A DNA stretch of 64,000 bases from a virus: positions 1 through 64,000 of the IMG/VR virus record IMGVR_UViG_3300021197_001902; one strand, 5' to 3'. Positions 1 to 64,000 of the stretch are shown one piece after another (positions within the stretch are counted from its first letter, which is position 1; every line of letters begins with the position of its first letter). The notes beneath the pieces were generated by a model. The model saw nothing but the letters and a program-made list of their open reading frames with translations, was not told the DNA's origin and searched no databases. Position numbers and translations under genes: made by a program.

Positions 1-13
1 TTCCATAATATTT

Positions 14-640
14 TTATGTTACAGGCTCTACTTTAACCTTTCCTGAATGTTCGCCTGATTTTAGCTCTTGATCCATAACTACTTGAGATGTAACATCCCC
101 GAGTAAGGCGGCTATTGTGGTGTCCGGATCAATGCCGGAGCGGACTTCATTTTCAATTCTTTCTTTCATCTTTTTGAAGACTTCTATTTCGGGAACAGAT
201 GGCTTTACAATATCTGCCCCTTGAGTTTGAAGGTGCCTCATAAACATTGTTAAATGATCTTCTAAATCGAAATACGAAGCAGCGGTGCCGGTCGGGTAGG
301 ATCCATCTTCAATGTTAGCGAAAGATGTAACAGCGGCTACTAAAAGAGCTTCCACTACTTTTTCGGAAATTTGTGAGCCGGCTGCAGCGCCGATTGCGCC
401 GCCGATTTTAGTGCCCGAACCGCCCGAGGCGCCTCCGGTGGCCACATCGATTGCTGCGCCGGCGCCCATGCCTAGCACTTTGGCTGTAATGCCTCCATAC
501 TTGGCAGCAAGCTTTTTTAACTTCCCGGGTTCTTTTTCGGCGAAGTAGCCATGTAACTCGCCTATGGTTCTAATGTTAGCTGGGTCTTCCTTAAGTAAAT
601 AAGCATCCCACCTCTCCATTATGAGTTTCATTTCACTCAT
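14..640 (-). CDS. Putative virion internal/ejected protein with N-terminal MKLIMERWxxYLLKE leader and glycine zipper
   Basis: 208-aa ORF with an amphipathic leader ending L-K-E and a GxxxG-rich hydrophobic segment (VLGMGAGAAIDVATGG...IGGAIGAAAG); lies downstream of the portal. Confidence 0.5.
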   Translation of the reverse strand: MSEMKLIMERWDAYLLKEDPANIRTIGELHGYFAEKEPGKLKKLAAKYGGITAKVLGMGAGAAIDVATGGASGGSGTKIGGAIGAAAGSQISEKVVEALLVAAVTSFANIEDGSYPTGTAASYFDLEDHLTMFMRHLQTQGADIVKPSVPEIEVFKKMKERIENEVRSGIDPDTTIAALLGDVTSQVVMDQELKSGEHSGKVKVEPVT

Positions 641-643
641 GGT

Positions 644-1150
644 TTAATACCGATTGCGTAGGGGATGGTAGTAATAGCCCGGGCGCTGGGATCCCTTCTC
701 AGCATACTGTGGTACTTCGCCGTACTCGGTCGAATCACGATCAGTCGGGTGCGTGTACATGTTCTCAAGCTCTTTCTCGTACTCGTCGGCGATTTGTTCG
801 TGTTCTGCCTCAAGGCGAACAAACTCTGCTATCACGTATGTTGCGGCCTGCAGTGAGTTGATTTCATCGTTCTCGAAGACTTTACCCTCCAATGAACGGA
901 ACACGTTGCCGCCACGAATTGATGATCGGTCAATAATGCCCTTATCCGCTAACAATTCCAACAAACGGTCCTGATAGGGATAAACGTCTTCAGATGTGTT
1001 TGACTTAGGCATAGTTGTAATCTTCATCTGCGCTGGCATTACAGCTATATCGATCTTATTGTGATCCATGATTAACAAAGATCCATCAAGGGCCCTACGG
1101 GCTTTAAGTTCTACAGTTGCTTGTGGCCCGCCGATCGTAATATTAATCAT
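644..1150 (-). CDS. Hypothetical protein (head region)
   Basis: 168-aa ORF tightly packed between its neighbours. Confidence 0.7.
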   Translation of the reverse strand: MINITIGGPQATVELKARRALDGSLLIMDHNKIDIAVMPAQMKITTMPKSNTSEDVYPYQDRLLELLADKGIIDRSSIRGGNVFRSLEGKVFENDEINSLQAATYVIAEFVRLEAEHEQIADEYEKELENMYTHPTDRDSTEYGEVPQYAEKGSQRPGYYYHPLRNRY

Positions 1151-1955
1151 TTGCTGTAAGTTCCTCTACAAGCTCTTGTGTTTTAAGTATCTTATTCAGA
1201 TCGATGTCCGAGAATTCACGCTTGCGAAATCCCTCAAGGTACTCTGTAATTTCCTCAAGCCTTTGTGTAATAAGAGGCTCGGTGGCACTTTCGGTTGCAT
1301 TACCAATTAGACTCTTAAGTCTTCCTAGTTCTTCGTTCAAGTAAATACGCAACTCGAAACCGTCATCAGCAAAACTGGTGATATACTGGTTTAACAAGTC
1401 TTTCTGTTCTTTAAGAAGAGTTGTATACTTGTTATTAAACTTTTTGATAAATGAATTGTAAGTCAGGTTGTCTAAAGACTCCATCTTGTTGGTCGATGTA
1501 AGAGAAGTCTGAGCACTCATCGAATCTACGATGGACTGTTCGAATAGGACTTTACTCTTCAGTGAAGTCTTGGTATTAAAGATCGCGTTAACAGATGCAA
1601 GCGACTTGAAGTTGGGAACGAAATTAGACCATACGTCTTGCCCAAGTTGCTTATTAATTGATGCGATCACTTCGGACTGCGCTTCAAATACACTTAATGG
1701 ATTTAGCTGTGAGTGGGCATTCTTTGTTTCTTGGAGCATTCTTTCAGCGAGTTTTTGTTGAATATTCTTTGTATCAAGAAGAGTCTTATATAGAGAAAGT
1801 TCGCAAGCCAAAATAGACTCGCCGGAAAAGCTTTCCTTAATGATCGAAAGAACCGTCGCCTTTCTCTCATCATTTTTATCAACGATAGCCTTGGTTAGTT
1901 CTCTCGTAAGAGTCTCATAAATAAAAGCTGTGTTTCTTTTTTTATTATGCTTCAT
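1143..1955 (-). CDS. Hypothetical helical protein directly downstream of portal (possible prohead core component)
   Basis: Start moved to the ATG at 1955 (MKHNKKRNTAFIYE), which overlaps the portal stop. Function is inferred from position only. Confidence 0.65.
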   Translation of the reverse strand: MKHNKKRNTAFIYETLTRELTKAIVDKNDERKATVLSIIKESFSGESILACELSLYKTLLDTKNIQQKLAERMLQETKNAHSQLNPLSVFEAQSEVIASINKQLGQDVWSNFVPNFKSLASVNAIFNTKTSLKSKVLFEQSIVDSMSAQTSLTSTNKMESLDNLTYNSFIKKFNNKYTTLLKEQKDLLNQYITSFADDGFELRIYLNEELGRLKSLIGNATESATEPLITQRLEEITEYLEGFRKREFSDIDLNKILKTQELVEELTAND

Positions 1956-3918
1956 CTTTCTTTTCCCCTTTTGATTCCATCTGCTCAACTAACATACGAA
2001 CTTTAGTTGTATTTTCAAAGAGAACCTGCTCATTTCTAGTATAAGTAGGTTTGTTATTCTCTTCCAGACCGACAAGTGATTTCAAGTCACGTACACTAAC
2101 AGCCCCGGCGCCATGACCTTTGAGTTTTCTGGATGTGCTGAACTCTGGCCCGCGGACCTGACGGTTCAATTCTCGCTTGGCGGGGCCCTGGGAATGACGA
2201 GTGGCACTTCCCTTACTCCGCTTGAACGGCCTCTTCTCATAAGGTGTGCCTTGCTGTAGGGTTGGTGCTTCTTCTAAATCCTCCCGACGACCCGGAGTGG
2301 TTAGGAGAACATCATCTGCGGCATCCTCGGGGCCCGTAGCAGGATCTTCCATACCTAGGTTATCGATCTCCGCGTCGAGGTCTCCTCCAAGGTCTCCTCC
2401 AAGGTCTCCTCCAAGGTCGCCACCCAGACCTGCGGCGCCTTCTTCCCCTACGTCAAAGCCATCATCAACAACTCCCTCTAGAGCTTGCTGGTACTTTCGA
2501 TCATAGAAAGTTTCGCGTTGATTGCGAAGGAACTCAGAGTCAGACATCCCAAGAATGTTAGAAGCAACCCAGCGTTTGCTGAACGTACCCTCGGGAACAG
2601 ACACAGCAGTCTCGAACTTAGTTTTCATGTACTCAAGCTGCTGCAATTCAGCAAGGCGGGAAGGGTTATTCAAGGTAATTTTGAATCCCAAAAGATCTTG
2701 GCCGCGGAACCCAAGTGTATAAAGATGTACAATAGCCATCTTTTCTAGCTCAGAAACGACTGATCTCTGCAGCCTGTGGATCGTTCTGGCGAAACGAATG
2801 TCTTTTTGCGCCAGGGTAGTCTTATCTTCAGAGCCGCCTTCAAGGTTTGTAAGATATGCCTGCGGGATCTTAATCGCTGCAAATAGTTTGTCGCGAAGAT
2901 ACTTAACATCCTCAATATCGTCCAAAGACTTGGCGCCCGGGAGTGATTTAATCTCTGATCCGACACCACCGCGCATTGGGATGAAGTAGTCTTCTTCAAG
3001 AGAGAGCGGGTTGTATCGCAGGTCAACACGACCAGTGTTGGCGTTAACTAGAGAGTTACGCTTCATCTCCGACTTTACCTTCTCCATATACTGTGGGATA
3101 TCCTGTGGTGGAATGTTACCCACATCAATCTTAAACACTCGGCGCTCTGGAGCGCGGACAACACGATAGGCGATCATCGCATCCTCAAGCAGTGTAAGCT
3201 GGCGCCAGATACGTCGAGCAGGGTCAAGCACGGATGTTCCGTATGGACTGTATTTATCGTTGCCCAGAATGCGGAAGTGTGCAACCTGCCAGTTCTCGAA
3301 GCTCATGCCGGCGCCGTTCCACTGATATTGAACATAGTTTGGATTGGTCTGATCCTGGCCTTCCAGGCGCTCGACTTCATTGTTTGGCATACCAATAACG
3401 GAGGTAATACCAATCCTCTCATCAATGTCCATATATAGAAAGAAGTCTCCGTACTTGCACATTGATCGAGCCCAGCCGAAGCAGTTAAACTCAATATTCA
3501 AAACATCATAAAACAGCGACTCTAGAATGGTTTTGATTTCATGATTAAGACAATCAATGTTTAACAAGCGATCATACTCGTTTGAAGTGGTCATCTCGTC
3601 AGCATAGATATCCAGCGCCGATGCTATCTCTGGCATGTACTCCATCTGCTCAAAGTCAATATATCTTTCTGCTCGATTCTGGTTGCGGAAAGCTGCTGAT
3701 GTAAACAGGTTATAGTTTTGGGACATGTTGGAATCATGCCTCTTAAACTCCTGTCCGGACATCGAGCGGAATTTATAGCGATATTTATCGAGGTCTGCTC
3801 TTCGCTCTTGTCTGGCAACTTGTGTGCGGTAGTTTACGATCGGGCCCGATAAAATTCTGGTCAATCGCTTAAACAGCGGAGATGCCGGGTTTCTTGTATT
3901 ATTTTTGCTTTTAGCCAT
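1945..3918 (-). CDS. Portal protein, T4 gp20-like, with long C-terminal extension
   Basis: gp20 hallmark motifs YRVVRAPERRVFKIDVGN, EEDYFIPMRGG and IKSLPGA..LDDIEDVKYLRDKLFAAIKIP. Confidence 0.95.
   Translation of the reverse strand: MAKSKNNTRNPASPLFKRLTRILSGPIVNYRTQVARQERRADLDKYRYKFRSMSGQEFKRHDSNMSQNYNLFTSAAFRNQNRAERYIDFEQMEYMPEIASALDIYADEMTTSNEYDRLLNIDCLNHEIKTILESLFYDVLNIEFNCFGWARSMCKYGDFFLYMDIDERIGITSVIGMPNNEVERLEGQDQTNPNYVQYQWNGAGMSFENWQVAHFRILGNDKYSPYGTSVLDPARRIWRQLTLLEDAMIAYRVVRAPERRVFKIDVGNIPPQDIPQYMEKVKSEMKRNSLVNANTGRVDLRYNPLSLEEDYFIPMRGGVGSEIKSLPGAKSLDDIEDVKYLRDKLFAAIKIPQAYLTNLEGGSEDKTTLAQKDIRFARTIHRLQRSVVSELEKMAIVHLYTLGFRGQDLLGFKITLNNPSRLAELQQLEYMKTKFETAVSVPEGTFSKRWVASNILGMSDSEFLRNQRETFYDRKYQQALEGVVDDGFDVGEEGAAGLGGDLGGDLGGDLGGDLDAEIDNLGMEDPATGPEDAADDVLLTTPGRREDLEEAPTLQQGTPYEKRPFKRSKGSATRHSQGPAKRELNRQVRGPEFSTSRKLKGHGAGAVSVRDLKSLVGLEENNKPTYTRNEQVLFENTTKVRMLVEQMESKGEKKDEA
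2378..2425. repeat. 12-bp tandem repeat (AGGTCTCCTCCA x3 plus one degenerate copy) encoding (GGDL)4 in the portal tail
   Basis: Read directly at 2378-2389, 2390-2401, 2402-2413 and 2414-2425. Confidence 0.95.
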
Positions 3919-3926
3919 GTTCTATC

Positions 3927-5510
3927 CTAGCCTTTTATTAACCCAAAATATTCTTGATTAAATTCTTTTGCTTCTTCGATTCTTTCGGTTTCCTTGGTCA
4001 TCCTATGACCCAGCATACCAGGGATGGTCGTAGAAATGCTTGTTTTCGCAGTACTAATAGCCGATACAAACGACTTACTATACTCTACGTTTCTTTGACT
4101 TTCTACAATCACTGTATCCCTCACCCAACAACCAATAGCAAATGACATAGTTAAATCATCGTTGTAACTTCTCATCGCCTGTGGTCGCCCATGATGCCAA
4201 ATAAATGTTTTCATCTCCGACAACAAACGATTGGAGTTAATCGTAATTAGTTTATTTCTCATAAACTCTTCCATTTTAGCTACGATCAGCGGCCTTGTTT
4301 TTGAAGAGGTAGTAAAACCTGGGATTACATTTGACTGCCATTGTGCTGTCATCGGGTCCACATACCGGTGGTCATTCTTGGTTGCATAGTATAGGTTAGG
4401 ATACCCTTTATCTATCAATTTTTTAAGTACTGCATAACCTATATTGTTGTTTTCTATTACTAACATAGGATTACCGTATTCAGCTGCTACATTGGAAAGA
4501 ATGTCCGCAAAGTCGTCAGGTGTTGGTTTGCCAACATATTCGGCCACTTGTTCTAATGTAGTAAGCTCCAATATATGAAACGCACTGTTGTCCTTACCAT
4601 CGCCACGAGCAACGTCGGCAACAATTAAATAATGGTTTTCTGGATTGTATTGTTTCCAAATCCAATAGTTTCTATCAAACCCAGTGCGATATTCTGGGGA
4701 GGTCGTCTTTTCTAAGTACCACTGAATATCTTCAGGATGTATGACAGTCTCACCCGAGACATTGAAGTTACACTCAAGCTCCTGTGCAATTTGTCGCCTG
4801 GACATGTTGCGCGTCTCTTTTTCAAACCATTTCTTGTCACGGTCTGGGTGTGCATCCCACATCAAAGTGGTCATATGAAAATCGTTGGTGCCGGCTTCGG
4901 CCTCAACACAGTTTTGATGAAACCAGTTTCCCACACCATTAGGGGTAGAGAGCGCGATACAGCGTCCACCAGTAGATAGAGTAGGATAGAGAGCAGTCCA
5001 GAGTTCATCTAAGCGTTCCACGTGAGCAGCCTCATCGATGATAAGGAGCGATAGAGCTTCCGAACGACCAGCGTCTCCAGAGGTTGAAGAGCCCTTAATC
5101 TGAGATCCGTTGCTTAATTCAAACGAGGTTCTATTGTCTACAGCAATATCTGAAATCTGCATCCACTTTGGCAGATTCTTAATGATTGCTTTTACTTTTT
5201 TGACAAGGTTAGTGGCTGTCTGTAGTTTAGTGGCCACCACAAGAATGTTCTTGTCTTTGTGGAATAACATTAACCACGCAACATAAGCTGCGCTGATAGT
5301 TGATATGCCCAGCTGCCGGGCTTTTAGAATGATATTGAAACGATAATCGCGGAAGTCTTTTAACAGATCCTGCTGATAGTCATACGCTTTGAAAGGGATC
5401 AGGCCTCTCTGCGGGTGTGAGATGCGACAATAGTTTGTTGTAAAGTAAACCGGATCTTTGCCGGCTTTAACAATCTCTTTTAATATCTCTTGCTTTGTAA
5501 GAGCTGCCAT
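3927..5510 (-). CDS. terL: Terminase large subunit, T4 gp17-like
   Basis: Walker A-like ILKARQLGIST, Walker B LLIIDEAAH, coupling motif LSTP, and nuclease acidic motifs VADVARGDGKD and NDDL. Confidence 0.95.
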   Translation of the reverse strand: MAALTKQEILKEIVKAGKDPVYFTTNYCRISHPQRGLIPFKAYDYQQDLLKDFRDYRFNIILKARQLGISTISAAYVAWLMLFHKDKNILVVATKLQTATNLVKKVKAIIKNLPKWMQISDIAVDNRTSFELSNGSQIKGSSTSGDAGRSEALSLLIIDEAAHVERLDELWTALYPTLSTGGRCIALSTPNGVGNWFHQNCVEAEAGTNDFHMTTLMWDAHPDRDKKWFEKETRNMSRRQIAQELECNFNVSGETVIHPEDIQWYLEKTTSPEYRTGFDRNYWIWKQYNPENHYLIVADVARGDGKDNSAFHILELTTLEQVAEYVGKPTPDDFADILSNVAAEYGNPMLVIENNNIGYAVLKKLIDKGYPNLYYATKNDHRYVDPMTAQWQSNVIPGFTTSSKTRPLIVAKMEEFMRNKLITINSNRLLSEMKTFIWHHGRPQAMRSYNDDLTMSFAIGCWVRDTVIVESQRNVEYSKSFVSAISTAKTSISTTIPGMLGHRMTKETERIEEAKEFNQEYFGLIKG

Positions 5511-5511
5511 A

Positions 5512-6051
5512 TTAGATCTTCACATTTGAAGGCTTTTTGGCGTCTCTCCCTAGTGCAAGAAAATCTCTGATTGCGCTGTCGAGGCGGTCCTTCTCAGATC
5601 CGCCGTTTACTTCATCAACGTCCGTCAGGCCGCCAATGCGGTAATCACAGTGAGCCTGGACATCGGTGCGGTAGTTAGAGATACGCTGCACCAAAATGTG
5701 TGGCTCACCTTCCTTTGTTAAGGCTAGTGTGTTACCGGTGACGACTTTGTATTCTTTCTTCAGGAAACTAACAATGTCTTGCAGACGCTGCTCGATCTCA
5801 CCTTCAAAGCCTTTGTCTTTAACTTCTTTTAGTCTTGATTCTGCTTGATAAGTAATACGCAGGATAGGACCGTGGAACTTGACACCGAAGCCATCCATCA
5901 CTCGTCGGTCATGAATATAATGTCCGTCTTCTCTTTCAAGACCTGCTGTGCGGGCCTTGCCATCAGCCTGAAGGGTCGCGTCGTGCGCTCCGTCATAGGC
6001 GTTTGCAGCTGCTTGGTTGATTCCTTGTACAATGTCGTATACTGATGCCAT
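5512..6051 (-). CDS. Hypothetical protein
   Basis: 179-aa ORF abutting the terminase start. Confidence 0.75.
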   Translation of the reverse strand: MASVYDIVQGINQAAANAYDGAHDATLQADGKARTAGLEREDGHYIHDRRVMDGFGVKFHGPILRITYQAESRLKEVKDKGFEGEIEQRLQDIVSFLKKEYKVVTGNTLALTKEGEPHILVQRISNYRTDVQAHCDYRIGGLTDVDEVNGGSEKDRLDSAIRDFLALGRDAKKPSNVKI

Positions 6052-6054
6052 TTT

Positions 6055-6438
6055 TTATTGTTCCCTGTTCGGTCTCCACCCGTCTGTCCATCGGTCTTCT
6101 CGATCTTCGATATATTGTATGTAACAGTTGAAGCAAGCTTCGAACTTGTTCATATACAAATCATCGCGTGGATGAAAAGAATATTTTTGACAAACAGGAC
6201 AAGTCCTATTATTATCTCTATTAAGTAGTTTTTTGTTTATTAAAAAACCATCTGCTTCAACTTTGTCTTGAGATTCGGCAAGTTTTGCAAATTTACGCTG
6301 CTCTTCCTGAGACTGTTGGATGTATTCTTTTTCCTTATCCTCATCCCAAAAGCGTTTAGGATTATACGTTGCCTCCTCGCCATACTTCTGCGAAATGGCC
6401 TTTTCAAGTTTCACTATATAGTCCTGATCTTTACTCAC
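6055..6438 (-). CDS. Hypothetical zinc-finger protein
   Basis: 127 aa; contains CPVC...CFNC. Confidence 0.7.
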   Translation of the reverse strand: MSKDQDYIVKLEKAISQKYGEEATYNPKRFWDEDKEKEYIQQSQEEQRKFAKLAESQDKVEADGFLINKKLLNRDNNRTCPVCQKYSFHPRDDLYMNKFEACFNCYIQYIEDREDRWTDGWRPNREQ

Positions 6439-6913
6439 GTACTATCTCCGTTGACAGTGCGAAGATCCCCAACGAAGTAAGTGTGCCGATACCAAAGCCA
6501 AGTCCAACCATAAATGGCGCTTTGTCAGGGGGCTGACTCATAACTAATTTTGTTAGGCGGTCAACCTCAGTAGCCCTCAGAATCATCATTGATTCGTGCT
6601 TATCTTTCCAGGCAGCAATTTCTATATCTTTATAATCAAGCTGAATTTCATAGTTCTCTTTTTGTACTTGTAGTTCGTACTCCAAGCGAAGACCACATTC
6701 AGCATCTTCGAACCTTTGCTCATTGATAATTTTTGCCGCGGCATCCAGTGATAGCAGAACCCCATCAAACGGCACAATATCACCAGCCTCAATCGGTAGT
6801 ATTGTGTAGTCAGGCAATCTGACATCTGTTTCATCAACAGCTTGCGCAGAAGCAATTGGGGTGCCCACAACCATGAATAGTGCTAGGTATAATGTTATTG
6901 TTCTTTTAATCAT
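6431..6913 (-). CDS. Secreted/membrane-anchored coiled-coil protein (spanin-like candidate)
   Basis: Start moved to ATG 6913 (MIKRTITLYLALF...ASA). Signal-peptide-like N-terminus, central coiled coil and a C-terminal Gly-rich TM helix. Confidence 0.55.
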   Translation of the reverse strand: MIKRTITLYLALFMVVGTPIASAQAVDETDVRLPDYTILPIEAGDIVPFDGVLLSLDAAAKIINEQRFEDAECGLRLEYELQVQKENYEIQLDYKDIEIAAWKDKHESMMILRATEVDRLTKLVMSQPPDKAPFMVGLGFGIGTLTSLGIFALSTEIVRE

Positions 6914-6914
6914 A

Positions 6915-7313
6915 TTACAGTCCAAAGGCGTCAGCAATTTGTTTTGCTAACTTCTCTGGGTCATTATACCCTTCGTCCACCATCTTTTTAAGCTCTGCTT
7001 CTTTTGCTTTGTCGAGACTGTCTCCTCTTTCTTCAAACTTTCTCTTTAGCTCCTCTTTTCTTTTAAGGTGCTCTTGCAGACGAAGGTTCTTTTCCGCTAC
7101 CTCTGTGTTATGTATATGTGAAATAGTTTCTAGCTCGGCGTCATGTTGGTCTTTTTTTGCATCGAGCAAATCAATCGCCTTAACCAACAGGCCGGCGTTT
7201 CGAGTACCCCAGCTTATCAGGCCGGCCACTAAAACCAATAGGCCCAGGACGAGGGCCCACCAAAACTTCTTAGCTAGCAACCATGCTTTTTTTGCAATTA
7301 GTTTAGCTTTCAC
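6915..7313 (-). CDS. Membrane-anchored coiled-coil protein (i-spanin-like)
   Basis: Basic N-terminus, one TM helix (FWWALVLGLLVLVAGLISW) and a charged helical remainder; follows the holin-like gene. Confidence 0.55.
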   Translation of the reverse strand: MKAKLIAKKAWLLAKKFWWALVLGLLVLVAGLISWGTRNAGLLVKAIDLLDAKKDQHDAELETISHIHNTEVAEKNLRLQEHLKRKEELKRKFEERGDSLDKAKEAELKKMVDEGYNDPEKLAKQIADAFGL

Positions 7314-7510
7314 CTTCCATACCCTTTCAGTTTAGCCACGGCGTCAATAACAGTCTGGCCACCAATATAAACTGTAGTAATAATCACCCAGTCGCTTGAA
7401 GCCAAATCAGCAAATAATAGTAGTGCTGTCGCGGTTCCCCAGGCCAGTAACTTTCTGGACACTAGCTTCTCTAGTCCTCTATCTAGTATATGTCTCTGTC
7501 GATCAGTCAT
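7310..7510 (-). CDS. Putative holin (two TM helices)
   Basis: 66 aa from ATG 7510 with a GGAG RBS; SRK followed by two short hydrophobic helices and a basic C-terminus. Confidence 0.55.
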   Translation of the reverse strand: MTDRQRHILDRGLEKLVSRKLLAWGTATALLLFADLASSDWVIITTVYIGGQTVIDAVAKLKGYGR

Positions 7511-7524
7511 ATCATTTCTCCCAC

Positions 7525-7533
7525 TATAAATAG
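7525..7533. promoter_or_regulatory. Divergent-gene motif: TATAAATA on + (T4 late consensus) and CTATTTA on -
   Basis: Lies in the 37-bp gap between the holin-like gene (-) and the J-domain gene (+). Confidence 0.45.
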
Positions 7534-7547
7534 GTTCAACACATATT

Positions 7548-8288
7548 ATGTCTAAGCGCACCGAGCTTAAATTCAAGAAAATGCTAAAGAAAGCTGACTT
7601 TGTACATGCCGACTTGGAATACCATGAAGAACTGGTTCATGAAGCTAAAATGGGTTTCAACAAATCTTTTATAGAGAAAATTAACAACATGTCAAGACTT
7701 CAAAAGAGACACTGGAAGCGACATGTAAAATTATTAAATGACGAGAAGGCTAAAAGGCTCCTTGAAGAGGCACAAAAAGATAAAGAAAAAGCAGAACAAG
7801 AGATTGAGGAAGACACCAGCTGTGCTGTGGGGGCCGTGAACAAAGAAACCTTTATAGATGGAATCACTGGAGAAGAGCGATATCTCAATCCCGAGGAGAT
7901 CGATGAGATGGATGTCGAGGATAAACAGGGTGTTATCAAAAAACTCTATCGCAGAATTGCAAATGTAACTCATCCGGATAAATTAATCGCGGCCGGAGTT
8001 GGGCCTCTAGAAGTTAACAAAAAAACAAAATTATTTAAGAAAGCCAAAGAAGCCTATGAACGTGACAATTGGTATACAATCTACTCTATTGCGATAGACT
8101 TGGGTATATCCCCCGGTGACATAAACGAAAAACAAATTGCTTGGATTGAAGAGGATATTAAACTCACGCTGGGTAGGATAACTTCAATCGGGGGCTTATT
8201 TACCTGGGTATGGTATATTTCTGACGAGGTGCAGAAGGAAGAAATTATGAAGCAATACTTCAAACAGGTTTACGACTGGGATGTATAG
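7548..8288 (+). CDS. J-domain (DnaJ-like, class C) protein
   Basis: IKKLYRRIANVTHPDKL...LFKKAKEAYE matches J-domain helix II, HPD and helix III. Only long plus-strand ORF filling a gap. Confidence 0.8.
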   Translation: MSKRTELKFKKMLKKADFVHADLEYHEELVHEAKMGFNKSFIEKINNMSRLQKRHWKRHVKLLNDEKAKRLLEEAQKDKEKAEQEIEEDTSCAVGAVNKETFIDGITGEERYLNPEEIDEMDVEDKQGVIKKLYRRIANVTHPDKLIAAGVGPLEVNKKTKLFKKAKEAYERDNWYTIYSIAIDLGISPGDINEKQIAWIEEDIKLTLGRITSIGGLFTWVWYISDEVQKEEIMKQYFKQVYDWDV

Positions 8289-8346
8289 TCCATCTCTCTT
8301 AGTTTTACAATTTGAGTCCAGCTAGCAGTGCTTCCCCAAAGTGTAT

Positions 8347-11300
8347 TTACTGACTTACTCGCGCAAAACCGTCTTTCTTATCAATCGTAATCTCAACATC
8401 TACGATGTCTTTAAGCGAATCCACATGCGAAATAAGAATAACTGTCTTGAAGTACATCTTAATTAACTGCAAGATGCGGATAAAGCCTTCCATATTGTCA
8501 GCATCTAAGGCAGTTCCGGGTTCGTCAAGAATAAAGACATTTCCCTTGGGAAGCGACGACACTGATAGAAGTGCCAAACGGATTGCCATGGCTGCGACTG
8601 TCTTCTCGGCGCCTGAGCCCATCTCAATGGGTCGGGGCTCGTGCGATGGGTGTTTGAGAAGCACGTTAAGCTTACGGCCATCTTCTTGAAAGAATACATC
8701 AAAGTCGACAATATTGGCCAGCACCTTTGCTATCTCTCCATTAATAACCGGAAGACGCTTTTTGATGATGTCATATGCAATACCATTAGTGTGCGTACAA
8801 CGCATAAACAAATCATATGCTGCATACTCCTCTCGGATCTCGGCCATCTCTTCCATTTTTTGTTGCAGACTGGAGACCTTCTGTTCCATCGACCCGAGTG
8901 TCCTATGATGGAGGCTAATTGCTAGCTCGATATCGTTGATTTCAGCCTCTGTTGTCTTAATATCAGCTTCCACCCTGCCGCGGGATTCAATCAGATTTTC
9001 AATGTTTTTGATTAAATCTTTCTTTTCTTCATACAAATCAATCTTCTCATTCGTCTCATTAAGGCTATTACGATAATTCTTAATCTTAGCGTACAGTCTT
9101 TCTATGGAAACTTTGTTATCTCTTTTTTCGATCTCGATATTATTCTTCTGAATTATTGTATTATTATACCGGTCAATAACTTCTATCATCTCAGATGAGT
9201 TTACTGATACTGTACGTGTCTTGTAGTCTTTCGCTTCTTGGATCTTCTCAACTATCTCAACTTCAAGCGCTGGTAAGTTTGCTGAGGCCGTATGGGCATC
9301 TTTTATAAATTGACACTGAGTATACTGATCTCCACAAGGGACTTCATCAAGCAACTGGAGCTTTTTTGACATTCCCTTATAATCGTTGTCCATGAGACGA
9401 GCTTTGTGAATTGTGTCCTCGTACTTCTGTCTGTTGTCATCATACTCTTTCTTTTGGGCTAGAAGATCTTCAATATCTATGGTGGTCAAGAAATCATCAT
9501 AATCCTTAAGCTTCACCTCATACGCATCGTTTTCCTGCTTAAGCTCTGATATGTTAGCTACAGTGTCCGAGACCTTTCTCTCTACAGATACTCGCGTCTC
9601 TAAGAGATTCTTAATGTCTAGTCGTTCAGCGGGTATTGATTCGATCTGGTTCGTAAGATCCATGCTCTGGTTTACTAGGCTGGTAAGCTTTTGTCGAAGA
9701 TCGTCATGCGTTTTCTTATCCACCTCTAGGTTTTTTGACGCCTCTTCAACCTCTACTTCTGCAACTGCGATATCAATTTTATAACTTACGTCTCCCGACC
9801 GTCTAATGACGGCCTTCAGGTCACGACTATCCTCATGAGCCAGTCTAAACTTTTTCTCAAAGATATCTAAATCTAGGAACTTAGCTAGGATTTCTTTTCG
9901 GCGAGTTGACCCTTCCTTAATGAAAGCTAAACTATCCAGCTGACTGGACATTGAAGTGAGTAAGAAGTCCTCCACCGTACCAAAACGCTTACGAATATGT
10001 GCATCAGTTTCGTTACGAGTTGTGCCATTAAGGCTTGTCTCTTCCTCCATCACCGGATCCAATCCAGTGAAATTCAAGAACGTGCGGGCCTCGTTGGTAA
10101 CCTCACCCTTGAGTTTCTTTGTATACTTTTCTGACGTACGTTCGATGGTATAGGTCTTATCGCCGACTTGCAACTCAACACGGCCCATACAATCCTTTTT
10201 ATTTTGATTGATAATATTATAATTCTTACGTTCGTTCTTAGATGTAGTGTTGAACATCGTGTACAATATACCATCAATAATACTGGATTTACCTGAGTAG
10301 TTCTTGCCAAAGATACCGACGATTCCGTTTAGACTGTTGAAATCTACGCTGTTGCCCTCTCCATAATTGAAGAGATTGTCCCACTCAAACTTGTTAATAT
10401 TCCAGTTGACATTGCGAGCCACTTCTTCAGTTTCCTCGATCTTGGAGTTATACTTGCGATTAAGATTATATACGCGTTCTAACATTTCTTCGGTAGGTTC
10501 GTAGTCCTTCAGGTACTCGCGGATCAGATTTTCCTGCACTCCCTTATCACGGAGATTCTCCACCTTGAATCCAGAACCAATCTCGACAGTACCTCGTTCG
10601 CCAGCTGCTCGATTAAGGAAAGAGATACTCTCAGGCTTAAACCGATGCTTTGCTACCTCAACGGCTTTACGCATAACGTCAAGGGGTAGATTGTTGTTAC
10701 TTACTAGACGCAAGCGTGCGCCCGGCGGCATCTTAGTGCCCTTTGGCATCCGGCCCTTCGGCGTAAGTTCAATAGTCATGAACGGCTTGGGGTTCAGAAG
10801 AACATGGTGTTTAACTGTGAAACTATTCTTATCTTCGATGTCCCAAATCAAGAACCCCTTGTCGTTGGTCTCTCCGTGGTTCTGTTGGACCGTGGAGCCA
10901 CAATAGCGTACGCGGCCTTCTGTGTCCAGAATCTGGTTTGTCTTATGGATGTCTCCGAGCATTGCAAAGTCGTGACCAGCGAAGACACCAATGTTATGGT
11001 CGCCATGATCCATCACCCAACCAACGTCTGTAGACACGCCACCGATTGCGCCATGATACAGAGCAACATTAATGCGCGAGTTGTCACTAGGCGCAACCCA
11101 GTTGTCCTCGTCAAACACGGATAGCACGTTGAGCGCGAGATCGGGCTCTAGGACGGTTTCACCTGCGTTCTTGAGTAGATGTAGGTCTGGTAGGTCCAGA
11201 GCCTTCACAATGGGCGACAGCGCGTCCTGACGGGTACTGTTCTTTAGGTTGCCGTCGTGGTTGCCCAAGATGATGTAGGTTGGTGCGATTTTCGCTAGAT

Positions 11301-11499
11301 TTGCAAAGAAGTCGGAGCAAAGCTCAACGAACTCTGGTGAAATCTGTGTCTTGGTATGGGCGATGTCGCCGCAGTGGACAATGTAGTCCACTTTCTCTTT
11401 ACGAAGGATATCGTAAAGTTGTTCGAATACCTTCTTGTACTCGTAATGAAATTTTAAGTTTTTTATATGCGTGTCCGCAAGGTGTGCGATTCTATACAC
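8347..11499 (-). CDS. Fused Mre11/SbcD nuclease and Rad50/SbcC ATPase (T4 gp47-gp46-like)
   Basis: Phosphoesterase motifs ADTH, GDIAH, GNHD, LYHG and GDIH, then Walker A GKNYSGKSS, a long coiled coil, Walker B ILDEP and H-loop ISH, all in one 1050-aa frame. Confidence 0.93.
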   Translation of the reverse strand: MYRIAHLADTHIKNLKFHYEYKKVFEQLYDILRKEKVDYIVHCGDIAHTKTQISPEFVELCSDFFANLAKIAPTYIILGNHDGNLKNSTRQDALSPIVKALDLPDLHLLKNAGETVLEPDLALNVLSVFDEDNWVAPSDNSRINVALYHGAIGGVSTDVGWVMDHGDHNIGVFAGHDFAMLGDIHKTNQILDTEGRVRYCGSTVQQNHGETNDKGFLIWDIEDKNSFTVKHHVLLNPKPFMTIELTPKGRMPKGTKMPPGARLRLVSNNNLPLDVMRKAVEVAKHRFKPESISFLNRAAGERGTVEIGSGFKVENLRDKGVQENLIREYLKDYEPTEEMLERVYNLNRKYNSKIEETEEVARNVNWNINKFEWDNLFNYGEGNSVDFNSLNGIVGIFGKNYSGKSSIIDGILYTMFNTTSKNERKNYNIINQNKKDCMGRVELQVGDKTYTIERTSEKYTKKLKGEVTNEARTFLNFTGLDPVMEEETSLNGTTRNETDAHIRKRFGTVEDFLLTSMSSQLDSLAFIKEGSTRRKEILAKFLDLDIFEKKFRLAHEDSRDLKAVIRRSGDVSYKIDIAVAEVEVEEASKNLEVDKKTHDDLRQKLTSLVNQSMDLTNQIESIPAERLDIKNLLETRVSVERKVSDTVANISELKQENDAYEVKLKDYDDFLTTIDIEDLLAQKKEYDDNRQKYEDTIHKARLMDNDYKGMSKKLQLLDEVPCGDQYTQCQFIKDAHTASANLPALEVEIVEKIQEAKDYKTRTVSVNSSEMIEVIDRYNNTIIQKNNIEIEKRDNKVSIERLYAKIKNYRNSLNETNEKIDLYEEKKDLIKNIENLIESRGRVEADIKTTEAEINDIELAISLHHRTLGSMEQKVSSLQQKMEEMAEIREEYAAYDLFMRCTHTNGIAYDIIKKRLPVINGEIAKVLANIVDFDVFFQEDGRKLNVLLKHPSHEPRPIEMGSGAEKTVAAMAIRLALLSVSSLPKGNVFILDEPGTALDADNMEGFIRILQLIKMYFKTVILISHVDSLKDIVDVEITIDKKDGFARVSQ

Positions 11500-11525
11500 G
11501 TAGTTATCCCCTAATCTATGTTACT

Positions 11526-11553
11526 AGTATACAGGATGTGTAGGTGGTGTCAA
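11526..11553 (-). promoter_or_regulatory. Sigma70-type promoter TTGACA-N16-TATACT
   Basis: -35 at 11553-11548 and -10 at 11531-11526 on the minus strand, followed by an AGGGG RBS and the GTG start at 11499. Confidence 0.8.
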
Positions 11554-11579
11554 GTGTTATTTTGACTTTTATTGCTCTC

Positions 11580-11897
11580 TCAATACCCGGGTTCGCCATA
11601 TATATCTCTAGGCTTAAACCCTAGTTTCTCGAAGGCATTCCATAAAGCCATAATTTCTGGATCCTCTAACGACTCGGGCTCCCAGTTGTCCAATGCAGCT
11701 ATGCGGTCCATAAGCGCCGACCTAGCTCCGGGCATGTCGGCTTTGGCAACCAACTCATATGCTTTCTCAATAACTTCACGGGTTTCGGGAGATAAGTCGG
11801 GCGATGTCTTGTGAATGCCGGAGTATGAAGCCTCTCCCATAATACTCGATATTTCTTCCTTGATGATCTGTCGTAGTTTTGCTTTTGAAATCTTCAT
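11580..11897 (-). CDS. Small protein with MKISKAKLRQIIKEE leader (putative capsid-internal protein)
   Basis: 105 aa with an AGGA RBS; leader is shared with the two neighbouring genes. Confidence 0.65.
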   Translation of the reverse strand: MKISKAKLRQIIKEEISSIMGEASYSGIHKTSPDLSPETREVIEKAYELVAKADMPGARSALMDRIAALDNWEPESLEDPEIMALWNAFEKLGFKPRDIYGEPGY

Positions 11898-11924
11898 GTT
11901 TTTGGTTATCCTATAATATTTTTA

Positions 11925-12320
11925 TTATTTAGAGAGCACTGGCTTCGGGTTATCAACGGGGCTACCGTCGTACACATTGACGCGGCCGGCAGTTTCAACT
12001 GCAGCCAATGCTTCTTCTGGAGTCTTAGCATCAGCTTTTGAAACCTTATCAACGCCCATATCACTGCCCACATACCAATGTCCGGTGCGGAGCGTCTCTC
12101 GGGATCCGATCTCTTGCTCTTCGCCAGGAAGAGGCGGTGTGATGCGCTTAGACTGATCTGCGGGGGGTGTACGCTTACGAGTGCGCACGGTCTTATCTAA
12201 AGGAACATTGATCTTCGTGGTTTTCCGGCCGCGAGGGGCTATCACTGTTCCTGTGCCGAACTCATAGTCTCCTATGACCTCTTGAATGATTTCTAACAAT
12301 CTGGTTTTGGAGATCTTCAT
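11925..12320 (-). CDS. Small protein with MKISKTRLLEIIQE leader (putative capsid-internal protein)
   Basis: 131 aa; TAATG overlap with the upstream gene; basic Pro-rich body. Confidence 0.65.
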   Translation of the reverse strand: MKISKTRLLEIIQEVIGDYEFGTGTVIAPRGRKTTKINVPLDKTVRTRKRTPPADQSKRITPPLPGEEQEIGSRETLRTGHWYVGSDMGVDKVSKADAKTPEEALAAVETAGRVNVYDGSPVDNPKPVLSK

Positions 12321-13123
12321 TATCGACTGCTGCCGTACGGACTTTTGCTGGGATCACCGCCGACTCGTCGGAGCTTGTCCACAACCTTATGGCGTTCCGT
12401 ACCATAATCATGTTCTCTATCTATTACTGCATGCGCATTGCCGTCACCGGGGTAGCTCCTCTTAAGAGCTTCCTTGTCCCAAGGGGCTGCTTCCTCCAGT
12501 CCGGATTCCTTATACATCTGGTTACCCAACAGGTCGTCCAGATAAGCTATGACTTCTTCGTCGTCGCCCAAACCGAGCTTCCTTGCTGCAGCGGCTCCGC
12601 CTTCTCCAACGCCAATGTTTGAAACGATCAAAAGTTTGTTTAGCAGGCGCTCCATCGGAGTGCCGCCTTCATGTCGTGGTTCGTCGGTTGCCATGGCTGC
12701 ATCGAAGTCAGCCTGCGAAAGTGCTGGCATCATCATATCTTCGCGTGAACCCTCTGCTGTGAGTTCTGCCTTAATAATCTCTTTTAGTCTTTGTTTGGTG
12801 ATTTTCATTTGGTTTGGGGATGTTCGTTTAACTAGTTTCTTTTGTCGCGCGAGATCGCTAGCTCGGCGTTTCAGTCCCTGGCGGCTTTTTACGACGCGCG
12901 CGCCGGCTGTACGATTGAAAGCGTTACTATAGGCCTTCTTATAGACGTCCGCGGCCGCGCCGTGGGGAGGAGTCGACGCTCTTCCGGCGGCGCCGTCTGC
13001 TTCGCCGGCGCGGTGCGCTTCTTCTTTATCTTCCTCATTCTGCCAGTCGGCATCAAAAGCTTCCTCAAATGTAGATAGCTCTTCCTTGATAATCTCTTTT
13101 AGTCTTTGTTTGGTGATTTTCAT
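12320..13123 (-). CDS. Protein with two MKITKQRLKEIIK leaders (N-terminal and internal at residue 106)
   Basis: 267 aa; the second leader begins at the in-frame ATG 12808. Confidence 0.7.
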   Translation of the reverse strand: MKITKQRLKEIIKEELSTFEEAFDADWQNEEDKEEAHRAGEADGAAGRASTPPHGAAADVYKKAYSNAFNRTAGARVVKSRQGLKRRASDLARQKKLVKRTSPNQMKITKQRLKEIIKAELTAEGSREDMMMPALSQADFDAAMATDEPRHEGGTPMERLLNKLLIVSNIGVGEGGAAAARKLGLGDDEEVIAYLDDLLGNQMYKESGLEEAAPWDKEALKRSYPGDGNAHAVIDREHDYGTERHKVVDKLRRVGGDPSKSPYGSSR

Positions 13124-13125
13124 TT
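12774..13125. repeat. 37-bp exact direct repeat (12774-12810 and 13089-13125) encoding the leader peptide
   Basis: ATAATCTCTTTTAGTCTTTGTTTGGTGATTTTCATTT is identical at both sites, 315 bp apart. Confidence 0.95.
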
Positions 13126-13135
13126 TGTATCCCTG

Positions 13136-14071
13136 TTACAGTGACATCGCAAGTGTCAACAATAAATAGTTGTCTGGAGTGATAAGGGTCGCACTTTCCA
13201 GACATTTCTGAAATTGCTGCTTATCCATCGAGCCAACATCTTCACTGTCACCGATATTAACCTTCCAGACCTCAATGTCAAAATCGAGTAATGTCTTTAT
13301 AATCTCAAGCTCTTTCGTCTTTGCGTCGGGGTCCAGTGCGATGTAAACGCCGGCATCTTCTTTGACTATGTTCTGAAGCAGGACAGAATTCTGATTTAGT
13401 GTAGACCCAAGGAGCGGAACCGAGTTTCGGCCTGCAACAATTGCATCGAATACACCTTCAACCAAAACAATGTCGGAACTCCAATCTACAAATAAATTAT
13501 TGAATACAATATTGCGGCTAGTTGGTGGGTTTTTATACTTTGGATATGCTTTGCCATCATATGCTCGGGACACAAAATAGGTTAAATCACCGTCCTCATC
13601 GAATGAGGGGACAATGACTCGGCCCTCGTACTCTCCGGTGGCGCAGTAGCCCATTTTCCACCATACAATGTCTTTCTTGTCGATTCCTCGCTTACGCAAA
13701 TAATTGCGGGCTGCGAAGCCTGTGGGCGGTATATCTTTATTGGCCAGGGATACAAACCCCTCTGGCATTTCGACTACTTGCTTCTCTTCTACTTTTTCAG
13801 CGAATAGATCTTCGAACTTGTCGAAGTCCACAGTATCCGTAAATTCTCGCCACTGTGCTTTATCATGACTGCTACCAAAGCGCCGAATAACACGATAGAT
13901 ATTTTTACCACGCGTGTCACATACCCAGCACTTGTAGTAGCCTTTATCCACATTGACAGAAAACTTACGCTTATGATGGTTGCAATAAGGGCACCTAAAT
14001 AGAAACTCATTATTGGATTTATATGCTGGTCCAAGGACGTTAGCTAATATTTTGAGTTTTTTGGTTTTCAC
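13136..14071 (-). CDS. DNA primase (Zn finger plus TOPRIM, gp61/DnaG-like)
   Basis: CPYC...CWVC zinc domain; YLRKRGI, KYKNP, VEGVFD and ALDPD motifs. Confidence 0.88.
   Translation of the reverse strand: MKTKKLKILANVLGPAYKSNNEFLFRCPYCNHHKRKFSVNVDKGYYKCWVCDTRGKNIYRVIRRFGSSHDKAQWREFTDTVDFDKFEDLFAEKVEEKQVVEMPEGFVSLANKDIPPTGFAARNYLRKRGIDKKDIVWWKMGYCATGEYEGRVIVPSFDEDGDLTYFVSRAYDGKAYPKYKNPPTSRNIVFNNLFVDWSSDIVLVEGVFDAIVAGRNSVPLLGSTLNQNSVLLQNIVKEDAGVYIALDPDAKTKELEIIKTLLDFDIEVWKVNIGDSEDVGSMDKQQFQKCLESATLITPDNYLLLTLAMSL
13163..13169 (-). promoter_or_regulatory. CTATTTA putative late-promoter motif
   Basis: About 40 nt upstream of the leader-protein gene start at 13123; the same motif precedes other virion genes. 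Confidence 0.4.
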
Positions 14072-14573
14072 GTGTCAGCCCTGCCTTTGCTACAACGTAA
14101 CTGTCTGCCCGGTCTGCATAGCCCGGGCGGGGATTACCTTGTCTAGTGTATTCTATAGCAAAGTCGGGTACCTTGTCAAGCATAAAGTTCATAACAACTT
14201 TTTTTGCCTTTTGGCCACGTGGAACCTTGATGTCGCAGAGCTTGCGAGCCTCTTGAGCCTTCAAATATTTCGGCTCCAAAGAAAATAAATTATAACATAT
14301 CCACGAAACAACGCCGTTGAATTTCTGCAATACTGCCATGGTAGCTGCGGACGAGCCGCCAGACTTAAAAAATACAAAGGGTTGCTCAATGTACACTGCT
14401 TCAATGTCAGGATATGCTGTTATATGAGTTAATGATTCCTGTACAAGTCGAGCCTTTCCGAAGAAGTTCTTCTCCTTGCGGAGATCAACGTGGCCACACT
14501 CAACTATCTTCCCTTTATGGTCCAATACGGTATAGCCAGTAATACTGGTTGAAACATCAATTCCTAAAATCAT
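14040..14573 (-). CDS. ruvC: RuvC-like Holliday junction resolvase
   Basis: MILGIDVSTSITGY, YIEQP and C-terminal DRADS give the RuvC catalytic D/E/D/D pattern. Confidence 0.85.
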   Translation of the reverse strand: MILGIDVSTSITGYTVLDHKGKIVECGHVDLRKEKNFFGKARLVQESLTHITAYPDIEAVYIEQPFVFFKSGGSSAATMAVLQKFNGVVSWICYNLFSLEPKYLKAQEARKLCDIKVPRGQKAKKVVMNFMLDKVPDFAIEYTRQGNPRPGYADRADSYVVAKAGLTRENQKTQNIS

Positions 14574-14585
14574 ATAAAGAGGATA

Positions 14586-15797
14586 TCAGATATCGAGCTT
14601 GATTTTAAACGTGAAATCTCGCTCAGTGGTCTTCTTGATCGGTGTTGCAACTTTAACAATGCCGATAAGATTCATGTCATCGTCGTAAACACCAACTTTC
14701 GAAATATACGTTGTTTTCTCAAAAGACCCTGTGGGGTCTGGGTACGAAGAGCTGACAATATTTTTAATTGAACGATTAGACAATTCAAGATAAGCTTGTG
14801 AACTGCTAGCAGCGTAGTTGTCTGTATTGTAAGTAACGTACGTTGGATTATTTGAGTGATTAAGTTCACCCTTTTGAGCAGTAGCAAACAGTGTGAGGGT
14901 CTGTGTCTCTGTTGTTCCGCTTATCTCCATAACGTATGCAGAATTCGGTGCTGTGACGGAGCCCGAGATCGACTGAGCATAATAAATCCATTTTGGGTTA
15001 TCATTGGCAGGCTTGTACGCGTCAACACTCGTATTTAGTGCTGTCGTACCTGTCAAGATAAGGAAACCCTCGTTATAAAGAGCGAGGCCAATTGGGCTTC
15101 CCAGGTCCTCGCCATATGTCGAATACAGTACACCGTCTTGGTTTTTGTCCTGTGCCCTTGCGATCAAGGTACCGGTATAATAATACTCAAGGTTTATTGA
15201 GCCCTTTTTAATCGCCGAGCCATAAAACACCGTTGGAATACTGAGAAGTCCAACCTGTGTCGAGTCAAAGTCTCTCTGTAGCATCGAAGAGGAGTACTCA
15301 AATTGTGGACTAATGTATCCATAGTGGTTGATCGTGTTTTTCAGGGCCCGAAGATGGGACACATAGCCGCCGTCCAGATCCGACACGACACCAACACGCG
15401 CAGTGGTTGTGTCATAAAATTCTTTGTCTATGCTAGATGTATACGGATATAGGGCGCCCGTGATAACAGTACCGTAGTCGGCTGCACTCCAATTAGCGGA
15501 CGTCTCGGTTCTGAAGTTTATTCGCGAACCATTCTTAATAGCAAAGGGATAGATGATTCCTAAATCATCGACTTGGCCTATATCTTTGCCAGTATCCGCC
15601 TGGACTCTATCAACATTGATTTCATATAGAGATATGTTTCCACCATCAGTTAGTCTGATCGGGTTAGCAAGAGCGCCAGAAATGTTTGGAGTGTTATTGT
15701 AGTATGCTGAGCCAGAGTAAACTACAAATTTAATACTTGGATAGGTTACTAAAGTATTGTTGTATACTTCATTCCGTTTAAACTTGTAGTAAGGCAT
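14586..15797 (-). CDS. Virion structural protein (baseplate/tail-collar-like C-terminal domain)
   Basis: C-terminus TYISKVGVYDDDMNLIGIVKVATPIKK..FTFKIKLD is paralogous to the next gene. Confidence 0.65.
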   Translation of the reverse strand: MPYYKFKRNEVYNNTLVTYPSIKFVVYSGSAYYNNTPNISGALANPIRLTDGGNISLYEINVDRVQADTGKDIGQVDDLGIIYPFAIKNGSRINFRTETSANWSAADYGTVITGALYPYTSSIDKEFYDTTTARVGVVSDLDGGYVSHLRALKNTINHYGYISPQFEYSSSMLQRDFDSTQVGLLSIPTVFYGSAIKKGSINLEYYYTGTLIARAQDKNQDGVLYSTYGEDLGSPIGLALYNEGFLILTGTTALNTSVDAYKPANDNPKWIYYAQSISGSVTAPNSAYVMEISGTTETQTLTLFATAQKGELNHSNNPTYVTYNTDNYAASSSQAYLELSNRSIKNIVSSSYPDPTGSFEKTTYISKVGVYDDDMNLIGIVKVATPIKKTTERDFTFKIKLDI

Positions 15798-15817
15798 AAC
15801 ATGACCGCATCTTCACT

Positions 15818-16900
15818 TTAGTAGTCTAGTCTCACACGAATTGTAAATTCAGCGCTTGGATCTTTTCTCAAAGGCTCCGACAATTTAGCAACCGCAAGCA
15901 ACTCATTATCAGGTGAATAGAGACCAACAGCTGTTACATAGGATACTGGAAGATCCCGTGAGTTTGTTTTAACCACCATCTTACTGCTCGAAAGATATGT
16001 TGGGTTTGCGGAGTAGTTGAAATCAGTGTTGTTCACGCGGCAGAAGTAAACTGTCGAGTTCAATTCTGTCGTGTTGTTAAACGAGATGTTTTCAATTCTG
16101 TGTCGAATACCGTCTGCGTTGAGGTTAATCGAAGAGCCAGTGAGAACTGCATCTGCAATCTCGGTGGCCCTGTTTACCTGTGCGTTAATTCCAAGTAGGC
16201 CCTGGAAGACTGAAGCCGTAACAACAGCAATGCCGGCCTGATAGTAAAGCAGACCTGCTGGAACATTACCATTTTCGTCAGGAGTAGCATCACCACCGTG
16301 GAGTAAGTTACCTGTAGCATACAGAATTCCATACTCGCCGGCGGGGGAATTTACCTTGTAGCCGCTAGAACCACTATAGTCTCTAAGAGTGATCGACCCG
16401 GTACCAGTACCGAATGGAGTAGTAAACGAGGCGCTAACACCCAGTGTGAGGTTAAAGGAGCCCTTTTTAATCTCATCCTTTGTCAGGAGGCGTGTAAAGT
16501 TAAAGAAGTAAGCTTCGTCGATCTTAGTACCACCCGTAAGATCTCCGTCTTCGTCAAAGCGGCGGATGGCGCCATTTTCGTTATAGCCGACAAGAACTTG
16601 GGCCATTTGATTATAAATGTTAATTTTCTTAGCTTGCTGGGCTGCAGCTGGGTATTCAGTGCCCGAAAGTCCAGACACTGCCGAGTAACCTACAGTTAGA
16701 TCAACAATGTGGTTAGCCGAAGAACTAAGGAAAGGATAGTCGTAGACCGACTGGAACATTCCGTGCGAAAACTCTTTGATGTTCTCGTTGGCGTATGTGC
16801 CCGAGACGATGGATCCCGTGATCGGAATTGCCTCATGCAAGAGGTTCCTTGTTACTACGGAGTCTCGTCCGCTTTCTAACGCTTTAAATGAAGTTGCCAT
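15818..16900 (-). CDS. Virion structural protein (baseplate/tail-collar-like C-terminal domain)
   Basis: C-terminus SYVTAVGLYSPDNELLAVAKLSEPLRK..FTIRVRLD. Shares IKKGS and N.S.NPTY with 14586-15797. Confidence 0.65.
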   Translation of the reverse strand: MATSFKALESGRDSVVTRNLLHEAIPITGSIVSGTYANENIKEFSHGMFQSVYDYPFLSSSANHIVDLTVGYSAVSGLSGTEYPAAAQQAKKINIYNQMAQVLVGYNENGAIRRFDEDGDLTGGTKIDEAYFFNFTRLLTKDEIKKGSFNLTLGVSASFTTPFGTGTGSITLRDYSGSSGYKVNSPAGEYGILYATGNLLHGGDATPDENGNVPAGLLYYQAGIAVVTASVFQGLLGINAQVNRATEIADAVLTGSSINLNADGIRHRIENISFNNTTELNSTVYFCRVNNTDFNYSANPTYLSSSKMVVKTNSRDLPVSYVTAVGLYSPDNELLAVAKLSEPLRKDPSAEFTIRVRLDY

Positions 16901-16920
16901 TATTATATCCTTTTACTTAA

Positions 16921-17847
16921 CTAGTTTTGCTTCACAAATCTAACTGGAACATCCAATGTATATCCCGTCGAGACGCCAGTAATTCGAACGGTCGAATCAA
17001 TAAACTTGTAGTTTGCTGCAGCAAGACGCCCGATCGCCGTGACTCCATTGGAGCCTAGCTGTTCGAACAAGAAAGCGCTTGTTTTTAAATCAAGCGATGA
17101 CTGAACCTTAAGCTGAATTCTGGATCCTCTTGGCCCTCTTAGGATCGATGCTGCACCGGTACCAAGATCAGTAACAACCCTAGTATCGTCACTGCGACTA
17201 AAGATGTACGTTGCAATGCTATCATCATCAATAGAGGACGGACTAAACGATCCCTCACCAAATGCTGAACGGAGCCGGCCTAGGCGATTATCGATCTGAA
17301 CAAAGTACTGCGTCTCCACTAGGGTGTCATCTTCTGAAGCCAGACTCACCTCGTTGGAAAGCTCTGTGGTGTCAAGGCCCTGATCGGCTTCGATAAAGTT
17401 TGCACCTTGTGGTGGCCTAAATCCATTAAGAACCCCGCTGGCCAGCGCCTTCTGGCCTTGGGAAGAAACTGTATCCACCGTGGTCTGGTCAACCAAAACG
17501 ATATAGGAACTCAAGCCACTAAAGAATGGCTGTCCGCCGGCTGTTGTATTTGCAAGAATTACAGGTAAATAAAGCAGGTCGTTTCTGGAGTATGACAGAC
17601 ATCGCGACTTCATACTGGACACCTTGTTTGTGAACGATTCTAAGACTGGTGTCTGCAGAATGTTAAGATCGTAGTATGCAGAACCACTTGCGTGTGTTTT
17701 ATCGTAAAGACCGTAGTCAATCTCGTCGTCGCCCAAAGCGAACTTTGAGATGTTAAATCTACCGCTTCCTTCGGCTAATCTCTTTCTGCCTAGGTCGGTA
17801 AGTACAGCGTCCAAAATAATGTCGCCAGAATTGTCTAAGAAACCCAT
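16921..17847 (-). CDS. Virion structural protein (tail-collar-like N-terminal motif)
   Basis: VLTDLGRKRLAEG...ISKFALGDDEIDY. Confidence 0.6.
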   Translation of the reverse strand: MGFLDNSGDIILDAVLTDLGRKRLAEGSGRFNISKFALGDDEIDYGLYDKTHASGSAYYDLNILQTPVLESFTNKVSSMKSRCLSYSRNDLLYLPVILANTTAGGQPFFSGLSSYIVLVDQTTVDTVSSQGQKALASGVLNGFRPPQGANFIEADQGLDTTELSNEVSLASEDDTLVETQYFVQIDNRLGRLRSAFGEGSFSPSSIDDDSIATYIFSRSDDTRVVTDLGTGAASILRGPRGSRIQLKVQSSLDLKTSAFLFEQLGSNGVTAIGRLAAANYKFIDSTVRITGVSTGYTLDVPVRFVKQN

Positions 17848-17865
17848 ATTGTTATCCTCTTCCTT

Positions 17866-17872
17866 TAAATAG
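17866..17872 (-). promoter_or_regulatory. CTATTTA putative late-promoter motif
   Basis: Intergenic, about 19 nt upstream of ATG 17847, followed by a GAGGA RBS. Confidence 0.45.
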
Positions 17873-17887
17873 TTTTAATTTTGCTTA

Positions 17888-20629
17888 TTAGCTTGGATTT
17901 ATAACCCCTGAATTTTTAAAAGTTATATTTAGGTCCAACTTTTTGCCTGTCTTTTTGCTCGTAGCCCTAATCTTGAAAGTATTCTCCCAACAAGATTTCT
18001 CGTTTGTTGAGGCGCCCAGAAGGTTGTCCGGTGGTGGATTTTGCATATCTCCCGGGGCTGCAGGAGGTGATTCGAGGGCGACCTGATTAAAACTTGGCTC
18101 AACATAAATAAACCTTCGGCCGGTCATGCTATATGTCGGCTTTACTTTCTCAAAAGTAAATATCTGTTGTGTTAAGAATATTTGACCCTCATTGTTTATC
18201 ATTTCTATTTCAAAAATATATGTTGGGTTAGAAACATTATCATGAACATCCACTGATCTAGCACAGTAGTAATATTTATTGTTTGGCGCGATAGTATCTT
18301 GATAATATCCGGGGATACCCACATCCGGATCAATTTCGATGAATTCGTTACTAAAATCGCGATACGAGGTAGGCATGTTGCTAATTCTAAACAACTGATA
18401 CTTGTTTACTGGGTCATCTGACTTGAATGTTATCTTGAGGCCGTCCGAAGTAATTTCATCAAATGATTTGTTAAGTTCGGTTTGAGCAAAGTACTGCTCC
18501 TCAAAGTATGTTGAATCATCGTCTTGGATCTGTACGGGGCGATCTTCGTAGTCGCCCGTGTTAGCATTTAGCAAGATCTTAATATTTCTATCGTTGCCCT
18601 TTACGGGATAGAATGATATGTTTGGTGAGACAGGCGGCTTATCTTTCATTATGACTTCGAGGCCATGGCTACCCATTGCGTATGGCGCCAGGATAATCTT
18701 AATGGACATCTGGTTTGTTATCCCCTTGATCACTGTTGTTTGGCCTGGGAATATGAGGCTTCTCCTTGGGTATGTGTACTCGCTTCCGAACACAATAACC
18801 ATTTTCTTGATATCATATCGATATTTGGCACCATATTTAATCTGAGAATCATAGTATGTCGGGAGCGGTCCGGTAATGGGAGGCTTGTCAATTCTAGGAG
18901 AAATAAAGAATCTTTGGACCAACTCTTCGTTATCGCCGTCGATTCTATACTTCTCGACAACGTACATCAATGTCTCTGTATGACAAATCTTATTATTAAA
19001 TATTTCCTCTAGAGTTCGCTTAAAAGTGCTAACCAAAGGACCGGGGAGACCATTGGGGAAAATGGTGGTCATGGCGTGAACCATAGACACTGCAAGGTCG
19101 CCAGGATTAGCATTAAGAGTTTGTAAGTCTTTTCCGAAGTAATCTCGCAAGAATTTAACTGGTATTTGTGAGAGGATTCCGGATGGACCTGTTTTGTTTT
19201 GAGAAAACTTTACAAACTCTGTCACATTGGGCAACCCGTTCGTAAGAATATCTCCCAAATCCAAAAGAAGCGGCAATGTAATATCCGCGGAATCATATGT
19301 AAAGTCCGATAAGTCATTAACATCGTTAAGTCGCTTATACCTCGTAGCGAAATTCTGTGCCGGCAAGAAAGCTTGTATGTAGTAACTAAAGACGGCAGCT
19401 GCCTGCAGTATGTCGATGAAGTCTACTGTTGATGGATTAGTGGCCAGGGCGGCCAACAACGACGCTCCGGTTTGCGTTGAGTCGTCGTCGTCGCCAATTA
19501 CAATCTTGTTGTAGAATGGAATCTTGCTAAGATCGAGAGATTCTGGGTCTAGTACTGGGAGATCCGATCGAACAACGGCCAGGTCCCCGTTAAGTGTTTT
19601 GATCTGATCACTAGTTGTCTCATCCATGCTCTCAATAGCAGTTGTCCATCCATCGGAATATAGATTATAGTAAACTCCAATATTTGTTTCAGAGATACCG
19701 GTAACCGAAGTTTCAAACCAAGGCACCGGACCATCAGGGGTTAGCGCGCGAACAATCGCTGGGAATGTACTGTACGTTCCGCCAAATTGTACGGCAGGAA
19801 TATGATATGGGGCCAGTGGAGTAGAGGCAGTGTTTCTTAATTCTAACAGCAAGTAATAAGAGTTTGGAATCATGTGTTCTTTTACTCTAGGGTCGGCGAT
19901 GACATCCTCATAATCTGGATTCGAGTTAATGTAGAAGTTATAGGCTGGTTCAATTGTTGTTAAGACACCAGATCTTTCCCTAATTGTTTTGGATTTGGTT
20001 AGTAAGAAATGTCTAGATGTGTGGTCAAGGAAAGTTTTGTTCTCAAAGTTTAGCATATTGAGAACGCCCTCAAAGCTATACTGGTTTCCGTTGATTAAAT
20101 CGGTAACTGTTACCGGAGGGGTTGATAAATCAAAATCTCCTATATAATCAACTAAGTTATCTGTGAACCACTGTGCGCCATTGCCCTGTGCACTGTCCAC
20201 GGCCGGATATTGATCCCATGTAAGCGGAGCATAGTGCATCAACAGATCCGTATCGTTCGGTAAAAATTGAGGCTGAAAAACAATATTCGTACCGTTGTTG
20301 TTTCCCTCCAGTTGGTGTCTCAGTGCACCGATGCCGTTGGGGCCCTGATCTTGATCGTAAGCATTCACACTGCCGCCGACCCTTAGGGTATTCAAAGCAG
20401 ACGCATAGTTATATAGAGTTGGGCCGGCTGTACTCAGATATTGTGTATAATACGAACCTAGCAGTCCTCGCAAGGGGTCAGATGTCCCCCAATTGTCTCT
20501 AAACATTGGGTGGAAATTTACTGGGTTTCCGATAACGCTGGCGTTGTTCGTTACCACACCTCTGTTCTTAATTCCAACCAAGCTCTGGTCAACAATTAGT
20601 AATCTATCTTTATAGCTATCGTCTTGCAT
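17888..20629 (-). CDS. Large putative structural protein with FN3-like C-terminal domains
   Basis: 913 aa; tyrosine-corner-like YYDSQIKYGAKYRY and YQDTIAPNNKYYYCARSVD. Confidence 0.6.
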   Translation of the reverse strand: MQDDSYKDRLLIVDQSLVGIKNRGVVTNNASVIGNPVNFHPMFRDNWGTSDPLRGLLGSYYTQYLSTAGPTLYNYASALNTLRVGGSVNAYDQDQGPNGIGALRHQLEGNNNGTNIVFQPQFLPNDTDLLMHYAPLTWDQYPAVDSAQGNGAQWFTDNLVDYIGDFDLSTPPVTVTDLINGNQYSFEGVLNMLNFENKTFLDHTSRHFLLTKSKTIRERSGVLTTIEPAYNFYINSNPDYEDVIADPRVKEHMIPNSYYLLLELRNTASTPLAPYHIPAVQFGGTYSTFPAIVRALTPDGPVPWFETSVTGISETNIGVYYNLYSDGWTTAIESMDETTSDQIKTLNGDLAVVRSDLPVLDPESLDLSKIPFYNKIVIGDDDDSTQTGASLLAALATNPSTVDFIDILQAAAVFSYYIQAFLPAQNFATRYKRLNDVNDLSDFTYDSADITLPLLLDLGDILTNGLPNVTEFVKFSQNKTGPSGILSQIPVKFLRDYFGKDLQTLNANPGDLAVSMVHAMTTIFPNGLPGPLVSTFKRTLEEIFNNKICHTETLMYVVEKYRIDGDNEELVQRFFISPRIDKPPITGPLPTYYDSQIKYGAKYRYDIKKMVIVFGSEYTYPRRSLIFPGQTTVIKGITNQMSIKIILAPYAMGSHGLEVIMKDKPPVSPNISFYPVKGNDRNIKILLNANTGDYEDRPVQIQDDDSTYFEEQYFAQTELNKSFDEITSDGLKITFKSDDPVNKYQLFRISNMPTSYRDFSNEFIEIDPDVGIPGYYQDTIAPNNKYYYCARSVDVHDNVSNPTYIFEIEMINNEGQIFLTQQIFTFEKVKPTYSMTGRRFIYVEPSFNQVALESPPAAPGDMQNPPPDNLLGASTNEKSCWENTFKIRATSKKTGKKLDLNITFKNSGVINPS

Positions 20630-20632
20630 TTA

Positions 20633-23329
20633 TCAATAACCTAACGTACGGGATGTCCTGTTACTAAGTAGCCGCGCGGCCGGATTATCTTGAATAGGAA
20701 CTTGGCGTGCTTGATTGCGCGGTTCTGCTGAAGTTATGCTTGATGTCGAGATTGTTTTAGCTGGTACATTTTTAGAGTATAGGATATTAACATTGTCTAG
20801 ATCAACATTCGGTGATTGGTTTATTAAGGTCTGTCGAACGCGAGCGACTGTTTGAGGGGGTGGCGCCGAAGTGTCAAGGCTCTGTGGCGTGCCAATAACA
20901 AACATACTAGACATTGGCTCAAGATTTAAAACGTCGGGGGTACCTAAAGCACTAGAAACCTTAACCATTTTGCATACTATGGGCTGCTGCCGGGCGCTGC
21001 GAGCGTCAAATATTTCAGTCGTCAATAAACTCCAATTTTGTTTGGTTATCCCTTCCTTAGTATTATAAGTGTCTAAGAATTGCACTTGGACAACAGAGTT
21101 AAAGTTAATGGCGTTTGACAGTGCAGATCCCGATGCAATCACGGTCGAGTCTTCGTTTAACTTCTGGAGGGCCGGAGATCCTTGAAGGGCCTCTGATTCA
21201 ACAATCTTTGTAACCCTGTTAAATGACGTCACACTTCGGTCAATGAATGCTTGCACCAAAGGCGCCTGTAACACACTTGGTGCTTTGGCTTCGGCGATGT
21301 TTGAGCCTTTAGAACCGGAAGTTGGAATATTGGTTTTGTCTTCATAAACGAAATCAGAGGTCTCTGACAAGAACTCGGCCGAGTCTATTATCTCTCTGGC
21401 CATTTGTCTAGTCGGGCCATTTGTAAGCTGCCGAAGTGGGACGCTAGCGCGCTCAACACTAACGTTTAATGAATTTAGAACGTTTCTTGTTGTGGTTGTT
21501 GGCTTTTCCTGTTTATTTACGTCCAACACTCTTCTTTGTTGTGTGTTGCTTTGTATTAGCGGCAATGCCTTTGCTGTGGGAGTGTTTAATTGATCCATGC
21601 TAACACGCATGGGATTTGGGGTAAAATTAATTGATTGAGCTGATAGGAATCCCACCGGATTCAACGCGGCTGCTTGAGTGTTAACAATTTCATACTTTTG
21701 CACCTCTCGGTTGGCGCGCGATCGATAATTATTAAAAGTAATTGTAGGTACCGATACGCTTGAAATCTCAACTTCGCTATCAATGATGTTTAAGCCAAAG
21801 TCCCTGGTACCTGTGAAAGCATACTTGTTAACGAAGGTTTTTCTTGCAGTGAGGACACTCTCTTTCTTAGAGATATATATTGCGGAGTTAACATTGAATA
21901 CATCCGTCTTTTGTGCCTCTTTGCTTCGGGCCGACTGCAACTTGGCAACAAAATCATTGATAGTTTTGATAAACAGCTGTTTGTCTTGATCGTAATTTGG
22001 ATTAAACTTGTTAACTAGGGCGAGCAGATTCTTCCTCCAAAACTTTTGCGAAAACACCGAAAATGGTTCAGAACCAAAGATAGTTGTAACTGCTGTGAGA
22101 TATTCAACAACGGCTGCGTCATAGACAGCCAAGCTATCTTCAATTTGTAGGACGTTATTGATCTTGTCCATCTGTGTGTTGATTCTGGAAATTAAGTCTT
22201 GTAGTATTTCGTCTGTTCTGTCTTCTAGGGTCACCTCAGCTTTGTACCCTGCGGCGCCGGAATTTACCTCTGTCGTGGTGTCATCAACAAAAAAGACCTC
22301 TAACAAAGACCCATCCTCAGTGGTATTAGTTACAATAGAACAATTATTATTTAAATCTGCCACCCTTCTCATTGTGTTTGATTCTTCTAGTCCACATTTT
22401 GTTGATTTGCCTGTAGTTAAGGCATTACTGCCGATGTCTCTACCGGATATCTTTTGATAAATCACGACATCTTTAATGTTGACAGCTGCTAGTAATGTCT
22501 CATCGTTCTTAATAAGGCCGCCGTACTTACTAACATTCTCAGAAAACGCCTGTCGATTAAACGTAAACGAGCCATTGATGTTTCCAGAAGGTCGGCGTGA
22601 TAAAGTTACTGGAGAAAAATACGGTGCCTTGGTCTTTTCGAACTCATAGTTTAAAGAGTTTGCAGCTTTTATGACCCGCAGATCCTTTAGTCGAACATTA
22701 AGAACGGTCCTGGGTGTCAAGTCCGGGTGTTGCTTATTAACATGTGTATTACCGGCCATGTATTGATTGTTGTGAAGGTGTACAGAGCCCGGCCATACCG
22801 TGTTCTTAGCTCCATATGTCTCCACTGTTTCATCTAAACTGTAGACTGTTGCATCAATCGGGGTCACATTATTGGTGATAATGGTTTCTTTTGCAACATT
22901 ACCAATAACAAATGCGTTATTTGTCTCAACATAAGAACAAACAAGAACAAAAAGCTGCGGTACACTTTGCAAAACAAAGCGTTTTCTATTCAAATAGCTG
23001 TATATGTGGTTGCTTTTTTCTGCTGTGGCTTTTAAGGTAAATTGGTCAACGGTCGGCCGCAGGTTAAAGCAGTTCTTAGCTTCCGATTTGAGGGCCCCAA
23101 GCAGTGCTGCCTGGGAACTACTTAAAGAATCAATTTCTGATTTATTGTCGGAGAAGTATATAAAGTTACCAAAACTAGTCTCGTGGGGGGTTGAACCGTT
23201 TTCAATCACCTTTTCGTTTGCCACACCTAGCTCAACTATATATTGCCCTTGTTCGTTCACATCAAACCTAATGTCTTGAATACTTACGAAAGGGATTGGC
23301 CTTTCATATGGGCCGAGAGAAATTGTCAT
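20633..23329 (-). CDS. Large hypothetical protein (structural block)
   Basis: About 898 aa; ATG 23329 forms a TAATG overlap with the upstream stop. Confidence 0.65.
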   Translation of the reverse strand: MTISLGPYERPIPFVSIQDIRFDVNEQGQYIVELGVANEKVIENGSTPHETSFGNFIYFSDNKSEIDSLSSSQAALLGALKSEAKNCFNLRPTVDQFTLKATAEKSNHIYSYLNRKRFVLQSVPQLFVLVCSYVETNNAFVIGNVAKETIITNNVTPIDATVYSLDETVETYGAKNTVWPGSVHLHNNQYMAGNTHVNKQHPDLTPRTVLNVRLKDLRVIKAANSLNYEFEKTKAPYFSPVTLSRRPSGNINGSFTFNRQAFSENVSKYGGLIKNDETLLAAVNIKDVVIYQKISGRDIGSNALTTGKSTKCGLEESNTMRRVADLNNNCSIVTNTTEDGSLLEVFFVDDTTTEVNSGAAGYKAEVTLEDRTDEILQDLISRINTQMDKINNVLQIEDSLAVYDAAVVEYLTAVTTIFGSEPFSVFSQKFWRKNLLALVNKFNPNYDQDKQLFIKTINDFVAKLQSARSKEAQKTDVFNVNSAIYISKKESVLTARKTFVNKYAFTGTRDFGLNIIDSEVEISSVSVPTITFNNYRSRANREVQKYEIVNTQAAALNPVGFLSAQSINFTPNPMRVSMDQLNTPTAKALPLIQSNTQQRRVLDVNKQEKPTTTTRNVLNSLNVSVERASVPLRQLTNGPTRQMAREIIDSAEFLSETSDFVYEDKTNIPTSGSKGSNIAEAKAPSVLQAPLVQAFIDRSVTSFNRVTKIVESEALQGSPALQKLNEDSTVIASGSALSNAINFNSVVQVQFLDTYNTKEGITKQNWSLLTTEIFDARSARQQPIVCKMVKVSSALGTPDVLNLEPMSSMFVIGTPQSLDTSAPPPQTVARVRQTLINQSPNVDLDNVNILYSKNVPAKTISTSSITSAEPRNQARQVPIQDNPAARLLSNRTSRTLGY

Positions 23330-24243
23330 TAACAAGGCTCCTCATTGTTCGTTGAATACAGATCTCTATTCAGTTTAACTCTATCCACGTTTATACGGAC
23401 TGCATCTTCATTAATATTTAGTTCTTCAAGAACTTCGGTTGGAATATCTCCGTCTGTTACAATGTTCATATAGTATTCTATGTTGTTGATTGTCGGAGCA
23501 ATAAACTCAATATCGCTTTTTGGTGCAAAACTTAACTGAGTGTATTCGCCGTTGGTACCTGAGAGAAATACTTCAAACTCAAAGTTTTCCTTTTCAAATG
23601 GTGTGTTGTCCTCTTTTAATTCTAACATTAGATAATTATCTTTTAAAGAAAGGAATATATTGGTTCCGTCAAGGTGTTGTGTTATTGACTCAAGTGTTAA
23701 CTCTCCCGTCTCATAAAAAGTTTCATAATCAATAGTTATATCAATTTGTGGGATGGGTTGAATAAAATCATCCTCATTTAGTGTGCGGCTAGCAACTGAC
23801 GCCGTAGGGTTTGAAAGCAGCTCCAACTGCCACGCTGGGGCATATTCCTTATTTAAAGACGACCTTCCAAGTGGGTATGCATCGAGCTTGCCCTTGTCAC
23901 CGTACGGTTGTTGTTGAAATATCTCCACGTAGTCTGCCGGGTCTGATGTATGACCGCCGATTGTTCCATTAAAAGAAGATGACACTTGATCAACAAATCT
24001 TCCTACTCTTGTCTCAGCTCCTTCGCGGGTGGGAATCACTCTTATCTTGGGAGTGTCACTTTGAATTCTACCCTCTGCGCTATTTTGGGTTTCCTGAAAT
24101 CCAGAGCCACTAACATCATACAACACATCGTCATCAAAGAATGCATAATATGTTGGGTTTAGCTGCCCGGCGGCGAGGCGGTCTTTACCATAGTTGGTGA
24201 GTTTAATCTCAAGAACTTCTTCTTTTTTGTTGAAAAATTCCAT
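23329..24243 (-). CDS. Virion structural protein, N-terminus paralogous to 16921-17847
   Basis: IKLTNYGKDRLAAG...YYAFFDDDVLY compared with VLTDLGRKRLAEG...FALGDDEIDY. Confidence 0.6.
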   Translation of the reverse strand: MEFFNKKEEVLEIKLTNYGKDRLAAGQLNPTYYAFFDDDVLYDVSGSGFQETQNSAEGRIQSDTPKIRVIPTREGAETRVGRFVDQVSSSFNGTIGGHTSDPADYVEIFQQQPYGDKGKLDAYPLGRSSLNKEYAPAWQLELLSNPTASVASRTLNEDDFIQPIPQIDITIDYETFYETGELTLESITQHLDGTNIFLSLKDNYLMLELKEDNTPFEKENFEFEVFLSGTNGEYTQLSFAPKSDIEFIAPTINNIEYYMNIVTDGDIPTEVLEELNINEDAVRINVDRVKLNRDLYSTNNEEPC

Positions 24244-27200
24244 TAGTCGTTGTCATCCATAAGATCCTGTGACGCGTACTGCATGGTTTCGTCTAGATGA
24301 ACTAGCTCCACCAATGAGAAATAATCGTACGGCCAATTGTAAGAGTAATTACCAACTTCATCTGGGAGCGCACTGGTGTCGCTTGTAACTAGAGACCTTC
24401 TGAACTTGTTGAACGACTTGGCGCCACGTTTTTTGACCTTAAAAACAAGCCATTGAATATCCTCGGAGTTGTTGATGAGCAGATCAAGAACTTGTTGGTC
24501 GTCAATAATCACTTCTTTCTTTTCAAACTTTTCGCCGATGGTTGGTGGTAAATTCTGCCACATGTCAGTAATATCCTTGCTGCTAACTGATTGGGAGAAT
24601 TCAAAACCATACATAAGAATTGGGTCCACCGTAGCGTTGATAACAAAATCAAATCGTGGTGGGAAGATATATTTCTGCATGAGTGCTGTAAGGTTGTCGA
24701 GATCTCGCACCTCCAAGTCGACTGGAAAGAATTTTCTACGGTTATTAACGGTCTTGAACGGAATTGCAATCACCGCTTCTTCAAGCAAATTTGCTTCTTT
24801 TGGTTGACCAATTCTTACTGGCTTACCAGTTTGAAAACCAACGATGTCTGCCAACGATTCAAAGCCAGCTGAAGCTGCGCCTTCGCGAACCTTCATAAAG
24901 ATACCTTCGTTGCCTGCTGTTGGGGCTGTACCGTACTGGTGCCACATGCCGTTGATCTTAATATCTGCAGAACTTGAGAGACCCGTAGGGACACTACTCG
25001 CAGCTGGTTGTGTATATGATACGTTAGCAAAGTTTAGGACAGGCGTCTCAAATTTAGACTGTATGAGCCATACCTTCTTTTGTTCAACCGTATTTTCTGG
25101 TACCTCTGTGAAGAAATCTGTTAGATTTACTGAATCTCCAACGTTCACCGTTACCTCATCGATGACATCGTGTGGATATTCTGTGGCGAAAGTAACCGCT
25201 GTATTTGCGAGGATGTCGTCTAGTGTTGGGCGCCCTGAACCTGTTGCTGTAAAGACATAGTCGACCGTGCCCCGACCATGATAATAAGGTGGAACAACAT
25301 GATTAAAGGATGCAGACTGTGCGGTACTGTTGGCAGCACCCTGTCCAAGCGGATATCCGAATGCAGACTCGCGGCCGTAGAGATCAAAGGCCGACCGGTC
25401 GACGCGTAGATCAGCGTCCAGTGTGCGGAACATGTCAATTCGCATCCTATATGAGGTCCCGCTCACCACAGTGGTAAATTGATCCTCTCGATTGGAGCGG
25501 AAGTGTGCTAGTCCATCCATAAAGAAGTTAGTGGTTTCACACAAAAAGTTATCGATGGCCAATTCGTAAAGCTTCTTACCGTTGTTGATCTTAATATAAT
25601 CTGTGCCTTCAATAGCGCCTAGGCCGAAGTTTGGAAGTGCATCAGAACCTGTCGAAATGCCAGTGTCATAAAACGCTCCAGAACCAGAAAGGCGACCAGT
25701 ATCCATGAATGCCAATGGGCGCTGTAATGTTTCAAACGGTAGTTTTTGAATTAGGTAACCAAGGTTTTCGCCAAGATCAGGATTATTGCTTTTTGGATTC
25801 AGCAGCTCTTTATATCTGACTGCACCTTCAGGTAACTGAGTGATTGTCCCGCTGCAGATTGGGGCAGCAAGTCCTGTGCGCACTGTATCAGCGTTACTGC
25901 CTGTATTAGTCATAACGTAATTACTCACTGCAATACCGCTTTTAACTGTGTTAAACAGGATTCCTGGGGCGACCAGTGGCTCTAGGAAAGCTCTCAACGT
26001 CATGGAACGAGCGGTATCAACTCCTGTGCCAGCGATTTCAATGTATTCACCATATGATTGAGACAGAATTGTCGCGAGTTCAATAGTTCTTTCCGCGGGG
26101 TAAAAGCCCTTATACGGCAAGAATTTAGAAATTACATTGCATCGTAGCGATACTTTATCCCTCTTAATCTTGAGGTCCCCGGAGCGCTGGTCATTTAGGT
26201 CATCGTCAATAACCGAGAAGTATTTAAGGAAGTCAGAGTTCGTATATGTCTTATAGAAATTGTCTTTTGAGCTATCGTTAATTGTGGCGCCAGTCAAATT
26301 AAATACATTGTCAACTTTCGCTAAGAAATCACCTGATTCAGTATTAAGATATGTCTCCATCAATTCACTTATTCGGAATTCTGGTATGATAGAATGGTCT
26401 TTCCCTGCCAATGCAATTCTTTCTGCATAGGTGGTATACGATTGATGTGGTGACTTTCCTGACTGTTCGGCCGCTTCCCACAAAGCGTCACCAGCATAAA
26501 CATCTTGTATAGCGGCGGTATAGGAGCTACCTGAGCCGGCCGGGACACGGGCATTATAAAGCGCGGCGGCCTTAACCATCATAGGTTTGACTGCTACGTT
26601 ATCGGCTCTCCTTTGTGTGGTGTATCTGTTATAGCCATTCTGAAGTTCACCAGTTTGTTTACTATCGGCAAAGCCGGTGATTGTCAAAGTGCCGGAGGGG
26701 ATTGTGGCTAATTGAGTAGTAAAATCTAAGCGCGCATCCAATGGGAAAATCGATGCGCTAGCAACAAGTACATCCTGTGAATTGGTGCGGCCGCTGATGG
26801 TAACAGGACCATCGGGGTTGATACCTATCTCGCGACTAAGTGTTCGACGTAGTGTGGCGTTGTCATTCCAAATATCATCAATGGTGAATGTGGTCCTTCT
26901 TCTTACTCGATCATCAAACATATTGATATTGGACGGATATAGACTTTCTGTATACGATATCACCACACTCAAACTACTGCTCAATGTAAAATCAAGAATT
27001 GTATTATATGAGTTTAGAATATTAGGGTCAGATTTCAAGTTATAGAAGTTGTTCAACTCATTGTGCGAGAAGTAATCAATCTGGTTTCTGAATGGAACGG
27101 TAGCGATCATATTGTTCGAAGGATCAGAGTTCGCCGTGTTATCTTCCAGTGCGAAGATAATTGGTGAAGAATTGATTGAAATTGGTGACTCTGTAAGATC

Positions 27201-30200
27201 CACAAACGTGCTTGGTCGCAAACCCTGAACTGGTTGTGTGCGTCTTGGACCAGATGGCAGCCTTTCTGGCATTGGCAGGTATCCAATTTGATTATTCTTT
27301 ACCAGCGAGCGAGCGACTTTAGTCTCTCCAGCACGGATCTGCTTCCAAGTTGGGTAGCCGAAAGCTCCATTCCGCATAGTGGTTAACACATTAAGCAAAT
27401 CAGCTTCATTGTCCAGCGGAGCGCCGGGGAAGAAGTCAGCATTGATATAAGAGGAACTAGCGTTCGAACTTGATGGGAAACCAAGAATATGTGTAGTCGT
27501 AAATACTGGATCAATCAATCGCGTGTTCAGGCCGATAAATGTTACGTTTGAATAAGACCCTGTCTGGATCAGCTCATCTAGTGAACTGGCACTGAAATAT
27601 GTTGGCCTATTATTAGTGTAAATTATCTGATTCTGCCCCAGAGAAGCTGTTACCCAAGTATACTGCTGGAGCGACTGAGGTATAGCATGTTGGACATACA
27701 AGTTATCGAAGTGCGAACCCGTGAAGAGCGTATGTGTTCCTGACAACTCTGGACGGCGGCTTCTGTTTCGATTTGTTTTGTGCCATGATGGGACGGTTAC
27801 ATAACCTGCTGCTGGTACGGACCCGTACGCAGCATCGGAACCAAAGGGCCCACAGTGGAGGGTTGCCAGCTGGTTTAACCCACGATTCTTGCTGATTTGA
27901 TCAACGACAGCGATGGTATTCACCTCGCTTATGTCGAGAGATGCAGAACCCGACATACCGTGAGAAATAACGCCTCGATTGCGATATGGGCTTGCGTTGT
28001 ATACCGACAGCTCCTCATGAGCAGGGTCGAGGTAGCCTCTTGATAATACCTTGTAAGAACCAGGGGAGGAGAACAAGTTGACAAATACTGTCTCGTTAGA
28101 TCCTGTGACACCGGTTCTATCTGGAAGAGCGAAATCAATATCCCCTCCAGTATTTGCTGTTGAGGCTGTGGCCGTGCCCAGTGGGAAGCGCCCTCGTGTT
28201 GCAGTTGTCTCCGGGTTGGGTGCAAAAGTGAATGACTGATCTTTAAAAAATAGATCGTTAATTGTACGGCCTGCGGTCTGGATCACTTGATAGTTCTTCT
28301 GATAGTTTCCGATTTGGTTGTGTGTCACAGTACCGGAAAGCTTTGTGCCGACCGATGCAGTGGACATCAAAATGTTCTTGAGGTTAACCGGTCGCTTGGC
28401 AGTCTCATCGCGGAAGCGTTGGGCCGTTGGTGTCGCTGGTAAAAAGCCGTCAGGCGCGGAGTCGCTGGGTGAGTCGGCAAATGGATAGTTTGGTGCTACG
28501 ATACCTAGCGCACCAGAAGCACCCACAGGTACCTCAGCAGTCGGAGGATACCCAAGGCCCAGGAGAAGACGAAAACCTTCGGCCCTGTTTGTTCTGGTAT
28601 CAGTGCCGGCGTTTAGTTCTGTATGCCGGTAGAAACGGCCACCAACAAACTTCTCTGTGAACGGGCCCTGGAGGCCCGTGTCTGTGTCATTAACGAAGTC
28701 GTTATGCAGGTTTGTGATTATGACGCCGGAGGTGTAACTTTCAACGACAGCCGCATTGTAGCCGGTTTGGACGGACGAGCTATACAAACTGAATGGCGCA
28801 TACATGTTACCATCAAATTTCAGGTCCTCAGAACCGCTCCGGTTTTGCGATGGGTTCAGACCAAATCCAAGGCGCTGCTTTTGGTTAGGAAAGAAGACAT
28901 CTGGAGTATCAATAAGCTGTTCGACATCAGTGTCAAAGGATAGCATGATGTTAACTGGAATATTGGTAGTCGGCTGATCGACGTTCGGACCATATGGGGC
29001 AGCTGCAGCAAACGTGAAGTTTGGTTTATTGCTCGGGTGTCGCCCGGTACCAGCAACCGACGATGCGCCGTCGACGGTAATACTGACCGCATCCCCCATT
29101 ATTCGTCTATAACCAGAATCAACGGCTGCTAGAATTCCTGCGCGGGCGTCTGAGACGCTCCCTGTGCCCTGTCTGTACCTCTGCCATGGCAGATGCTCAT
29201 TGGCTCCCGAAAGTGGCGCGTGCAAGAATTCCCATTTTTTAGTTTGAGTATAGTTTGACGAACCAATTTGTCGTTTTGTTGATGTCCCGTTGAAGACATA
29301 ATACATTGAAGCTGGTAGAGACGGTCCGCCCGGTCTTCCGTCCGCGTCTCCACTAGAAGCATATGAACATGAGGCAATTGCAAAAAGTGTATTGCCACCC
29401 TCTCTCTGGAAGAATGGGAACTTGCGCTGGTACTTAGGTCTTTCCAACACATGGTTTTCAACCACCGTTCTAACCGTATCTGCAAAGTCTGCGGACGCAG
29501 GGACCAATTGGCCCAGCATTAAAGACAGAGAGGTGTCAAACCACTTATAGAATTCATAGAACTTGTCAAAGTCAAGTTCATCATTACCCACCTTCTCAAA
29601 GAACTTCCGGCGCATATATGCTAATTGCTTATAGTCAGTTCTATATTTCTCGACGGGATCGCCGATCAGGTTGTGGAGATCTCTTAGGGTCGCAAAATAA
29701 TTGATCATCTCTTCCGAGATGGACTGATACATACTCTTTTCGAAGGCGAAGAAGTAATTGATCGGCCTTGATTCGGTAGTGAAGACATCTTGCTCTTGAG
29801 CATTCAGCACTCTAACCATATCTTGCGACTGCACATTCTCTGGCAGGTTTAACTTAGTGGAAACAACAAAGTCTTTATCAATGGCCTCTGTGGAGGATGC
29901 CTTGAAGAAGTCACCTCGTGCAGTATATTGCTTGTTTAGGATATTTCCTAGCTCTCCGAATCTAGTCAGTGAGGTAGAACCGGAGCTAAGATCGTCAACT
30001 ATAAATTGCCCACTGGCATCCGAGCCAGTATTTGTCAGGAACTCCCAATTGAATGCAAGCGTATCAAACTTGGAGATATCCATGTTGGAGCCTGACATCT
30101 TAAATTCATACGCATACAAGTGTGGCTGCAGCGATCCGTAGTTCTCGGTGTCGAGCACATGGCCCTGAAGTGCTTCATCATTAATATAGTCGAGCCAATA

Positions 30201-32768
30201 TCGGCAAGAGTTAACCTTAACATCAGATGATTGCAGCACAGTACCAGTGAAGTTTGTTCTATGTGCACCGACATAGACGCGCTTACTGCCAGTAACAAAG
30301 CCGGCTGGGGGTGATGTCACCGTTCCAGAGACAGTAAATTCCTGTAGGATCTCGCCGGCTTCGGCCTGAACACCATGAAGCTCGACAACATAGTCAGAAT
30401 CTGTCCCGTGTACAAGGTTTGTGAGCGGGTATTGCTCTGGCCTGATACGTACGGAGAGGTTCCAGCGTGTATTATTATAGATGTCTTGGTATAAATCAGA
30501 CTCCAGTGAGGGGACAAATCCGCCGGCGGTGCCAGTTAATACAAACTTAACATTTGTTGAGGATTCTTCATCGCGGACAGCGTATACTTGGAAGTTAACC
30601 CTGTCGAGTGGATCCCAAGTTGTCTCTGTTCCCGAATAGACTGTGCCGTGAGTACCGAAAAGTGATGCACTAATTGTGTTCGTGGCCACAAATGCCCGGG
30701 AATCCCGAGAAAGCTTGAGTGGAAACAGTACCTCGGTCTCCAGAGTAGATGCGTAACCATTCGTTAAGTCGGAACTAGCGGTTATAAATCCAACGGAGTT
30801 GGTGTTTGTAGTATCCTTATAATTGTAGATAACGGCCGTTTGACCGTTAGATGTGTTAAAATTAGCAAATTTATCGGCAACAACGATGTTTCTTCTGTTG
30901 TTGTCCAGCTCGTACTTGATGTTATCGGCATACATATTGAGCTTAACCAGCTCATCGTCAATACCAAAGCAGCGAATCAGGTTTCTAAATGCCTTTTCGG
31001 TGCCTTTTGACTTATAGATATAGCTTAAGTTGTTGTAAATATTCTGATAAATTGTATTCTTAATATCGTGAAGTGACTTCTCGTAGACTTTATCTTCACT
31101 TCTATCAGCGAGCTTTTCCAATACATCTGAATCTAGGAAGATTTCTGGTGCAACAAAACCATACGAGTTCAAAAGTCTCTCGGCAAAAGGTAACGGCTTG
31201 TTACTACCACTAGGGTATTCTATATTCTTAAGATTGTTTAAGCTGTCGATCTGTAAATGAAGAGTATCAAAGTAACTTGAGATAATCTGAGTAAGATACT
31301 TAACGTTTTTTGGACCTTCAGTATCCTCTTCGGTAATCCACGAAGGAATCGTATTGTAAATTGCAGCATTGTTCTCGTTATCGTGCGCCGAGCCAGATCT
31401 TTGAAGTCCAGTTGCCAAAAACTCAACATCCGGATGAAAAGCGTAAATAATCGGATCTTTGAACTCTTTGCTAGCAGCATTAGAGAGAACAATTGCTGAT
31501 CCTGTCTGTCTATGACCTGCGGCATATCCGGTCCAAGAGCCATTTGAGAACCGGCCAGAGTAGTCCAGCACTGTGCTATCGGTTGAGCTAGTTCCCGTGA
31601 TTCCCTCATTAAATTTGAAATATACGCCAAGATCGATGTTGGCGGATTCTTCAGTTGTTGTAAAGGGAGTAGGGTCAGTGTTAACCCCACCGCCCACTTG
31701 TGTAAACCAAAAGCGGCCGATTTCTTCGGAGCTTCTCTGTGTCTTCCAATATCTTAATTCATCAAGAGATGCAGATAGTTTACCGGCGGATGCAACAGCG
31801 AGGGATGCTGAGGGAGGAGCAATCAAAGCACCAATATAGGCTTGATGTGAGGAACCATCAGTATCATTGATAGAGTCGGGGATTATTTGCTGCCTATTCA
31901 GGTTGCCGTCAACATAAAACCTTGTTTCAACGCCATCCGAGACGGACTTGAGAGTAACAGCGTAATGGTGCCAGTTGCTGTCTGCAACAGACGCAGTTGT
32001 AATATTAGACGCAGCAATCGAAACTGTCTGGAATCCAAACGTTCCCGAAAGTATTGTGAGGAGCCATGGGTCTGCGCCGGAAGTTGCGCCTGACAGCTCT
32101 AGCCTAAATCGAAGATGATCCGCAGATGATGACGGTTCACCGTTCCACAAATCGAAAACTACCTCTTTTTCCGTTGATCCAGTGATAAATTCTGTTTTAT
32201 TCATCCAGAATTCTAATGATGCACCCTTGCTTAACAAATCAAATTCTAGGTTTGATGCCCTATTCTTTGATGGCTCATAGTAGTTTGAGCCCGTGAATTG
32301 GGTTGATTTGGGCGACATCCCATCTGGATTTGTATTTGGGCCGCCCTTTACGAAAATGTATTCGTCATCCTCTGGATCACCATAACCGTCTGTCATTGCG
32401 CTACGGGCGCCCCAGCCATTAGCTGAGATTTCTACATATCCATTTGTTCTTGGGTATAAATTATCAAATACATGCAGATCAATATAAGTTGACTGGTTTC
32501 TCCACTCTAGCTTTTCTCTCAGCGAACCATCATAAGGATACTCGTTGTAAACTCTTTTTATTGATTGGTCATAGTATTCTTCAGCGGAGCCATAACGAGC
32601 AAAATTCTTCGGGTCGGAGAAGTCCACTCTTGGAATAAACCTTTCCTCTTCGATGATATCTTGTTCATGGTAAGCGGCGGACTCAACTTGTGAGCCAATT
32701 TCTTGCGCCGTTTTACCGGAAAGAGATTTGATATTCTCAGTGATCTCAAAATACTTTTTAAGGCTCAT
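24243..32768 (-). CDS. Giant baseplate wedge/tail protein (gp7/gpI-like motif) with LamG/concanavalin A-like domains
   Basis: 2841 aa; LamG pattern SLEFW...WHHYAVT...FYVDG...IGA...LDELRYW plus a second degenerate copy; YKSKGTEKAFRNLIRCFG wedge motif. Confidence 0.7.
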   Translation of the reverse strand: MSLKKYFEITENIKSLSGKTAQEIGSQVESAAYHEQDIIEEERFIPRVDFSDPKNFARYGSAEEYYDQSIKRVYNEYPYDGSLREKLEWRNQSTYIDLHVFDNLYPRTNGYVEISANGWGARSAMTDGYGDPEDDEYIFVKGGPNTNPDGMSPKSTQFTGSNYYEPSKNRASNLEFDLLSKGASLEFWMNKTEFITGSTEKEVVFDLWNGEPSSSADHLRFRLELSGATSGADPWLLTILSGTFGFQTVSIAASNITTASVADSNWHHYAVTLKSVSDGVETRFYVDGNLNRQQIIPDSINDTDGSSHQAYIGALIAPPSASLAVASAGKLSASLDELRYWKTQRSSEEIGRFWFTQVGGGVNTDPTPFTTTEESANIDLGVYFKFNEGITGTSSTDSTVLDYSGRFSNGSWTGYAAGHRQTGSAIVLSNAASKEFKDPIIYAFHPDVEFLATGLQRSGSAHDNENNAAIYNTIPSWITEEDTEGPKNVKYLTQIISSYFDTLHLQIDSLNNLKNIEYPSGSNKPLPFAERLLNSYGFVAPEIFLDSDVLEKLADRSEDKVYEKSLHDIKNTIYQNIYNNLSYIYKSKGTEKAFRNLIRCFGIDDELVKLNMYADNIKYELDNNRRNIVVADKFANFNTSNGQTAVIYNYKDTTNTNSVGFITASSDLTNGYASTLETEVLFPLKLSRDSRAFVATNTISASLFGTHGTVYSGTETTWDPLDRVNFQVYAVRDEESSTNVKFVLTGTAGGFVPSLESDLYQDIYNNTRWNLSVRIRPEQYPLTNLVHGTDSDYVVELHGVQAEAGEILQEFTVSGTVTSPPAGFVTGSKRVYVGAHRTNFTGTVLQSSDVKVNSCRYWLDYINDEALQGHVLDTENYGSLQPHLYAYEFKMSGSNMDISKFDTLAFNWEFLTNTGSDASGQFIVDDLSSGSTSLTRFGELGNILNKQYTARGDFFKASSTEAIDKDFVVSTKLNLPENVQSQDMVRVLNAQEQDVFTTESRPINYFFAFEKSMYQSISEEMINYFATLRDLHNLIGDPVEKYRTDYKQLAYMRRKFFEKVGNDELDFDKFYEFYKWFDTSLSLMLGQLVPASADFADTVRTVVENHVLERPKYQRKFPFFQREGGNTLFAIASCSYASSGDADGRPGGPSLPASMYYVFNGTSTKRQIGSSNYTQTKKWEFLHAPLSGANEHLPWQRYRQGTGSVSDARAGILAAVDSGYRRIMGDAVSITVDGASSVAGTGRHPSNKPNFTFAAAAPYGPNVDQPTTNIPVNIMLSFDTDVEQLIDTPDVFFPNQKQRLGFGLNPSQNRSGSEDLKFDGNMYAPFSLYSSSVQTGYNAAVVESYTSGVIITNLHNDFVNDTDTGLQGPFTEKFVGGRFYRHTELNAGTDTRTNRAEGFRLLLGLGYPPTAEVPVGASGALGIVAPNYPFADSPSDSAPDGFLPATPTAQRFRDETAKRPVNLKNILMSTASVGTKLSGTVTHNQIGNYQKNYQVIQTAGRTINDLFFKDQSFTFAPNPETTATRGRFPLGTATASTANTGGDIDFALPDRTGVTGSNETVFVNLFSSPGSYKVLSRGYLDPAHEELSVYNASPYRNRGVISHGMSGSASLDISEVNTIAVVDQISKNRGLNQLATLHCGPFGSDAAYGSVPAAGYVTVPSWHKTNRNRSRRPELSGTHTLFTGSHFDNLYVQHAIPQSLQQYTWVTASLGQNQIIYTNNRPTYFSASSLDELIQTGSYSNVTFIGLNTRLIDPVFTTTHILGFPSSSNASSSYINADFFPGAPLDNEADLLNVLTTMRNGAFGYPTWKQIRAGETKVARSLVKNNQIGYLPMPERLPSGPRRTQPVQGLRPSTFVDLTESPISINSSPIIFALEDNTANSDPSNNMIATVPFRNQIDYFSHNELNNFYNLKSDPNILNSYNTILDFTLSSSLSVVISYTESLYPSNINMFDDRVRRRTTFTIDDIWNDNATLRRTLSREIGINPDGPVTISGRTNSQDVLVASASIFPLDARLDFTTQLATIPSGTLTITGFADSKQTGELQNGYNRYTTQRRADNVAVKPMMVKAAALYNARVPAGSGSSYTAAIQDVYAGDALWEAAEQSGKSPHQSYTTYAERIALAGKDHSIIPEFRISELMETYLNTESGDFLAKVDNVFNLTGATINDSSKDNFYKTYTNSDFLKYFSVIDDDLNDQRSGDLKIKRDKVSLRCNVISKFLPYKGFYPAERTIELATILSQSYGEYIEIAGTGVDTARSMTLRAFLEPLVAPGILFNTVKSGIAVSNYVMTNTGSNADTVRTGLAAPICSGTITQLPEGAVRYKELLNPKSNNPDLGENLGYLIQKLPFETLQRPLAFMDTGRLSGSGAFYDTGISTGSDALPNFGLGAIEGTDYIKINNGKKLYELAIDNFLCETTNFFMDGLAHFRSNREDQFTTVVSGTSYRMRIDMFRTLDADLRVDRSAFDLYGRESAFGYPLGQGAANSTAQSASFNHVVPPYYHGRGTVDYVFTATGSGRPTLDDILANTAVTFATEYPHDVIDEVTVNVGDSVNLTDFFTEVPENTVEQKKVWLIQSKFETPVLNFANVSYTQPAASSVPTGLSSSADIKINGMWHQYGTAPTAGNEGIFMKVREGAASAGFESLADIVGFQTGKPVRIGQPKEANLLEEAVIAIPFKTVNNRRKFFPVDLEVRDLDNLTALMQKYIFPPRFDFVINATVDPILMYGFEFSQSVSSKDITDMWQNLPPTIGEKFEKKEVIIDDQQVLDLLINNSEDIQWLVFKVKKRGAKSFNKFRRSLVTSDTSALPDEVGNYSYNWPYDYFSLVELVHLDETMQYASQDLMDDND

Positions 32769-32775
32769 ACTTTAA

Positions 32776-34305
32776 TTATTCTTCAACTCTAAATTTGAAC
32801 GTTTGTGATTGTTCCTGCCAGTCTCCTATACTGTCATTATAGTATGCAAGTCTTATTTCATACATGTAGTCAGTCTCTAGAAGGGACATATCTAAGTCCA
32901 AGTAGTTTCCTTCCTTATCGTAGGATAGATAAGTGCTAAAATCAGATCCTGTACCATATGACACAGCTGGGGTGTTATCAATCACTCTGTACACACTATA
33001 TGATGCACTTTCAATAATCTCGGTTGGATTATTGGCAGTTGCGACTGTGTAGAGAGTCGGGGACCAGTCTTTGTCGCGAATAAAAAATCTAAATCTTGCT
33101 GTGTCTTGCTTGGAATAAGATTTCTTGAGGTTTTTACAAGATGTAATTCTGTTAAACGTTGGGGCACTGTCATAACTTGGAAGAGTCTCGGGATAGAACG
33201 AACCAGTAAAGTATTCGACCCCTCCGGAATGCCAGACGTCATGAATCTCTTGGAGCGCCGTAGCGGCCGATGTAAGGGCCACAGAGCATGAATAGATACC
33301 AGTGCTCACAAAACTCGCCGTAGTGTTCAGATCGGCAGCTGCGGCCGTTGTACCGCCAAGTGAGATTGCCAATTTAGAACCGGTTGGGGTTCCAAAAGAA
33401 CTTGAATAGAAAGAAACCAACAGATCGCTTGTTCCAACATTTGGAAGATTTCGCAAGCCGCCTCGAACGTAGTTATAAATATAAAGATTGTTTATATTAA
33501 AGTCTGCCTCAGCGCGGGATGATGAGTAATAGAAATTTTCTCTGTCGTCTGTAACCCGGGAATCATGCCGGGCCTCAATGACCGGTCGCTTGAAAAAGAA
33601 CTCTGTAGACCGAGCGAAGAACTTTTTGGTGTAGTAGGACTGTTTGGAACCATTAATGTTCTGCAACACAGATCCCGAAGTTATACCTAACGATGAAGAA
33701 AAGTAAGCTTCCTGAGAAGCAGTCAGGCGAAGGCCAAAACCATAATTCTCATATTTTCCGCCTACAGCGCCTAGGATCCAGTTTTCAACCACCGTTGTGA
33801 CGTCAACTTCTAAGTCTTCATAACCTTGTTGAAATCTAATGTTGTAGTTATCAGATGATAGATAATCACCACCTATATTAGTCCAGCCGGTCGTTGAACT
33901 AGCAGAGCCCCAGTTTGAAAACCCAAGGTCCTGATAATTATCCATATCCAGGCCGGTGCCCTCATTCCAAGATTGTGAAATAGGAGCGACAACCAAATTA
34001 AAGTCTTGAGGCAGCGTAAACGGATGCTCGGCGTTGTACATCTTAAGATAGAATGAAACTGATCCAGACGCTGGGATTGTGCCGGCTGTCCTATCAGCCT
34101 TAATTGTTGCAACCGGGAACTCAATCAGAATTCTCGATAATTCAGACGATTGACCATTAGAGCCAGACTCTTGACCATAGATCGAGAAGACTTCCAGAGA
34201 ATCAGCGAAGCCCATGTTTGAACCCGAACCTCTGTACACTAGGTTCGCTTCGAAGGCATTTGTGATAGTATTATCAGCGCTTGCTGTATATCTTGTGATT
34301 GCCAT
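32776..34305 (-). CDS. Structural protein with DNRLRE-like beta-sandwich domain
   Basis: SRILIEF...SWNEGTG...W..IGGD...DVTTVVENW...NYGF...RPVI pattern. Confidence 0.6.
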   Translation of the reverse strand: MAITRYTASADNTITNAFEANLVYRGSGSNMGFADSLEVFSIYGQESGSNGQSSELSRILIEFPVATIKADRTAGTIPASGSVSFYLKMYNAEHPFTLPQDFNLVVAPISQSWNEGTGLDMDNYQDLGFSNWGSASSTTGWTNIGGDYLSSDNYNIRFQQGYEDLEVDVTTVVENWILGAVGGKYENYGFGLRLTASQEAYFSSSLGITSGSVLQNINGSKQSYYTKKFFARSTEFFFKRPVIEARHDSRVTDDRENFYYSSSRAEADFNINNLYIYNYVRGGLRNLPNVGTSDLLVSFYSSSFGTPTGSKLAISLGGTTAAAADLNTTASFVSTGIYSCSVALTSAATALQEIHDVWHSGGVEYFTGSFYPETLPSYDSAPTFNRITSCKNLKKSYSKQDTARFRFFIRDKDWSPTLYTVATANNPTEIIESASYSVYRVIDNTPAVSYGTGSDFSTYLSYDKEGNYLDLDMSLLETDYMYEIRLAYYNDSIGDWQEQSQTFKFRVEE

Positions 34306-36104
34306 TACTGAATTGCTCCCTTAATATCCACGTTAGGGAACTTAAGTTCGAAGATCGCGTTGTTTTGTGCTTGGATTCTTCGACCATCAGCTGACAGTGC
34401 ACCTTCAAAACTAAAGGACGACTGGCTATACGATGCGCCAGTACGTTCAACTATCTCTAAATCTACAACATCAATGATGCCCTCGACTTTTTGAAGAACC
34501 TTATAAAAATCAGTTATAAGGATAGACTCGCCAATTTCATATTGATTTTTCAACAAGTACTCTCTCAACGCAGCGGTCGCACGACTAATGACGGTAAAGC
34601 GATTAGCACTTAAATCAACAGCTGCGACATAATTGATACCAAAATTAACAACCTCGGCGTCCAGAATATCAATTGTATCATTTACAACCTTATATTGTAA
34701 GAGCCAATTTCTTAAGTTATTTTTGAGACTTGTGTTCGCGGCAAGCAGTTTTCCGCTTGTATCCTGGGAAATAACATAAATATTTAAGTTTCTTCTGAAC
34801 TCGTCAAAGTCTCTAACCACAGCAGCTCTTTTAACAGACCCAAACTTGGCTGGCATGCCATAGCAAATAGACTGATAATCTTGAATCGTAACAGCTCTGT
34901 TTTGCGTTGCATAAAAACCAAACACTCTTTGCTTGATTTCCTCAGACGATGGCAGTGAGACATCACCAACAAAAGGCTCCTCATTAAGAACCTCCAGCGA
35001 ACTGACTACCCCGTTACGAAGCGTCTGCGACAGGGATCCCTGGGATGTAAAACGTATCAGTGGACGGTCCACACCTGTAATAGAGTTAACACCAGCGTTA
35101 ACATCGTTTGTAAGATTAACCCTATATCCAATTCTTAAAGTCGTGTTAGACGGAGCGATACCAAACTTGTCAGTGCTGATTAATTTTGTTGGATCAAAAT
35201 CTATATCGGTGGTATAGTCGCGGCCGTTGAGATCCAAAATAAGGTTAGTTGGATCTGTGATCGAATTAGACAGGAGTTCCGAGTCTGATCCGTATCCAAA
35301 CTGTAGGAAGCACTTGTCACCCTCACGCTCAACCGTAAAGCGTCGAGCGACCGGAACTGCCTTCAAGATATTCGTGACTGTCGAGTTAGTCGCTGTGTTG
35401 GTGTTTTGCACACCCTTATAAACAACGTTCTGAGACAGATGGTCGACCTCAATGTATTCATGACCTTCAGAATCTGTAACTGAAATAACCTCTGCAACTC
35501 TATTGTTCTGCAGCTCGACTCTAAGAAACCTCTGGAAGTTCCCCACTTCCGCTTCTTTAAACAGTGTTCTGCCGGAGACGGCGCGTCCTTGGGCTCTAAT
35601 AACAAAGTTGGTAGGGTTACCTGTCGAGGTGTCAACTGTTCCCACCACAACTTGATTCGTGGAGGCTGCAAAGTCTACATCTTCAATGAGAGTATACAAA
35701 CCGCCTCCGGTGGAGGAGAAGATTGAGCCAGCTCTAAGGACGGGCGCATAACTTAAGTTTGGGCCGGCCGTTGAACTGTCGCTTGGGACCTGAATATAAA
35801 ATGTTAGTAAACCATATGAGGAAGGGCTTGTGTTTAGCTTAAAGCCCATCTGGCGTGCGAGGCGAACGACATTGTTGTACTCGATAGAAGTCTCTAGAAA
35901 CGACTCATTTGTCTGATAATCTAAGTAAAACGACAGGATGTCACCGATATAGGACACGGTGTCTAGCATCAAAGAACCAAACGATGCTTGATTAAAATCC
36001 TTGTATGTATCGGGGTAGTACCGCTTCGCGTAGTTTTCCAGATCCTTACGAATGGAATCAAAGTCGCGGCTTGTATAATCAATCGGTTGTAGTTTTTTGG
36101 CCAT
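34305..36104 (-). CDS. Baseplate wedge subunit (T4 gp6 / baseplate J-like)
   Basis: IDYTSRDFDSIR, ILSFYLDYQTNESFL and QNRAVTIQDY. Confidence 0.9.
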   Translation of the reverse strand: MAKKLQPIDYTSRDFDSIRKDLENYAKRYYPDTYKDFNQASFGSLMLDTVSYIGDILSFYLDYQTNESFLETSIEYNNVVRLARQMGFKLNTSPSSYGLLTFYIQVPSDSSTAGPNLSYAPVLRAGSIFSSTGGGLYTLIEDVDFAASTNQVVVGTVDTSTGNPTNFVIRAQGRAVSGRTLFKEAEVGNFQRFLRVELQNNRVAEVISVTDSEGHEYIEVDHLSQNVVYKGVQNTNTATNSTVTNILKAVPVARRFTVEREGDKCFLQFGYGSDSELLSNSITDPTNLILDLNGRDYTTDIDFDPTKLISTDKFGIAPSNTTLRIGYRVNLTNDVNAGVNSITGVDRPLIRFTSQGSLSQTLRNGVVSSLEVLNEEPFVGDVSLPSSEEIKQRVFGFYATQNRAVTIQDYQSICYGMPAKFGSVKRAAVVRDFDEFRRNLNIYVISQDTSGKLLAANTSLKNNLRNWLLQYKVVNDTIDILDAEVVNFGINYVAAVDLSANRFTVISRATAALREYLLKNQYEIGESILITDFYKVLQKVEGIIDVVDLEIVERTGASYSQSSFSFEGALSADGRRIQAQNNAIFELKFPNVDIKGAIQ

Positions 36105-36115
36105 AGTTTGTTTCT

Positions 36116-36514
36116 CTAAATAGGTTGATCGACATCAATTTGCAGTAATGTTGATAGCTGAAGGGGCAATATAGTAAAAGATATAGAGACTGACAAGTTG
36201 TGAGGGTACAGGTCTGGATTTTGTTCTGGAATTTGGAACCGAATATCGTCTATCTGAATATATTTTAAGTATCTTCTGACCTGTTCTCGGATTTTGCTCT
36301 CTATGGTGGTGTAAGTATTCGAGTTATTCTGCTCAAACAAATACGCTTTGAGGCCGACACCGAATCTTAGATCCATTATTCTCTCGCCAGGGATTGTCAG
36401 GATGAGCATTTTTAAATTTTGCTTGGCTAAATCTTCAAAGTTGGTGTTTAGATCGTAGGGGCCAAACACCTCGCTAACCACAAGCGGTAGCTTTGGTGAT
36501 AATCCTGATGCCAT
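36116..36514 (-). CDS. Baseplate gp25-like protein
   Basis: QNLKMLILTIPGERIMDLRFGVGL..YLFE. Confidence 0.9.
   Translation of the reverse strand: MASGLSPKLPLVVSEVFGPYDLNTNFEDLAKQNLKMLILTIPGERIMDLRFGVGLKAYLFEQNNSNTYTTIESKIREQVRRYLKYIQIDDIRFQIPEQNPDLYPHNLSVSISFTILPLQLSTLLQIDVDQPI
36117..36123 (-). promoter_or_regulatory. CTATTTA putative late-promoter motif
   Basis: Overlaps the gp25 stop, about 13 nt upstream of the gp6-like ATG 36104. Confidence 0.4.
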
Positions 36515-36516
36515 CT

Positions 36517-38019
36517 TTATTCCTCCTCCGTCTCAGCGTCGTCGCTACACTCGTTTGCTAGTGCGTTTTCAGCGCTAGCATTTGCAACATTTTCGTTTTG
36601 GTTGTCAATCTCACTCATAAGTAGTTCTAACAGCAGATAAATTATGCCTAGCGGGCTTGGCGGCATCATTAACATTCCAGAAATCGTTCCTGTGAAGTCA
36701 ATACCGTCAATAGACACCCTAGGGAAGAAGTTCTCGGGTACACCAGGGTTCCCATCGCCAGGAGGAGGCTGAATAGCATCGAGGCCGGTTCGCATCCCCT
36801 CTTGCATAGCATAATCAATCAGACACAATAACAGCTTCGCTAGATCTTCCCCATTGAGGGTTGGATTAAGGCCCAGACCAGTAAGAGTTTCGTTTACACC
36901 CTCTGCAATACCCTCCTCCTCCATTACCTCGGCTAGGGAGTTAAAAGCTTTACCAGTGCCAATCTTGATACCCTTAGTGATTGCAACGTGAGGATCTGCT
37001 AGTTCAACGATACCTTTAAGAATATCTATAGGTGTTTTGATTAGCATCTTGAGAATAAAGTCTCGGGCTGACGAATTAAATGCCGTTGTCTGGTCTTGTC
37101 CTGTTGAGCTCGCAATTGCCAAAGCACTTGCTGGACGGGTCATATTTGGGGACGAGTTAAAGTTATTGTCGTTTGCTATAGTGGACAGCAAAATATCTAT
37201 TACCCTATCTTTGGGAGTTTGAAAGGCTCGGTTAAGGTCTGGGAAATATTGTGCTGTCAGGTAGAAGTTGTAAATTAATGGTATTAACGAAATTGAATTG
37301 GAATCGAACGTGGTTGAAAAGAACCTTGAGTACTCTTCATTGCCAAGAATGAAACTAACATCGTTTGGTGTAAAATCAATTCCCGTGGTGTTGAGGATAT
37401 ATTCTTCGGCTGCCGCTGCAGCGTCTCGCGAGTCTTCTCTTAAGGTTAATTCTCGGTCAAGAACGAATATTAGATCTCGTACACGTGACAGGGACCATCG
37501 TCCCAAAACTCCATCTGTGGGGAAGGCACGTGGATCCAGATTTGGAAATGGATTATAGCCTGCGGCGCCGAAGAGGGCGTGATACAGCAAAATTGTGTTC
37601 TTTACTGTATAACTCTCGGGGCCAAGAAGCTCATTCCAGAAAAACCGCTCTGCATTCGCGCGGGTATAACCCTCAAAAGCGCTGGTATCATTATATTGAA
37701 AAATACTGCTCAAGTCAACATACGGTGAGGATAACACTGGGAAATATACGGATTTTAACTGACTGGAAGTGTTACCAAAAATGCCTGCTGCTCTTTGAAT
37801 AAGTGTATTCATATTCGTGAGTTCATCTGCCCACTCGGACCGGAGATTGCTATTTGTGTCACCCAGGTTGCCGTCAGCCAAAGGATTACTCAGGAGTCCA
37901 TCTGGCTTGGGGCTCCATCCGGGCCCACCATTACTGGTTGAGGACAATGGGAGGCCGGCGTCATCGAGTATATCATCGATAGCTTGATTGGCAATGGATC
38001 CTAGTGTATAAGTCGGCAT
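36517..38019 (-). CDS. Hypothetical virion protein with hydrophobic C-terminal helices
   Basis: 500 aa; ILKMLIKTPIDILKGIVELADP and MLMMPPSPLGIIYLLL; in frame with the upstream 1780-aa ORF. Confidence 0.65.
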   Translation of the reverse strand: MPTYTLGSIANQAIDDILDDAGLPLSSTSNGGPGWSPKPDGLLSNPLADGNLGDTNSNLRSEWADELTNMNTLIQRAAGIFGNTSSQLKSVYFPVLSSPYVDLSSIFQYNDTSAFEGYTRANAERFFWNELLGPESYTVKNTILLYHALFGAAGYNPFPNLDPRAFPTDGVLGRWSLSRVRDLIFVLDRELTLREDSRDAAAAAEEYILNTTGIDFTPNDVSFILGNEEYSRFFSTTFDSNSISLIPLIYNFYLTAQYFPDLNRAFQTPKDRVIDILLSTIANDNNFNSSPNMTRPASALAIASSTGQDQTTAFNSSARDFILKMLIKTPIDILKGIVELADPHVAITKGIKIGTGKAFNSLAEVMEEEGIAEGVNETLTGLGLNPTLNGEDLAKLLLCLIDYAMQEGMRTGLDAIQPPPGDGNPGVPENFFPRVSIDGIDFTGTISGMLMMPPSPLGIIYLLLELLMSEIDNQNENVANASAENALANECSDDAETEEE

Positions 38020-38031
38020 ATTATTCTTTCT

Positions 38032-41000
38032 CTATGGTTCAAACGGGACCGGGTCTTCAGATGTTTCAGTTTCGCTGGTCGTGAACGAAGTGACTCCAAT
38101 TGGTGGTGGTGTTGAAAAGGGATCCCCTGAATATTGTGTGTTCCCGGCAGCATCTTGGACGGGTGGCATCGGCTGTGGTGGGGATCCCGCGGGTGTATAC
38201 CCCAGATCCAACAGCAAATAAACATCTGTTCCTTTCTTAAGCCAGACTTTGAAGTGCCTGTTTGAACCGATCGGGTCGCCAAGCGCTTCTTCCAGCGTCT
38301 CGCTAGTACTTGGTTGCTCCTGTGTTATGTCTAAGCGACCATTAATTTGGTACCCATAGAACTCAGGGCCCTCGGGGACGTTGAGCTGCACGTTGTAGTT
38401 TTGATATCTAACTTGGGGCACCACATTTCTCAGCTCTGCATTGGGATATTGGCTGGCGAGATTAATGGCGGCAAGGCTCATAACTGTGAACTCACTATCA
38501 TCAATATCATTAACTCCCAGATAGACCGAAATGGCATTTGTTGAAGCGTTGGTGGATACATGGCCATTGAGGTATCTCAATTGACTGTTGCTGTACGGTG
38601 GATCAATTCGTGTAAAATCACTCGTGTCGTATTCTAGAGCATCAAGCCCTTGGTCGCTTCTCTGCAGAGTTGTTAGGTTTTCATAGGTCTCTTGAACCTC
38701 CTGTGAGGCTGTTTCTCCACCTTCATAAATGTTCTCAACCCTCAGTGTCATCATTAGTCCCACTTCCGGAATGCCTAGGACTTCTGCTGTTAGTGTACTC
38801 TGGTCGAGATTTTGCAGTATCTGACTAATAGCAGCAGCCGTATCTGTCTCGACTGTGAGTCCGGGGAGTGTTCGTAGCAGCGATTCATCAAAAGACAACT
38901 GATTGGTATCAGGGAGTGCTTTGCGAAGAGCATTGTTGATTGTCTCACGACTACGTTCAATTCTGTCTGTGATAATAAAGTCCAGAATCTCATCGAAGCC
39001 AAAAAAGGTATCTTCGGTGGTAACCGAAAATTCCGTGCCGTCTGGTATTGCGACCGTACCATCCTGATAGAGAATGCCACCCTGTGAGATAACACTCGGT
39101 CTCTTGGTCTTTATGTTAAAGTATGAAACCAAGTCCATGCGCGTCATCATCCTGCCCGCGGGGCCGTTGACGTCGAAATAGACCAACAATGATTGTAATA
39201 TTTGCCCTCTAATGAAAGCAAACACAAAGTTATCTCGGTCTAAAAGGCTATCGATGTTGTAGGCCGACATAACAAAAATGTTTTTGATGATGACCTCAGC
39301 AATGTGGATCTGAACCAAAAGCTGGTACATACCAAACTTAATCACATTCCTGATCTTTGAACTCAGCGGGATCTGATCAGCACAGCCTTCTTTATATTCG
39401 TCCAACATCTGTTCAATAATGCCATTTATGTCTAAGAAATCACCTAGTTCGCTAGGGGGACAATTCTCGGTAGGAGTGAAAAAGTTTAGTGACTGAAGAG
39501 TTGCTGCATCAAAAATACCATTGTTTAAGACATATTCAAATGCATTATCAACTAACTGGCCGTACGCTCTAGGAAAATCGCTGTAATATACCTCCAACGC
39601 GTCTTCTGTCGCAGGAGACGATAGCTCACTGATCACGGCCTCTGCAAACCTGTACACAAAAGCATTTGCGGTATTGCCTAGGCTATTGATCGAGGAGTCA
39701 TTATATGAGATCTCAGAAGTGGTTGCGGTTTTTTCGCCGCCGATGACTTCGTCCTCTGCATTGTTACGAAAAAATCTCTGTAGATTAAAGTCAGCTAACA
39801 ACTGGGGGTCATTGTAGGATTCTGGCTTGGCCGGATATGTCAGCAACAGCGAATTTGGCATGCCCAGCGTTTCAGAAGGTTCTATGCCGAAGGGTGAATC
39901 TTCTATCGTATTAGTAATGGGGTTAACCGACAATGTGGAGAAGCCGACCTGTGTAGGGCTTTGTAGAGTCGATGGGCCGAGAGAAAGGTGTGCAGGGTGG
40001 ATATGGCTTGGAGTGTAGAGTCCAGTAACCAAGTCGTGGACGCCGTCGCCTTCGGAGGGATCAGGGGGTGGAGGGTCCAGTGTTATATCTAGGCGACCAT
40101 TAATCTGGTATCCATAGAACTCGGGGCCAGTAGGAACGTTATACTGCATATCATAGTTTTGGTACCTAACGCGTGGCACCACGTTTCTTAACTCAACGTT
40201 AGGATATTGGTTCATGACGAAGAGGTTGGCTTCTTCCAAGACATAATATTCATCTTTATCATCAAGATCATTAAACGATAGGTAGATCGATATGGCGTTT
40301 GTCGAAGTGTTGGTAGATACATGACTATTAATATATCTTAGTTGGCTATTGCTATATGGAGGGTCAATTCGTATAAAATCAGTTATGTCGTATTCAAAAG
40401 CGTCGATGCCTTGATCAAATCTCTGCAGGGTTGTAGATGCTATATTCAGCAGAGAAATTAATTCGTCATCCTGATGTATAACATAGGGCAGCGACTCTTC
40501 CGCGGAGACGGCAGGGTCGGTGTAATAGTGATAGTGTTGTCCCGTTGAATTGAAAAAAGGTGCAAGTGGAAGATCCGGATCTTCTGCAAACTTAAACAGT
40601 AGCTGTAAATCCTTGTACTCATCTGCTTGGCCAGCTGAAACAAGGTACGAGCTGTAAAACCTTTGTGTGATTGTCTGGAGTGTTTGCGGGTCATATGTAA
40701 ATTCCGGAGTTATGTAGTCTCTGAGCGCACTAACGAAATTTTGGTTAAATACATACGAGGTAAAAACTGGGTTTCCGGTAGAGTCGGGATTACTTAAGCC
40801 TTGGATATTGTTTATAACATTCTGAATTGCGGCTTGAAAATTAGGATCTGCAGATGCAGTTGTAATTGCTCCTGCCATTGTGGAGACAGCGCCAACGGCC
40901 GCGGCCTGGTCCGTGCCCAGAACGCGGGCTATATCGACATCACACTCTTCCAGTCTAGTCTCCAGTCCATCAAAACCATCCTTAACTTCCTGCAAAACCT

Positions 41001-43374
41001 CTACAATTTTGTTTAAAAAGCCCGGAGCTACGACAGAGCCACTTCCGCGGTCGATGTCCCTAAGTTCATCAGCGTACTGGATACCGTCGAGTAGTCCGGA
41101 CTCGTTCCTCAGTACTGGCTGCAACATAATTTCTTTTACAGAATCGCCCGATGCGATGAACTGAAGCTGTACTGTTTCTGCCAGTGCATTAAACGTCTCT
41201 GGGACCGACTTGCCGATCGTTGGGTCCAGAAACTCAGAATCCGGGCATTCATTATATAAGCGAGGAAGATCGACCACCAACCCATCTTCTATCAGCGCAA
41301 GAAGTTGGCTAATATTCTCATCATCAAAAAGGCCCGGATCCAAGCAAACATTGTCCTGATTTAGGGCGTAGAGATCATTGGCAATCTGATTACAGAGGTC
41401 TGTTACGTCAACGGTTGCGGACAAATCCTCAAAGAACCCCATAATATCCGTGACAGTATCTAGTCGGTCACCAACTGCCGTGTCTGAGTATTGCGCATTA
41501 AAATCCAGTATCTTATCCAGTAAGTCTGGGGATATATCGTTTCTATTCATAAACAAGATGCAAATATCAATTGAACTCAGTATGGTTGAAAGTGCGCTCA
41601 AGTAGTCCAGTGTCTGTTGGGTTGAAAGGCCGTTCTTCGCTGACAACTGATCAAGCTGTGATATCGCTCCAACCTGTGGTAATCCATTCAGTTGCGGGTT
41701 GAGATTATCATTAATAAAACTTGTTATATCATTCTGACCGTAGTCAGTAGATCGTGGTGATGTTGTCGGGCAGTTCTCCCTCAACAAGTCAGCCAACTGC
41801 TTAATAATTTCTAAAACAATCTGTTGAACTGTGTCAATCAGAGCTTTTTCGATCTGTTTCCACAAGTCTCCAGAGATTGTAAACGGCTTAAAGTTTTTAA
41901 AATCGATTGGCGGCAGACTAATAGGCGATCGCTTGGGTAAGTCAGGAGGAATATAAATTGAAGCTGCAGCATTGGTCAAAGCGTTTGTCGTAGCGCGGCC
42001 AACTCGCACGGCTGCAGCTGAGGCTCCAAAAGTTAAACACAAGAATGCTTCTTTTGCGATCTCATCAATCCCAAATTGCCGCATAATGTAAGCAACCTTT
42101 GGATTTTTTTTCTGAATTAGTCCCAATGGGCCAGCTTCAATAACGTTTGCAATGGTATTCGAGACATCTGCTGCAGTTGTCAATGCCTTGACGGCTTGTG
42201 CGGCGGCGACTTTTCGGAAAACCTCTGGATTATCAGCGATCTCCTGTTTGAGCTTTCTGTACTCTTCGGACGTAAAGTAGTCTTTAAAGCCTTTTTCCAA
42301 GTCATCGACATTGTTAAAGTCTATAAGACCCTGGTCTGCGGCCACTCTCAACAACTCGTTGGTCATGTCCTTCTTGGGTTGGAGCTGGAAGTTCTCTATT
42401 AGGTCCCCTTCGAGCCCCAGTGAATCTCTAACTGAGTCATCATTCAAAAAATCAAAGAAAGAATATGGATTTTGTGTATCAATATTGAGCTGAAATGACG
42501 TCAGTAGGTTTTGGTAGTTCCTTAAAATTGCTAGAGTTAGCGGGTCTTTTAGTAACCTGTTGTTCTTGATGATCGAGAAATAGCCCACACGCAGAGGTTG
42601 GCTTTCAATCTCGTCTTCAACCAGCAAGTAGTCTATTCTTGATACGGCTAGCTTTCCTCGCTTTTTACCAAACACTATTGTAATTGTATCAGCTTCAGAG
42701 AAATTATAGCTAGGGGACTGAATCTTTGTCTGCTCCGACAAAATAGCCACAAGTACATTGAGAATGGTAGTCGCCTGCACTTGCAGAGGTCCAAAAGCAA
42801 CATTAATATTTATTTGTCCCTCAAATCCACCATACTGCGTATCAAACATTTTAAGGCCATTATTCAACAGATTGTTCTGCTGGCCAAGTGTACCAACCAC
42901 AAGAGTAGTTTCTGAAATTTCTCCTTCAATACCTTGCTGTTCGTTGAAGAAGGCCAAGTTTGCGTCGAAGTCAGGCATCGTTTCGTCTGCCAGCAACTCT
43001 TCCCTCTTCGCATCAAAATCATAAAGAGACCTTAGTATAACGATTGTCCTATTGGAGGGAGGTGATGTTTGGTAGAACGTCTCAAGTGAAACCGAGCGCG
43101 CTATAGCCTCTTTTATCTCATTTGCCAGATCTAGGTCGCCACCCGCAGAGTCCTGAAAATATTCCTCATCATACAGGTAGGAATAAAACTCTGGTAGATA
43201 TGACGTTATGAATTCAGCTGTGGCTATTCTTTTCGTGTCGGGGTTATCGAGGATTTCGCTAAAGTCGTTAGCTCTGTCGAGCTTTAATTTGATTTTGCTA
43301 GACTGACTAGAGCGTTCATAGAACGGAACATTGAAAGTCTTACTCAGATATTTTTTTGTTATGATGGCAGCCAT
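38032..43374 (-). CDS. Giant acidic helical virion-associated protein with an internally duplicated ~115-aa domain
   Basis: 1780-aa ORF between the spike and gp25 genes. Confidence 0.7.
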   Translation of the reverse strand: MAAIITKKYLSKTFNVPFYERSSQSSKIKLKLDRANDFSEILDNPDTKRIATAEFITSYLPEFYSYLYDEEYFQDSAGGDLDLANEIKEAIARSVSLETFYQTSPPSNRTIVILRSLYDFDAKREELLADETMPDFDANLAFFNEQQGIEGEISETTLVVGTLGQQNNLLNNGLKMFDTQYGGFEGQININVAFGPLQVQATTILNVLVAILSEQTKIQSPSYNFSEADTITIVFGKKRGKLAVSRIDYLLVEDEIESQPLRVGYFSIIKNNRLLKDPLTLAILRNYQNLLTSFQLNIDTQNPYSFFDFLNDDSVRDSLGLEGDLIENFQLQPKKDMTNELLRVAADQGLIDFNNVDDLEKGFKDYFTSEEYRKLKQEIADNPEVFRKVAAAQAVKALTTAADVSNTIANVIEAGPLGLIQKKNPKVAYIMRQFGIDEIAKEAFLCLTFGASAAAVRVGRATTNALTNAAASIYIPPDLPKRSPISLPPIDFKNFKPFTISGDLWKQIEKALIDTVQQIVLEIIKQLADLLRENCPTTSPRSTDYGQNDITSFINDNLNPQLNGLPQVGAISQLDQLSAKNGLSTQQTLDYLSALSTILSSIDICILFMNRNDISPDLLDKILDFNAQYSDTAVGDRLDTVTDIMGFFEDLSATVDVTDLCNQIANDLYALNQDNVCLDPGLFDDENISQLLALIEDGLVVDLPRLYNECPDSEFLDPTIGKSVPETFNALAETVQLQFIASGDSVKEIMLQPVLRNESGLLDGIQYADELRDIDRGSGSVVAPGFLNKIVEVLQEVKDGFDGLETRLEECDVDIARVLGTDQAAAVGAVSTMAGAITTASADPNFQAAIQNVINNIQGLSNPDSTGNPVFTSYVFNQNFVSALRDYITPEFTYDPQTLQTITQRFYSSYLVSAGQADEYKDLQLLFKFAEDPDLPLAPFFNSTGQHYHYYTDPAVSAEESLPYVIHQDDELISLLNIASTTLQRFDQGIDAFEYDITDFIRIDPPYSNSQLRYINSHVSTNTSTNAISIYLSFNDLDDKDEYYVLEEANLFVMNQYPNVELRNVVPRVRYQNYDMQYNVPTGPEFYGYQINGRLDITLDPPPPDPSEGDGVHDLVTGLYTPSHIHPAHLSLGPSTLQSPTQVGFSTLSVNPITNTIEDSPFGIEPSETLGMPNSLLLTYPAKPESYNDPQLLADFNLQRFFRNNAEDEVIGGEKTATTSEISYNDSSINSLGNTANAFVYRFAEAVISELSSPATEDALEVYYSDFPRAYGQLVDNAFEYVLNNGIFDAATLQSLNFFTPTENCPPSELGDFLDINGIIEQMLDEYKEGCADQIPLSSKIRNVIKFGMYQLLVQIHIAEVIIKNIFVMSAYNIDSLLDRDNFVFAFIRGQILQSLLVYFDVNGPAGRMMTRMDLVSYFNIKTKRPSVISQGGILYQDGTVAIPDGTEFSVTTEDTFFGFDEILDFIITDRIERSRETINNALRKALPDTNQLSFDESLLRTLPGLTVETDTAAAISQILQNLDQSTLTAEVLGIPEVGLMMTLRVENIYEGGETASQEVQETYENLTTLQRSDQGLDALEYDTSDFTRIDPPYSNSQLRYLNGHVSTNASTNAISVYLGVNDIDDSEFTVMSLAAINLASQYPNAELRNVVPQVRYQNYNVQLNVPEGPEFYGYQINGRLDITQEQPSTSETLEEALGDPIGSNRHFKVWLKKGTDVYLLLDLGYTPAGSPPQPMPPVQDAAGNTQYSGDPFSTPPPIGVTSFTTSETETSEDPVPFEP
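38323..40434. repeat. Diverged ~350-bp intragenic duplication (38323-38673 and 40081-40434)
   Basis: Both copies encode RIDPPYSNSQLRY...HVSTN.STNAIS...ELRNVVP.VRYQNY...GPEFYGYQINGRLDIT. Confidence 0.93.
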
Positions 43375-43381
43375 GTCTTAA

Positions 43382-44368
43382 TTAATTCGTATTGTTATAT
43401 TTGCTTAATATAAATAAGCCTTTATCGTCTGTAGTTGTCTCCGCTCCACCGGGGACTTCGAGATATGTTCTCTTGATTCCACTAACTTTCTGCATGTGCA
43501 GCATCAATTGTGCCTCAACATTTGTGAGGTTATTGACAATAGTCTCTACTCCCGCGGGGAGCAGAATTTCAAAGTCTGGTGCTGTGAGTTGCCCGTAGAA
43601 CGGAGATCTGTGAGTGTGAGTCATTAATGCTCTTGTGAATTGTCGATTATACTCCAAAAAGTTCTTAAATAACTCTCTGAGGTCATGGACTGCATCACAC
43701 GTTTCTATCAAGCACTGTTGTAGATTTGTTCCCTTTACCAATGGCTGCATATCACCATCATCATTCATGGCGATAAGATCAATACCGTAACCGATTGTTG
43801 TTGCGTTTGTGAGGTCGCCGCCTTGTGAGTTTTTCTTATCTGTTCGAGTCACAAGCTTAATATTCTCACGCGCGATGAGGCGAAGCGTGTCGGCCTTAAG
43901 AGCCACGGTACTACGGGGAGAATCAGGAGTGGTGTTCCCTACCGTCCCAGCAGACAACCCGAAGTATGAATCAGGATCTGACTTCTGCGACACATAGATC
44001 CGTGCTGCGTCCAGTTTAAAGTTAGGATCAACATTAAGGCGCTTGCCTCTCTTGTCGCGGCTTTTTGCTCTGTAACCTAGTCTACCTGCCACAATATCGA
44101 TGGCAGCACAGTGAGTATCTTTTGAGCCTCCAAATCCGGACAAGATATTGTTCGGACGGTCTAGACCAAGAACAATTCCGGCATTGCCCTTTTGGATGGG
44201 ATATTCCTCCTCTAACGCGATGTAACGAGGAGAATCGAAGTCATCCCTGGTGCCTTCGCCAAAGCCAAGGAATTCAGCCTTCTCCTGCTCTGACATGCCA
44301 TCATAGGCTTGTCGGTCTGTAGGGGAAAGAAGACTCAGATCAATTGCTAATTTTTTACGTGATGCCAT
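43382..44368 (-). CDS. Putative baseplate central spike (gp5 C-terminal/gpV-like)
   Basis: Short beta-strand repeats (VALKADTLRLIARENIKLV) and a THTH HxH apex motif; located in the gp5-gp25-gp6 neighbourhood. Confidence 0.55.
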   Translation of the reverse strand: MASRKKLAIDLSLLSPTDRQAYDGMSEQEKAEFLGFGEGTRDDFDSPRYIALEEEYPIQKGNAGIVLGLDRPNNILSGFGGSKDTHCAAIDIVAGRLGYRAKSRDKRGKRLNVDPNFKLDAARIYVSQKSDPDSYFGLSAGTVGNTTPDSPRSTVALKADTLRLIARENIKLVTRTDKKNSQGGDLTNATTIGYGIDLIAMNDDGDMQPLVKGTNLQQCLIETCDAVHDLRELFKNFLEYNRQFTRALMTHTHRSPFYGQLTAPDFEILLPAGVETIVNNLTNVEAQLMLHMQKVSGIKRTYLEVPGGAETTTDDKGLFILSKYNNTN

Positions 44369-45530
44369 CTAGTTGATATCCTTCAATTCTACCCTCTTTA
44401 AGTAGTTTTTTTGCTTCCTTCTGAGCTTCTTTACCTTGCGTGCCTTCCTTATAGGAAAAATCAAAATGTGGACCATTTGCTGACGCGCTGAGGTTTGAGT
44501 ACTCATCGACGAGGCGGAACGGCCCATTAGAGGCACTAAATCCCTGTAAGATCTTTAGTATGGCTGCTTTCGCCGCTTTGCGATCAACTACACCGCCAAA
44601 GACAAAATCTAGGGCTAGACCGAAAGTGTGTCGGCTGCTGTACATGCCCGCCGACTTAATGACTTGGTGGTATTTATCATTACCGCCGGTCACGACGATC
44701 TCAACATTTGGTACTAGTTCCTTAATCTTTTTAAACACTTGTATACCCACACTGGCCATTACTTCAGTGATATCACCACCATTCGACAACTCATTGCCCT
44801 TCTCTTTGTAACCCAAGCGTGTCAGCTCTGCACGGAGTTTGTCGGCGTTAGGCGTATCTCCTGTAAAGTCGGCCCGGCGCGCCGAGTATAGTTCGATCTC
44901 TTTGGTGGAAAGCTTTCTCGACGGGATGGCGTCCCGAAGTGGGATCGCTTTTTTACTATTAAATCTTTTTCTTAAACCTTGCGATTTTTCGTATCCTGCC
45001 AATTGAACCGGTGGGCCCACTACCGCAGAGATTCTCGGGCCATAAAGACTTCCCACATCCTCGTAAATCACTCTAACTAGAGTACCAATAGGAAGTCCAT
45101 TCTCGACATTGTTAACGTCCGAATGAACATCGGCATACGTGGCTAATATTGGATCGTCAGTGCCTCTCGGAATTGGCCGCGGTTCAATTTCGGGGATGTA
45201 TACCTTGTAAACAAATGTGGGATAATCATCAGTTTCATCTGGGTCGCCGACTGCGGCTTCTTCTTTATTTTGTGCTTCCTTGAGAACAAACTCTCGAAAC
45301 AGTGCTGATTTGTTTCTTACACTTGGGTAAGTTATCAACTTTTTAGATACTATAATCCCTTCGAAGGAGTCTTTATTTCTTAGAGCGTTTCTGCTGTAGG
45401 CTTCCTCAGTGGATAGACGCAAGAACTCCAACGGGTCAGTTCTCCTCCGGTCGGTGGAGGGTCCACCAGCATCAGATATATTATTTAATGTACCAAATGG
45501 TATCTGATCAAGCTTAAGTTTACCGGCCAT
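44355..45530 (-). CDS. Baseplate hub OB-fold-like domain fused to peptidase M15-like cell-wall hydrolase
   Basis: Start at ATG 45530. YKVYIPE...GTLVRVIY is gp5 OB-like; SRHTFGLALD...GPHFD matches the SxHxxGxAxD...H zinc motif. Confidence 0.65.
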   Translation of the reverse strand: MAGKLKLDQIPFGTLNNISDAGGPSTDRRRTDPLEFLRLSTEEAYSRNALRNKDSFEGIIVSKKLITYPSVRNKSALFREFVLKEAQNKEEAAVGDPDETDDYPTFVYKVYIPEIEPRPIPRGTDDPILATYADVHSDVNNVENGLPIGTLVRVIYEDVGSLYGPRISAVVGPPVQLAGYEKSQGLRKRFNSKKAIPLRDAIPSRKLSTKEIELYSARRADFTGDTPNADKLRAELTRLGYKEKGNELSNGGDITEVMASVGIQVFKKIKELVPNVEIVVTGGNDKYHQVIKSAGMYSSRHTFGLALDFVFGGVVDRKAAKAAILKILQGFSASNGPFRLVDEYSNLSASANGPHFDFSYKEGTQGKEAQKEAKKLLKEGRIEGYQLDGIT

Positions 45531-45831
45531 CTTCGTTGTTCTCATTCAAAAGATCAAACAGCTGCTCTTTATCATCCGCTGATAGGCCGGTGTTTCCAGT
45601 TTTTTGCCTCTGAAGGATGGCCGCGAGCTTTACCATCTGTTCGTTTGAACGCTGAAGGTTTTCCACAAATTTTGCTGCTAGAGGGCCCATCTCTCGACGG
45701 TCCGTTGTGGACTGGGCCATGTCTGCCATCACATCCATTAAGAGGGTTTTGGCCATGGCCCGATCTTCTTTAATGTTTTGCGTGGTTTCTTCGATGTAGG
45801 TTTCTAAACTTAGATCTCGCTGTTTTCCCAT
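45520..45831 (-). CDS. Hypothetical coiled-coil protein
   Basis: 103-aa ORF overlapping both neighbours. Confidence 0.7.
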   Translation of the reverse strand: MGKQRDLSLETYIEETTQNIKEDRAMAKTLLMDVMADMAQSTTDRREMGPLAAKFVENLQRSNEQMVKLAAILQRQKTGNTGLSADDKEQLFDLLNENNEDGR

Positions 45832-46496
45832 TTTACTTTAAACGTCCTGTATCTCTTTCGGAGTTTATTCAAGTTGTTAACCACTTGCTTGGTGTTTAAC
45901 CCCGTGATCTCCCGAAGGTATAAGTAAATAGCTTTTTTATTGAAAATTTCTATTTGATCAGCGGAGTCCAATAGGATACGAACTGCCATCAATACTTTTT
46001 TCTCGTTTTCTTTAATCATAAAAGAGTCCCAAGTCTTGATCTCGGTATTAAGAGAAGTCCAAAATTCTATCTCTGCTCTTTTATCAAAGTAGGTTGGCTC
46101 ATGTGATATAAGATCCTCGTCTAATTCATTCAGAACGTCCTCCATAAAAACTTCTGTCTGAAGACGCTTTTTGGTTCTCTTAACCTTATGAATAAACCAG
46201 TTCTTAGTCACCACCGAGAAGTACGAGAATGCTTTAGATCCCTTGTTAGGGTCGTACTTATTTAAAATCGTTGTGAGCCACACCTTACAGTCGGCCCTCA
46301 AATAATCTATATTGGGTAGCGTCGTAAAACGATAGGTGTAGATAATCTTATCTACCATGTGATCAAATGCAGGTTGAATGTACTCTTCGTACAGCTTAGA
46401 TCGCAACTCCCTGTCAGTTGACAGGGCATACTTAACTATTGCGTCCTCATGGACCTGCGTAAAATAATGATTTTTCTTACTCTTCTTCCTCGGCAT
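45810..46496 (-). CDS. Phage RNA polymerase sigma factor (gp55-like late sigma)
   Basis: NHYFT N-terminus, region-2-like KYDPNKGSKAFSYFSVVTKNWF and a C-terminal HTH (LREITGLNTKQV). Confidence 0.78.
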   Translation of the reverse strand: MPRKKSKKNHYFTQVHEDAIVKYALSTDRELRSKLYEEYIQPAFDHMVDKIIYTYRFTTLPNIDYLRADCKVWLTTILNKYDPNKGSKAFSYFSVVTKNWFIHKVKRTKKRLQTEVFMEDVLNELDEDLISHEPTYFDKRAEIEFWTSLNTEIKTWDSFMIKENEKKVLMAVRILLDSADQIEIFNKKAIYLYLREITGLNTKQVVNNLNKLRKRYRTFKVKWENSEI

Positions 46497-46803
46497 TTAA
46501 AGCTTCCTCTAATTCTTCCTCTAGCTCTTCGTCTATTGTGTACTCGAATACATCCCTAAAGTTCTGCATCTCATCATTGACCTGCCTAATACGGCTAAGG
46601 AGTTCCTGTATTATAGGCTCTCCATGGTATGAGTCCATGCCATACATGTCTTTAACAAACACCTGAAATGCTTTTGTCATCAAATACAAATCAGATATAG
46701 TGTTTGACAGGTATAGAAACTTTTGCAGTAACCGAGTAACATACCAAGCTAGCAGTATATTCACTACGATTGAAATAGCAATAAAACTATAAATTGTCAA
46801 CAT
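46477..46803 (-). CDS. Membrane-anchored hypothetical protein
   Basis: N-terminal TM helix and acidic tail; TTG start. Confidence 0.65.
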   Translation of the reverse strand: MLTIYSFIAISIVVNILLAWYVTRLLQKFLYLSNTISDLYLMTKAFQVFVKDMYGMDSYHGEPIIQELLSRIRQVNDEMQNFRDVFEYTIDEELEEELEEALNAEEEE

Positions 46804-47052
46804 TTATCTATCTTTATCCAGTTTTTTTCTTTGCTGTTGAAGTTCTTGTCTTGAATCTTCTATAAATCGCTCGGTTATGTGACCAACTTTTTTCTTTTGT
46901 GTTCCCGATTTGTTGGTTCTAAATTGCGTTAGCATTTTTACTAACGTGTTCTTTTTATCACACTCAGAGCAATCTGTTTCAACTTCGTTAGAAGCGTGAC
47001 TTATAACGGAAACCTTATCACAGATTGTGCAACGATATGGGTATCGTGGCAT
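46804..47052 (-). CDS. FmdB-family zinc-ribbon protein
   Basis: MPRYPYRCTIC...CSEC. Confidence 0.75.
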   Translation of the reverse strand: MPRYPYRCTICDKVSVISHASNEVETDCSECDKKNTLVKMLTQFRTNKSGTQKKKVGHITERFIEDSRQELQQQRKKLDKDR

Positions 47053-47210
47053 TACTTCCTGTTTTTTTCGAGCTGCCTTAAGCGCTTGTCGATGTCAAGA
47101 AGGTGTTTCTCAAGGTCTCTAGCTTGCTGTCCTACTGCTTCACGGATCTGTGAGTCAATAAGTTCTGTTGTTTCAAGTTTGGTAATAAAATCTGATTTTT
47201 TCTTTAGCAT
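47052..47210 (-). CDS. Small coiled-coil protein (52 aa, not in the ORF track)
   Basis: Hand translation gives MLKKKSDFITKLETTELIDSQIREAVGQQARDLEKHLLDIDKRLRQLEKNRK. It fills the gap exactly, with a TAATG overlap at 47052. Confidence 0.75.
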   Translation of the reverse strand: MLKKKSDFITKLETTELIDSQIREAVGQQARDLEKHLLDIDKRLRQLEKNRK

Positions 47211-47211
47211 G

Positions 47212-47430
47212 TTATTCGTCTCCTTCTAAAGGTAGTGTTGCTTCTTCAACGGCGATGTCGTCCAAATTAATCGAGGGGGGATTGGTTACCACCAACTCGG
47301 AATGCGAGTTATCGTCTGGATTAACTTGAAAATCCATCTGCTGAAGGGTTGGAACAATGTCACTCTGTTCCATGAGGGATCGCTGGAGGGCCATCATCAA
47401 TGCGCCCACTGCTTGGTTTGATAGTTTCAT
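47212..47430 (-). CDS. Hypothetical protein
   Basis: 72 aa with an AGGAG RBS. Confidence 0.75.
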   Translation of the reverse strand: MKLSNQAVGALMMALQRSLMEQSDIVPTLQQMDFQVNPDDNSHSELVVTNPPSINLDDIAVEEATLPLEGDE

Positions 47431-47431
47431 C

Positions 47432-48268
47432 TTATGTCTCCTTATTAATAAAGCAATCTTTAATCGCTTCTCTTGAATCTATTGTAGCAGACCAACCGAT
47501 ATTTTTTAATTTGGTCGTATCTGCTTTTGTTGTTTTTACGTCACCCATACGCTCAGGTACGTAAGAGAACTTAACCTGATTGTTCTCTTCTACAATTTGT
47601 TTTATATCATTCAAAGAAATAACGTCGCCCGAACCAACGTCGAACCACTCACCGTTAAAATCTTCATCATAGTTCATACAAAAGACGTTGGCCCTAACAA
47701 TGTCGTCTACATGGACAAAGTCTCTACTCTGTGTTCCGTCTCCGTCTAGTCGTAGCGGCAGACTTTTGTCAATCATCTCCATCCATGCACACACAACTGT
47801 CGAGTAGGACCCACCATATTCTTGGTCTTCGGAGAAAACGTTAAAGTAACGTAAGCAAACTGTGTCCAGTCCATATAATTGTGAATAAAGCTTGCACTCT
47901 TGCTCAGAGATTAGCTTGTGAAGGCCATATGGAGAGTTTGGACCCTCTCCGTCGCCAAGAACCGCGGAAGATGAGCTGAAGATTACTCTTCTTACTCCAT
48001 GGTTTTTGGCCCACTCTAGTAGGACCGATGTAACATAAGCATTATGCCTGAATGTATAACTTGGCTTCTCCACTGAGTAATTCACTCTTGGCAGCGCAGC
48101 CATGTGAAAAACATAATCATAATCGTCATCAGGCAGACAACTAACTATGTCTTCTCCTTCTTTAAGATCAATCCCTCGGATATATGTTTCCGACGAGCAG
48201 TTTTCCTTAAGGCTAGAAAACAGGTGTGAACCAATGTATCCTTTATGGCCCGTGATTAAGATCTTCAT
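47432..48268 (-). CDS. NAD-dependent sugar epimerase/dehydratase (extended SDR, GalE/WbpP-like)
   Basis: ITGHKGYIG, SSS, YGLHK (YxxxK), LRYFNV and GDGTQSRDFVHV; start ATG 48268. Confidence 0.9.
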   Translation of the reverse strand: MKILITGHKGYIGSHLFSSLKENCSSETYIRGIDLKEGEDIVSCLPDDDYDYVFHMAALPRVNYSVEKPSYTFRHNAYVTSVLLEWAKNHGVRRVIFSSSSAVLGDGEGPNSPYGLHKLISEQECKLYSQLYGLDTVCLRYFNVFSEDQEYGGSYSTVVCAWMEMIDKSLPLRLDGDGTQSRDFVHVDDIVRANVFCMNYDEDFNGEWFDVGSGDVISLNDIKQIVEENNQVKFSYVPERMGDVKTTKADTTKLKNIGWSATIDSREAIKDCFINKET

Positions 48269-48269
48269 T

Positions 48270-49244
48270 TTAGAGTTCGTTTTGCCATCTATCAATCATG
48301 TCGTCCAGCAGTGTCGAAAAAGTAAACTCTGGTTTCCACCCTAGGACCTCTCTGGACTTGGTGGAGTCACCCTTGAGGTATTTGAGTTCCTCCGGTCGCA
48401 TATATTTGGGGTTCTGCTCGACATAATCACGATAGTCCATTCCCAACTTAGTGAAAACTGTTTCACACAAGTCTCTAACGGAGTGGGCCTCGCCGGTGGC
48501 AACAATAAATTCATCAGCTACATTGTGATTCGTAATCAAGTGCATAGCTCGAACATAATCTTGGGAGTGTCCCCAGTCACGGTAGGAATCCATATTACCA
48601 AGCTCTAACTTGTCTTGCAGCCCCTTTTTGATAGCTACAGCTCCCTTGACAACCTTGTTGGTGACGAAGTTCGAACCTCTACGCGGTGACTCGTGATTAA
48701 AAAGAATACCGTTGCATGCATGAAGGCCGTAGGCGTGCCTGTAGTGTCTTACAAGATTGTATCCCATAACTTTAGCACAGCCATAGGGACTGACGGGATT
48801 CATGGGCGTTGTGAGCCTCTGGAAGCCATCGTCATCGACGGAGTTGCCAAACATCTCAGAGGAACTAGCCTGATAGAATTTGGCATTCGGACAGATGGTT
48901 CGGTAGACCTCTAGGAGATGCAGCACGCCAAGAGCGTTTGTCTGAATGGTAAAGGAAGGCATATCGAAACTGACACGAACATGACTCATGGCACCAAGGT
49001 TATAAATCTCATCTGGCATTACCTGCGACACGATTCTAACGAGTGAAGGATAGTCCAGAAGGTCTCCATAATAAGCATGAACGTTTTCCCCCAGTCCATA
49101 TTTGTGGAGTCTGTGGTTCTGGTTTTCCGCGACCGAGTGGCGGCGGACAATGCCATGGACTTCATATCCCAACGACAGCAGGTGCTCCGTCAAATAGCTG
49201 CCGTCTTGGCCAGCGATTCCTGTAATCAGTGCTTTCTTCTTCAT
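48270..49244 (-). CDS. gmd: GDP-mannose 4,6-dehydratase
   Basis: ALITGIAGQDGSYL, PDEIYNLGAMSHVRVSF, YQASSSEMFG, GILFNHESPRRG and RDWGH. Confidence 0.96.
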   Translation of the reverse strand: MKKKALITGIAGQDGSYLTEHLLSLGYEVHGIVRRHSVAENQNHRLHKYGLGENVHAYYGDLLDYPSLVRIVSQVMPDEIYNLGAMSHVRVSFDMPSFTIQTNALGVLHLLEVYRTICPNAKFYQASSSEMFGNSVDDDGFQRLTTPMNPVSPYGCAKVMGYNLVRHYRHAYGLHACNGILFNHESPRRGSNFVTNKVVKGAVAIKKGLQDKLELGNMDSYRDWGHSQDYVRAMHLITNHNVADEFIVATGEAHSVRDLCETVFTKLGMDYRDYVEQNPKYMRPEELKYLKGDSTKSREVLGWKPEFTFSTLLDDMIDRWQNEL

Positions 49245-49840
49245 TTCTTAAAAATCTCCAATTTTGTAAGGTCAGGCCAATCTGTAACGACCCATTTGTG
49301 CGGCTTTGTCGCGATGGCTTCTGGAAGCTTCTCTAAACCAGTTGTAGCTACTTCTGGTGTCATATAGTAGTGAAGCCCAAAGGTATCAATGTTTTGCTCT
49401 CTCCACGGCACATCTGGTATTCTACCATCGTATGACATCTTTTTTAATTGTATCGCATCGTTTTCGTCATCTAAAAGAATGACTCCTCCCCGGCCTAGGC
49501 TCAAATGCTTTGCAAACTGAAAACTCACGCACATGAATGTCCCAGGAATATAACTATTCTCTGTCCAGAGCACAGCTGCATCATAGATTGGCTTTGGTTC
49601 ATCGTTTATCTTATAACAGTCTTGCCATGCTTCGTCTCTCCATTCGAGACCTATGTTTAATTTGTTAGCCAAGAACGGAACGGACAGGTATGTTCTTTTT
49701 GGAACATTTATTTTGTCGAGCTTCTGATATCGTATGCAAAGCTCTATGCCGTGTGTGCAGCTGTCCACCGCAACAGCGTATGGACAGCCAAAGAACTCGG
49801 CCAACTGATTTTCAAACTTTCTTACGGGCTCAAAACTCAT
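49241..49840 (-). CDS. Short DegT/DnrJ/EryC1/StrS-family PLP enzyme
   Basis: FE..LA.F.G..YAVAVDSCT, DAA and SFQFAKHL..GRGG; only 199 aa. Confidence 0.8.
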   Translation of the reverse strand: MSFEPVRKFENQLAEFFGCPYAVAVDSCTHGIELCIRYQKLDKINVPKRTYLSVPFLANKLNIGLEWRDEAWQDCYKINDEPKPIYDAAVLWTENSYIPGTFMCVSFQFAKHLSLGRGGVILLDDENDAIQLKKMSYDGRIPDVPWREQNIDTFGLHYYMTPEVATTGLEKLPEAIATKPHKWVVTDWPDLTKLEIFKK

Positions 49841-50670
49841 TTATTTATCAATCCTTTTTCTTCAGCAAATTGCTTAATACCATAATCCCAGTATATCTGA
49901 TCTAGGGTCAGGTCTTTAGCTAAGTTGTAATTCTCTTCCACCACATCCAGCTTGCTATTGTAGTGCTCCTCAGAGACAACGTTATTCAGAATATCTTTCA
50001 GCTCGTCTATTGTCTGAAAGAACAAGGCACCTTCCGTGTTGTAAAAATCGTGGATGTTCGAATCTTCATTGCCCCAGTATATGGGGATGGACCCACAACA
50101 GAATGCATCATTGACCTTTTCACTAGCATAACCACCTTCTTCATTTTCAACCACGATATGGTATCGATAATCTGCTAGGCCTTCTGTTTTTGTTTCAATG
50201 GGATTATACGCTCTGCCATACAAATCCATCAGCTCCGAGCCCTGGAGGGCATTGACAATTTCATGTCGAAGTCGGTGACCTTGAGTATTGTTCTGCGCAG
50301 AAAAGATGGCGGATGTCATCTTAGACTTATCGTATATTTTTCTATCTTCCTTGGGGATCCAAATCTTTGGCCATATTGGATAGTATACAAACTTATCGGA
50401 TGGAGTGGATGCTAGTTGTTTGTTGTGGGTCATGATCAAATCGAAATATGAGTGATTCTGATATACCCACTCGTATACGGGCGCCATAACTGGGTGTGGC
50501 TCAATCAATAGCGCAATCTTATACTTACTATTGTGGCCCGGAGCATGTCCCGTGACCGTATCAACATACACTGCGATGTCTGTCTCACCTTGATCCTTTG
50601 TAAAAAGATCACCATAAACACTCGGGCCCAGTGAGGTTTGGGCCATAAAAACTTTTATATCATACATCAA
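49837..50670 (-). CDS. GT10-like (alpha-1,3/4-fucosyltransferase family) glycosyltransferase
   Basis: YRYHIVVENE..GYASEKV.DAF.CGSIPIYWG. Confidence 0.85.
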   Translation of the reverse strand: MMYDIKVFMAQTSLGPSVYGDLFTKDQGETDIAVYVDTVTGHAPGHNSKYKIALLIEPHPVMAPVYEWVYQNHSYFDLIMTHNKQLASTPSDKFVYYPIWPKIWIPKEDRKIYDKSKMTSAIFSAQNNTQGHRLRHEIVNALQGSELMDLYGRAYNPIETKTEGLADYRYHIVVENEEGGYASEKVNDAFCCGSIPIYWGNEDSNIHDFYNTEGALFFQTIDELKDILNNVVSEEHYNSKLDVVEENYNLAKDLTLDQIYWDYGIKQFAEEKGLINK

Positions 50671-51073
50671 TAAACTCCTTGTCTAGCTCCTGGCCATAAT
50701 ATGGACCGGTCTTATACTCATACACCACTGTATCGTCTTCGAGACAAAGATAGTTGTGGCCACCCCTAAATGAGATGGTGCAATCACCCTGGTTTAGTAC
50801 CTCTTCAGTCAACAACGTCTGGTCAACGTCATACAGGAACACTTTTACAGAACCCTTGACGACAACCCAAGATTCTTGGGTTATGTTAGCAAGCTTCCGA
50901 CATTCAATGTGCTGGTGCGCTTTAAATGTTTTGCCCTCGTTTAAACGAAAGACTGACACTTGTAGAAATTCCTCTTCGGGGCTTAGGTCTGTTCTTTTTT
51001 CCGTAATCTCACCATAGCGGTTGATGGTGTGCATCAGGAGGCCTTCTTCTACTTTTGAAAAGATCTTTTTCAC
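50660..51073 (-). CDS. Cupin-fold protein (WbuC-like)
   Basis: AHQH...QESWVVVKG...GGH...EYKTGPY. Confidence 0.75.
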   Translation of the reverse strand: MKKIFSKVEEGLLMHTINRYGEITEKRTDLSPEEEFLQVSVFRLNEGKTFKAHQHIECRKLANITQESWVVVKGSVKVFLYDVDQTLLTEEVLNQGDCTISFRGGHNYLCLEDDTVVYEYKTGPYYGQELDKEFIDV

Positions 51074-51075
51074 TT

Positions 51076-51768
51076 TTAATCCTCAAATTTGTAACTAAAG
51101 TATTCTACATCATTTTTGAACTTTTGTCCAACCATGTTTCTAAGTTCATCGTCATAAAAGCACTCATATGATGGCATGTTGTCGACATTAAACTCTTTCG
51201 GCGGCAAATCACTGACGTTTATCTTGTTTACTGTCTCAAGTGTCTTATTGGGATTGCGGAAATCTCTTGTCTGAATGCCAAGATGGTCACATACTAGATT
51301 CATTCCGGTAGCATAGTCCTCTAGTTTCACAATCTGATCAAACTTTATGGCACCCAGTTCACTGGTTTGGCTTTGCAGATGTTGTTCCAAGTACTGGTCA
51401 GGTGTGTCGCACACAAAGGTTACCAAATCCCTGAATGTAAAGTCTTCACTATTCATATCCTGGCGTCGGGTGTCTATTGGCCAGGTGGAGTTTTTCCACC
51501 AGACAGCAACTTTCTTGTTTTTGTAATAACTAACAATCCTCTTCCATGGATTTCTACAAACTATGAACTTATAGTAGTCTCTCCAGAATTCTTCCATTTG
51601 ATCGGGGGTAGGCTTCAGTTGTCTCTGCCCCAGAAAAACATGTGGATTTACGGTGGTTGGATCTATCCCTATTGTCTCTAGATACCACCTTTTTACTGCG
51701 GTGCATCCAGCCTTGGCGTTCCAACATACTATGAACTTTTGTTCGTGATTAATTAAAGGAAAAAGCAT
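51076..51768 (-). CDS. Carbohydrate sulfotransferase (Sulfotransfer_2 family)
   Basis: PAPS-binding motifs NAKAGCT and KFIVCRNPWKRIVSYY; H..SQ. Confidence 0.85.
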   Translation of the reverse strand: MLFPLINHEQKFIVCWNAKAGCTAVKRWYLETIGIDPTTVNPHVFLGQRQLKPTPDQMEEFWRDYYKFIVCRNPWKRIVSYYKNKKVAVWWKNSTWPIDTRRQDMNSEDFTFRDLVTFVCDTPDQYLEQHLQSQTSELGAIKFDQIVKLEDYATGMNLVCDHLGIQTRDFRNPNKTLETVNKINVSDLPPKEFNVDNMPSYECFYDDELRNMVGQKFKNDVEYFSYKFED

Positions 51769-51784
51769 CTTGTCTATCTTCTCT

Positions 51785-52255
51785 CTATGCTGTTAGGGCT
51801 GCTGGCACTATGTTGATTCCTGATCTTAAGAGTGCAACCGAGCGATGTAGACCGTCGATTAGCTGACCTTGTTGGTTTATGATAATGTATTTATCTTGGT
51901 GCGGGGAATCTAGATAAGCAGCTGTAGTGTTTAGGATTTTATCGAACTTGTCGAACATGTATTGCATGTCCAAGTGTTCTTCGTTTATCGCTGCTCGGGC
52001 CCAAGTGATATGCTTACACTTTTCTAGATACTCCTCATATGGCTTTATATTTCCCATCGCGTACTGAAAGTGAGGAGTGTCTTTTATTAGGGTTGGCTTC
52101 AAAGAAAGAATTTTCAAATTCTGGCGATCAACTCGATCAACAATCCCATCGCGAATGTGGTTCAAATCAACTTTGACAATTCGATGCGCAACAGAATGGT
52201 AGCCTGGGGGCCACCAGCACTCACCACTCAAAGGATTGGTGGTAATACTTTTCAT
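51785..52255 (-). CDS. ParB/Srx-like domain protein
   Basis: IIINQQGQLIDGLHRS...GI..VP. Confidence 0.5.
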   Translation of the reverse strand: MKSITTNPLSGECWWPPGYHSVAHRIVKVDLNHIRDGIVDRVDRQNLKILSLKPTLIKDTPHFQYAMGNIKPYEEYLEKCKHITWARAAINEEHLDMQYMFDKFDKILNTTAAYLDSPHQDKYIIINQQGQLIDGLHRSVALLRSGINIVPAALTA

Positions 52256-52824
52256 TTTTTCTCACAGACCACATTCAGTGCTAAATGCAGCCCTGACTCA
52301 TCCATGTGTGGAATATAAGCTCTGGAGTAATCATCATAACCTTCTGGTAAGAACTCTCGCCAATCATATCTTTCAACATTTTCGAACCCATTGTCCACAA
52401 GTATTTTTTGGAGGGACGAAAAGTCATAGGCTGTTCTCTGGTAGATCACCTCGTTGAGGCCAACTTCATTGACAATCTCCCAGCGGCCGAACAATGGCCC
52501 TAGAAGGCCCTGAGCGTCGAGATCCTTACCGTTGGTTAAATAGTTCTCTACCATCATCTCAAAGTCCGCCAGAGACGTTCTCAGCAGCCCACCAGGCTTG
52601 AGAACTCGTCGCCATTCGGCCAGAACATCGACAACCTCATATCTATCAAAATAGATAATGACGCCACAGGAGTAGATCTCATCCACACTTTCATCTTCAA
52701 AGGCTGACAGATCCTTGATGTCCATCACCTGATCTACATGATCTAAGTGGTCTTGGTCAATATTAATAAACCCTGGGAGATATCTGTGACCACTTCCTAA
52801 ATGTAATCGGACTTTATCACTCAC
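52252..52824 (-). CDS. SAM-dependent methyltransferase (class I)
   Basis: RLHLGSG, INID, SVDEIY and EWRRVLKPGG. Confidence 0.85.
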   Translation of the reverse strand: MSDKVRLHLGSGHRYLPGFINIDQDHLDHVDQVMDIKDLSAFEDESVDEIYSCGVIIYFDRYEVVDVLAEWRRVLKPGGLLRTSLADFEMMVENYLTNGKDLDAQGLLGPLFGRWEIVNEVGLNEVIYQRTAYDFSSLQKILVDNGFENVERYDWREFLPEGYDDYSRAYIPHMDESGLHLALNVVCEKK

Positions 52825-53236
52825 CTTTTACAGCTCCAATAATGTTTCCGACAATTCTGATCGTATCACTCTCATAATCTGCGCCTCCTCGAAGGCCCTC
52901 GCTGAATACAATAAATTCGTTATCAACGGTGATGTTCAGTGCATGCACCTCGTACGGAGGCGTTGAAAGAATATCACCCTCATTCAGTACTATGCAGGTT
53001 GCATCATCAAGAGAGTCTAGATTGGCGTACCAATACTCCAGAGATCCCTTTGTAATCAACATGTGTTGAGTTGAAACCTCATGGTAGTGGTTTCCTCTAA
53101 CTGCACCAGCGTTAGACCTGATGATGGCAACGTGATCAATGCCACTTTTATAAAAGATGTCGGCAATAATTCCTCGATCATCTTCGTGTCTCTCCAGAGG
53201 AGCTTCGACATCTTCGTAAACGTTTTTCTTTTGCAT
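52817..53236 (-). CDS. Cupin sugar isomerase/epimerase (RmlC/FdtA-like)
   Basis: HEDDRG, VRGNHYH and PPYEVH. Confidence 0.8.
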   Translation of the reverse strand: MQKKNVYEDVEAPLERHEDDRGIIADIFYKSGIDHVAIIRSNAGAVRGNHYHEVSTQHMLITKGSLEYWYANLDSLDDATCIVLNEGDILSTPPYEVHALNITVDNEFIVFSEGLRGGADYESDTIRIVGNIIGAVKGE

Positions 53237-53249
53237 TTATAAATTCTCC

Positions 53250-54473
53250 CTAAAAATCACTAAAAACTAAAAACTTAATCTTAGGATTTATTTCATTCAA
53301 TTTCTGTTTAATTTTGTCAGAGATATTCCATGACAAGATTATTGCATACACCTCATCGTATTCAGAAAATACCTCGTCTCCGCGGATAGGAATACTTGTT
53401 AACGGAGTGAGTTTGCCCTGCTTGTACTCTGACGCGTCAGTTACATAATCAATTATCGAATTGTCTAAGTTCAGTAAGGTCAAGAAGGTATTCCCCTTCG
53501 CTGCGGCTCCAACAGCGACCAAGGAGCCGCCTTCGGCCTTAATTTCATAAATCCTCTTCAAGAAATTAAACTTTGACTCTTGCAGTCGATTTGTTAAGTT
53601 CTCGTATGTGCTTAGATTATAGAGGCCAATGCGGTCCTCTTCTTCAATCATGGTATTCACAAGCTCTGATTCTGCGGCGCCGGTCTTCTGAGCGTATACT
53701 CGCAGGGAACCTCCATGATAATCAACCACCTGAACATCTACTATAACCATGCCTGCACGGCGGAGCATCTCTCGGGCGGCCTTAACAGTTAGGTATGTAA
53801 CGTGTTCGTGGTAGACCTGATCGATCTTCTCAGATTCAATGGAACATTTCCAGTAGGGAGCTTCAAATACGAAGGTACCGTCATCAGTCAATAAGGTAGA
53901 GGCTGCTTTGGCAAAGTCAACAGGATCCTCTGAGTGATTAAAAACATTGTTCGCCACTACTAAGTCAGCACTACCATAATCTGTTAAAACAAGCTCGGCA
54001 ATTTGACTATCAAAAACTGCAACCTTAGTTTCTACACCATTTACAGTCTGTGCAATCTGAGAAACATGAGGTGAGGCGTCAACGCCAAGAGTCCTAGCGG
54101 AACGGTCGTCCTTAAACTGTTTGAGAAGGAACCCATCATTAGAACCAACCTCAACCACGAAAGCGTCTTCTGATAAGGATACATTGTCAGACACCTCTAA
54201 ACAAAAGTTGATCCAATGTCTTTTAGAGGTATTGGAGTTAGAAGATGTGTAAGAATATTCGTACAGAGACGCATAACGATCATGAGGCTCCGTTTTAGAT
54301 AATGTCTGTACATTTCCACATGACTCGCAAAGTACGCATGAAAGGTTGTACGTCACCAGCGGGTCGTACTTTTTGTCCATAGGGACAAATGTGTCAGCAT
54401 ATGCGTGGGCCCCTAAATCTAGGATACACTCCATTTTAGTAGATTGGCATACAAGGCAGTGATTTCTTCTCAA
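53250..54473 (-). CDS. NDP-hexose C-methyltransferase (zinc-binding N-terminus)
   Basis: CLVC...CESC, VEVGSNDG, YHEH, HGGS and GAAAKG. Confidence 0.88.
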   Translation of the reverse strand: MRRNHCLVCQSTKMECILDLGAHAYADTFVPMDKKYDPLVTYNLSCVLCESCGNVQTLSKTEPHDRYASLYEYSYTSSNSNTSKRHWINFCLEVSDNVSLSEDAFVVEVGSNDGFLLKQFKDDRSARTLGVDASPHVSQIAQTVNGVETKVAVFDSQIAELVLTDYGSADLVVANNVFNHSEDPVDFAKAASTLLTDDGTFVFEAPYWKCSIESEKIDQVYHEHVTYLTVKAAREMLRRAGMVIVDVQVVDYHGGSLRVYAQKTGAAESELVNTMIEEEDRIGLYNLSTYENLTNRLQESKFNFLKRIYEIKAEGGSLVAVGAAAKGNTFLTLLNLDNSIIDYVTDASEYKQGKLTPLTSIPIRGDEVFSEYDEVYAIILSWNISDKIKQKLNEINPKIKFLVFSDF

Positions 54474-55135
54474 TTTAGATCTCCATAAATCTTGTTGTAT
54501 ATGACCTCAGCAATCATAAAATCAAATTCAGTATCGATATCAACTGATTCTATTTCATCTAGGATTTTGAAGGTAGGGTTTGAAGTAACAACATTGCGGC
54601 ACCCGATCATGTCCTCTTTTGATACAATACAGACTCCGTAAGTTACGGCATAGATATCAGGAAGGTCTTGGCTATTTGGTGAGTTTTCCAGATCGTAGTT
54701 GAGTGGTTCTCCATCATGCCACAAATGATGTTTGACAGGTGACACTGTCACCAAGTTAGTGACCTCTGGATTTTCTTTAAACGTTTTAATACAATCGTGA
54801 TAAGTCTCAAGTGAAATCAGTGGGCAAGTCACTGGACTATACATAAGATATTCACCGTCGATGGCTTGTCCCAGGTTTTCAAAAAACTCCGAATTTGTTG
54901 CCGCAGATGAAGCAAAGTATTCGTCGCGGAGATGCGTCTCCACTCCTAACTCTGCTGCTAGGGCCAGCATGTCATCGCAGTCGGAACTTACGACAATGTT
55001 ATCAACAAGGCTTACTTGCTTCAACTGCTCAATCTTAATCTGCAGAAGTGTTTTGTCAGCAAAAGGCTTAAGGTTCTTGTTCTTTACTCTTACGGATCCC
55101 TTGCGTACAGGGACAACAGCTGTGATACTTCTCAT
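54470..55135 (-). CDS. neuA: Acylneuraminate cytidylyltransferase (CMP-nonulosonate synthetase family)
   Basis: PVRKGSVRVKNKN, VSSD, TCPL and SVDIDT..DF. Confidence 0.85.
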   Translation of the reverse strand: MRSITAVVPVRKGSVRVKNKNLKPFADKTLLQIKIEQLKQVSLVDNIVVSSDCDDMLALAAELGVETHLRDEYFASSAATNSEFFENLGQAIDGEYLMYSPVTCPLISLETYHDCIKTFKENPEVTNLVTVSPVKHHLWHDGEPLNYDLENSPNSQDLPDIYAVTYGVCIVSKEDMIGCRNVVTSNPTFKILDEIESVDIDTEFDFMIAEVIYNKIYGDLN

Positions 55136-56112
55136 TTCAGGCGCTCCAGAATTTCTGGCCAGTTGTTGGTGAACTCAATAGCCTTATCATCAATATAGTG
55201 CTGAGCACGAGGCTTTTCATGGGTAATTTCAGCTACTAGGTCCCGGACGCCATGGTCCTGTAGCCATTCGTCCACAAGCTCGTAGCCTGTTTTGCCGGCA
55301 ACTAATGGACGGTCAGGACGAACCTTTGCAGAGAAAACGATAATGTTCCAGTCCTCAGCCAATGTGCGGATGGCATCCAATGCGTTCGGGAGGGGGTCAC
55401 CATAACAGGTGCCATCGTGCCAACCCTTATCAAAATTATGAATAACTCCATCGAAGTCAATGGCCAGGTTGTTGAGCTGGGTTTCCATTCCTGGCGGCAC
55501 GTGCTGATCATGGGTCTCAACCTCTGATTCAATTCCAAGCTTCTCGAAGCGGCGTTGTTGAGCTTTGGTAGAGATTGCAGGGCACATAAAGCCGGCACCA
55601 TGAATCAACTCATAGGTCATTGTTAGAGAGATGATTTCCGAAGTGTGGTAGTATTTGGTGTGCTGAATAATCTGGTTGACTTGAGGATGGATACCCTTCT
55701 CTTTTGGTTGTGCGGCCCAGAGGCACGCCGGCATGCCATTCTCAGCAGCCCAATTGAGAGCAGTGGAAAGACAATCGGAGGAGATGCCGTTGGTGGAGCA
55801 AGAAATCCCAATAGCCAAGCACTCACTCTTATCTAAACCGCGTGTACGAATGTCCAGCCAGTTCATAATCCAATCATTAAAACTGGTATCTCCCTGGATT
55901 GATGTGACAATGACTCCCCCTCCTGGGGCGAACACGTTCTTGTCTGTGAGGCGTGAGTGATCAATGGCTGCGTGTTCTGCCACGCCCATGTTGCCACCAT
56001 GGCCAAAGAAGAATACATACTTTGCCTTGTTATACACCTCCTGCAGTTGGGTGTATTGTTCGCTATTAACGATAGCTCGGTACTTTCTTTCAAAATCTTC
56101 AATATCTAACAT
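55132..56112 (-). CDS. SIS (GmhA-like isomerase) and HAD phosphatase fusion
   Basis: FFGHGGN..VAEHAA.D and IGISCS (SIS); AIDFDGVI, FSA, EKP and YIDD (HAD motifs I-IV). Confidence 0.75.
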   Translation of the reverse strand: MLDIEDFERKYRAIVNSEQYTQLQEVYNKAKYVFFFGHGGNMGVAEHAAIDHSRLTDKNVFAPGGGVIVTSIQGDTSFNDWIMNWLDIRTRGLDKSECLAIGISCSTNGISSDCLSTALNWAAENGMPACLWAAQPKEKGIHPQVNQIIQHTKYYHTSEIISLTMTYELIHGAGFMCPAISTKAQQRRFEKLGIESEVETHDQHVPPGMETQLNNLAIDFDGVIHNFDKGWHDGTCYGDPLPNALDAIRTLAEDWNIIVFSAKVRPDRPLVAGKTGYELVDEWLQDHGVRDLVAEITHEKPRAQHYIDDKAIEFTNNWPEILERLK

Positions 56113-56132
56113 ATTCCTAAACCTTTGTATTC

Positions 56133-56161
56133 ATTTTACAGCATGAACAAATATTTTACAG
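56133..56161 (-). promoter_or_regulatory. Intergenic 9-bp direct repeat CTGTAAAAT, 20-bp period
   Basis: ATTTTACAG on + at 56133-56141 and 56153-56161; each copy contains a -10-like TAAAAT on the coding strand. Confidence 0.35.
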
Positions 56162-56162
56162 A

Positions 56163-56897
56163 CTAATCAACAAATAAGTTTGCCAAATCTTCATACTTTT
56201 CGTCCTGCAGGAAGGTCTCGAAGATAGGATCAACAACTATTCTATCGTCCTTGAGATACATATTGTGTTTAAAGTATTTAAAGGCGCTGTCTGGATCGTG
56301 TCTATCGGGGCCGTCATATTCAAGATTGATAAAATCTTGTTTTCTCTTCTCAGTCCATTGGCAATTATAACCATCATAATACCCTTGCCCACCCTCCAAG
56401 CCTGCACTACGGTAAAAATCAATGCCAACTATATAAAGTTCCTTCAAATCTGACGATAATAAGTCGATTATGGCAGAGAATCCCGTGTTGGGTCTGGAAT
56501 TGGTTGACGTCTTAATCTGCCAGTAGGGATCCTCTGGGAGTGTAACTGTAGTGAAATAGGGCACTGTTCTTAGTGCGTCGACATTGCGTGCCATACGTTC
56601 TTCAAAGAACCACTCATTTTTTGGATAAGATGAGGACAAGTATTTGACTCTGTTCCTAACACATGTTTGTGCCATTATGTGAGGAGGGTCATCGAGAGTG
56701 GCATATACCACATCGGTCCTGCTACCCAGATATTTCTGGTATTCCTTTTCGACTTCTAGCATGTTGTTAAGTCGCACCACGACATCGCATGCCTCTATTT
56801 TTGCACCGTTCTCTTGCATAGTTGCTGTCTTTGATGGACCAACAACTGCAACAGTCTTATTCTCTAGAAATTTCTTATACTGCATTTCTCTAGACAT
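56163..56897 (-). CDS. GT29-like (sialyltransferase family) glycosyltransferase
   Basis: Sialylmotif L-like VAVVGPS...IEACDVVVRLN...GSRTD; S-like PNTGF...GIDFY; H-D-x3 VS-like segment. Confidence 0.75.
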   Translation of the reverse strand: MSREMQYKKFLENKTVAVVGPSKTATMQENGAKIEACDVVVRLNNMLEVEKEYQKYLGSRTDVVYATLDDPPHIMAQTCVRNRVKYLSSSYPKNEWFFEERMARNVDALRTVPYFTTVTLPEDPYWQIKTSTNSRPNTGFSAIIDLLSSDLKELYIVGIDFYRSAGLEGGQGYYDGYNCQWTEKRKQDFINLEYDGPDRHDPDSAFKYFKHNMYLKDDRIVVDPIFETFLQDEKYEDLANLFVD

Positions 56898-57591
56898 CGA
56901 CTTTTCTTATCTCCTCTTCGTCTTTAGCCACAGTAGTAATAATTCTATCATCACTAAATTGATCAATCCACGGGAAGTGCGCATCTGTTGGGTAACAATA
57001 TCTGGGATCTAGGACGAGTGTTGGTGGAAACTGTTTTAGCTGGCGATTCCAGTGGGACTCGTCGTGCCACACCGCCATAACGCTGTTTTTATCATCAGTA
57101 TCTATTCTTTCCTTCATTAGACGGGCCGCTTCCAAGTAAAACTCTGTGCGGCCTCCTTGAACTCCTCCACAGTAATACGGATGATACATCTGTGGCGGGA
57201 CATAAGCAGTCGAGGTTCCGCGGCGTTCAAAGGTACCATCACTTCTTCTGTAGAAGCCAGGGTGTTCGCAGGCCACAATATCAGACACTATCTCTTCGCC
57301 TATAGGTTTTTCTATGTTTAGGTCGACATCTAAGTAAAATAAGAAATCATAATCTTTCAAGACTTCTTCGGCCAACAGAAAATAGTGATATCTATACAAG
57401 GTGTCTCCGGGGAAGCCCTTTCTTTCTATTTGATATTTCTTGACGTTTTCGCCGAACTCCTTATCGCTGTCGGTAAAAAGAAAAATATCTACATCATGGT
57501 CTATCATGAAGTTCTTGTTTAGACTCTTGTGGAGGTTTTCTGCTAGCTCAACGTAGCCCCCGGTCGCGACGTTTAAAACTGCTACTTTCAT
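56890..57591 (-). CDS. GT6 (ABO/alpha-1,3-Gal(NAc) transferase family) glycosyltransferase
   Basis: ATG.Y, FTD, LYRY, LDVD, HPGF, FERR, YYCGGVQGG and AVWHDESHWNR; ATGA overlap at 57588-57591. Confidence 0.92.
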   Translation of the reverse strand: MKVAVLNVATGGYVELAENLHKSLNKNFMIDHDVDIFLFTDSDKEFGENVKKYQIERKGFPGDTLYRYHYFLLAEEVLKDYDFLFYLDVDLNIEKPIGEEIVSDIVACEHPGFYRRSDGTFERRGTSTAYVPPQMYHPYYCGGVQGGRTEFYLEAARLMKERIDTDDKNSVMAVWHDESHWNRQLKQFPPTLVLDPRYCYPTDAHFPWIDQFSDDRIITTVAKDEEEIRKVDV

Positions 57592-58400
57592 CCCATTATC
57601 TCCCAAGTTGGTGGAATTATCTCGTGATCCTCAAGGTGAGCGTTCTTTTCGCCGTACCACCTTCTCGGAGCGACTACTCTCTTGTTTTCATTCTGATTCA
57701 ACCAGGCGCCCCAAAATGAAAATGTGGAGTTGCCAATAATATTATCATTAAGCAATGACATAAAGTACAAGTCTATGACGTCTGTCTCGCCCTCAATAAA
57801 TTTAACATTCTCAGCTTTGTCACTGAAATTAAGCTTACACCATTCAATATCATCGCTGAAGAATACAAAGGTGGAGGTTGTGTCGAAGGTGGCCATTGCA
57901 TTGATATAGTACTCTGGCTTCTGTGAATAGTGATACTGGCTAAGTCTAGGCGTCAGGAAGTCTCCTCGCCTAACGTGGACAGCCACTGTGTTGTTGAGCG
58001 CTAGAATGTCAGAATACTTAGATTCGATGTGTTCTTTAATCTCCACCGGGATCGAGAAGGTCTCTAGAATCAAGTCTCTCCGGTGTTCAAAGTACGCGTA
58101 TGATTGAAAATATCCATCCAGGCATAAATTGGGCGCATATGGGAGTTTTTGGTGTTTCCAGCTGCGTTCTGAGTACAGATGCTTGGAAAACGATTTATCA
58201 CCTTCAATATTCAAATTTCTAAATATTGTATCCACGTATGGGCCAAACCACTCTCTGTTTTGTAGATCGGGGAAGACGGCCTCGTCGTTATTATCCGCTG
58301 CATGCGCAAGGGTAGCCGCAATTGTAAATATCTGATTACCTAAACCAGCAAGATAATGTCCGTCAATCTTGCTAGGACCTTTAACGTGACATGTTATCAT
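57588..58400 (-). CDS. GT11 alpha-1,2-fucosyltransferase family
   Basis: GLGNQIF, GYFQS, HVRRGD, FSDDIEW and NSTFSFWGAWL. Confidence 0.93.
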   Translation of the reverse strand: MITCHVKGPSKIDGHYLAGLGNQIFTIAATLAHAADNNDEAVFPDLQNREWFGPYVDTIFRNLNIEGDKSFSKHLYSERSWKHQKLPYAPNLCLDGYFQSYAYFEHRRDLILETFSIPVEIKEHIESKYSDILALNNTVAVHVRRGDFLTPRLSQYHYSQKPEYYINAMATFDTTSTFVFFSDDIEWCKLNFSDKAENVKFIEGETDVIDLYFMSLLNDNIIGNSTFSFWGAWLNQNENKRVVAPRRWYGEKNAHLEDHEIIPPTWEIMG

Positions 58401-59155
58401 TTGTTCTCCAGTTTATTATATTTGGCTTTAGATCTTATCTCAGCCTCCAGCCTCAATTGAAGCTGATGGTTTGTTTTGTGATCGTTTAGTGGATTGGATA
58501 AGTTATAGACATACAACATTTTCTCTATATAACGACTCTTTTCGGCGGCGCACATTTCAAGCATTGGGAACATAAAGGATAAATCCCAGGCCATTCTATA
58601 AAAGTTACCCTCAGTATCTTTCAGGTCTGAAGTTTCTATCTTTGCCCACAAGTGGTATTTAAAGGTTCTGAGGTGTGACGAGTACCATTCACTAACCCTG
58701 TAAGCATTATTCTGCATTACAGATGCTGGAATTTGTCGAGCAAACTTTCCTCTAGTTCCTGCTGGATATTCAATATAGCTACCATACGTTAGCCAACAAT
58801 CTTCGCGATTGTAAAAATCATTCAAATAAGATAGGACTCCAGCCGACGAGAGCCAATCATCGCCGTCAAGAGTAACGATAATATCCTCTGGTTGGGGGTC
58901 TGCTTCAAGAATACCTTCATAGATATTTCTAAGGGCAAACTTCTTTTCTTGGTTTCTAACAAGAATAAACCGGTCATCGCCGGCTATTTCTTTCTCGATG
59001 ATTTGCGCTGTCTGGTCCGTTGAAATATCATCTACCAATACGCATGTAAAGTTACTATAATCCTGTTTTTTTACAGATCTTAAATTAAACTTAATCCAAT
59101 CTTGCACATTATAGAATGGAACAACAACAATAAATCGATTTTGCTCAGAGTTCAC
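58397..59155 (-). CDS. GT2 glycosyltransferase
   Basis: VVVPFYN, SVKKQ.Y, LVDD.STD and LDGDDW. Confidence 0.9.
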   Translation of the reverse strand: MNSEQNRFIVVVPFYNVQDWIKFNLRSVKKQDYSNFTCVLVDDISTDQTAQIIEKEIAGDDRFILVRNQEKKFALRNIYEGILEADPQPEDIIVTLDGDDWLSSAGVLSYLNDFYNREDCWLTYGSYIEYPAGTRGKFARQIPASVMQNNAYRVSEWYSSHLRTFKYHLWAKIETSDLKDTEGNFYRMAWDLSFMFPMLEMCAAEKSRYIEKMLYVYNLSNPLNDHKTNHQLQLRLEAEIRSKAKYNKLENK

Positions 59156-59984
59156 CGGTCACCTCCAATATAGTGTCTACTATCTCGTCTCTTTTGTTAG
59201 TCATGTGATCAATTAATTCTTCACCCTTAAGCGAAAACCATGGCTCACTACGGGCCCCAACTAGTTTGTTTAGTACAACACTCATATTCATCATGCGCGC
59301 TTCAACACAAACTCTGGAAAGTGTCTCCGGTGTTTGTGGGAAGAAAACAAATTTCTTGTTCTTACCAAGTTTGTTAAGGAAAGTCAGATACTCCCTATCA
59401 GACACCAACTGATACTTCTCGTTCTTAGCCACACAATAGCGAATTGCGTCTTTAGTGTTTTTATGTGGGATATTAGAGGCCATAACGGCCACGAAATCAT
59501 TTTTTTCTTGGCCGGCAATCGTTCGCATGTGTTCTAGGGACTTCAAGTCCCACATGTTGCCACCTAGGTTTATTAGGTTGTCGAGGCGAGTATTCTTCTG
59601 GACTATGTCAAAATGAAACTTGGACTGACATAGCACTCCTAGGGCGTTCTGGTATAGCTCTAAATTGACAACGTCATCTTCCGGGGCAAGAAAGTCTGCA
59701 TACAGTGCCGGATTTCTTCTTCTCAAATATTTGTGGTCATGCTCGTAGATCACATATTTATGATCTTTCATGCTTTTCAAAGTTTTTGGAGGTAGATTTA
59801 AAAAATTAGACACCACATAACACGTGTCTTGTGTAAGATTAGCCGTGCTAAGTAGATGGCTATGAATCCTCGATGTGGAGTAACCTCTGTTCTCAAGCTG
59901 ATTTTTTACCTCGTAATCGTTAAGCTCGCCGCCTCCGACCAGCTGATCCACGAAAACATCAGCCACAAACGTGTAGTCACTCAT
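59145..59984 (-). CDS. GT-B fold glycosyltransferase (GT4-like, divergent)
   Basis: GGGEL N-terminal loop; FVFFP..PETLSRVCVEA (Ex7E); start ATG 59984. Confidence 0.65.
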   Translation of the reverse strand: MSDYTFVADVFVDQLVGGGELNDYEVKNQLENRGYSTSRIHSHLLSTANLTQDTCYVVSNFLNLPPKTLKSMKDHKYVIYEHDHKYLRRRNPALYADFLAPEDDVVNLELYQNALGVLCQSKFHFDIVQKNTRLDNLINLGGNMWDLKSLEHMRTIAGQEKNDFVAVMASNIPHKNTKDAIRYCVAKNEKYQLVSDREYLTFLNKLGKNKKFVFFPQTPETLSRVCVEARMMNMSVVLNKLVGARSEPWFSLKGEELIDHMTNKRDEIVDTILEVTGEL

Positions 59985-61245
59985 ATTCCTCAATGCCGTC
60001 TTGCAAATCAACAAGCCAGTTATTCATCTCTTCTGCATCGGCATTTGTAAACTCGACAGCTTCGATAAAATCGTTATAGATCTTTTCATCTGTAAAGTTT
60101 GCCAAAACATGATTCATAAGAGTTGTTGCTTCTTTCTTCCAGTGCGTCTCTTTTTCCAGGCACTCATCTAGAGCCCTCTTGAAAGAAGCCTCCTTTGCAA
60201 AGGCCCAACTTGAATCTTTCTGAATGATGCCGTCCCAGACAGCTTCTTGCTGCACTGGCAGTACATCGTAGTCAACCTTCAGAACGCGCGGGACTTGCTT
60301 GCCCTTTTTGTTTGGCTTTGTAATAAAGTCCATTTGGCCAGACCAAGTTGTTGTGATGAGAGGAAGCCCATTATAAACAGCCTCAAACATAGGAAGACCA
60401 TAGCCTTCGCCATGGCCAATGTTAATCAACGCCTTCATTGTGGGATGTTGGTAGAGCCACGTAAGTGCTCCAGGCTCCATCTCACCGTGAATTAGGTATA
60501 TGGAGCACTTCTTGTCCCCAAGCGTGTTTAGAATGGCTTCCATGCGCTTCTGAGTGTATATTCTATCCATAACAGAATCCGAGGCCATGTTGGTCTTGAT
60601 AACGAGCCCGACATCTTCACGATCTCTAAAGTTATCAACGAACCACCTGATTGTATTGTCTAAATTCTTTCGGGGGCCCCACTGGGACACAGCCAGGAAG
60701 TTTTCAGTTGTCTTGAAGTTAATGTCAACTTCAACGGGTTCGGAGGTGCGCACTGGGTAATTGACAGCATCAATCGGGACGGTCACGCCCCAGTTATCTA
60801 TCTTATTGCCGTTACCATCTTGAATGTTGTAAGTTGTCTGTTCAAATACTCGCTTAGAATGATTTGATACAACAACAACTTTATCAACACAGGTATTCGT
60901 CTTTTCAATCCATTGGGGTGATACTTTGGTAGTCTCGATGCCCGCAGTATAACCGATGTTAATTGGACATAACTTCTCAAACTCGTTTGGAACTGTGACT
61001 TGTAGAGATACCTCAAAGGTGCCTCCACTTTGAGTGTGGACGGACGTTTTAAGGAGTGTTTGCTGGATCCATTGCGTTTCTTCAGAAGTATCTGAAATCT
61101 GGCCCGTCCTCCCCCAGGCCGTATTGATCATATAAATATCATACAAATCTGGTCGTGATCGAAGCGCTCTAAGAGCAAATCTAGACTGTTCTCCGTATCC
61201 GGATCGTGATAGGAGAGGCCCTTTAACTAAAATTCTTTTCAACAT
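59977..61245 (-). CDS. GT4 glycosyltransferase
   Basis: SGYG, PRKN and GEGYGLPMFEA...GLPLI. Confidence 0.88.
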   Translation of the reverse strand: MLKRILVKGPLLSRSGYGEQSRFALRALRSRPDLYDIYMINTAWGRTGQISDTSEETQWIQQTLLKTSVHTQSGGTFEVSLQVTVPNEFEKLCPINIGYTAGIETTKVSPQWIEKTNTCVDKVVVVSNHSKRVFEQTTYNIQDGNGNKIDNWGVTVPIDAVNYPVRTSEPVEVDINFKTTENFLAVSQWGPRKNLDNTIRWFVDNFRDREDVGLVIKTNMASDSVMDRIYTQKRMEAILNTLGDKKCSIYLIHGEMEPGALTWLYQHPTMKALINIGHGEGYGLPMFEAVYNGLPLITTTWSGQMDFITKPNKKGKQVPRVLKVDYDVLPVQQEAVWDGIIQKDSSWAFAKEASFKRALDECLEKETHWKKEATTLMNHVLANFTDEKIYNDFIEAVEFTNADAEEMNNWLVDLQDGIEEYE

Positions 61246-62495
61246 TAAAATACCTTTACTTCATAAGAACTATAATTTTTACGATCGTCCCAGGAACCCT
61301 TCTCATCACAAATCGAAGTGAAAAGATCATCCCATCTTTGAACGTAATCATCAAAATTAAACTGCTTCTGGGTCCAGGCTCGGCCCTTAGCTCCCAGCTC
61401 AATGCGTTGATCGCGGGTCATCTCATACATTTTAACCAAAGCGTCAACAAATACTTCCTCACTAAGCCGGTCCTCATAAATAAAGGGAACCTGCTGAGAT
61501 CCAATAACAGCCTTTGAGACTGGCTGGAGACCTAGGCCAAAGAATTCTTCACCGTCCGTCACTTGGTCTTGAAGGCCACCTGTCATATTAACAATGATCG
61601 GTGTACCGCAAGAAAGAGATTCTAAAGTTGACAGACCAAAACCCTCTGCATCTGAGATACAGCAGGTTACGTCAGACATATTGTACATAATGGCTAGATC
61701 TTTTGAATCCACCTTCTGACGAGAGAACATTACTTCCCCGTTGGTTAGCCCAAGCTCGTTAATAATCGCCTCTAGATCTTGGCCGTGCACATCTTTAGTG
61801 TCTGTATGCATGATCAGAGTGGCGTTTTCGGGCCCGACTTTGTCAAGGAAGCCTTTGAACCACCAAATCAAACTACCGGAAAGCTTACGGCGGGCATTAC
61901 GGCTATTCCAGAAAATAACAAATTTGTCATTAAGACCTTTTTCTTTTCTCCATTGAATGATTTGCTCGTCATCGTATGGAGTGAAAACATCAGCATCAAC
62001 TGCGTGTGGGATATATGATGAATCCGTGTTTGGTGCTACTGTCTGGACAATGTCATGAGTAAGTTTTGAGATGCATGCAACGTGATCATTTGATTGATAA
62101 AAAGGGCTGTTGAAACTTGGGTAGGGATAGTTATCCCACACATGATAATAGACCATAGGGACATGAGGTCGAATTTCGTTCTCGATGGCCCAGAGCCAGT
62201 CATAAAAACGGGGGTCTGTCATAAACCATAAGATATCAGGCTTCTGCTGCTGAATCATGGCTCTAACCATGTCTTGATTTCCATAACCGTCAACAGGCCA
62301 AATAACCCAGTCTTCCCCCCACTGCTCGGTTCTCTGAGGCTCATGTTTGGGGTGTTTAATAGCACCTCCAAAGGAAACAAACTGGTATTTACCCGTCTTT
62401 AGCATTCCTTCGATCATATATTTTGTTTGTGTTCCGACACCACTCGGAGATAGCGGATGGTCGCTAATGGTAAAGATCTTAATCTTATCTGACAT
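61245..62495 (-). CDS. GT4 glycosyltransferase
   Basis: SGVG, IPHAVD, RNARRK and EGFGLSTLESLSCGTPII. Confidence 0.9.
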   Translation of the reverse strand: MSDKIKIFTISDHPLSPSGVGTQTKYMIEGMLKTGKYQFVSFGGAIKHPKHEPQRTEQWGEDWVIWPVDGYGNQDMVRAMIQQQKPDILWFMTDPRFYDWLWAIENEIRPHVPMVYYHVWDNYPYPSFNSPFYQSNDHVACISKLTHDIVQTVAPNTDSSYIPHAVDADVFTPYDDEQIIQWRKEKGLNDKFVIFWNSRNARRKLSGSLIWWFKGFLDKVGPENATLIMHTDTKDVHGQDLEAIINELGLTNGEVMFSRQKVDSKDLAIMYNMSDVTCCISDAEGFGLSTLESLSCGTPIIVNMTGGLQDQVTDGEEFFGLGLQPVSKAVIGSQQVPFIYEDRLSEEVFVDALVKMYEMTRDQRIELGAKGRAWTQKQFNFDDYVQRWDDLFTSICDEKGSWDDRKNYSSYEVKVF

Positions 62496-62503
62496 TTAAA
62501 TTC

Positions 62504-63286
62504 CTAACTGCAGTGTTCCGTTTTATACAGTGAACAGGGATAGGGCTTTCGACAATTCAATTTATTCTTGATTGTAAAGCCTTTTTTAATATTATAAATT
62601 GCTTGGTATAAAACTTTAAGCGCGTTTTCCGTTTTCTTTGGGCCGCTCGTCACTCTAAATATTTCCACACGGTCTTTTTTGGCCGTTCTTTTTAAGAGAG
62701 CAAAGTGTGTTTCTACGTTTTTGGGATCAAGATTGTGCTTCTGACAGAAGAAATGTTTGTATAATGTAAGCTGGTACGTCACCATTTTCTCTGCTTTTTT
62801 GCGTGAGTCCCACCCCCATGAGCACGTTTTCCAGTCAAAAAGATGATAGGTATTACCCACTTTGACTACAGCATCAACAAATCCCTTAAAGTTGTGCCCA
62901 AAGTTTTCGATCTCCTCATATAAAAGTTCCTCAGAGGAGTAAACTTCATAATCTCCAAAATAATCATCCAAAGCATTTTCTACTTCAGCAAGAATTTCAG
63001 GACCTGCTGTTCGCATTTGCTCGACATTTTTATCATTTACTTCAACATTTTTTTCGGCAAGTTTTTGCAACTCTTTATCGAAGCCAATTTGAAACACCTT
63101 TTTTTGGTCTATGTTTTCTCTGAGTAATTTCTTTTCACAGACATCGTGAATGGCTGTGCCAAAAGCAGTATACTCGTTGCCATCAAATGAAGCGACTTTT
63201 TCAACCCAGCTCTTTTTGTGATAGTGAGGACAATGTACCCAGTCTTTAAGTTCGGAGTAAGATATGTGTGTTTTTTTATTGGTCAT
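62504..63286 (-). CDS. PD-(D/E)xK nuclease (RecB/Cas4-like)
   Basis: ISYS...CP, GTAIH, KGFVD, DWKT, QLTLY and a C-terminal three-Cys cluster. Confidence 0.88.
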   Translation of the reverse strand: MTNKKTHISYSELKDWVHCPHYHKKSWVEKVASFDGNEYTAFGTAIHDVCEKKLLRENIDQKKVFQIGFDKELQKLAEKNVEVNDKNVEQMRTAGPEILAEVENALDDYFGDYEVYSSEELLYEEIENFGHNFKGFVDAVVKVGNTYHLFDWKTCSWGWDSRKKAEKMVTYQLTLYKHFFCQKHNLDPKNVETHFALLKRTAKKDRVEIFRVTSGPKKTENALKVLYQAIYNIKKGFTIKNKLNCRKPYPCSLYKTEHCS

Positions 63287-63902
63287 TGAGGGTTGCTACA
63301 ACTTTCTGATAGAGTATCGGACTTATACTTTTAACATATTCTGGGTTCTCTGTAAAGTATTTTTCGAATCCATTAGCAAAATACTCTTGGATTGATGTTG
63401 CTCCGTAGGGAGAACAAAACAACCCCATCGTAAGACTTAGAAGAGTTGGGTAGCCAACTACATTTGCTAGAAAATCATCAAAGGGTTTATTGTACTCTGC
63501 GTTTGCATACATTCTTTCTGGTATCTGTTCGTACCCCTCAGCCTGAAGCAGGTGATACAACTTTCTCCTCTTGCCCAGAAACTCCATCTGCATTCTTTCG
63601 TCGTATATAAAATATGGACGATCAGTCTCGGCAGCATGTGCGACTTCGTGAATAAAGTTCTCAACCATATCGTCGTTAGTCGGCTCGGAGAGCTTCATAT
63701 AGATAGCACCCTCAGCGTATGCTGCATTACGACCATCTAAAATGGGATTGTCAGCAATATAACAGACCTCCACATTGCGTAGGACCGATAGAGGAAGCGT
63801 GTTTTCAATTTCAGTGCAGAAGCCGGGGATGTTTACACTTGGTTCGGCTTCTCCAAATACAAATACAGGAATGTGATAGATATAATATTCACGGCTGTAC
63901 AT
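63276..63902 (-). CDS. HExxH zinc metallopeptidase-like protein
   Basis: FIHEVAH plus downstream YGATSIQEYFANGF. Confidence 0.7.
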   Translation of the reverse strand: MYSREYYIYHIPVFVFGEAEPSVNIPGFCTEIENTLPLSVLRNVEVCYIADNPILDGRNAAYAEGAIYMKLSEPTNDDMVENFIHEVAHAAETDRPYFIYDERMQMEFLGKRRKLYHLLQAEGYEQIPERMYANAEYNKPFDDFLANVVGYPTLLSLTMGLFCSPYGATSIQEYFANGFEKYFTENPEYVKSISPILYQKVVATLNDQ

Positions 63903-64000
63903 TGTTTTTGTTTTCTACGGTTTCAACATCCGTAAGGGCCTGCTCATATCCTCGAAGAAAGTTTTCCTCCGCAACCGCAAGCAAGAAATCGGGGAATTCT
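63889..64000 (-). CDS. 3-prime end of a hypothetical gene running off the window
   Basis: Open frame ...EFPDFLLAVAEENFLRGYEQALTDVETVENKNNVQP, stop TGA at 63889-63891. Confidence 0.6.
   Translation of the reverse strand, partial: EFPDFLLAVAEENFLRGYEQALTDVETVENKNNVQP

Follow-up and report, generated by a model that had tools for sequence, protein, structure and literature searches.

The window analysed here, a stretch of 64,000 nucleotides, comes from the record of an uncultured marine T4-like phage (90.7 kb, estimated at about 48% complete). Between positions 47432 and 62495 of the minus strand lies a single run of 19 genes for sugar-making and sugar-transferring enzymes. Neighbouring genes overlap or are spaced by 16 nt at most, with a single exception, a gap of 50 nt. 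This island is listed below with its two backbone flanks, from upstream to downstream.

62504-63286, minus: PD-(D/E)XK exonuclease, upstream backbone flank (Pfam 46.5 bits; phrog_69)
61245-62495, minus: GT4a, GT-B glycosyltransferase, first island gene and conserved anchor (Glycos_transf_1 51.9 bits, cut-off 26.4)
59977-61245, minus: GT4b, second GT-B-like glycosyltransferase, partner of GT4a (GT4-conflict 20.5 and Glycos_transf_1 19.9 bits, sub-cut-off)
59145-60014, minus: 289-aa virus-specific protein, probable glycosyltransferase or accessory domain
58397-59155, minus: GT2 (GT-A) glycosyltransferase (Glycos_transf_2 74.8 bits)
57588-58400, minus: GT11 alpha-1,2-fucosyltransferase-like (Pfam 86 bits; HVRRGDF motif)
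56890-57606, minus: GT6, blood-group A/B transferase family (Pfam 108 bits; NF041524 172 bits)
56163-56897, minus: GT29-like sialyltransferase-fold enzyme (PF00777 25.1 bits, cut-off 23)
56113-56162, minus: sole intergenic gap, 50 nt, containing two copies of CTGTAAAAT
55132-56112, minus: fusion of SIS (GmhA/KdsD-like sugar-phosphate isomerase) and capless HAD phosphatase (AF2 model)
54470-55135, minus: NeuA-like CMP-ulosonic (nonulosonic) acid synthetase-like cytidylyltransferase (CTP_transf_3 56.8 bits)
53250-54473, minus: NDP-sugar C-methyltransferase, TylC3 type, zinc-binding N-terminus (Methyltransf_14 125.9, Methyltransf_13 40.7 bits)
52817-53236, minus: 139-aa cupin, WbcJ C-terminal type (Polysacc_synt_C 31.4 bits; Cupin_2)
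52252-52824, minus: class I SAM methyltransferase (Methyltransf_11 36.4 bits)
51785-52255, minus: 156-aa island protein, conserved (91% identity in L004, 70% in L005)
51076-51768, minus: Sulfotransfer_2 carbohydrate sulfotransferase-like (Pfam 63 bits)
50660-51073, minus: WbuC-family cupin (TIGR04366 38.7 bits, cut-off 42)
49837-50670, minus: GT10-like alpha-1,3/4-fucosyltransferase-like (Pfam 28.2 bits, cut-off 23.9)
49241-49840, minus: 199-aa mini-DegT, shortened PLP sugar aminotransferase/dehydratase fold (DegT_DnrJ_EryC1 52.6 bits, two pieces)
48270-49244, minus: GDP-mannose 4,6-dehydratase, Gmd (Pfam 377 bits; TIGR01472 362, cut-off 415)
47432-48295, minus: GalE/WbpP/WbgU-type NDP-hexose 4-epimerase (Epimerase 154 bits)
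45810-46496, minus: gp55-like late sigma factor, downstream backbone flank (phrog_234 27.9 bits)

Pfam and profile searches confirmed the gene families named in the initial annotation, along with their coordinates, strand and order. Of its three GT4-type enzymes, GT4a is clear, GT4b is weak and the 289-aa protein is assigned by inference. The SIS-HAD fusion (55132-56112), the two cupins, the mini-DegT and the 156-aa ORF had gone unlisted. All island enzymes are soluble and without a membrane helix, as that annotation had also held: their highest 19-residue hydrophobic window is at most 1.28 on the Kyte-Doolittle scale, where a membrane helix lies at about 1.6. The whole gene set is syntenic in two further viral contigs (L004 and L005), with amino-acid identities of 79-96% in one and 46-86% in the other, and the genes are under strong purifying selection (dN/dS of 0.02-0.11 for the 14 with unsaturated synonymous sites). 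Because synteny is complete in both contigs and dN/dS is this low, the island is not a chance grouping.

The island occupies a defined slot in the phage backbone, whose order is PD-(D/E)XK nuclease, GT4 pair, island, gp55-like late sigma factor and virion genes. At least 590 viral contigs carry relatives of GT4a; among solved structures, its nearest relative is the chlorovirus glycosyltransferase B736L (1.6e-18). The nuclease gene lies within 1.5 kb upstream of GT4a in 73 of 74 loci, and GT4b adjoins GT4a in 79 of 80. Every GT4a found in a prokaryote genome collection was on a MAG contig with incoherent taxonomy, and nearly all of those extending past the gene carry the same phage synteny; the pair is phage-specific. 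Cultured phages share the slot (Flavobacterium phage immuto, Microcystis phage Mel-JY01 and Rhodothermus phage RM378), and the hosts of phages with the pair include Bacteroidota, Rhodothermus and Cyanobacteria. In 23 loci with no island in the slot, gp55 follows GT4b after 0.3-0.8 kb; in 43 others the two genes are over 8 kb apart. Contig 3300025132_007241 (L024, L160) is a near relative: its backbone and core genes are 60-97% identical, and it is without the GT11, GT6, GT29-like, C-methyltransferase and sulfotransferase genes, while a 100%-complete relative of 191 kb (G001) keeps the whole set. The island fills a recombination hot spot in the backbone of a large aquatic T4-like myovirus lineage.

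Downstream of the pair, the 289-aa protein has no match in Pfam or NCBIfam. Viral sequences make up 88-100% of its atlas neighbour clusters (95-96% of the closest ones), some with Glycos_transf_1 and some fused to GT2, and from these neighbours it is probably a glycosyltransferase or an accessory domain; against L004 its dN is 0.114, with synonymous sites saturated. The GT6 enzyme carries the motifs DVD, YYCGGVQGG and WHDESHWN, is 37% identical to the GT6 of P-SSM2 and belongs to a minimal, DxD-bearing phage clade (PMC3516806). The order GT11 then GT6, read in the initial annotation as assembly order, agrees with what A/B-type GT6 enzymes are known to require of their acceptor (PMC3516806). 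For the GT29-like enzyme, a profile of 16 sequences (A2) matched only sialyltransferases in the PDB (1.9e-6), and the top Foldseek matches of its AF2 model (pLDDT 91) are all GT29/GT42 sialyltransferases (ST8Sia3, ST6Gal1, CstII, ST3Gal1), so that the earlier GT29-like call is independently confirmed, with a true sialyltransferase fold. Its donor is probably a CMP-ulosonic acid, which may be Kdo-, Kdn-, Pse- or Leg-like instead of sialic acid. A natural fusion of GT6 and GT29-like domains in relatives (P0229) supports a shared acceptor glycan for the two. The GT10-like enzyme carries the motif VEN..GYASEK (HIVVENEEGGYASEK).

The remaining genes concern sugar supply and modification. In the SIS-HAD model (pLDDT 82), residues 1-178 align with GmhA 1x92 (Z 19.6) and residues 211-326 with 2obb (Z 11.8; both VIA-align), and homologues number more than 448 in metagenomes and are present in more than 510 viral contigs. 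The cytidylyltransferase, whose nearest PDB relatives are NeuA enzymes, scores 71.8 bits against PseF, under its cut-off, and in 40 of 80 loci it accompanies the SIS-HAD gene, mostly as a direct neighbour. The epimerase likely supplies UDP-Gal or UDP-GalNAc, to judge from its top PDB matches (UDP-Glc and UDP-GlcNAc 4-epimerases); no GDP-fucose synthase is among its best 60 PDB matches, and its orthologues occur without gmd in other loci. The WbuC cupin accompanies mini-DegT and gmd in other loci, and mini-DegT keeps its length within one residue in L004 and L005 (dN/dS 0.04). The 139-aa cupin is a probable sugar isomerase or epimerase; together with the WbuC cupin, the C-methyltransferase and mini-DegT, it indicates rare sugars of bacterial type. 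Family searches gave no match for the 156-aa protein, and Sulfotransfer_2 was matched in just 2 of 50,697 deposited phage records. Both the record and the complete relative miss the ulosonate synthase step, with no NeuB-type sialic-acid synthase found in either, and the record has no recognisable GDP-fucose synthase, so the predicted sugars depend on the host. With these gaps and the bacterial-type rare-sugar enzymes, the earlier description of an 'animal-like' capped glycan is overstated.

From these genes we infer a phage-borne cytoplasmic glycan assembly line, as follows. The GT4a and GT4b pair would start the chain, which the 289-aa protein and GT2 would extend. GT11 would then place an alpha-1,2-fucose onto a galactose, GT6 (of DxD type, with Gly at the A-transferase position) would add GalNAc or Gal to the fucosylated galactose, and the GT29-like enzyme would add an acidic 8- or 9-carbon ulosonic sugar, with the SIS-HAD fusion giving the precursor and the NeuA-like cytidylyltransferase activating it. 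Finishing steps may include GT10-like fucosylation, sulfation, O-methylation and a C-methyl-branched 6-deoxy sugar derived from the Gmd product, while the 4-epimerase would be the source of UDP-Gal or UDP-GalNAc. Left to the host would be the primary nucleotide sugars, PAPS and the ulosonate synthase reaction, and probably GDP-fucose synthase as well.

As the acceptor of this glycan we tentatively favour a phage-encoded protein, probably on the virion. The support is indirect: the GT4 pair is phage-specific and kept across host phyla, it lies beside the late sigma factor and virion genes, and searches for the known pathways to DNA bases that can be glycosylated found none. If so, phage strains would each differ in their surface glycan through the island's variable part. 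Against this reading, no candidate acceptor has a conspicuous Ser/Thr-rich, mucin-like composition, the virion proteins being only moderately rich in Ser/Thr (16-21% against a median of 11%). Nor do late promoters speak for it: the motif CTATTTA stands upstream of PhoH and of baseplate genes alike and does not occur between island genes.

It is possible, if somewhat unlikely, that the soluble transferases instead hijack a host undecaprenyl-pyrophosphate-linked intermediate, e.g. one primed by WecA, with host Wzx, Wzy and WaaL flipping, polymerising and ligating the altered O-antigen or capsule unit. Such a change of the host surface would block superinfecting phages or keep progeny off debris. 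The genomic picture would look the same: O-antigen transferases likewise are without membrane helices and act on undecaprenyl-linked intermediates, matching the island enzymes. Against a phage-protein acceptor, moreover, all island families are typical of bacterial O-antigen/capsule loci, with GT11, GT6, GT2, Gmd, the WbuC cupin, DegT and the C-methyltransferase being classic families of such clusters, and the hypervariable island content could follow hypervariable host O-antigens. Host O-chain modification is also the published reading for similar islands in pelagimyophages and cyanomyophages (PMC7029224, PMC12801897). However, the phage-specific GT4 pair is kept in phages whose hosts (Bacteroidota, Rhodothermus, Cyanobacteria) have different envelope glycans, and the phage GT6 clade is without the membrane-binding domain found in bacterial GT6 enzymes (PMC3516806). 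The absence of a flippase, polymerase and priming transferase, noted in the initial annotation for the island, extends to the whole 90.7-kb record and to the complete relative. The latter has no Gtr-type, Wzx, Wzy or priming enzyme, no membrane protein resembling a flippase, polymerase or priming transferase, and no polytopic membrane ORF (every ORF has at most four hydrophobic segments). Some 15 kb out of about 190 kb, or about 8% of the genome, would also be a heavy cost for a lytic phage to bear for a change of the host surface.

Other conceivable targets are host proteins (pili, flagella, the S-layer, phage receptors), or the product could be an oligo- or polysaccharide, free or secreted, made during infection. 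We regard these options as improbable. Soluble enzymes without carrier machinery would suit them, and sialyltransferase-fold enzymes related to Maf proteins, which glycosylate bacterial flagellins, offer a precedent. Nothing specific supports these targets, however, and a phage-specific core conserved over very different hosts speaks against a host-specific protein.

Phage DNA is an unlikely acceptor, and glycosylation of a modified base by the GT-B pair and downstream enzymes, to evade restriction, seems highly improbable to us. T4 provides the precedent in its DNA glucosylation, and the position of the GT pair between a nuclease and a gp55 homologue recalls that of the T4 alpha-glucosyltransferase, which lies between gene 47 and gene 55. 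The island has SIS-HAD, cytidylyltransferase and GT-B enzymes, and phage sets of HAD-like, cytidylyltransferase and GT-B enzymes put heptose or Kdo on 5hmC, with DNA glycans reaching at most trihexose (bioRxiv 10.1101/2023.12.21.572611). The island's eight to nine transferases, including the oligosaccharide-acceptor GT11 and GT6, and its sulfotransferase go far past that. GT4a, moreover, gave no match to the T4 enzyme at E 1e-8, and no ThyA-type hydroxymethylase, C5-methyltransferase, TGT/DpdA or Tet/JBP was found in the record or the complete relative, the Tet search being without a positive control.

The earlier emphasis on the full set is fair as regards this combination of families; large glycan islands in marine T4-like phages have already been published (PMC7029224, PMC12801897). 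What is new here is the island as the filling of a hot spot in a conserved backbone, in a slot common to hundreds of related phages.

The window covers the first 64 kb of a 90.7-kb record that CheckV rates as about 48% complete, and its genes include those for an SbcCD-like nuclease, a portal, a baseplate wedge and a large terminase. This terminase shares 46% identity with the enzymes of Flavobacterium phage vB_FspM_immuto (immuto) and Microcystis phage Mel-JY01, against about 33% with those of cyanomyophages. From this gene set and these identities, the source is a fragment of a roughly 190-kb T4-like myovirus of an uncultured marine lineage. In the SbcCD-like nuclease, a single 1050-aa ORF (8347-11499, minus strand) joins an SbcD-like nuclease (residues 1-370) and an SbcC-like ATPase (residues 326-1049), the T4 counterparts of which (genes 47 and 46) are separate. 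A DDAH/arginine-deiminase-like protein (62 bits) is encoded upstream of the sugar island, at 66399-67187 of the record on the minus strand. The island consists of 19 minus-strand ORFs between 62495 and 47432, with families taken from Pfam and NCBIfam.

Genes of the sugar island, with bit scores against family models
61245-62495, minus strand: GT4a, Glycos_transf_1, 51.9 bits
59977-61245, minus strand: GT4b, GT4 matches, all sub-threshold
59145-60014, minus strand: 289-aa ORF, no Pfam or NCBIfam match
58397-59155, minus strand: GT2, 74.8 bits
57588-58400, minus strand: GT11, 86 bits
56890-57606, minus strand: GT6, 108 bits
56163-56897, minus strand: GT29-like protein, PF00777, 25.1 bits, cut-off 23
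55132-56112, minus strand: 326-aa ORF (SIS-HAD fusion), no Pfam or NCBIfam match
54470-55135, minus strand: CTP_transf_3 cytidylyltransferase, 56.8 bits
53250-54473, minus strand: TylC3-type sugar C-methyltransferase, Methyltransf_14, 125.9 bits
52817-53236, minus strand: cupin, Polysacc_synt_C, 31.4 bits
52252-52824, minus strand: SAM methyltransferase, Methyltransf_11, 36.4 bits
51785-52255, minus strand: 156-aa ORF, no family match
51076-51768, minus strand: Sulfotransfer_2, 63 bits
50660-51073, minus strand: WbuC-type cupin, 38.7 bits, below the cut-off of 42
49837-50670, minus strand: GT10-like protein, 28.2 bits, cut-off 23.9
49241-49840, minus strand: 199-aa DegT-fold protein (mini-DegT), 52.6 bits in two pieces
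48270-49244, minus strand: Gmd, 377 bits
47432-48295, minus strand: GalE-type SDR, 154 bits

Adjacent genes overlap or lie at most 16 nt apart across the whole island, with the sole exception of a 50-nt gap at 56113-56162, and a hydropathy scan found no hydrophobic 19-mer above 1.28 in any of the encoded proteins. The sequence motifs match the family assignments, and the gene list of the initial annotation is therefore right apart from two corrections: every family that it named is present, yet only one of its three GT4-type enzymes is a clear member, and it omitted the SIS-HAD fusion, the two cupins, mini-DegT and the 156-aa ORF. At the nucleotide level, the island has no match in 50,697 deposited phage records.

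The GT29-like protein reaches 25.1 bits against PF00777 (gathering threshold 23), the match covering residues 14-68 only. An alignment of 16 phage homologues contains a block resembling sialyl motif L, an RPNTG block resembling motif S and an invariant His, and among solved structures its profile finds nothing but sialyltransferases (ST3Gal1 at 1.9e-6, then ST6Gal1, ST8Sia3, ST6GalNAc2 and CstII). The segment K.VA.VGP....G..ID..D.VVR.N aligns to motif L of ST3Gal1, ST6Gal1 and ST8Sia3 with E from 1.9e-6 to 1.5e-4, and RPNTG..A..DLL and H200, both picked out by eye, are candidates for motif S/VS and the catalytic His. The AF2 model (pLDDT 91, pTM 0.91) adopts the GT-A variant 2 sialyltransferase fold, and about the top 30 Foldseek matches are GT29 and GT42 sialyltransferases together with one from Pasteurella (TM 0.40-0.56). 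No Cys is invariant in the alignment, so that the conserved cysteines of the motif L/S disulfide are absent, and the protein has no hydrophobic segment or type II membrane topology. Because it lacks the motif cysteines and the membrane anchor, we call it GT29-like rather than a canonical member, and its donor may be a CMP-ulosonic acid other than CMP-sialic acid. At least 338 metagenome proteins match the profile, and for almost every one of the 120 listed a PF00777 assignment is precomputed; the 50,697 deposited phage records contain no match to the protein. Two metagenome clusters (P0229 and P0241, 473 aa) are fusions of GT6 and GT29-like domains. In P0229, residues 1-230 are 58% identical to the island GT6 and residues 232-473 are 60% identical to the GT29-like protein, the same order as that of the two overlapping genes, which argues for one shared glycan. 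Other proteins of about 440 aa, such as P0131, fuse the GT29-like domain to a PF21729 domain, which we take to be of the sugar methyltransferase type from one JGI annotation (TIGR01627 family).

GT11 scores 86 bits (Pfam cut-off 23.9) and contains HVRRGDF, the HxRRxD GDP-fucose motif, and GT6 scores 108 bits (cut-off 25) and contains DVD as its DxD, WHDESHWN as its HDESH region, and YYCGGVQGG. A clade of minimal, DxD-type phage GT6 enzymes that includes the cyanophage P-SSM2 enzyme and many marine metagenome relatives has been described (PMC3516806), and by its sequence the island GT6, 37% identical to that of P-SSM2, belongs to it. Enzymes of the A/B type need a Fuc-alpha-1,2-Gal acceptor (PMC3516806), which fits the gene order GT11 then GT6. 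The GT10-like protein passes its Pfam cut-off marginally (28.2 against 23.9), with HIVVENEEGGYASEK matching the FxxxFEN...YxTEK motif. Among the remaining enzymes, GT4a has the chlorovirus glycosyltransferase B736L as its closest solved relative, the 289-aa ORF belongs to a virus-specific family with neighbours that are partly Glycos_transf_1-positive or fused to GT2, and the Sulfotransfer_2 enzyme is matched in just two of the 50,697 deposited phage records.

The cytidylyltransferase scores 56.8 bits against CTP_transf_3 (cut-off 22.6), 71.8 against PseF (cut-off 205.7) and about 35 against KdsB, and its closest PDB relatives are NeuA enzymes, not KdsB; these scores place it, as a prediction, within the CMP-nonulosonate synthetase family (NeuA/PseF/LegF). 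In the model of the SIS-HAD fusion, an SIS isomerase domain of the GmhA/KdsD kind (VIA-align Z 19.6 to 1x92) precedes a small HAD phosphatase that has no cap (Z 11.8 to 2obb), a fold on which we reject it as the missing NeuB- or KdsA-type synthase. Its family is very common in marine viruses, with over 448 clusters among metagenome proteins and over 510 contigs of viruses. The fusion is without a Pfam family, the name 'phosphoheptose isomerase' is given to it or its HAD half by JGI and PHROGs, and it is 76% identical in the complete relative IMGVR_UViG_3300029787_000001, above most of the surrounding transferases. In a check for a heptose/Kdo route, the best structural match of the fusion was GmhA but its partner cytidylyltransferase was NeuA-like. 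Past the window end, at 65504-66022 of the record (minus strand) and directly upstream of PhoH, lies a gene for a 172-aa HldE-domain-II/TagD-like cytidylyltransferase (PF01467, 48.9 bits), which together with the SIS-HAD fusion could form a heptose pathway.

The SDR at 47432-48295 is closest to UDP-Glc and UDP-GlcNAc 4-epimerases, none of its 60 best solved relatives is a GDP-fucose synthase, and it has orthologues in loci without gmd. A role as GDP-fucose synthase is rejected on these grounds, and the most probable role of the enzyme is to provide UDP-Gal or UDP-GalNAc, donors of the type that GT6 uses. Mini-DegT retains an N-terminal LegC-like piece and the central PLP region, but compared with normal DegT enzymes it is short of about 100 residues internally and about 120 at the C-terminus; it is not a pseudogene, since its length is constant within one residue in relatives and its dN/dS is 0.04. 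In four other phage loci (L028, L101, L178 and L182), mini-DegT, the WbuC cupin and gmd move as a module. Searches of the record and of the complete relative returned no NeuB-type synthase, and for Fcl/GMER the record gave sub-threshold cross-matches only (the epimerase at 71 and Gmd at 19.7 bits, against a cut-off of 500), so the predicted fucose and ulosonic acid need host or unrecognised enzymes. As the C-methyltransferase, the cupins and mini-DegT cluster around gmd, the product would appear to be a mixed glycan that contains rare sugars of bacterial type, and not a copy of an animal glycan. The 'animal-like' glycan proposed in the initial annotation is thus an overstatement, given that no NeuB and, in the record, no Fcl was recognised and that bacterial-type rare-sugar enzymes are present.

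All 19 genes and their flanks are syntenic in IMGVR_UViG_3300030109_005543 (79-96% amino acid identity) and in the complete relative (191 kb, 100% complete; 46-86%), and dN/dS against the former is 0.02-0.11 for each gene without saturated synonymous sites, mini-DegT included. Two further contigs (L026 and L027) carry 14 of the island genes, in partly different order. Searches of viral contigs with the SIS-HAD fusion and with GT4a revealed a fixed backbone that starts with the PD-(D/E)XK nuclease, GT4a and GT4b and continues, beyond a variable stretch, with a small zinc-ribbon ORF, the gp55-like late sigma factor (assigned by phrog_234) and virion genes. GT4a has relatives in at least 590 viral contigs. 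Among the best 80 loci, GT4b adjoins GT4a in 79, and the nuclease lies at most 1.5 kb upstream in 73 of 74. The spacing between GT4b and gp55 falls into groups: 23 loci have 0.3-0.8 kb, six have 4.7-8.4 kb, and 43 have more than 8 kb, gp55 lying beyond the range covered; in the source phage it is 13.5 kb. In the near relative IMGVR_UViG_3300025132_007241 (loci L024 and L160), backbone and core genes are 60-97% identical (nuclease 78%, GT4a 70%, GT4b 60%, SIS-HAD fusion 96-97%, CMP-synthetase 82%, gp55 86%), yet the sugar genes between GT4b and gp55 differ from those of the island, and the available stretches have no match to GT11, GT6, the GT29-like protein, the C-methyltransferase or the sulfotransferase. 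Variable content is therefore swapped between close relatives.

Cellular homologues of GT4a were considered and set aside. In a prokaryote genome collection, GT4a occurs on MAG contigs only (L117-L158), labelled Pelagibacter, Woesearchaeota, Pacearchaeota, Flavobacteriales, WOR-3, Saccharibacteria, Halobacteriovorax and others, and nearly all that reach past the gene show the phage synteny nuclease-GT4a-GT4b. These contigs are thus probably phage DNA mis-binned into MAGs, and the GT4a family is phage-specific. One such contig sits inside a 2.8-Mb 'chromosome' (CP070664.1).

Scans for promoters and terminators yielded nothing usable on timing. The T4 late-promoter word TATAAATA shows no enrichment, with 4 occurrences where 2.75 are expected, GTATTTAG occurs once, and sigma-70-like sites are not above chance. 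The word CTATTTA stands about 25 nt before many gene starts in the record and in its complete relative, and is uninformative because it precedes both PhoH and baseplate genes, the baseplate wedge among them, and does not occur between island genes. In the complete relative, GTTACATTA occurs 24 times against 1.5 expected, nearly always on one strand and before small genes, at 40-55 kb. Terminator-like sites number 25 against 15.0 in shuffles (sd 3.3), and did not define transcription units.

What the island decorates has to be judged from gene content and context. We give phage (virion) proteins a little less than an even chance of being the acceptor. An acceptor intrinsic to the phage would agree with a phage-specific GT4 pair that is kept across phages of different host phyla, the envelope glycans of which differ, and with the solubility of all island enzymes, the position of the island against the late sigma factor and virion module, and the chlorovirus B736L as nearest solved relative of GT4a. 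The phage GT6 clade likewise lacks the membrane-binding domain of bacterial GT6 enzymes (PMC3516806). A search for a Ser/Thr-rich acceptor protein returned nothing specific, the virion proteins being only moderately Ser/Thr-rich. A rival is decoration of a host envelope glycan: the transferases of O-antigen and capsule loci are also without membrane helices, every island family is typical of such loci, and priming, flipping and ligation could come from the host. It is also the published reading of the pelagimyophage and cyanomyophage islands (PMC7029224; PMC12801897). In a screen by hydropathy alone, ORFs have at most four hydrophobic segments in the complete relative and at most three in the record; by this screen the complete genome therefore encodes no Wzx-, Wzy-, WecA- or Gtr-like protein. 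The earlier observation that flippase, polymerase, priming transferase and membrane anchors are missing holds for the island, and for the first three it extends to the record and the complete relative. We regard a host envelope acceptor as the likeliest rival, at well below even odds. DNA is a highly improbable target: phage sets of HAD, cytidylyltransferase and GT-B enzymes can place heptose or Kdo on 5hmC (bioRxiv 10.1101/2023.12.21.572611), but no ThyA-type hydroxymethylase, C5-methyltransferase, Tet/JBP or TGT was found in the record or the complete relative (PF00303, PF00145 and PF12851 are absent from both, the PF12851 search having had no positive control), and the set of transferases far exceeds the needs of any known DNA glycan. 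Other targets are improbable, and a very small part of the odds is assigned to no target.

With virion proteins as the favoured acceptor, we tentatively propose, at somewhat worse than even chances, that a very large aquatic T4-like phage lineage (at least 590 contigs, with hosts from Bacteroidota to Cyanobacteria) has intrinsic protein glycosylation. The GT4 pair would prime virion proteins, and the swappable island downstream would add a cap specific to each strain, amounting to a viral 'O-antigen'. In the source phage this cap would end in GalNAc and carry fucose, ulosonic acid, sulfate and methyl groups, and would thereby be similar to histo-blood-group and sialyl epitopes.

The role of the big 'LPS-like' clusters in marine T4-like phages has been a question since the first cyanomyophage genomes, the usual answer being a change of the host O-antigen, with no test in the literature examined. 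Large glycan islands in these phages have already been published, as has the DxD-type GT6 of P-SSM2 and its marine metagenome relatives (PMC3516806). In the literature searched we found no account of a conserved slot that follows a GT4 pair specific to phages, of how broadly the GT29-like family is spread in marine viruses, of the GT6 and GT29-like fusions, or of the particular combination with a sulfotransferase and C-methyl sugar branch. The source island is among the richest versions of clusters that occupy a fixed slot behind this pair, and ocean viruses widely carry a family with the sialyltransferase fold, at times joined to a GT6 enzyme of blood-group type. If the virion is the target, phage particles in the sea bear diverse, strain-specific glycan coats, with consequences for adsorption, grazing, particle stickiness and carbon export. 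Since the GT4 pair occurs in cultured immuto and Mel-JY01, and GT4a in Rhodothermus phage RM378, the idea can be tested at the bench on existing isolates.

The closest published counterparts are the 'LPS' islands of Prochlorococcus phage P-SSM2, S-SCSM2R and the pelagimyophages, likewise large T4-like marine phages with many soluble transferases and NDP-sugar enzymes in a hypervariable region near tail or virion genes; function is putative in every case, that of the source island included. The island of Synechococcus phage S-SCSM2R holds 13 glycosyltransferases, GT10 and GT11 among them, plus kdsA/kdsB (PMC12801897), and the host-recognition clusters of pelagimyophages are comparable marine glycan islands (PMC7029224). 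The source phage differs in lineage (terminase 33% identical to those of cyanomyophages), in the slot, where a phage-specific GT4 pair lies between the PD-(D/E)XK nuclease and gp55, and in adding the GT29-like protein, sulfotransferase, SIS-HAD fusion and C-methyltransferase. Syntenic glycosyltransferase loci are found in immuto (NC_055915, 48008-59988) and Mel-JY01 (PP395634, 81375-89690), where the nuclease, a GT4a homologue (30-33% identity) and a GT4b homologue are followed by more sugar genes; their variable parts hold WecE-type aminotransferases, a mannosyltransferase and a 'pilin glycosylation protein', and no GT11, GT6 or GT29-like gene. For RM378 the comparison covers its GT4a homologue (28% identity).

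Blood-group-mimicking O-antigen enzymes of bacteria share the adjoining GT11 and GT6, which also form a pair in E. coli O86, and the HDESH region at the catalytic site of GT6. In contrast to bacterial GT6 enzymes such as BoGT6a of Bacteroides ovatus (PMC3516806), the phage GT6 has DxD rather than NxN and no C-terminal membrane-binding domain, and unlike bacterial O-antigen loci the island has no Wzx, Wzy or priming enzyme nearby. With eukaryotic GT29 and bacterial GT42 enzymes, the GT29-like protein shares the fold and the motif-L-like segment, with the motif-S-like RPNTG and the invariant His as candidate further likenesses, and a CMP-sugar synthetase is encoded two genes downstream; it differs in its length of 244 aa, in lacking a membrane anchor or stem and the motif cysteines, and in the absence of a sialic-acid synthase. 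Chloroviruses and mimiviruses encode the glycosylation of their own capsids or fibrils. Virion glycosylation in mycobacteriophages Che8, Corndog and Myrna, which involves one to four transferase genes, is attributed to Freeman et al. 2023 in later papers (cited in PMC12619734 and PMC12801897). The source phage, known from its genes alone, is likened to these viruses by gene content: in all of them soluble, virus-encoded transferases occur with no lipid-carrier or export machinery, and their content varies among relatives.
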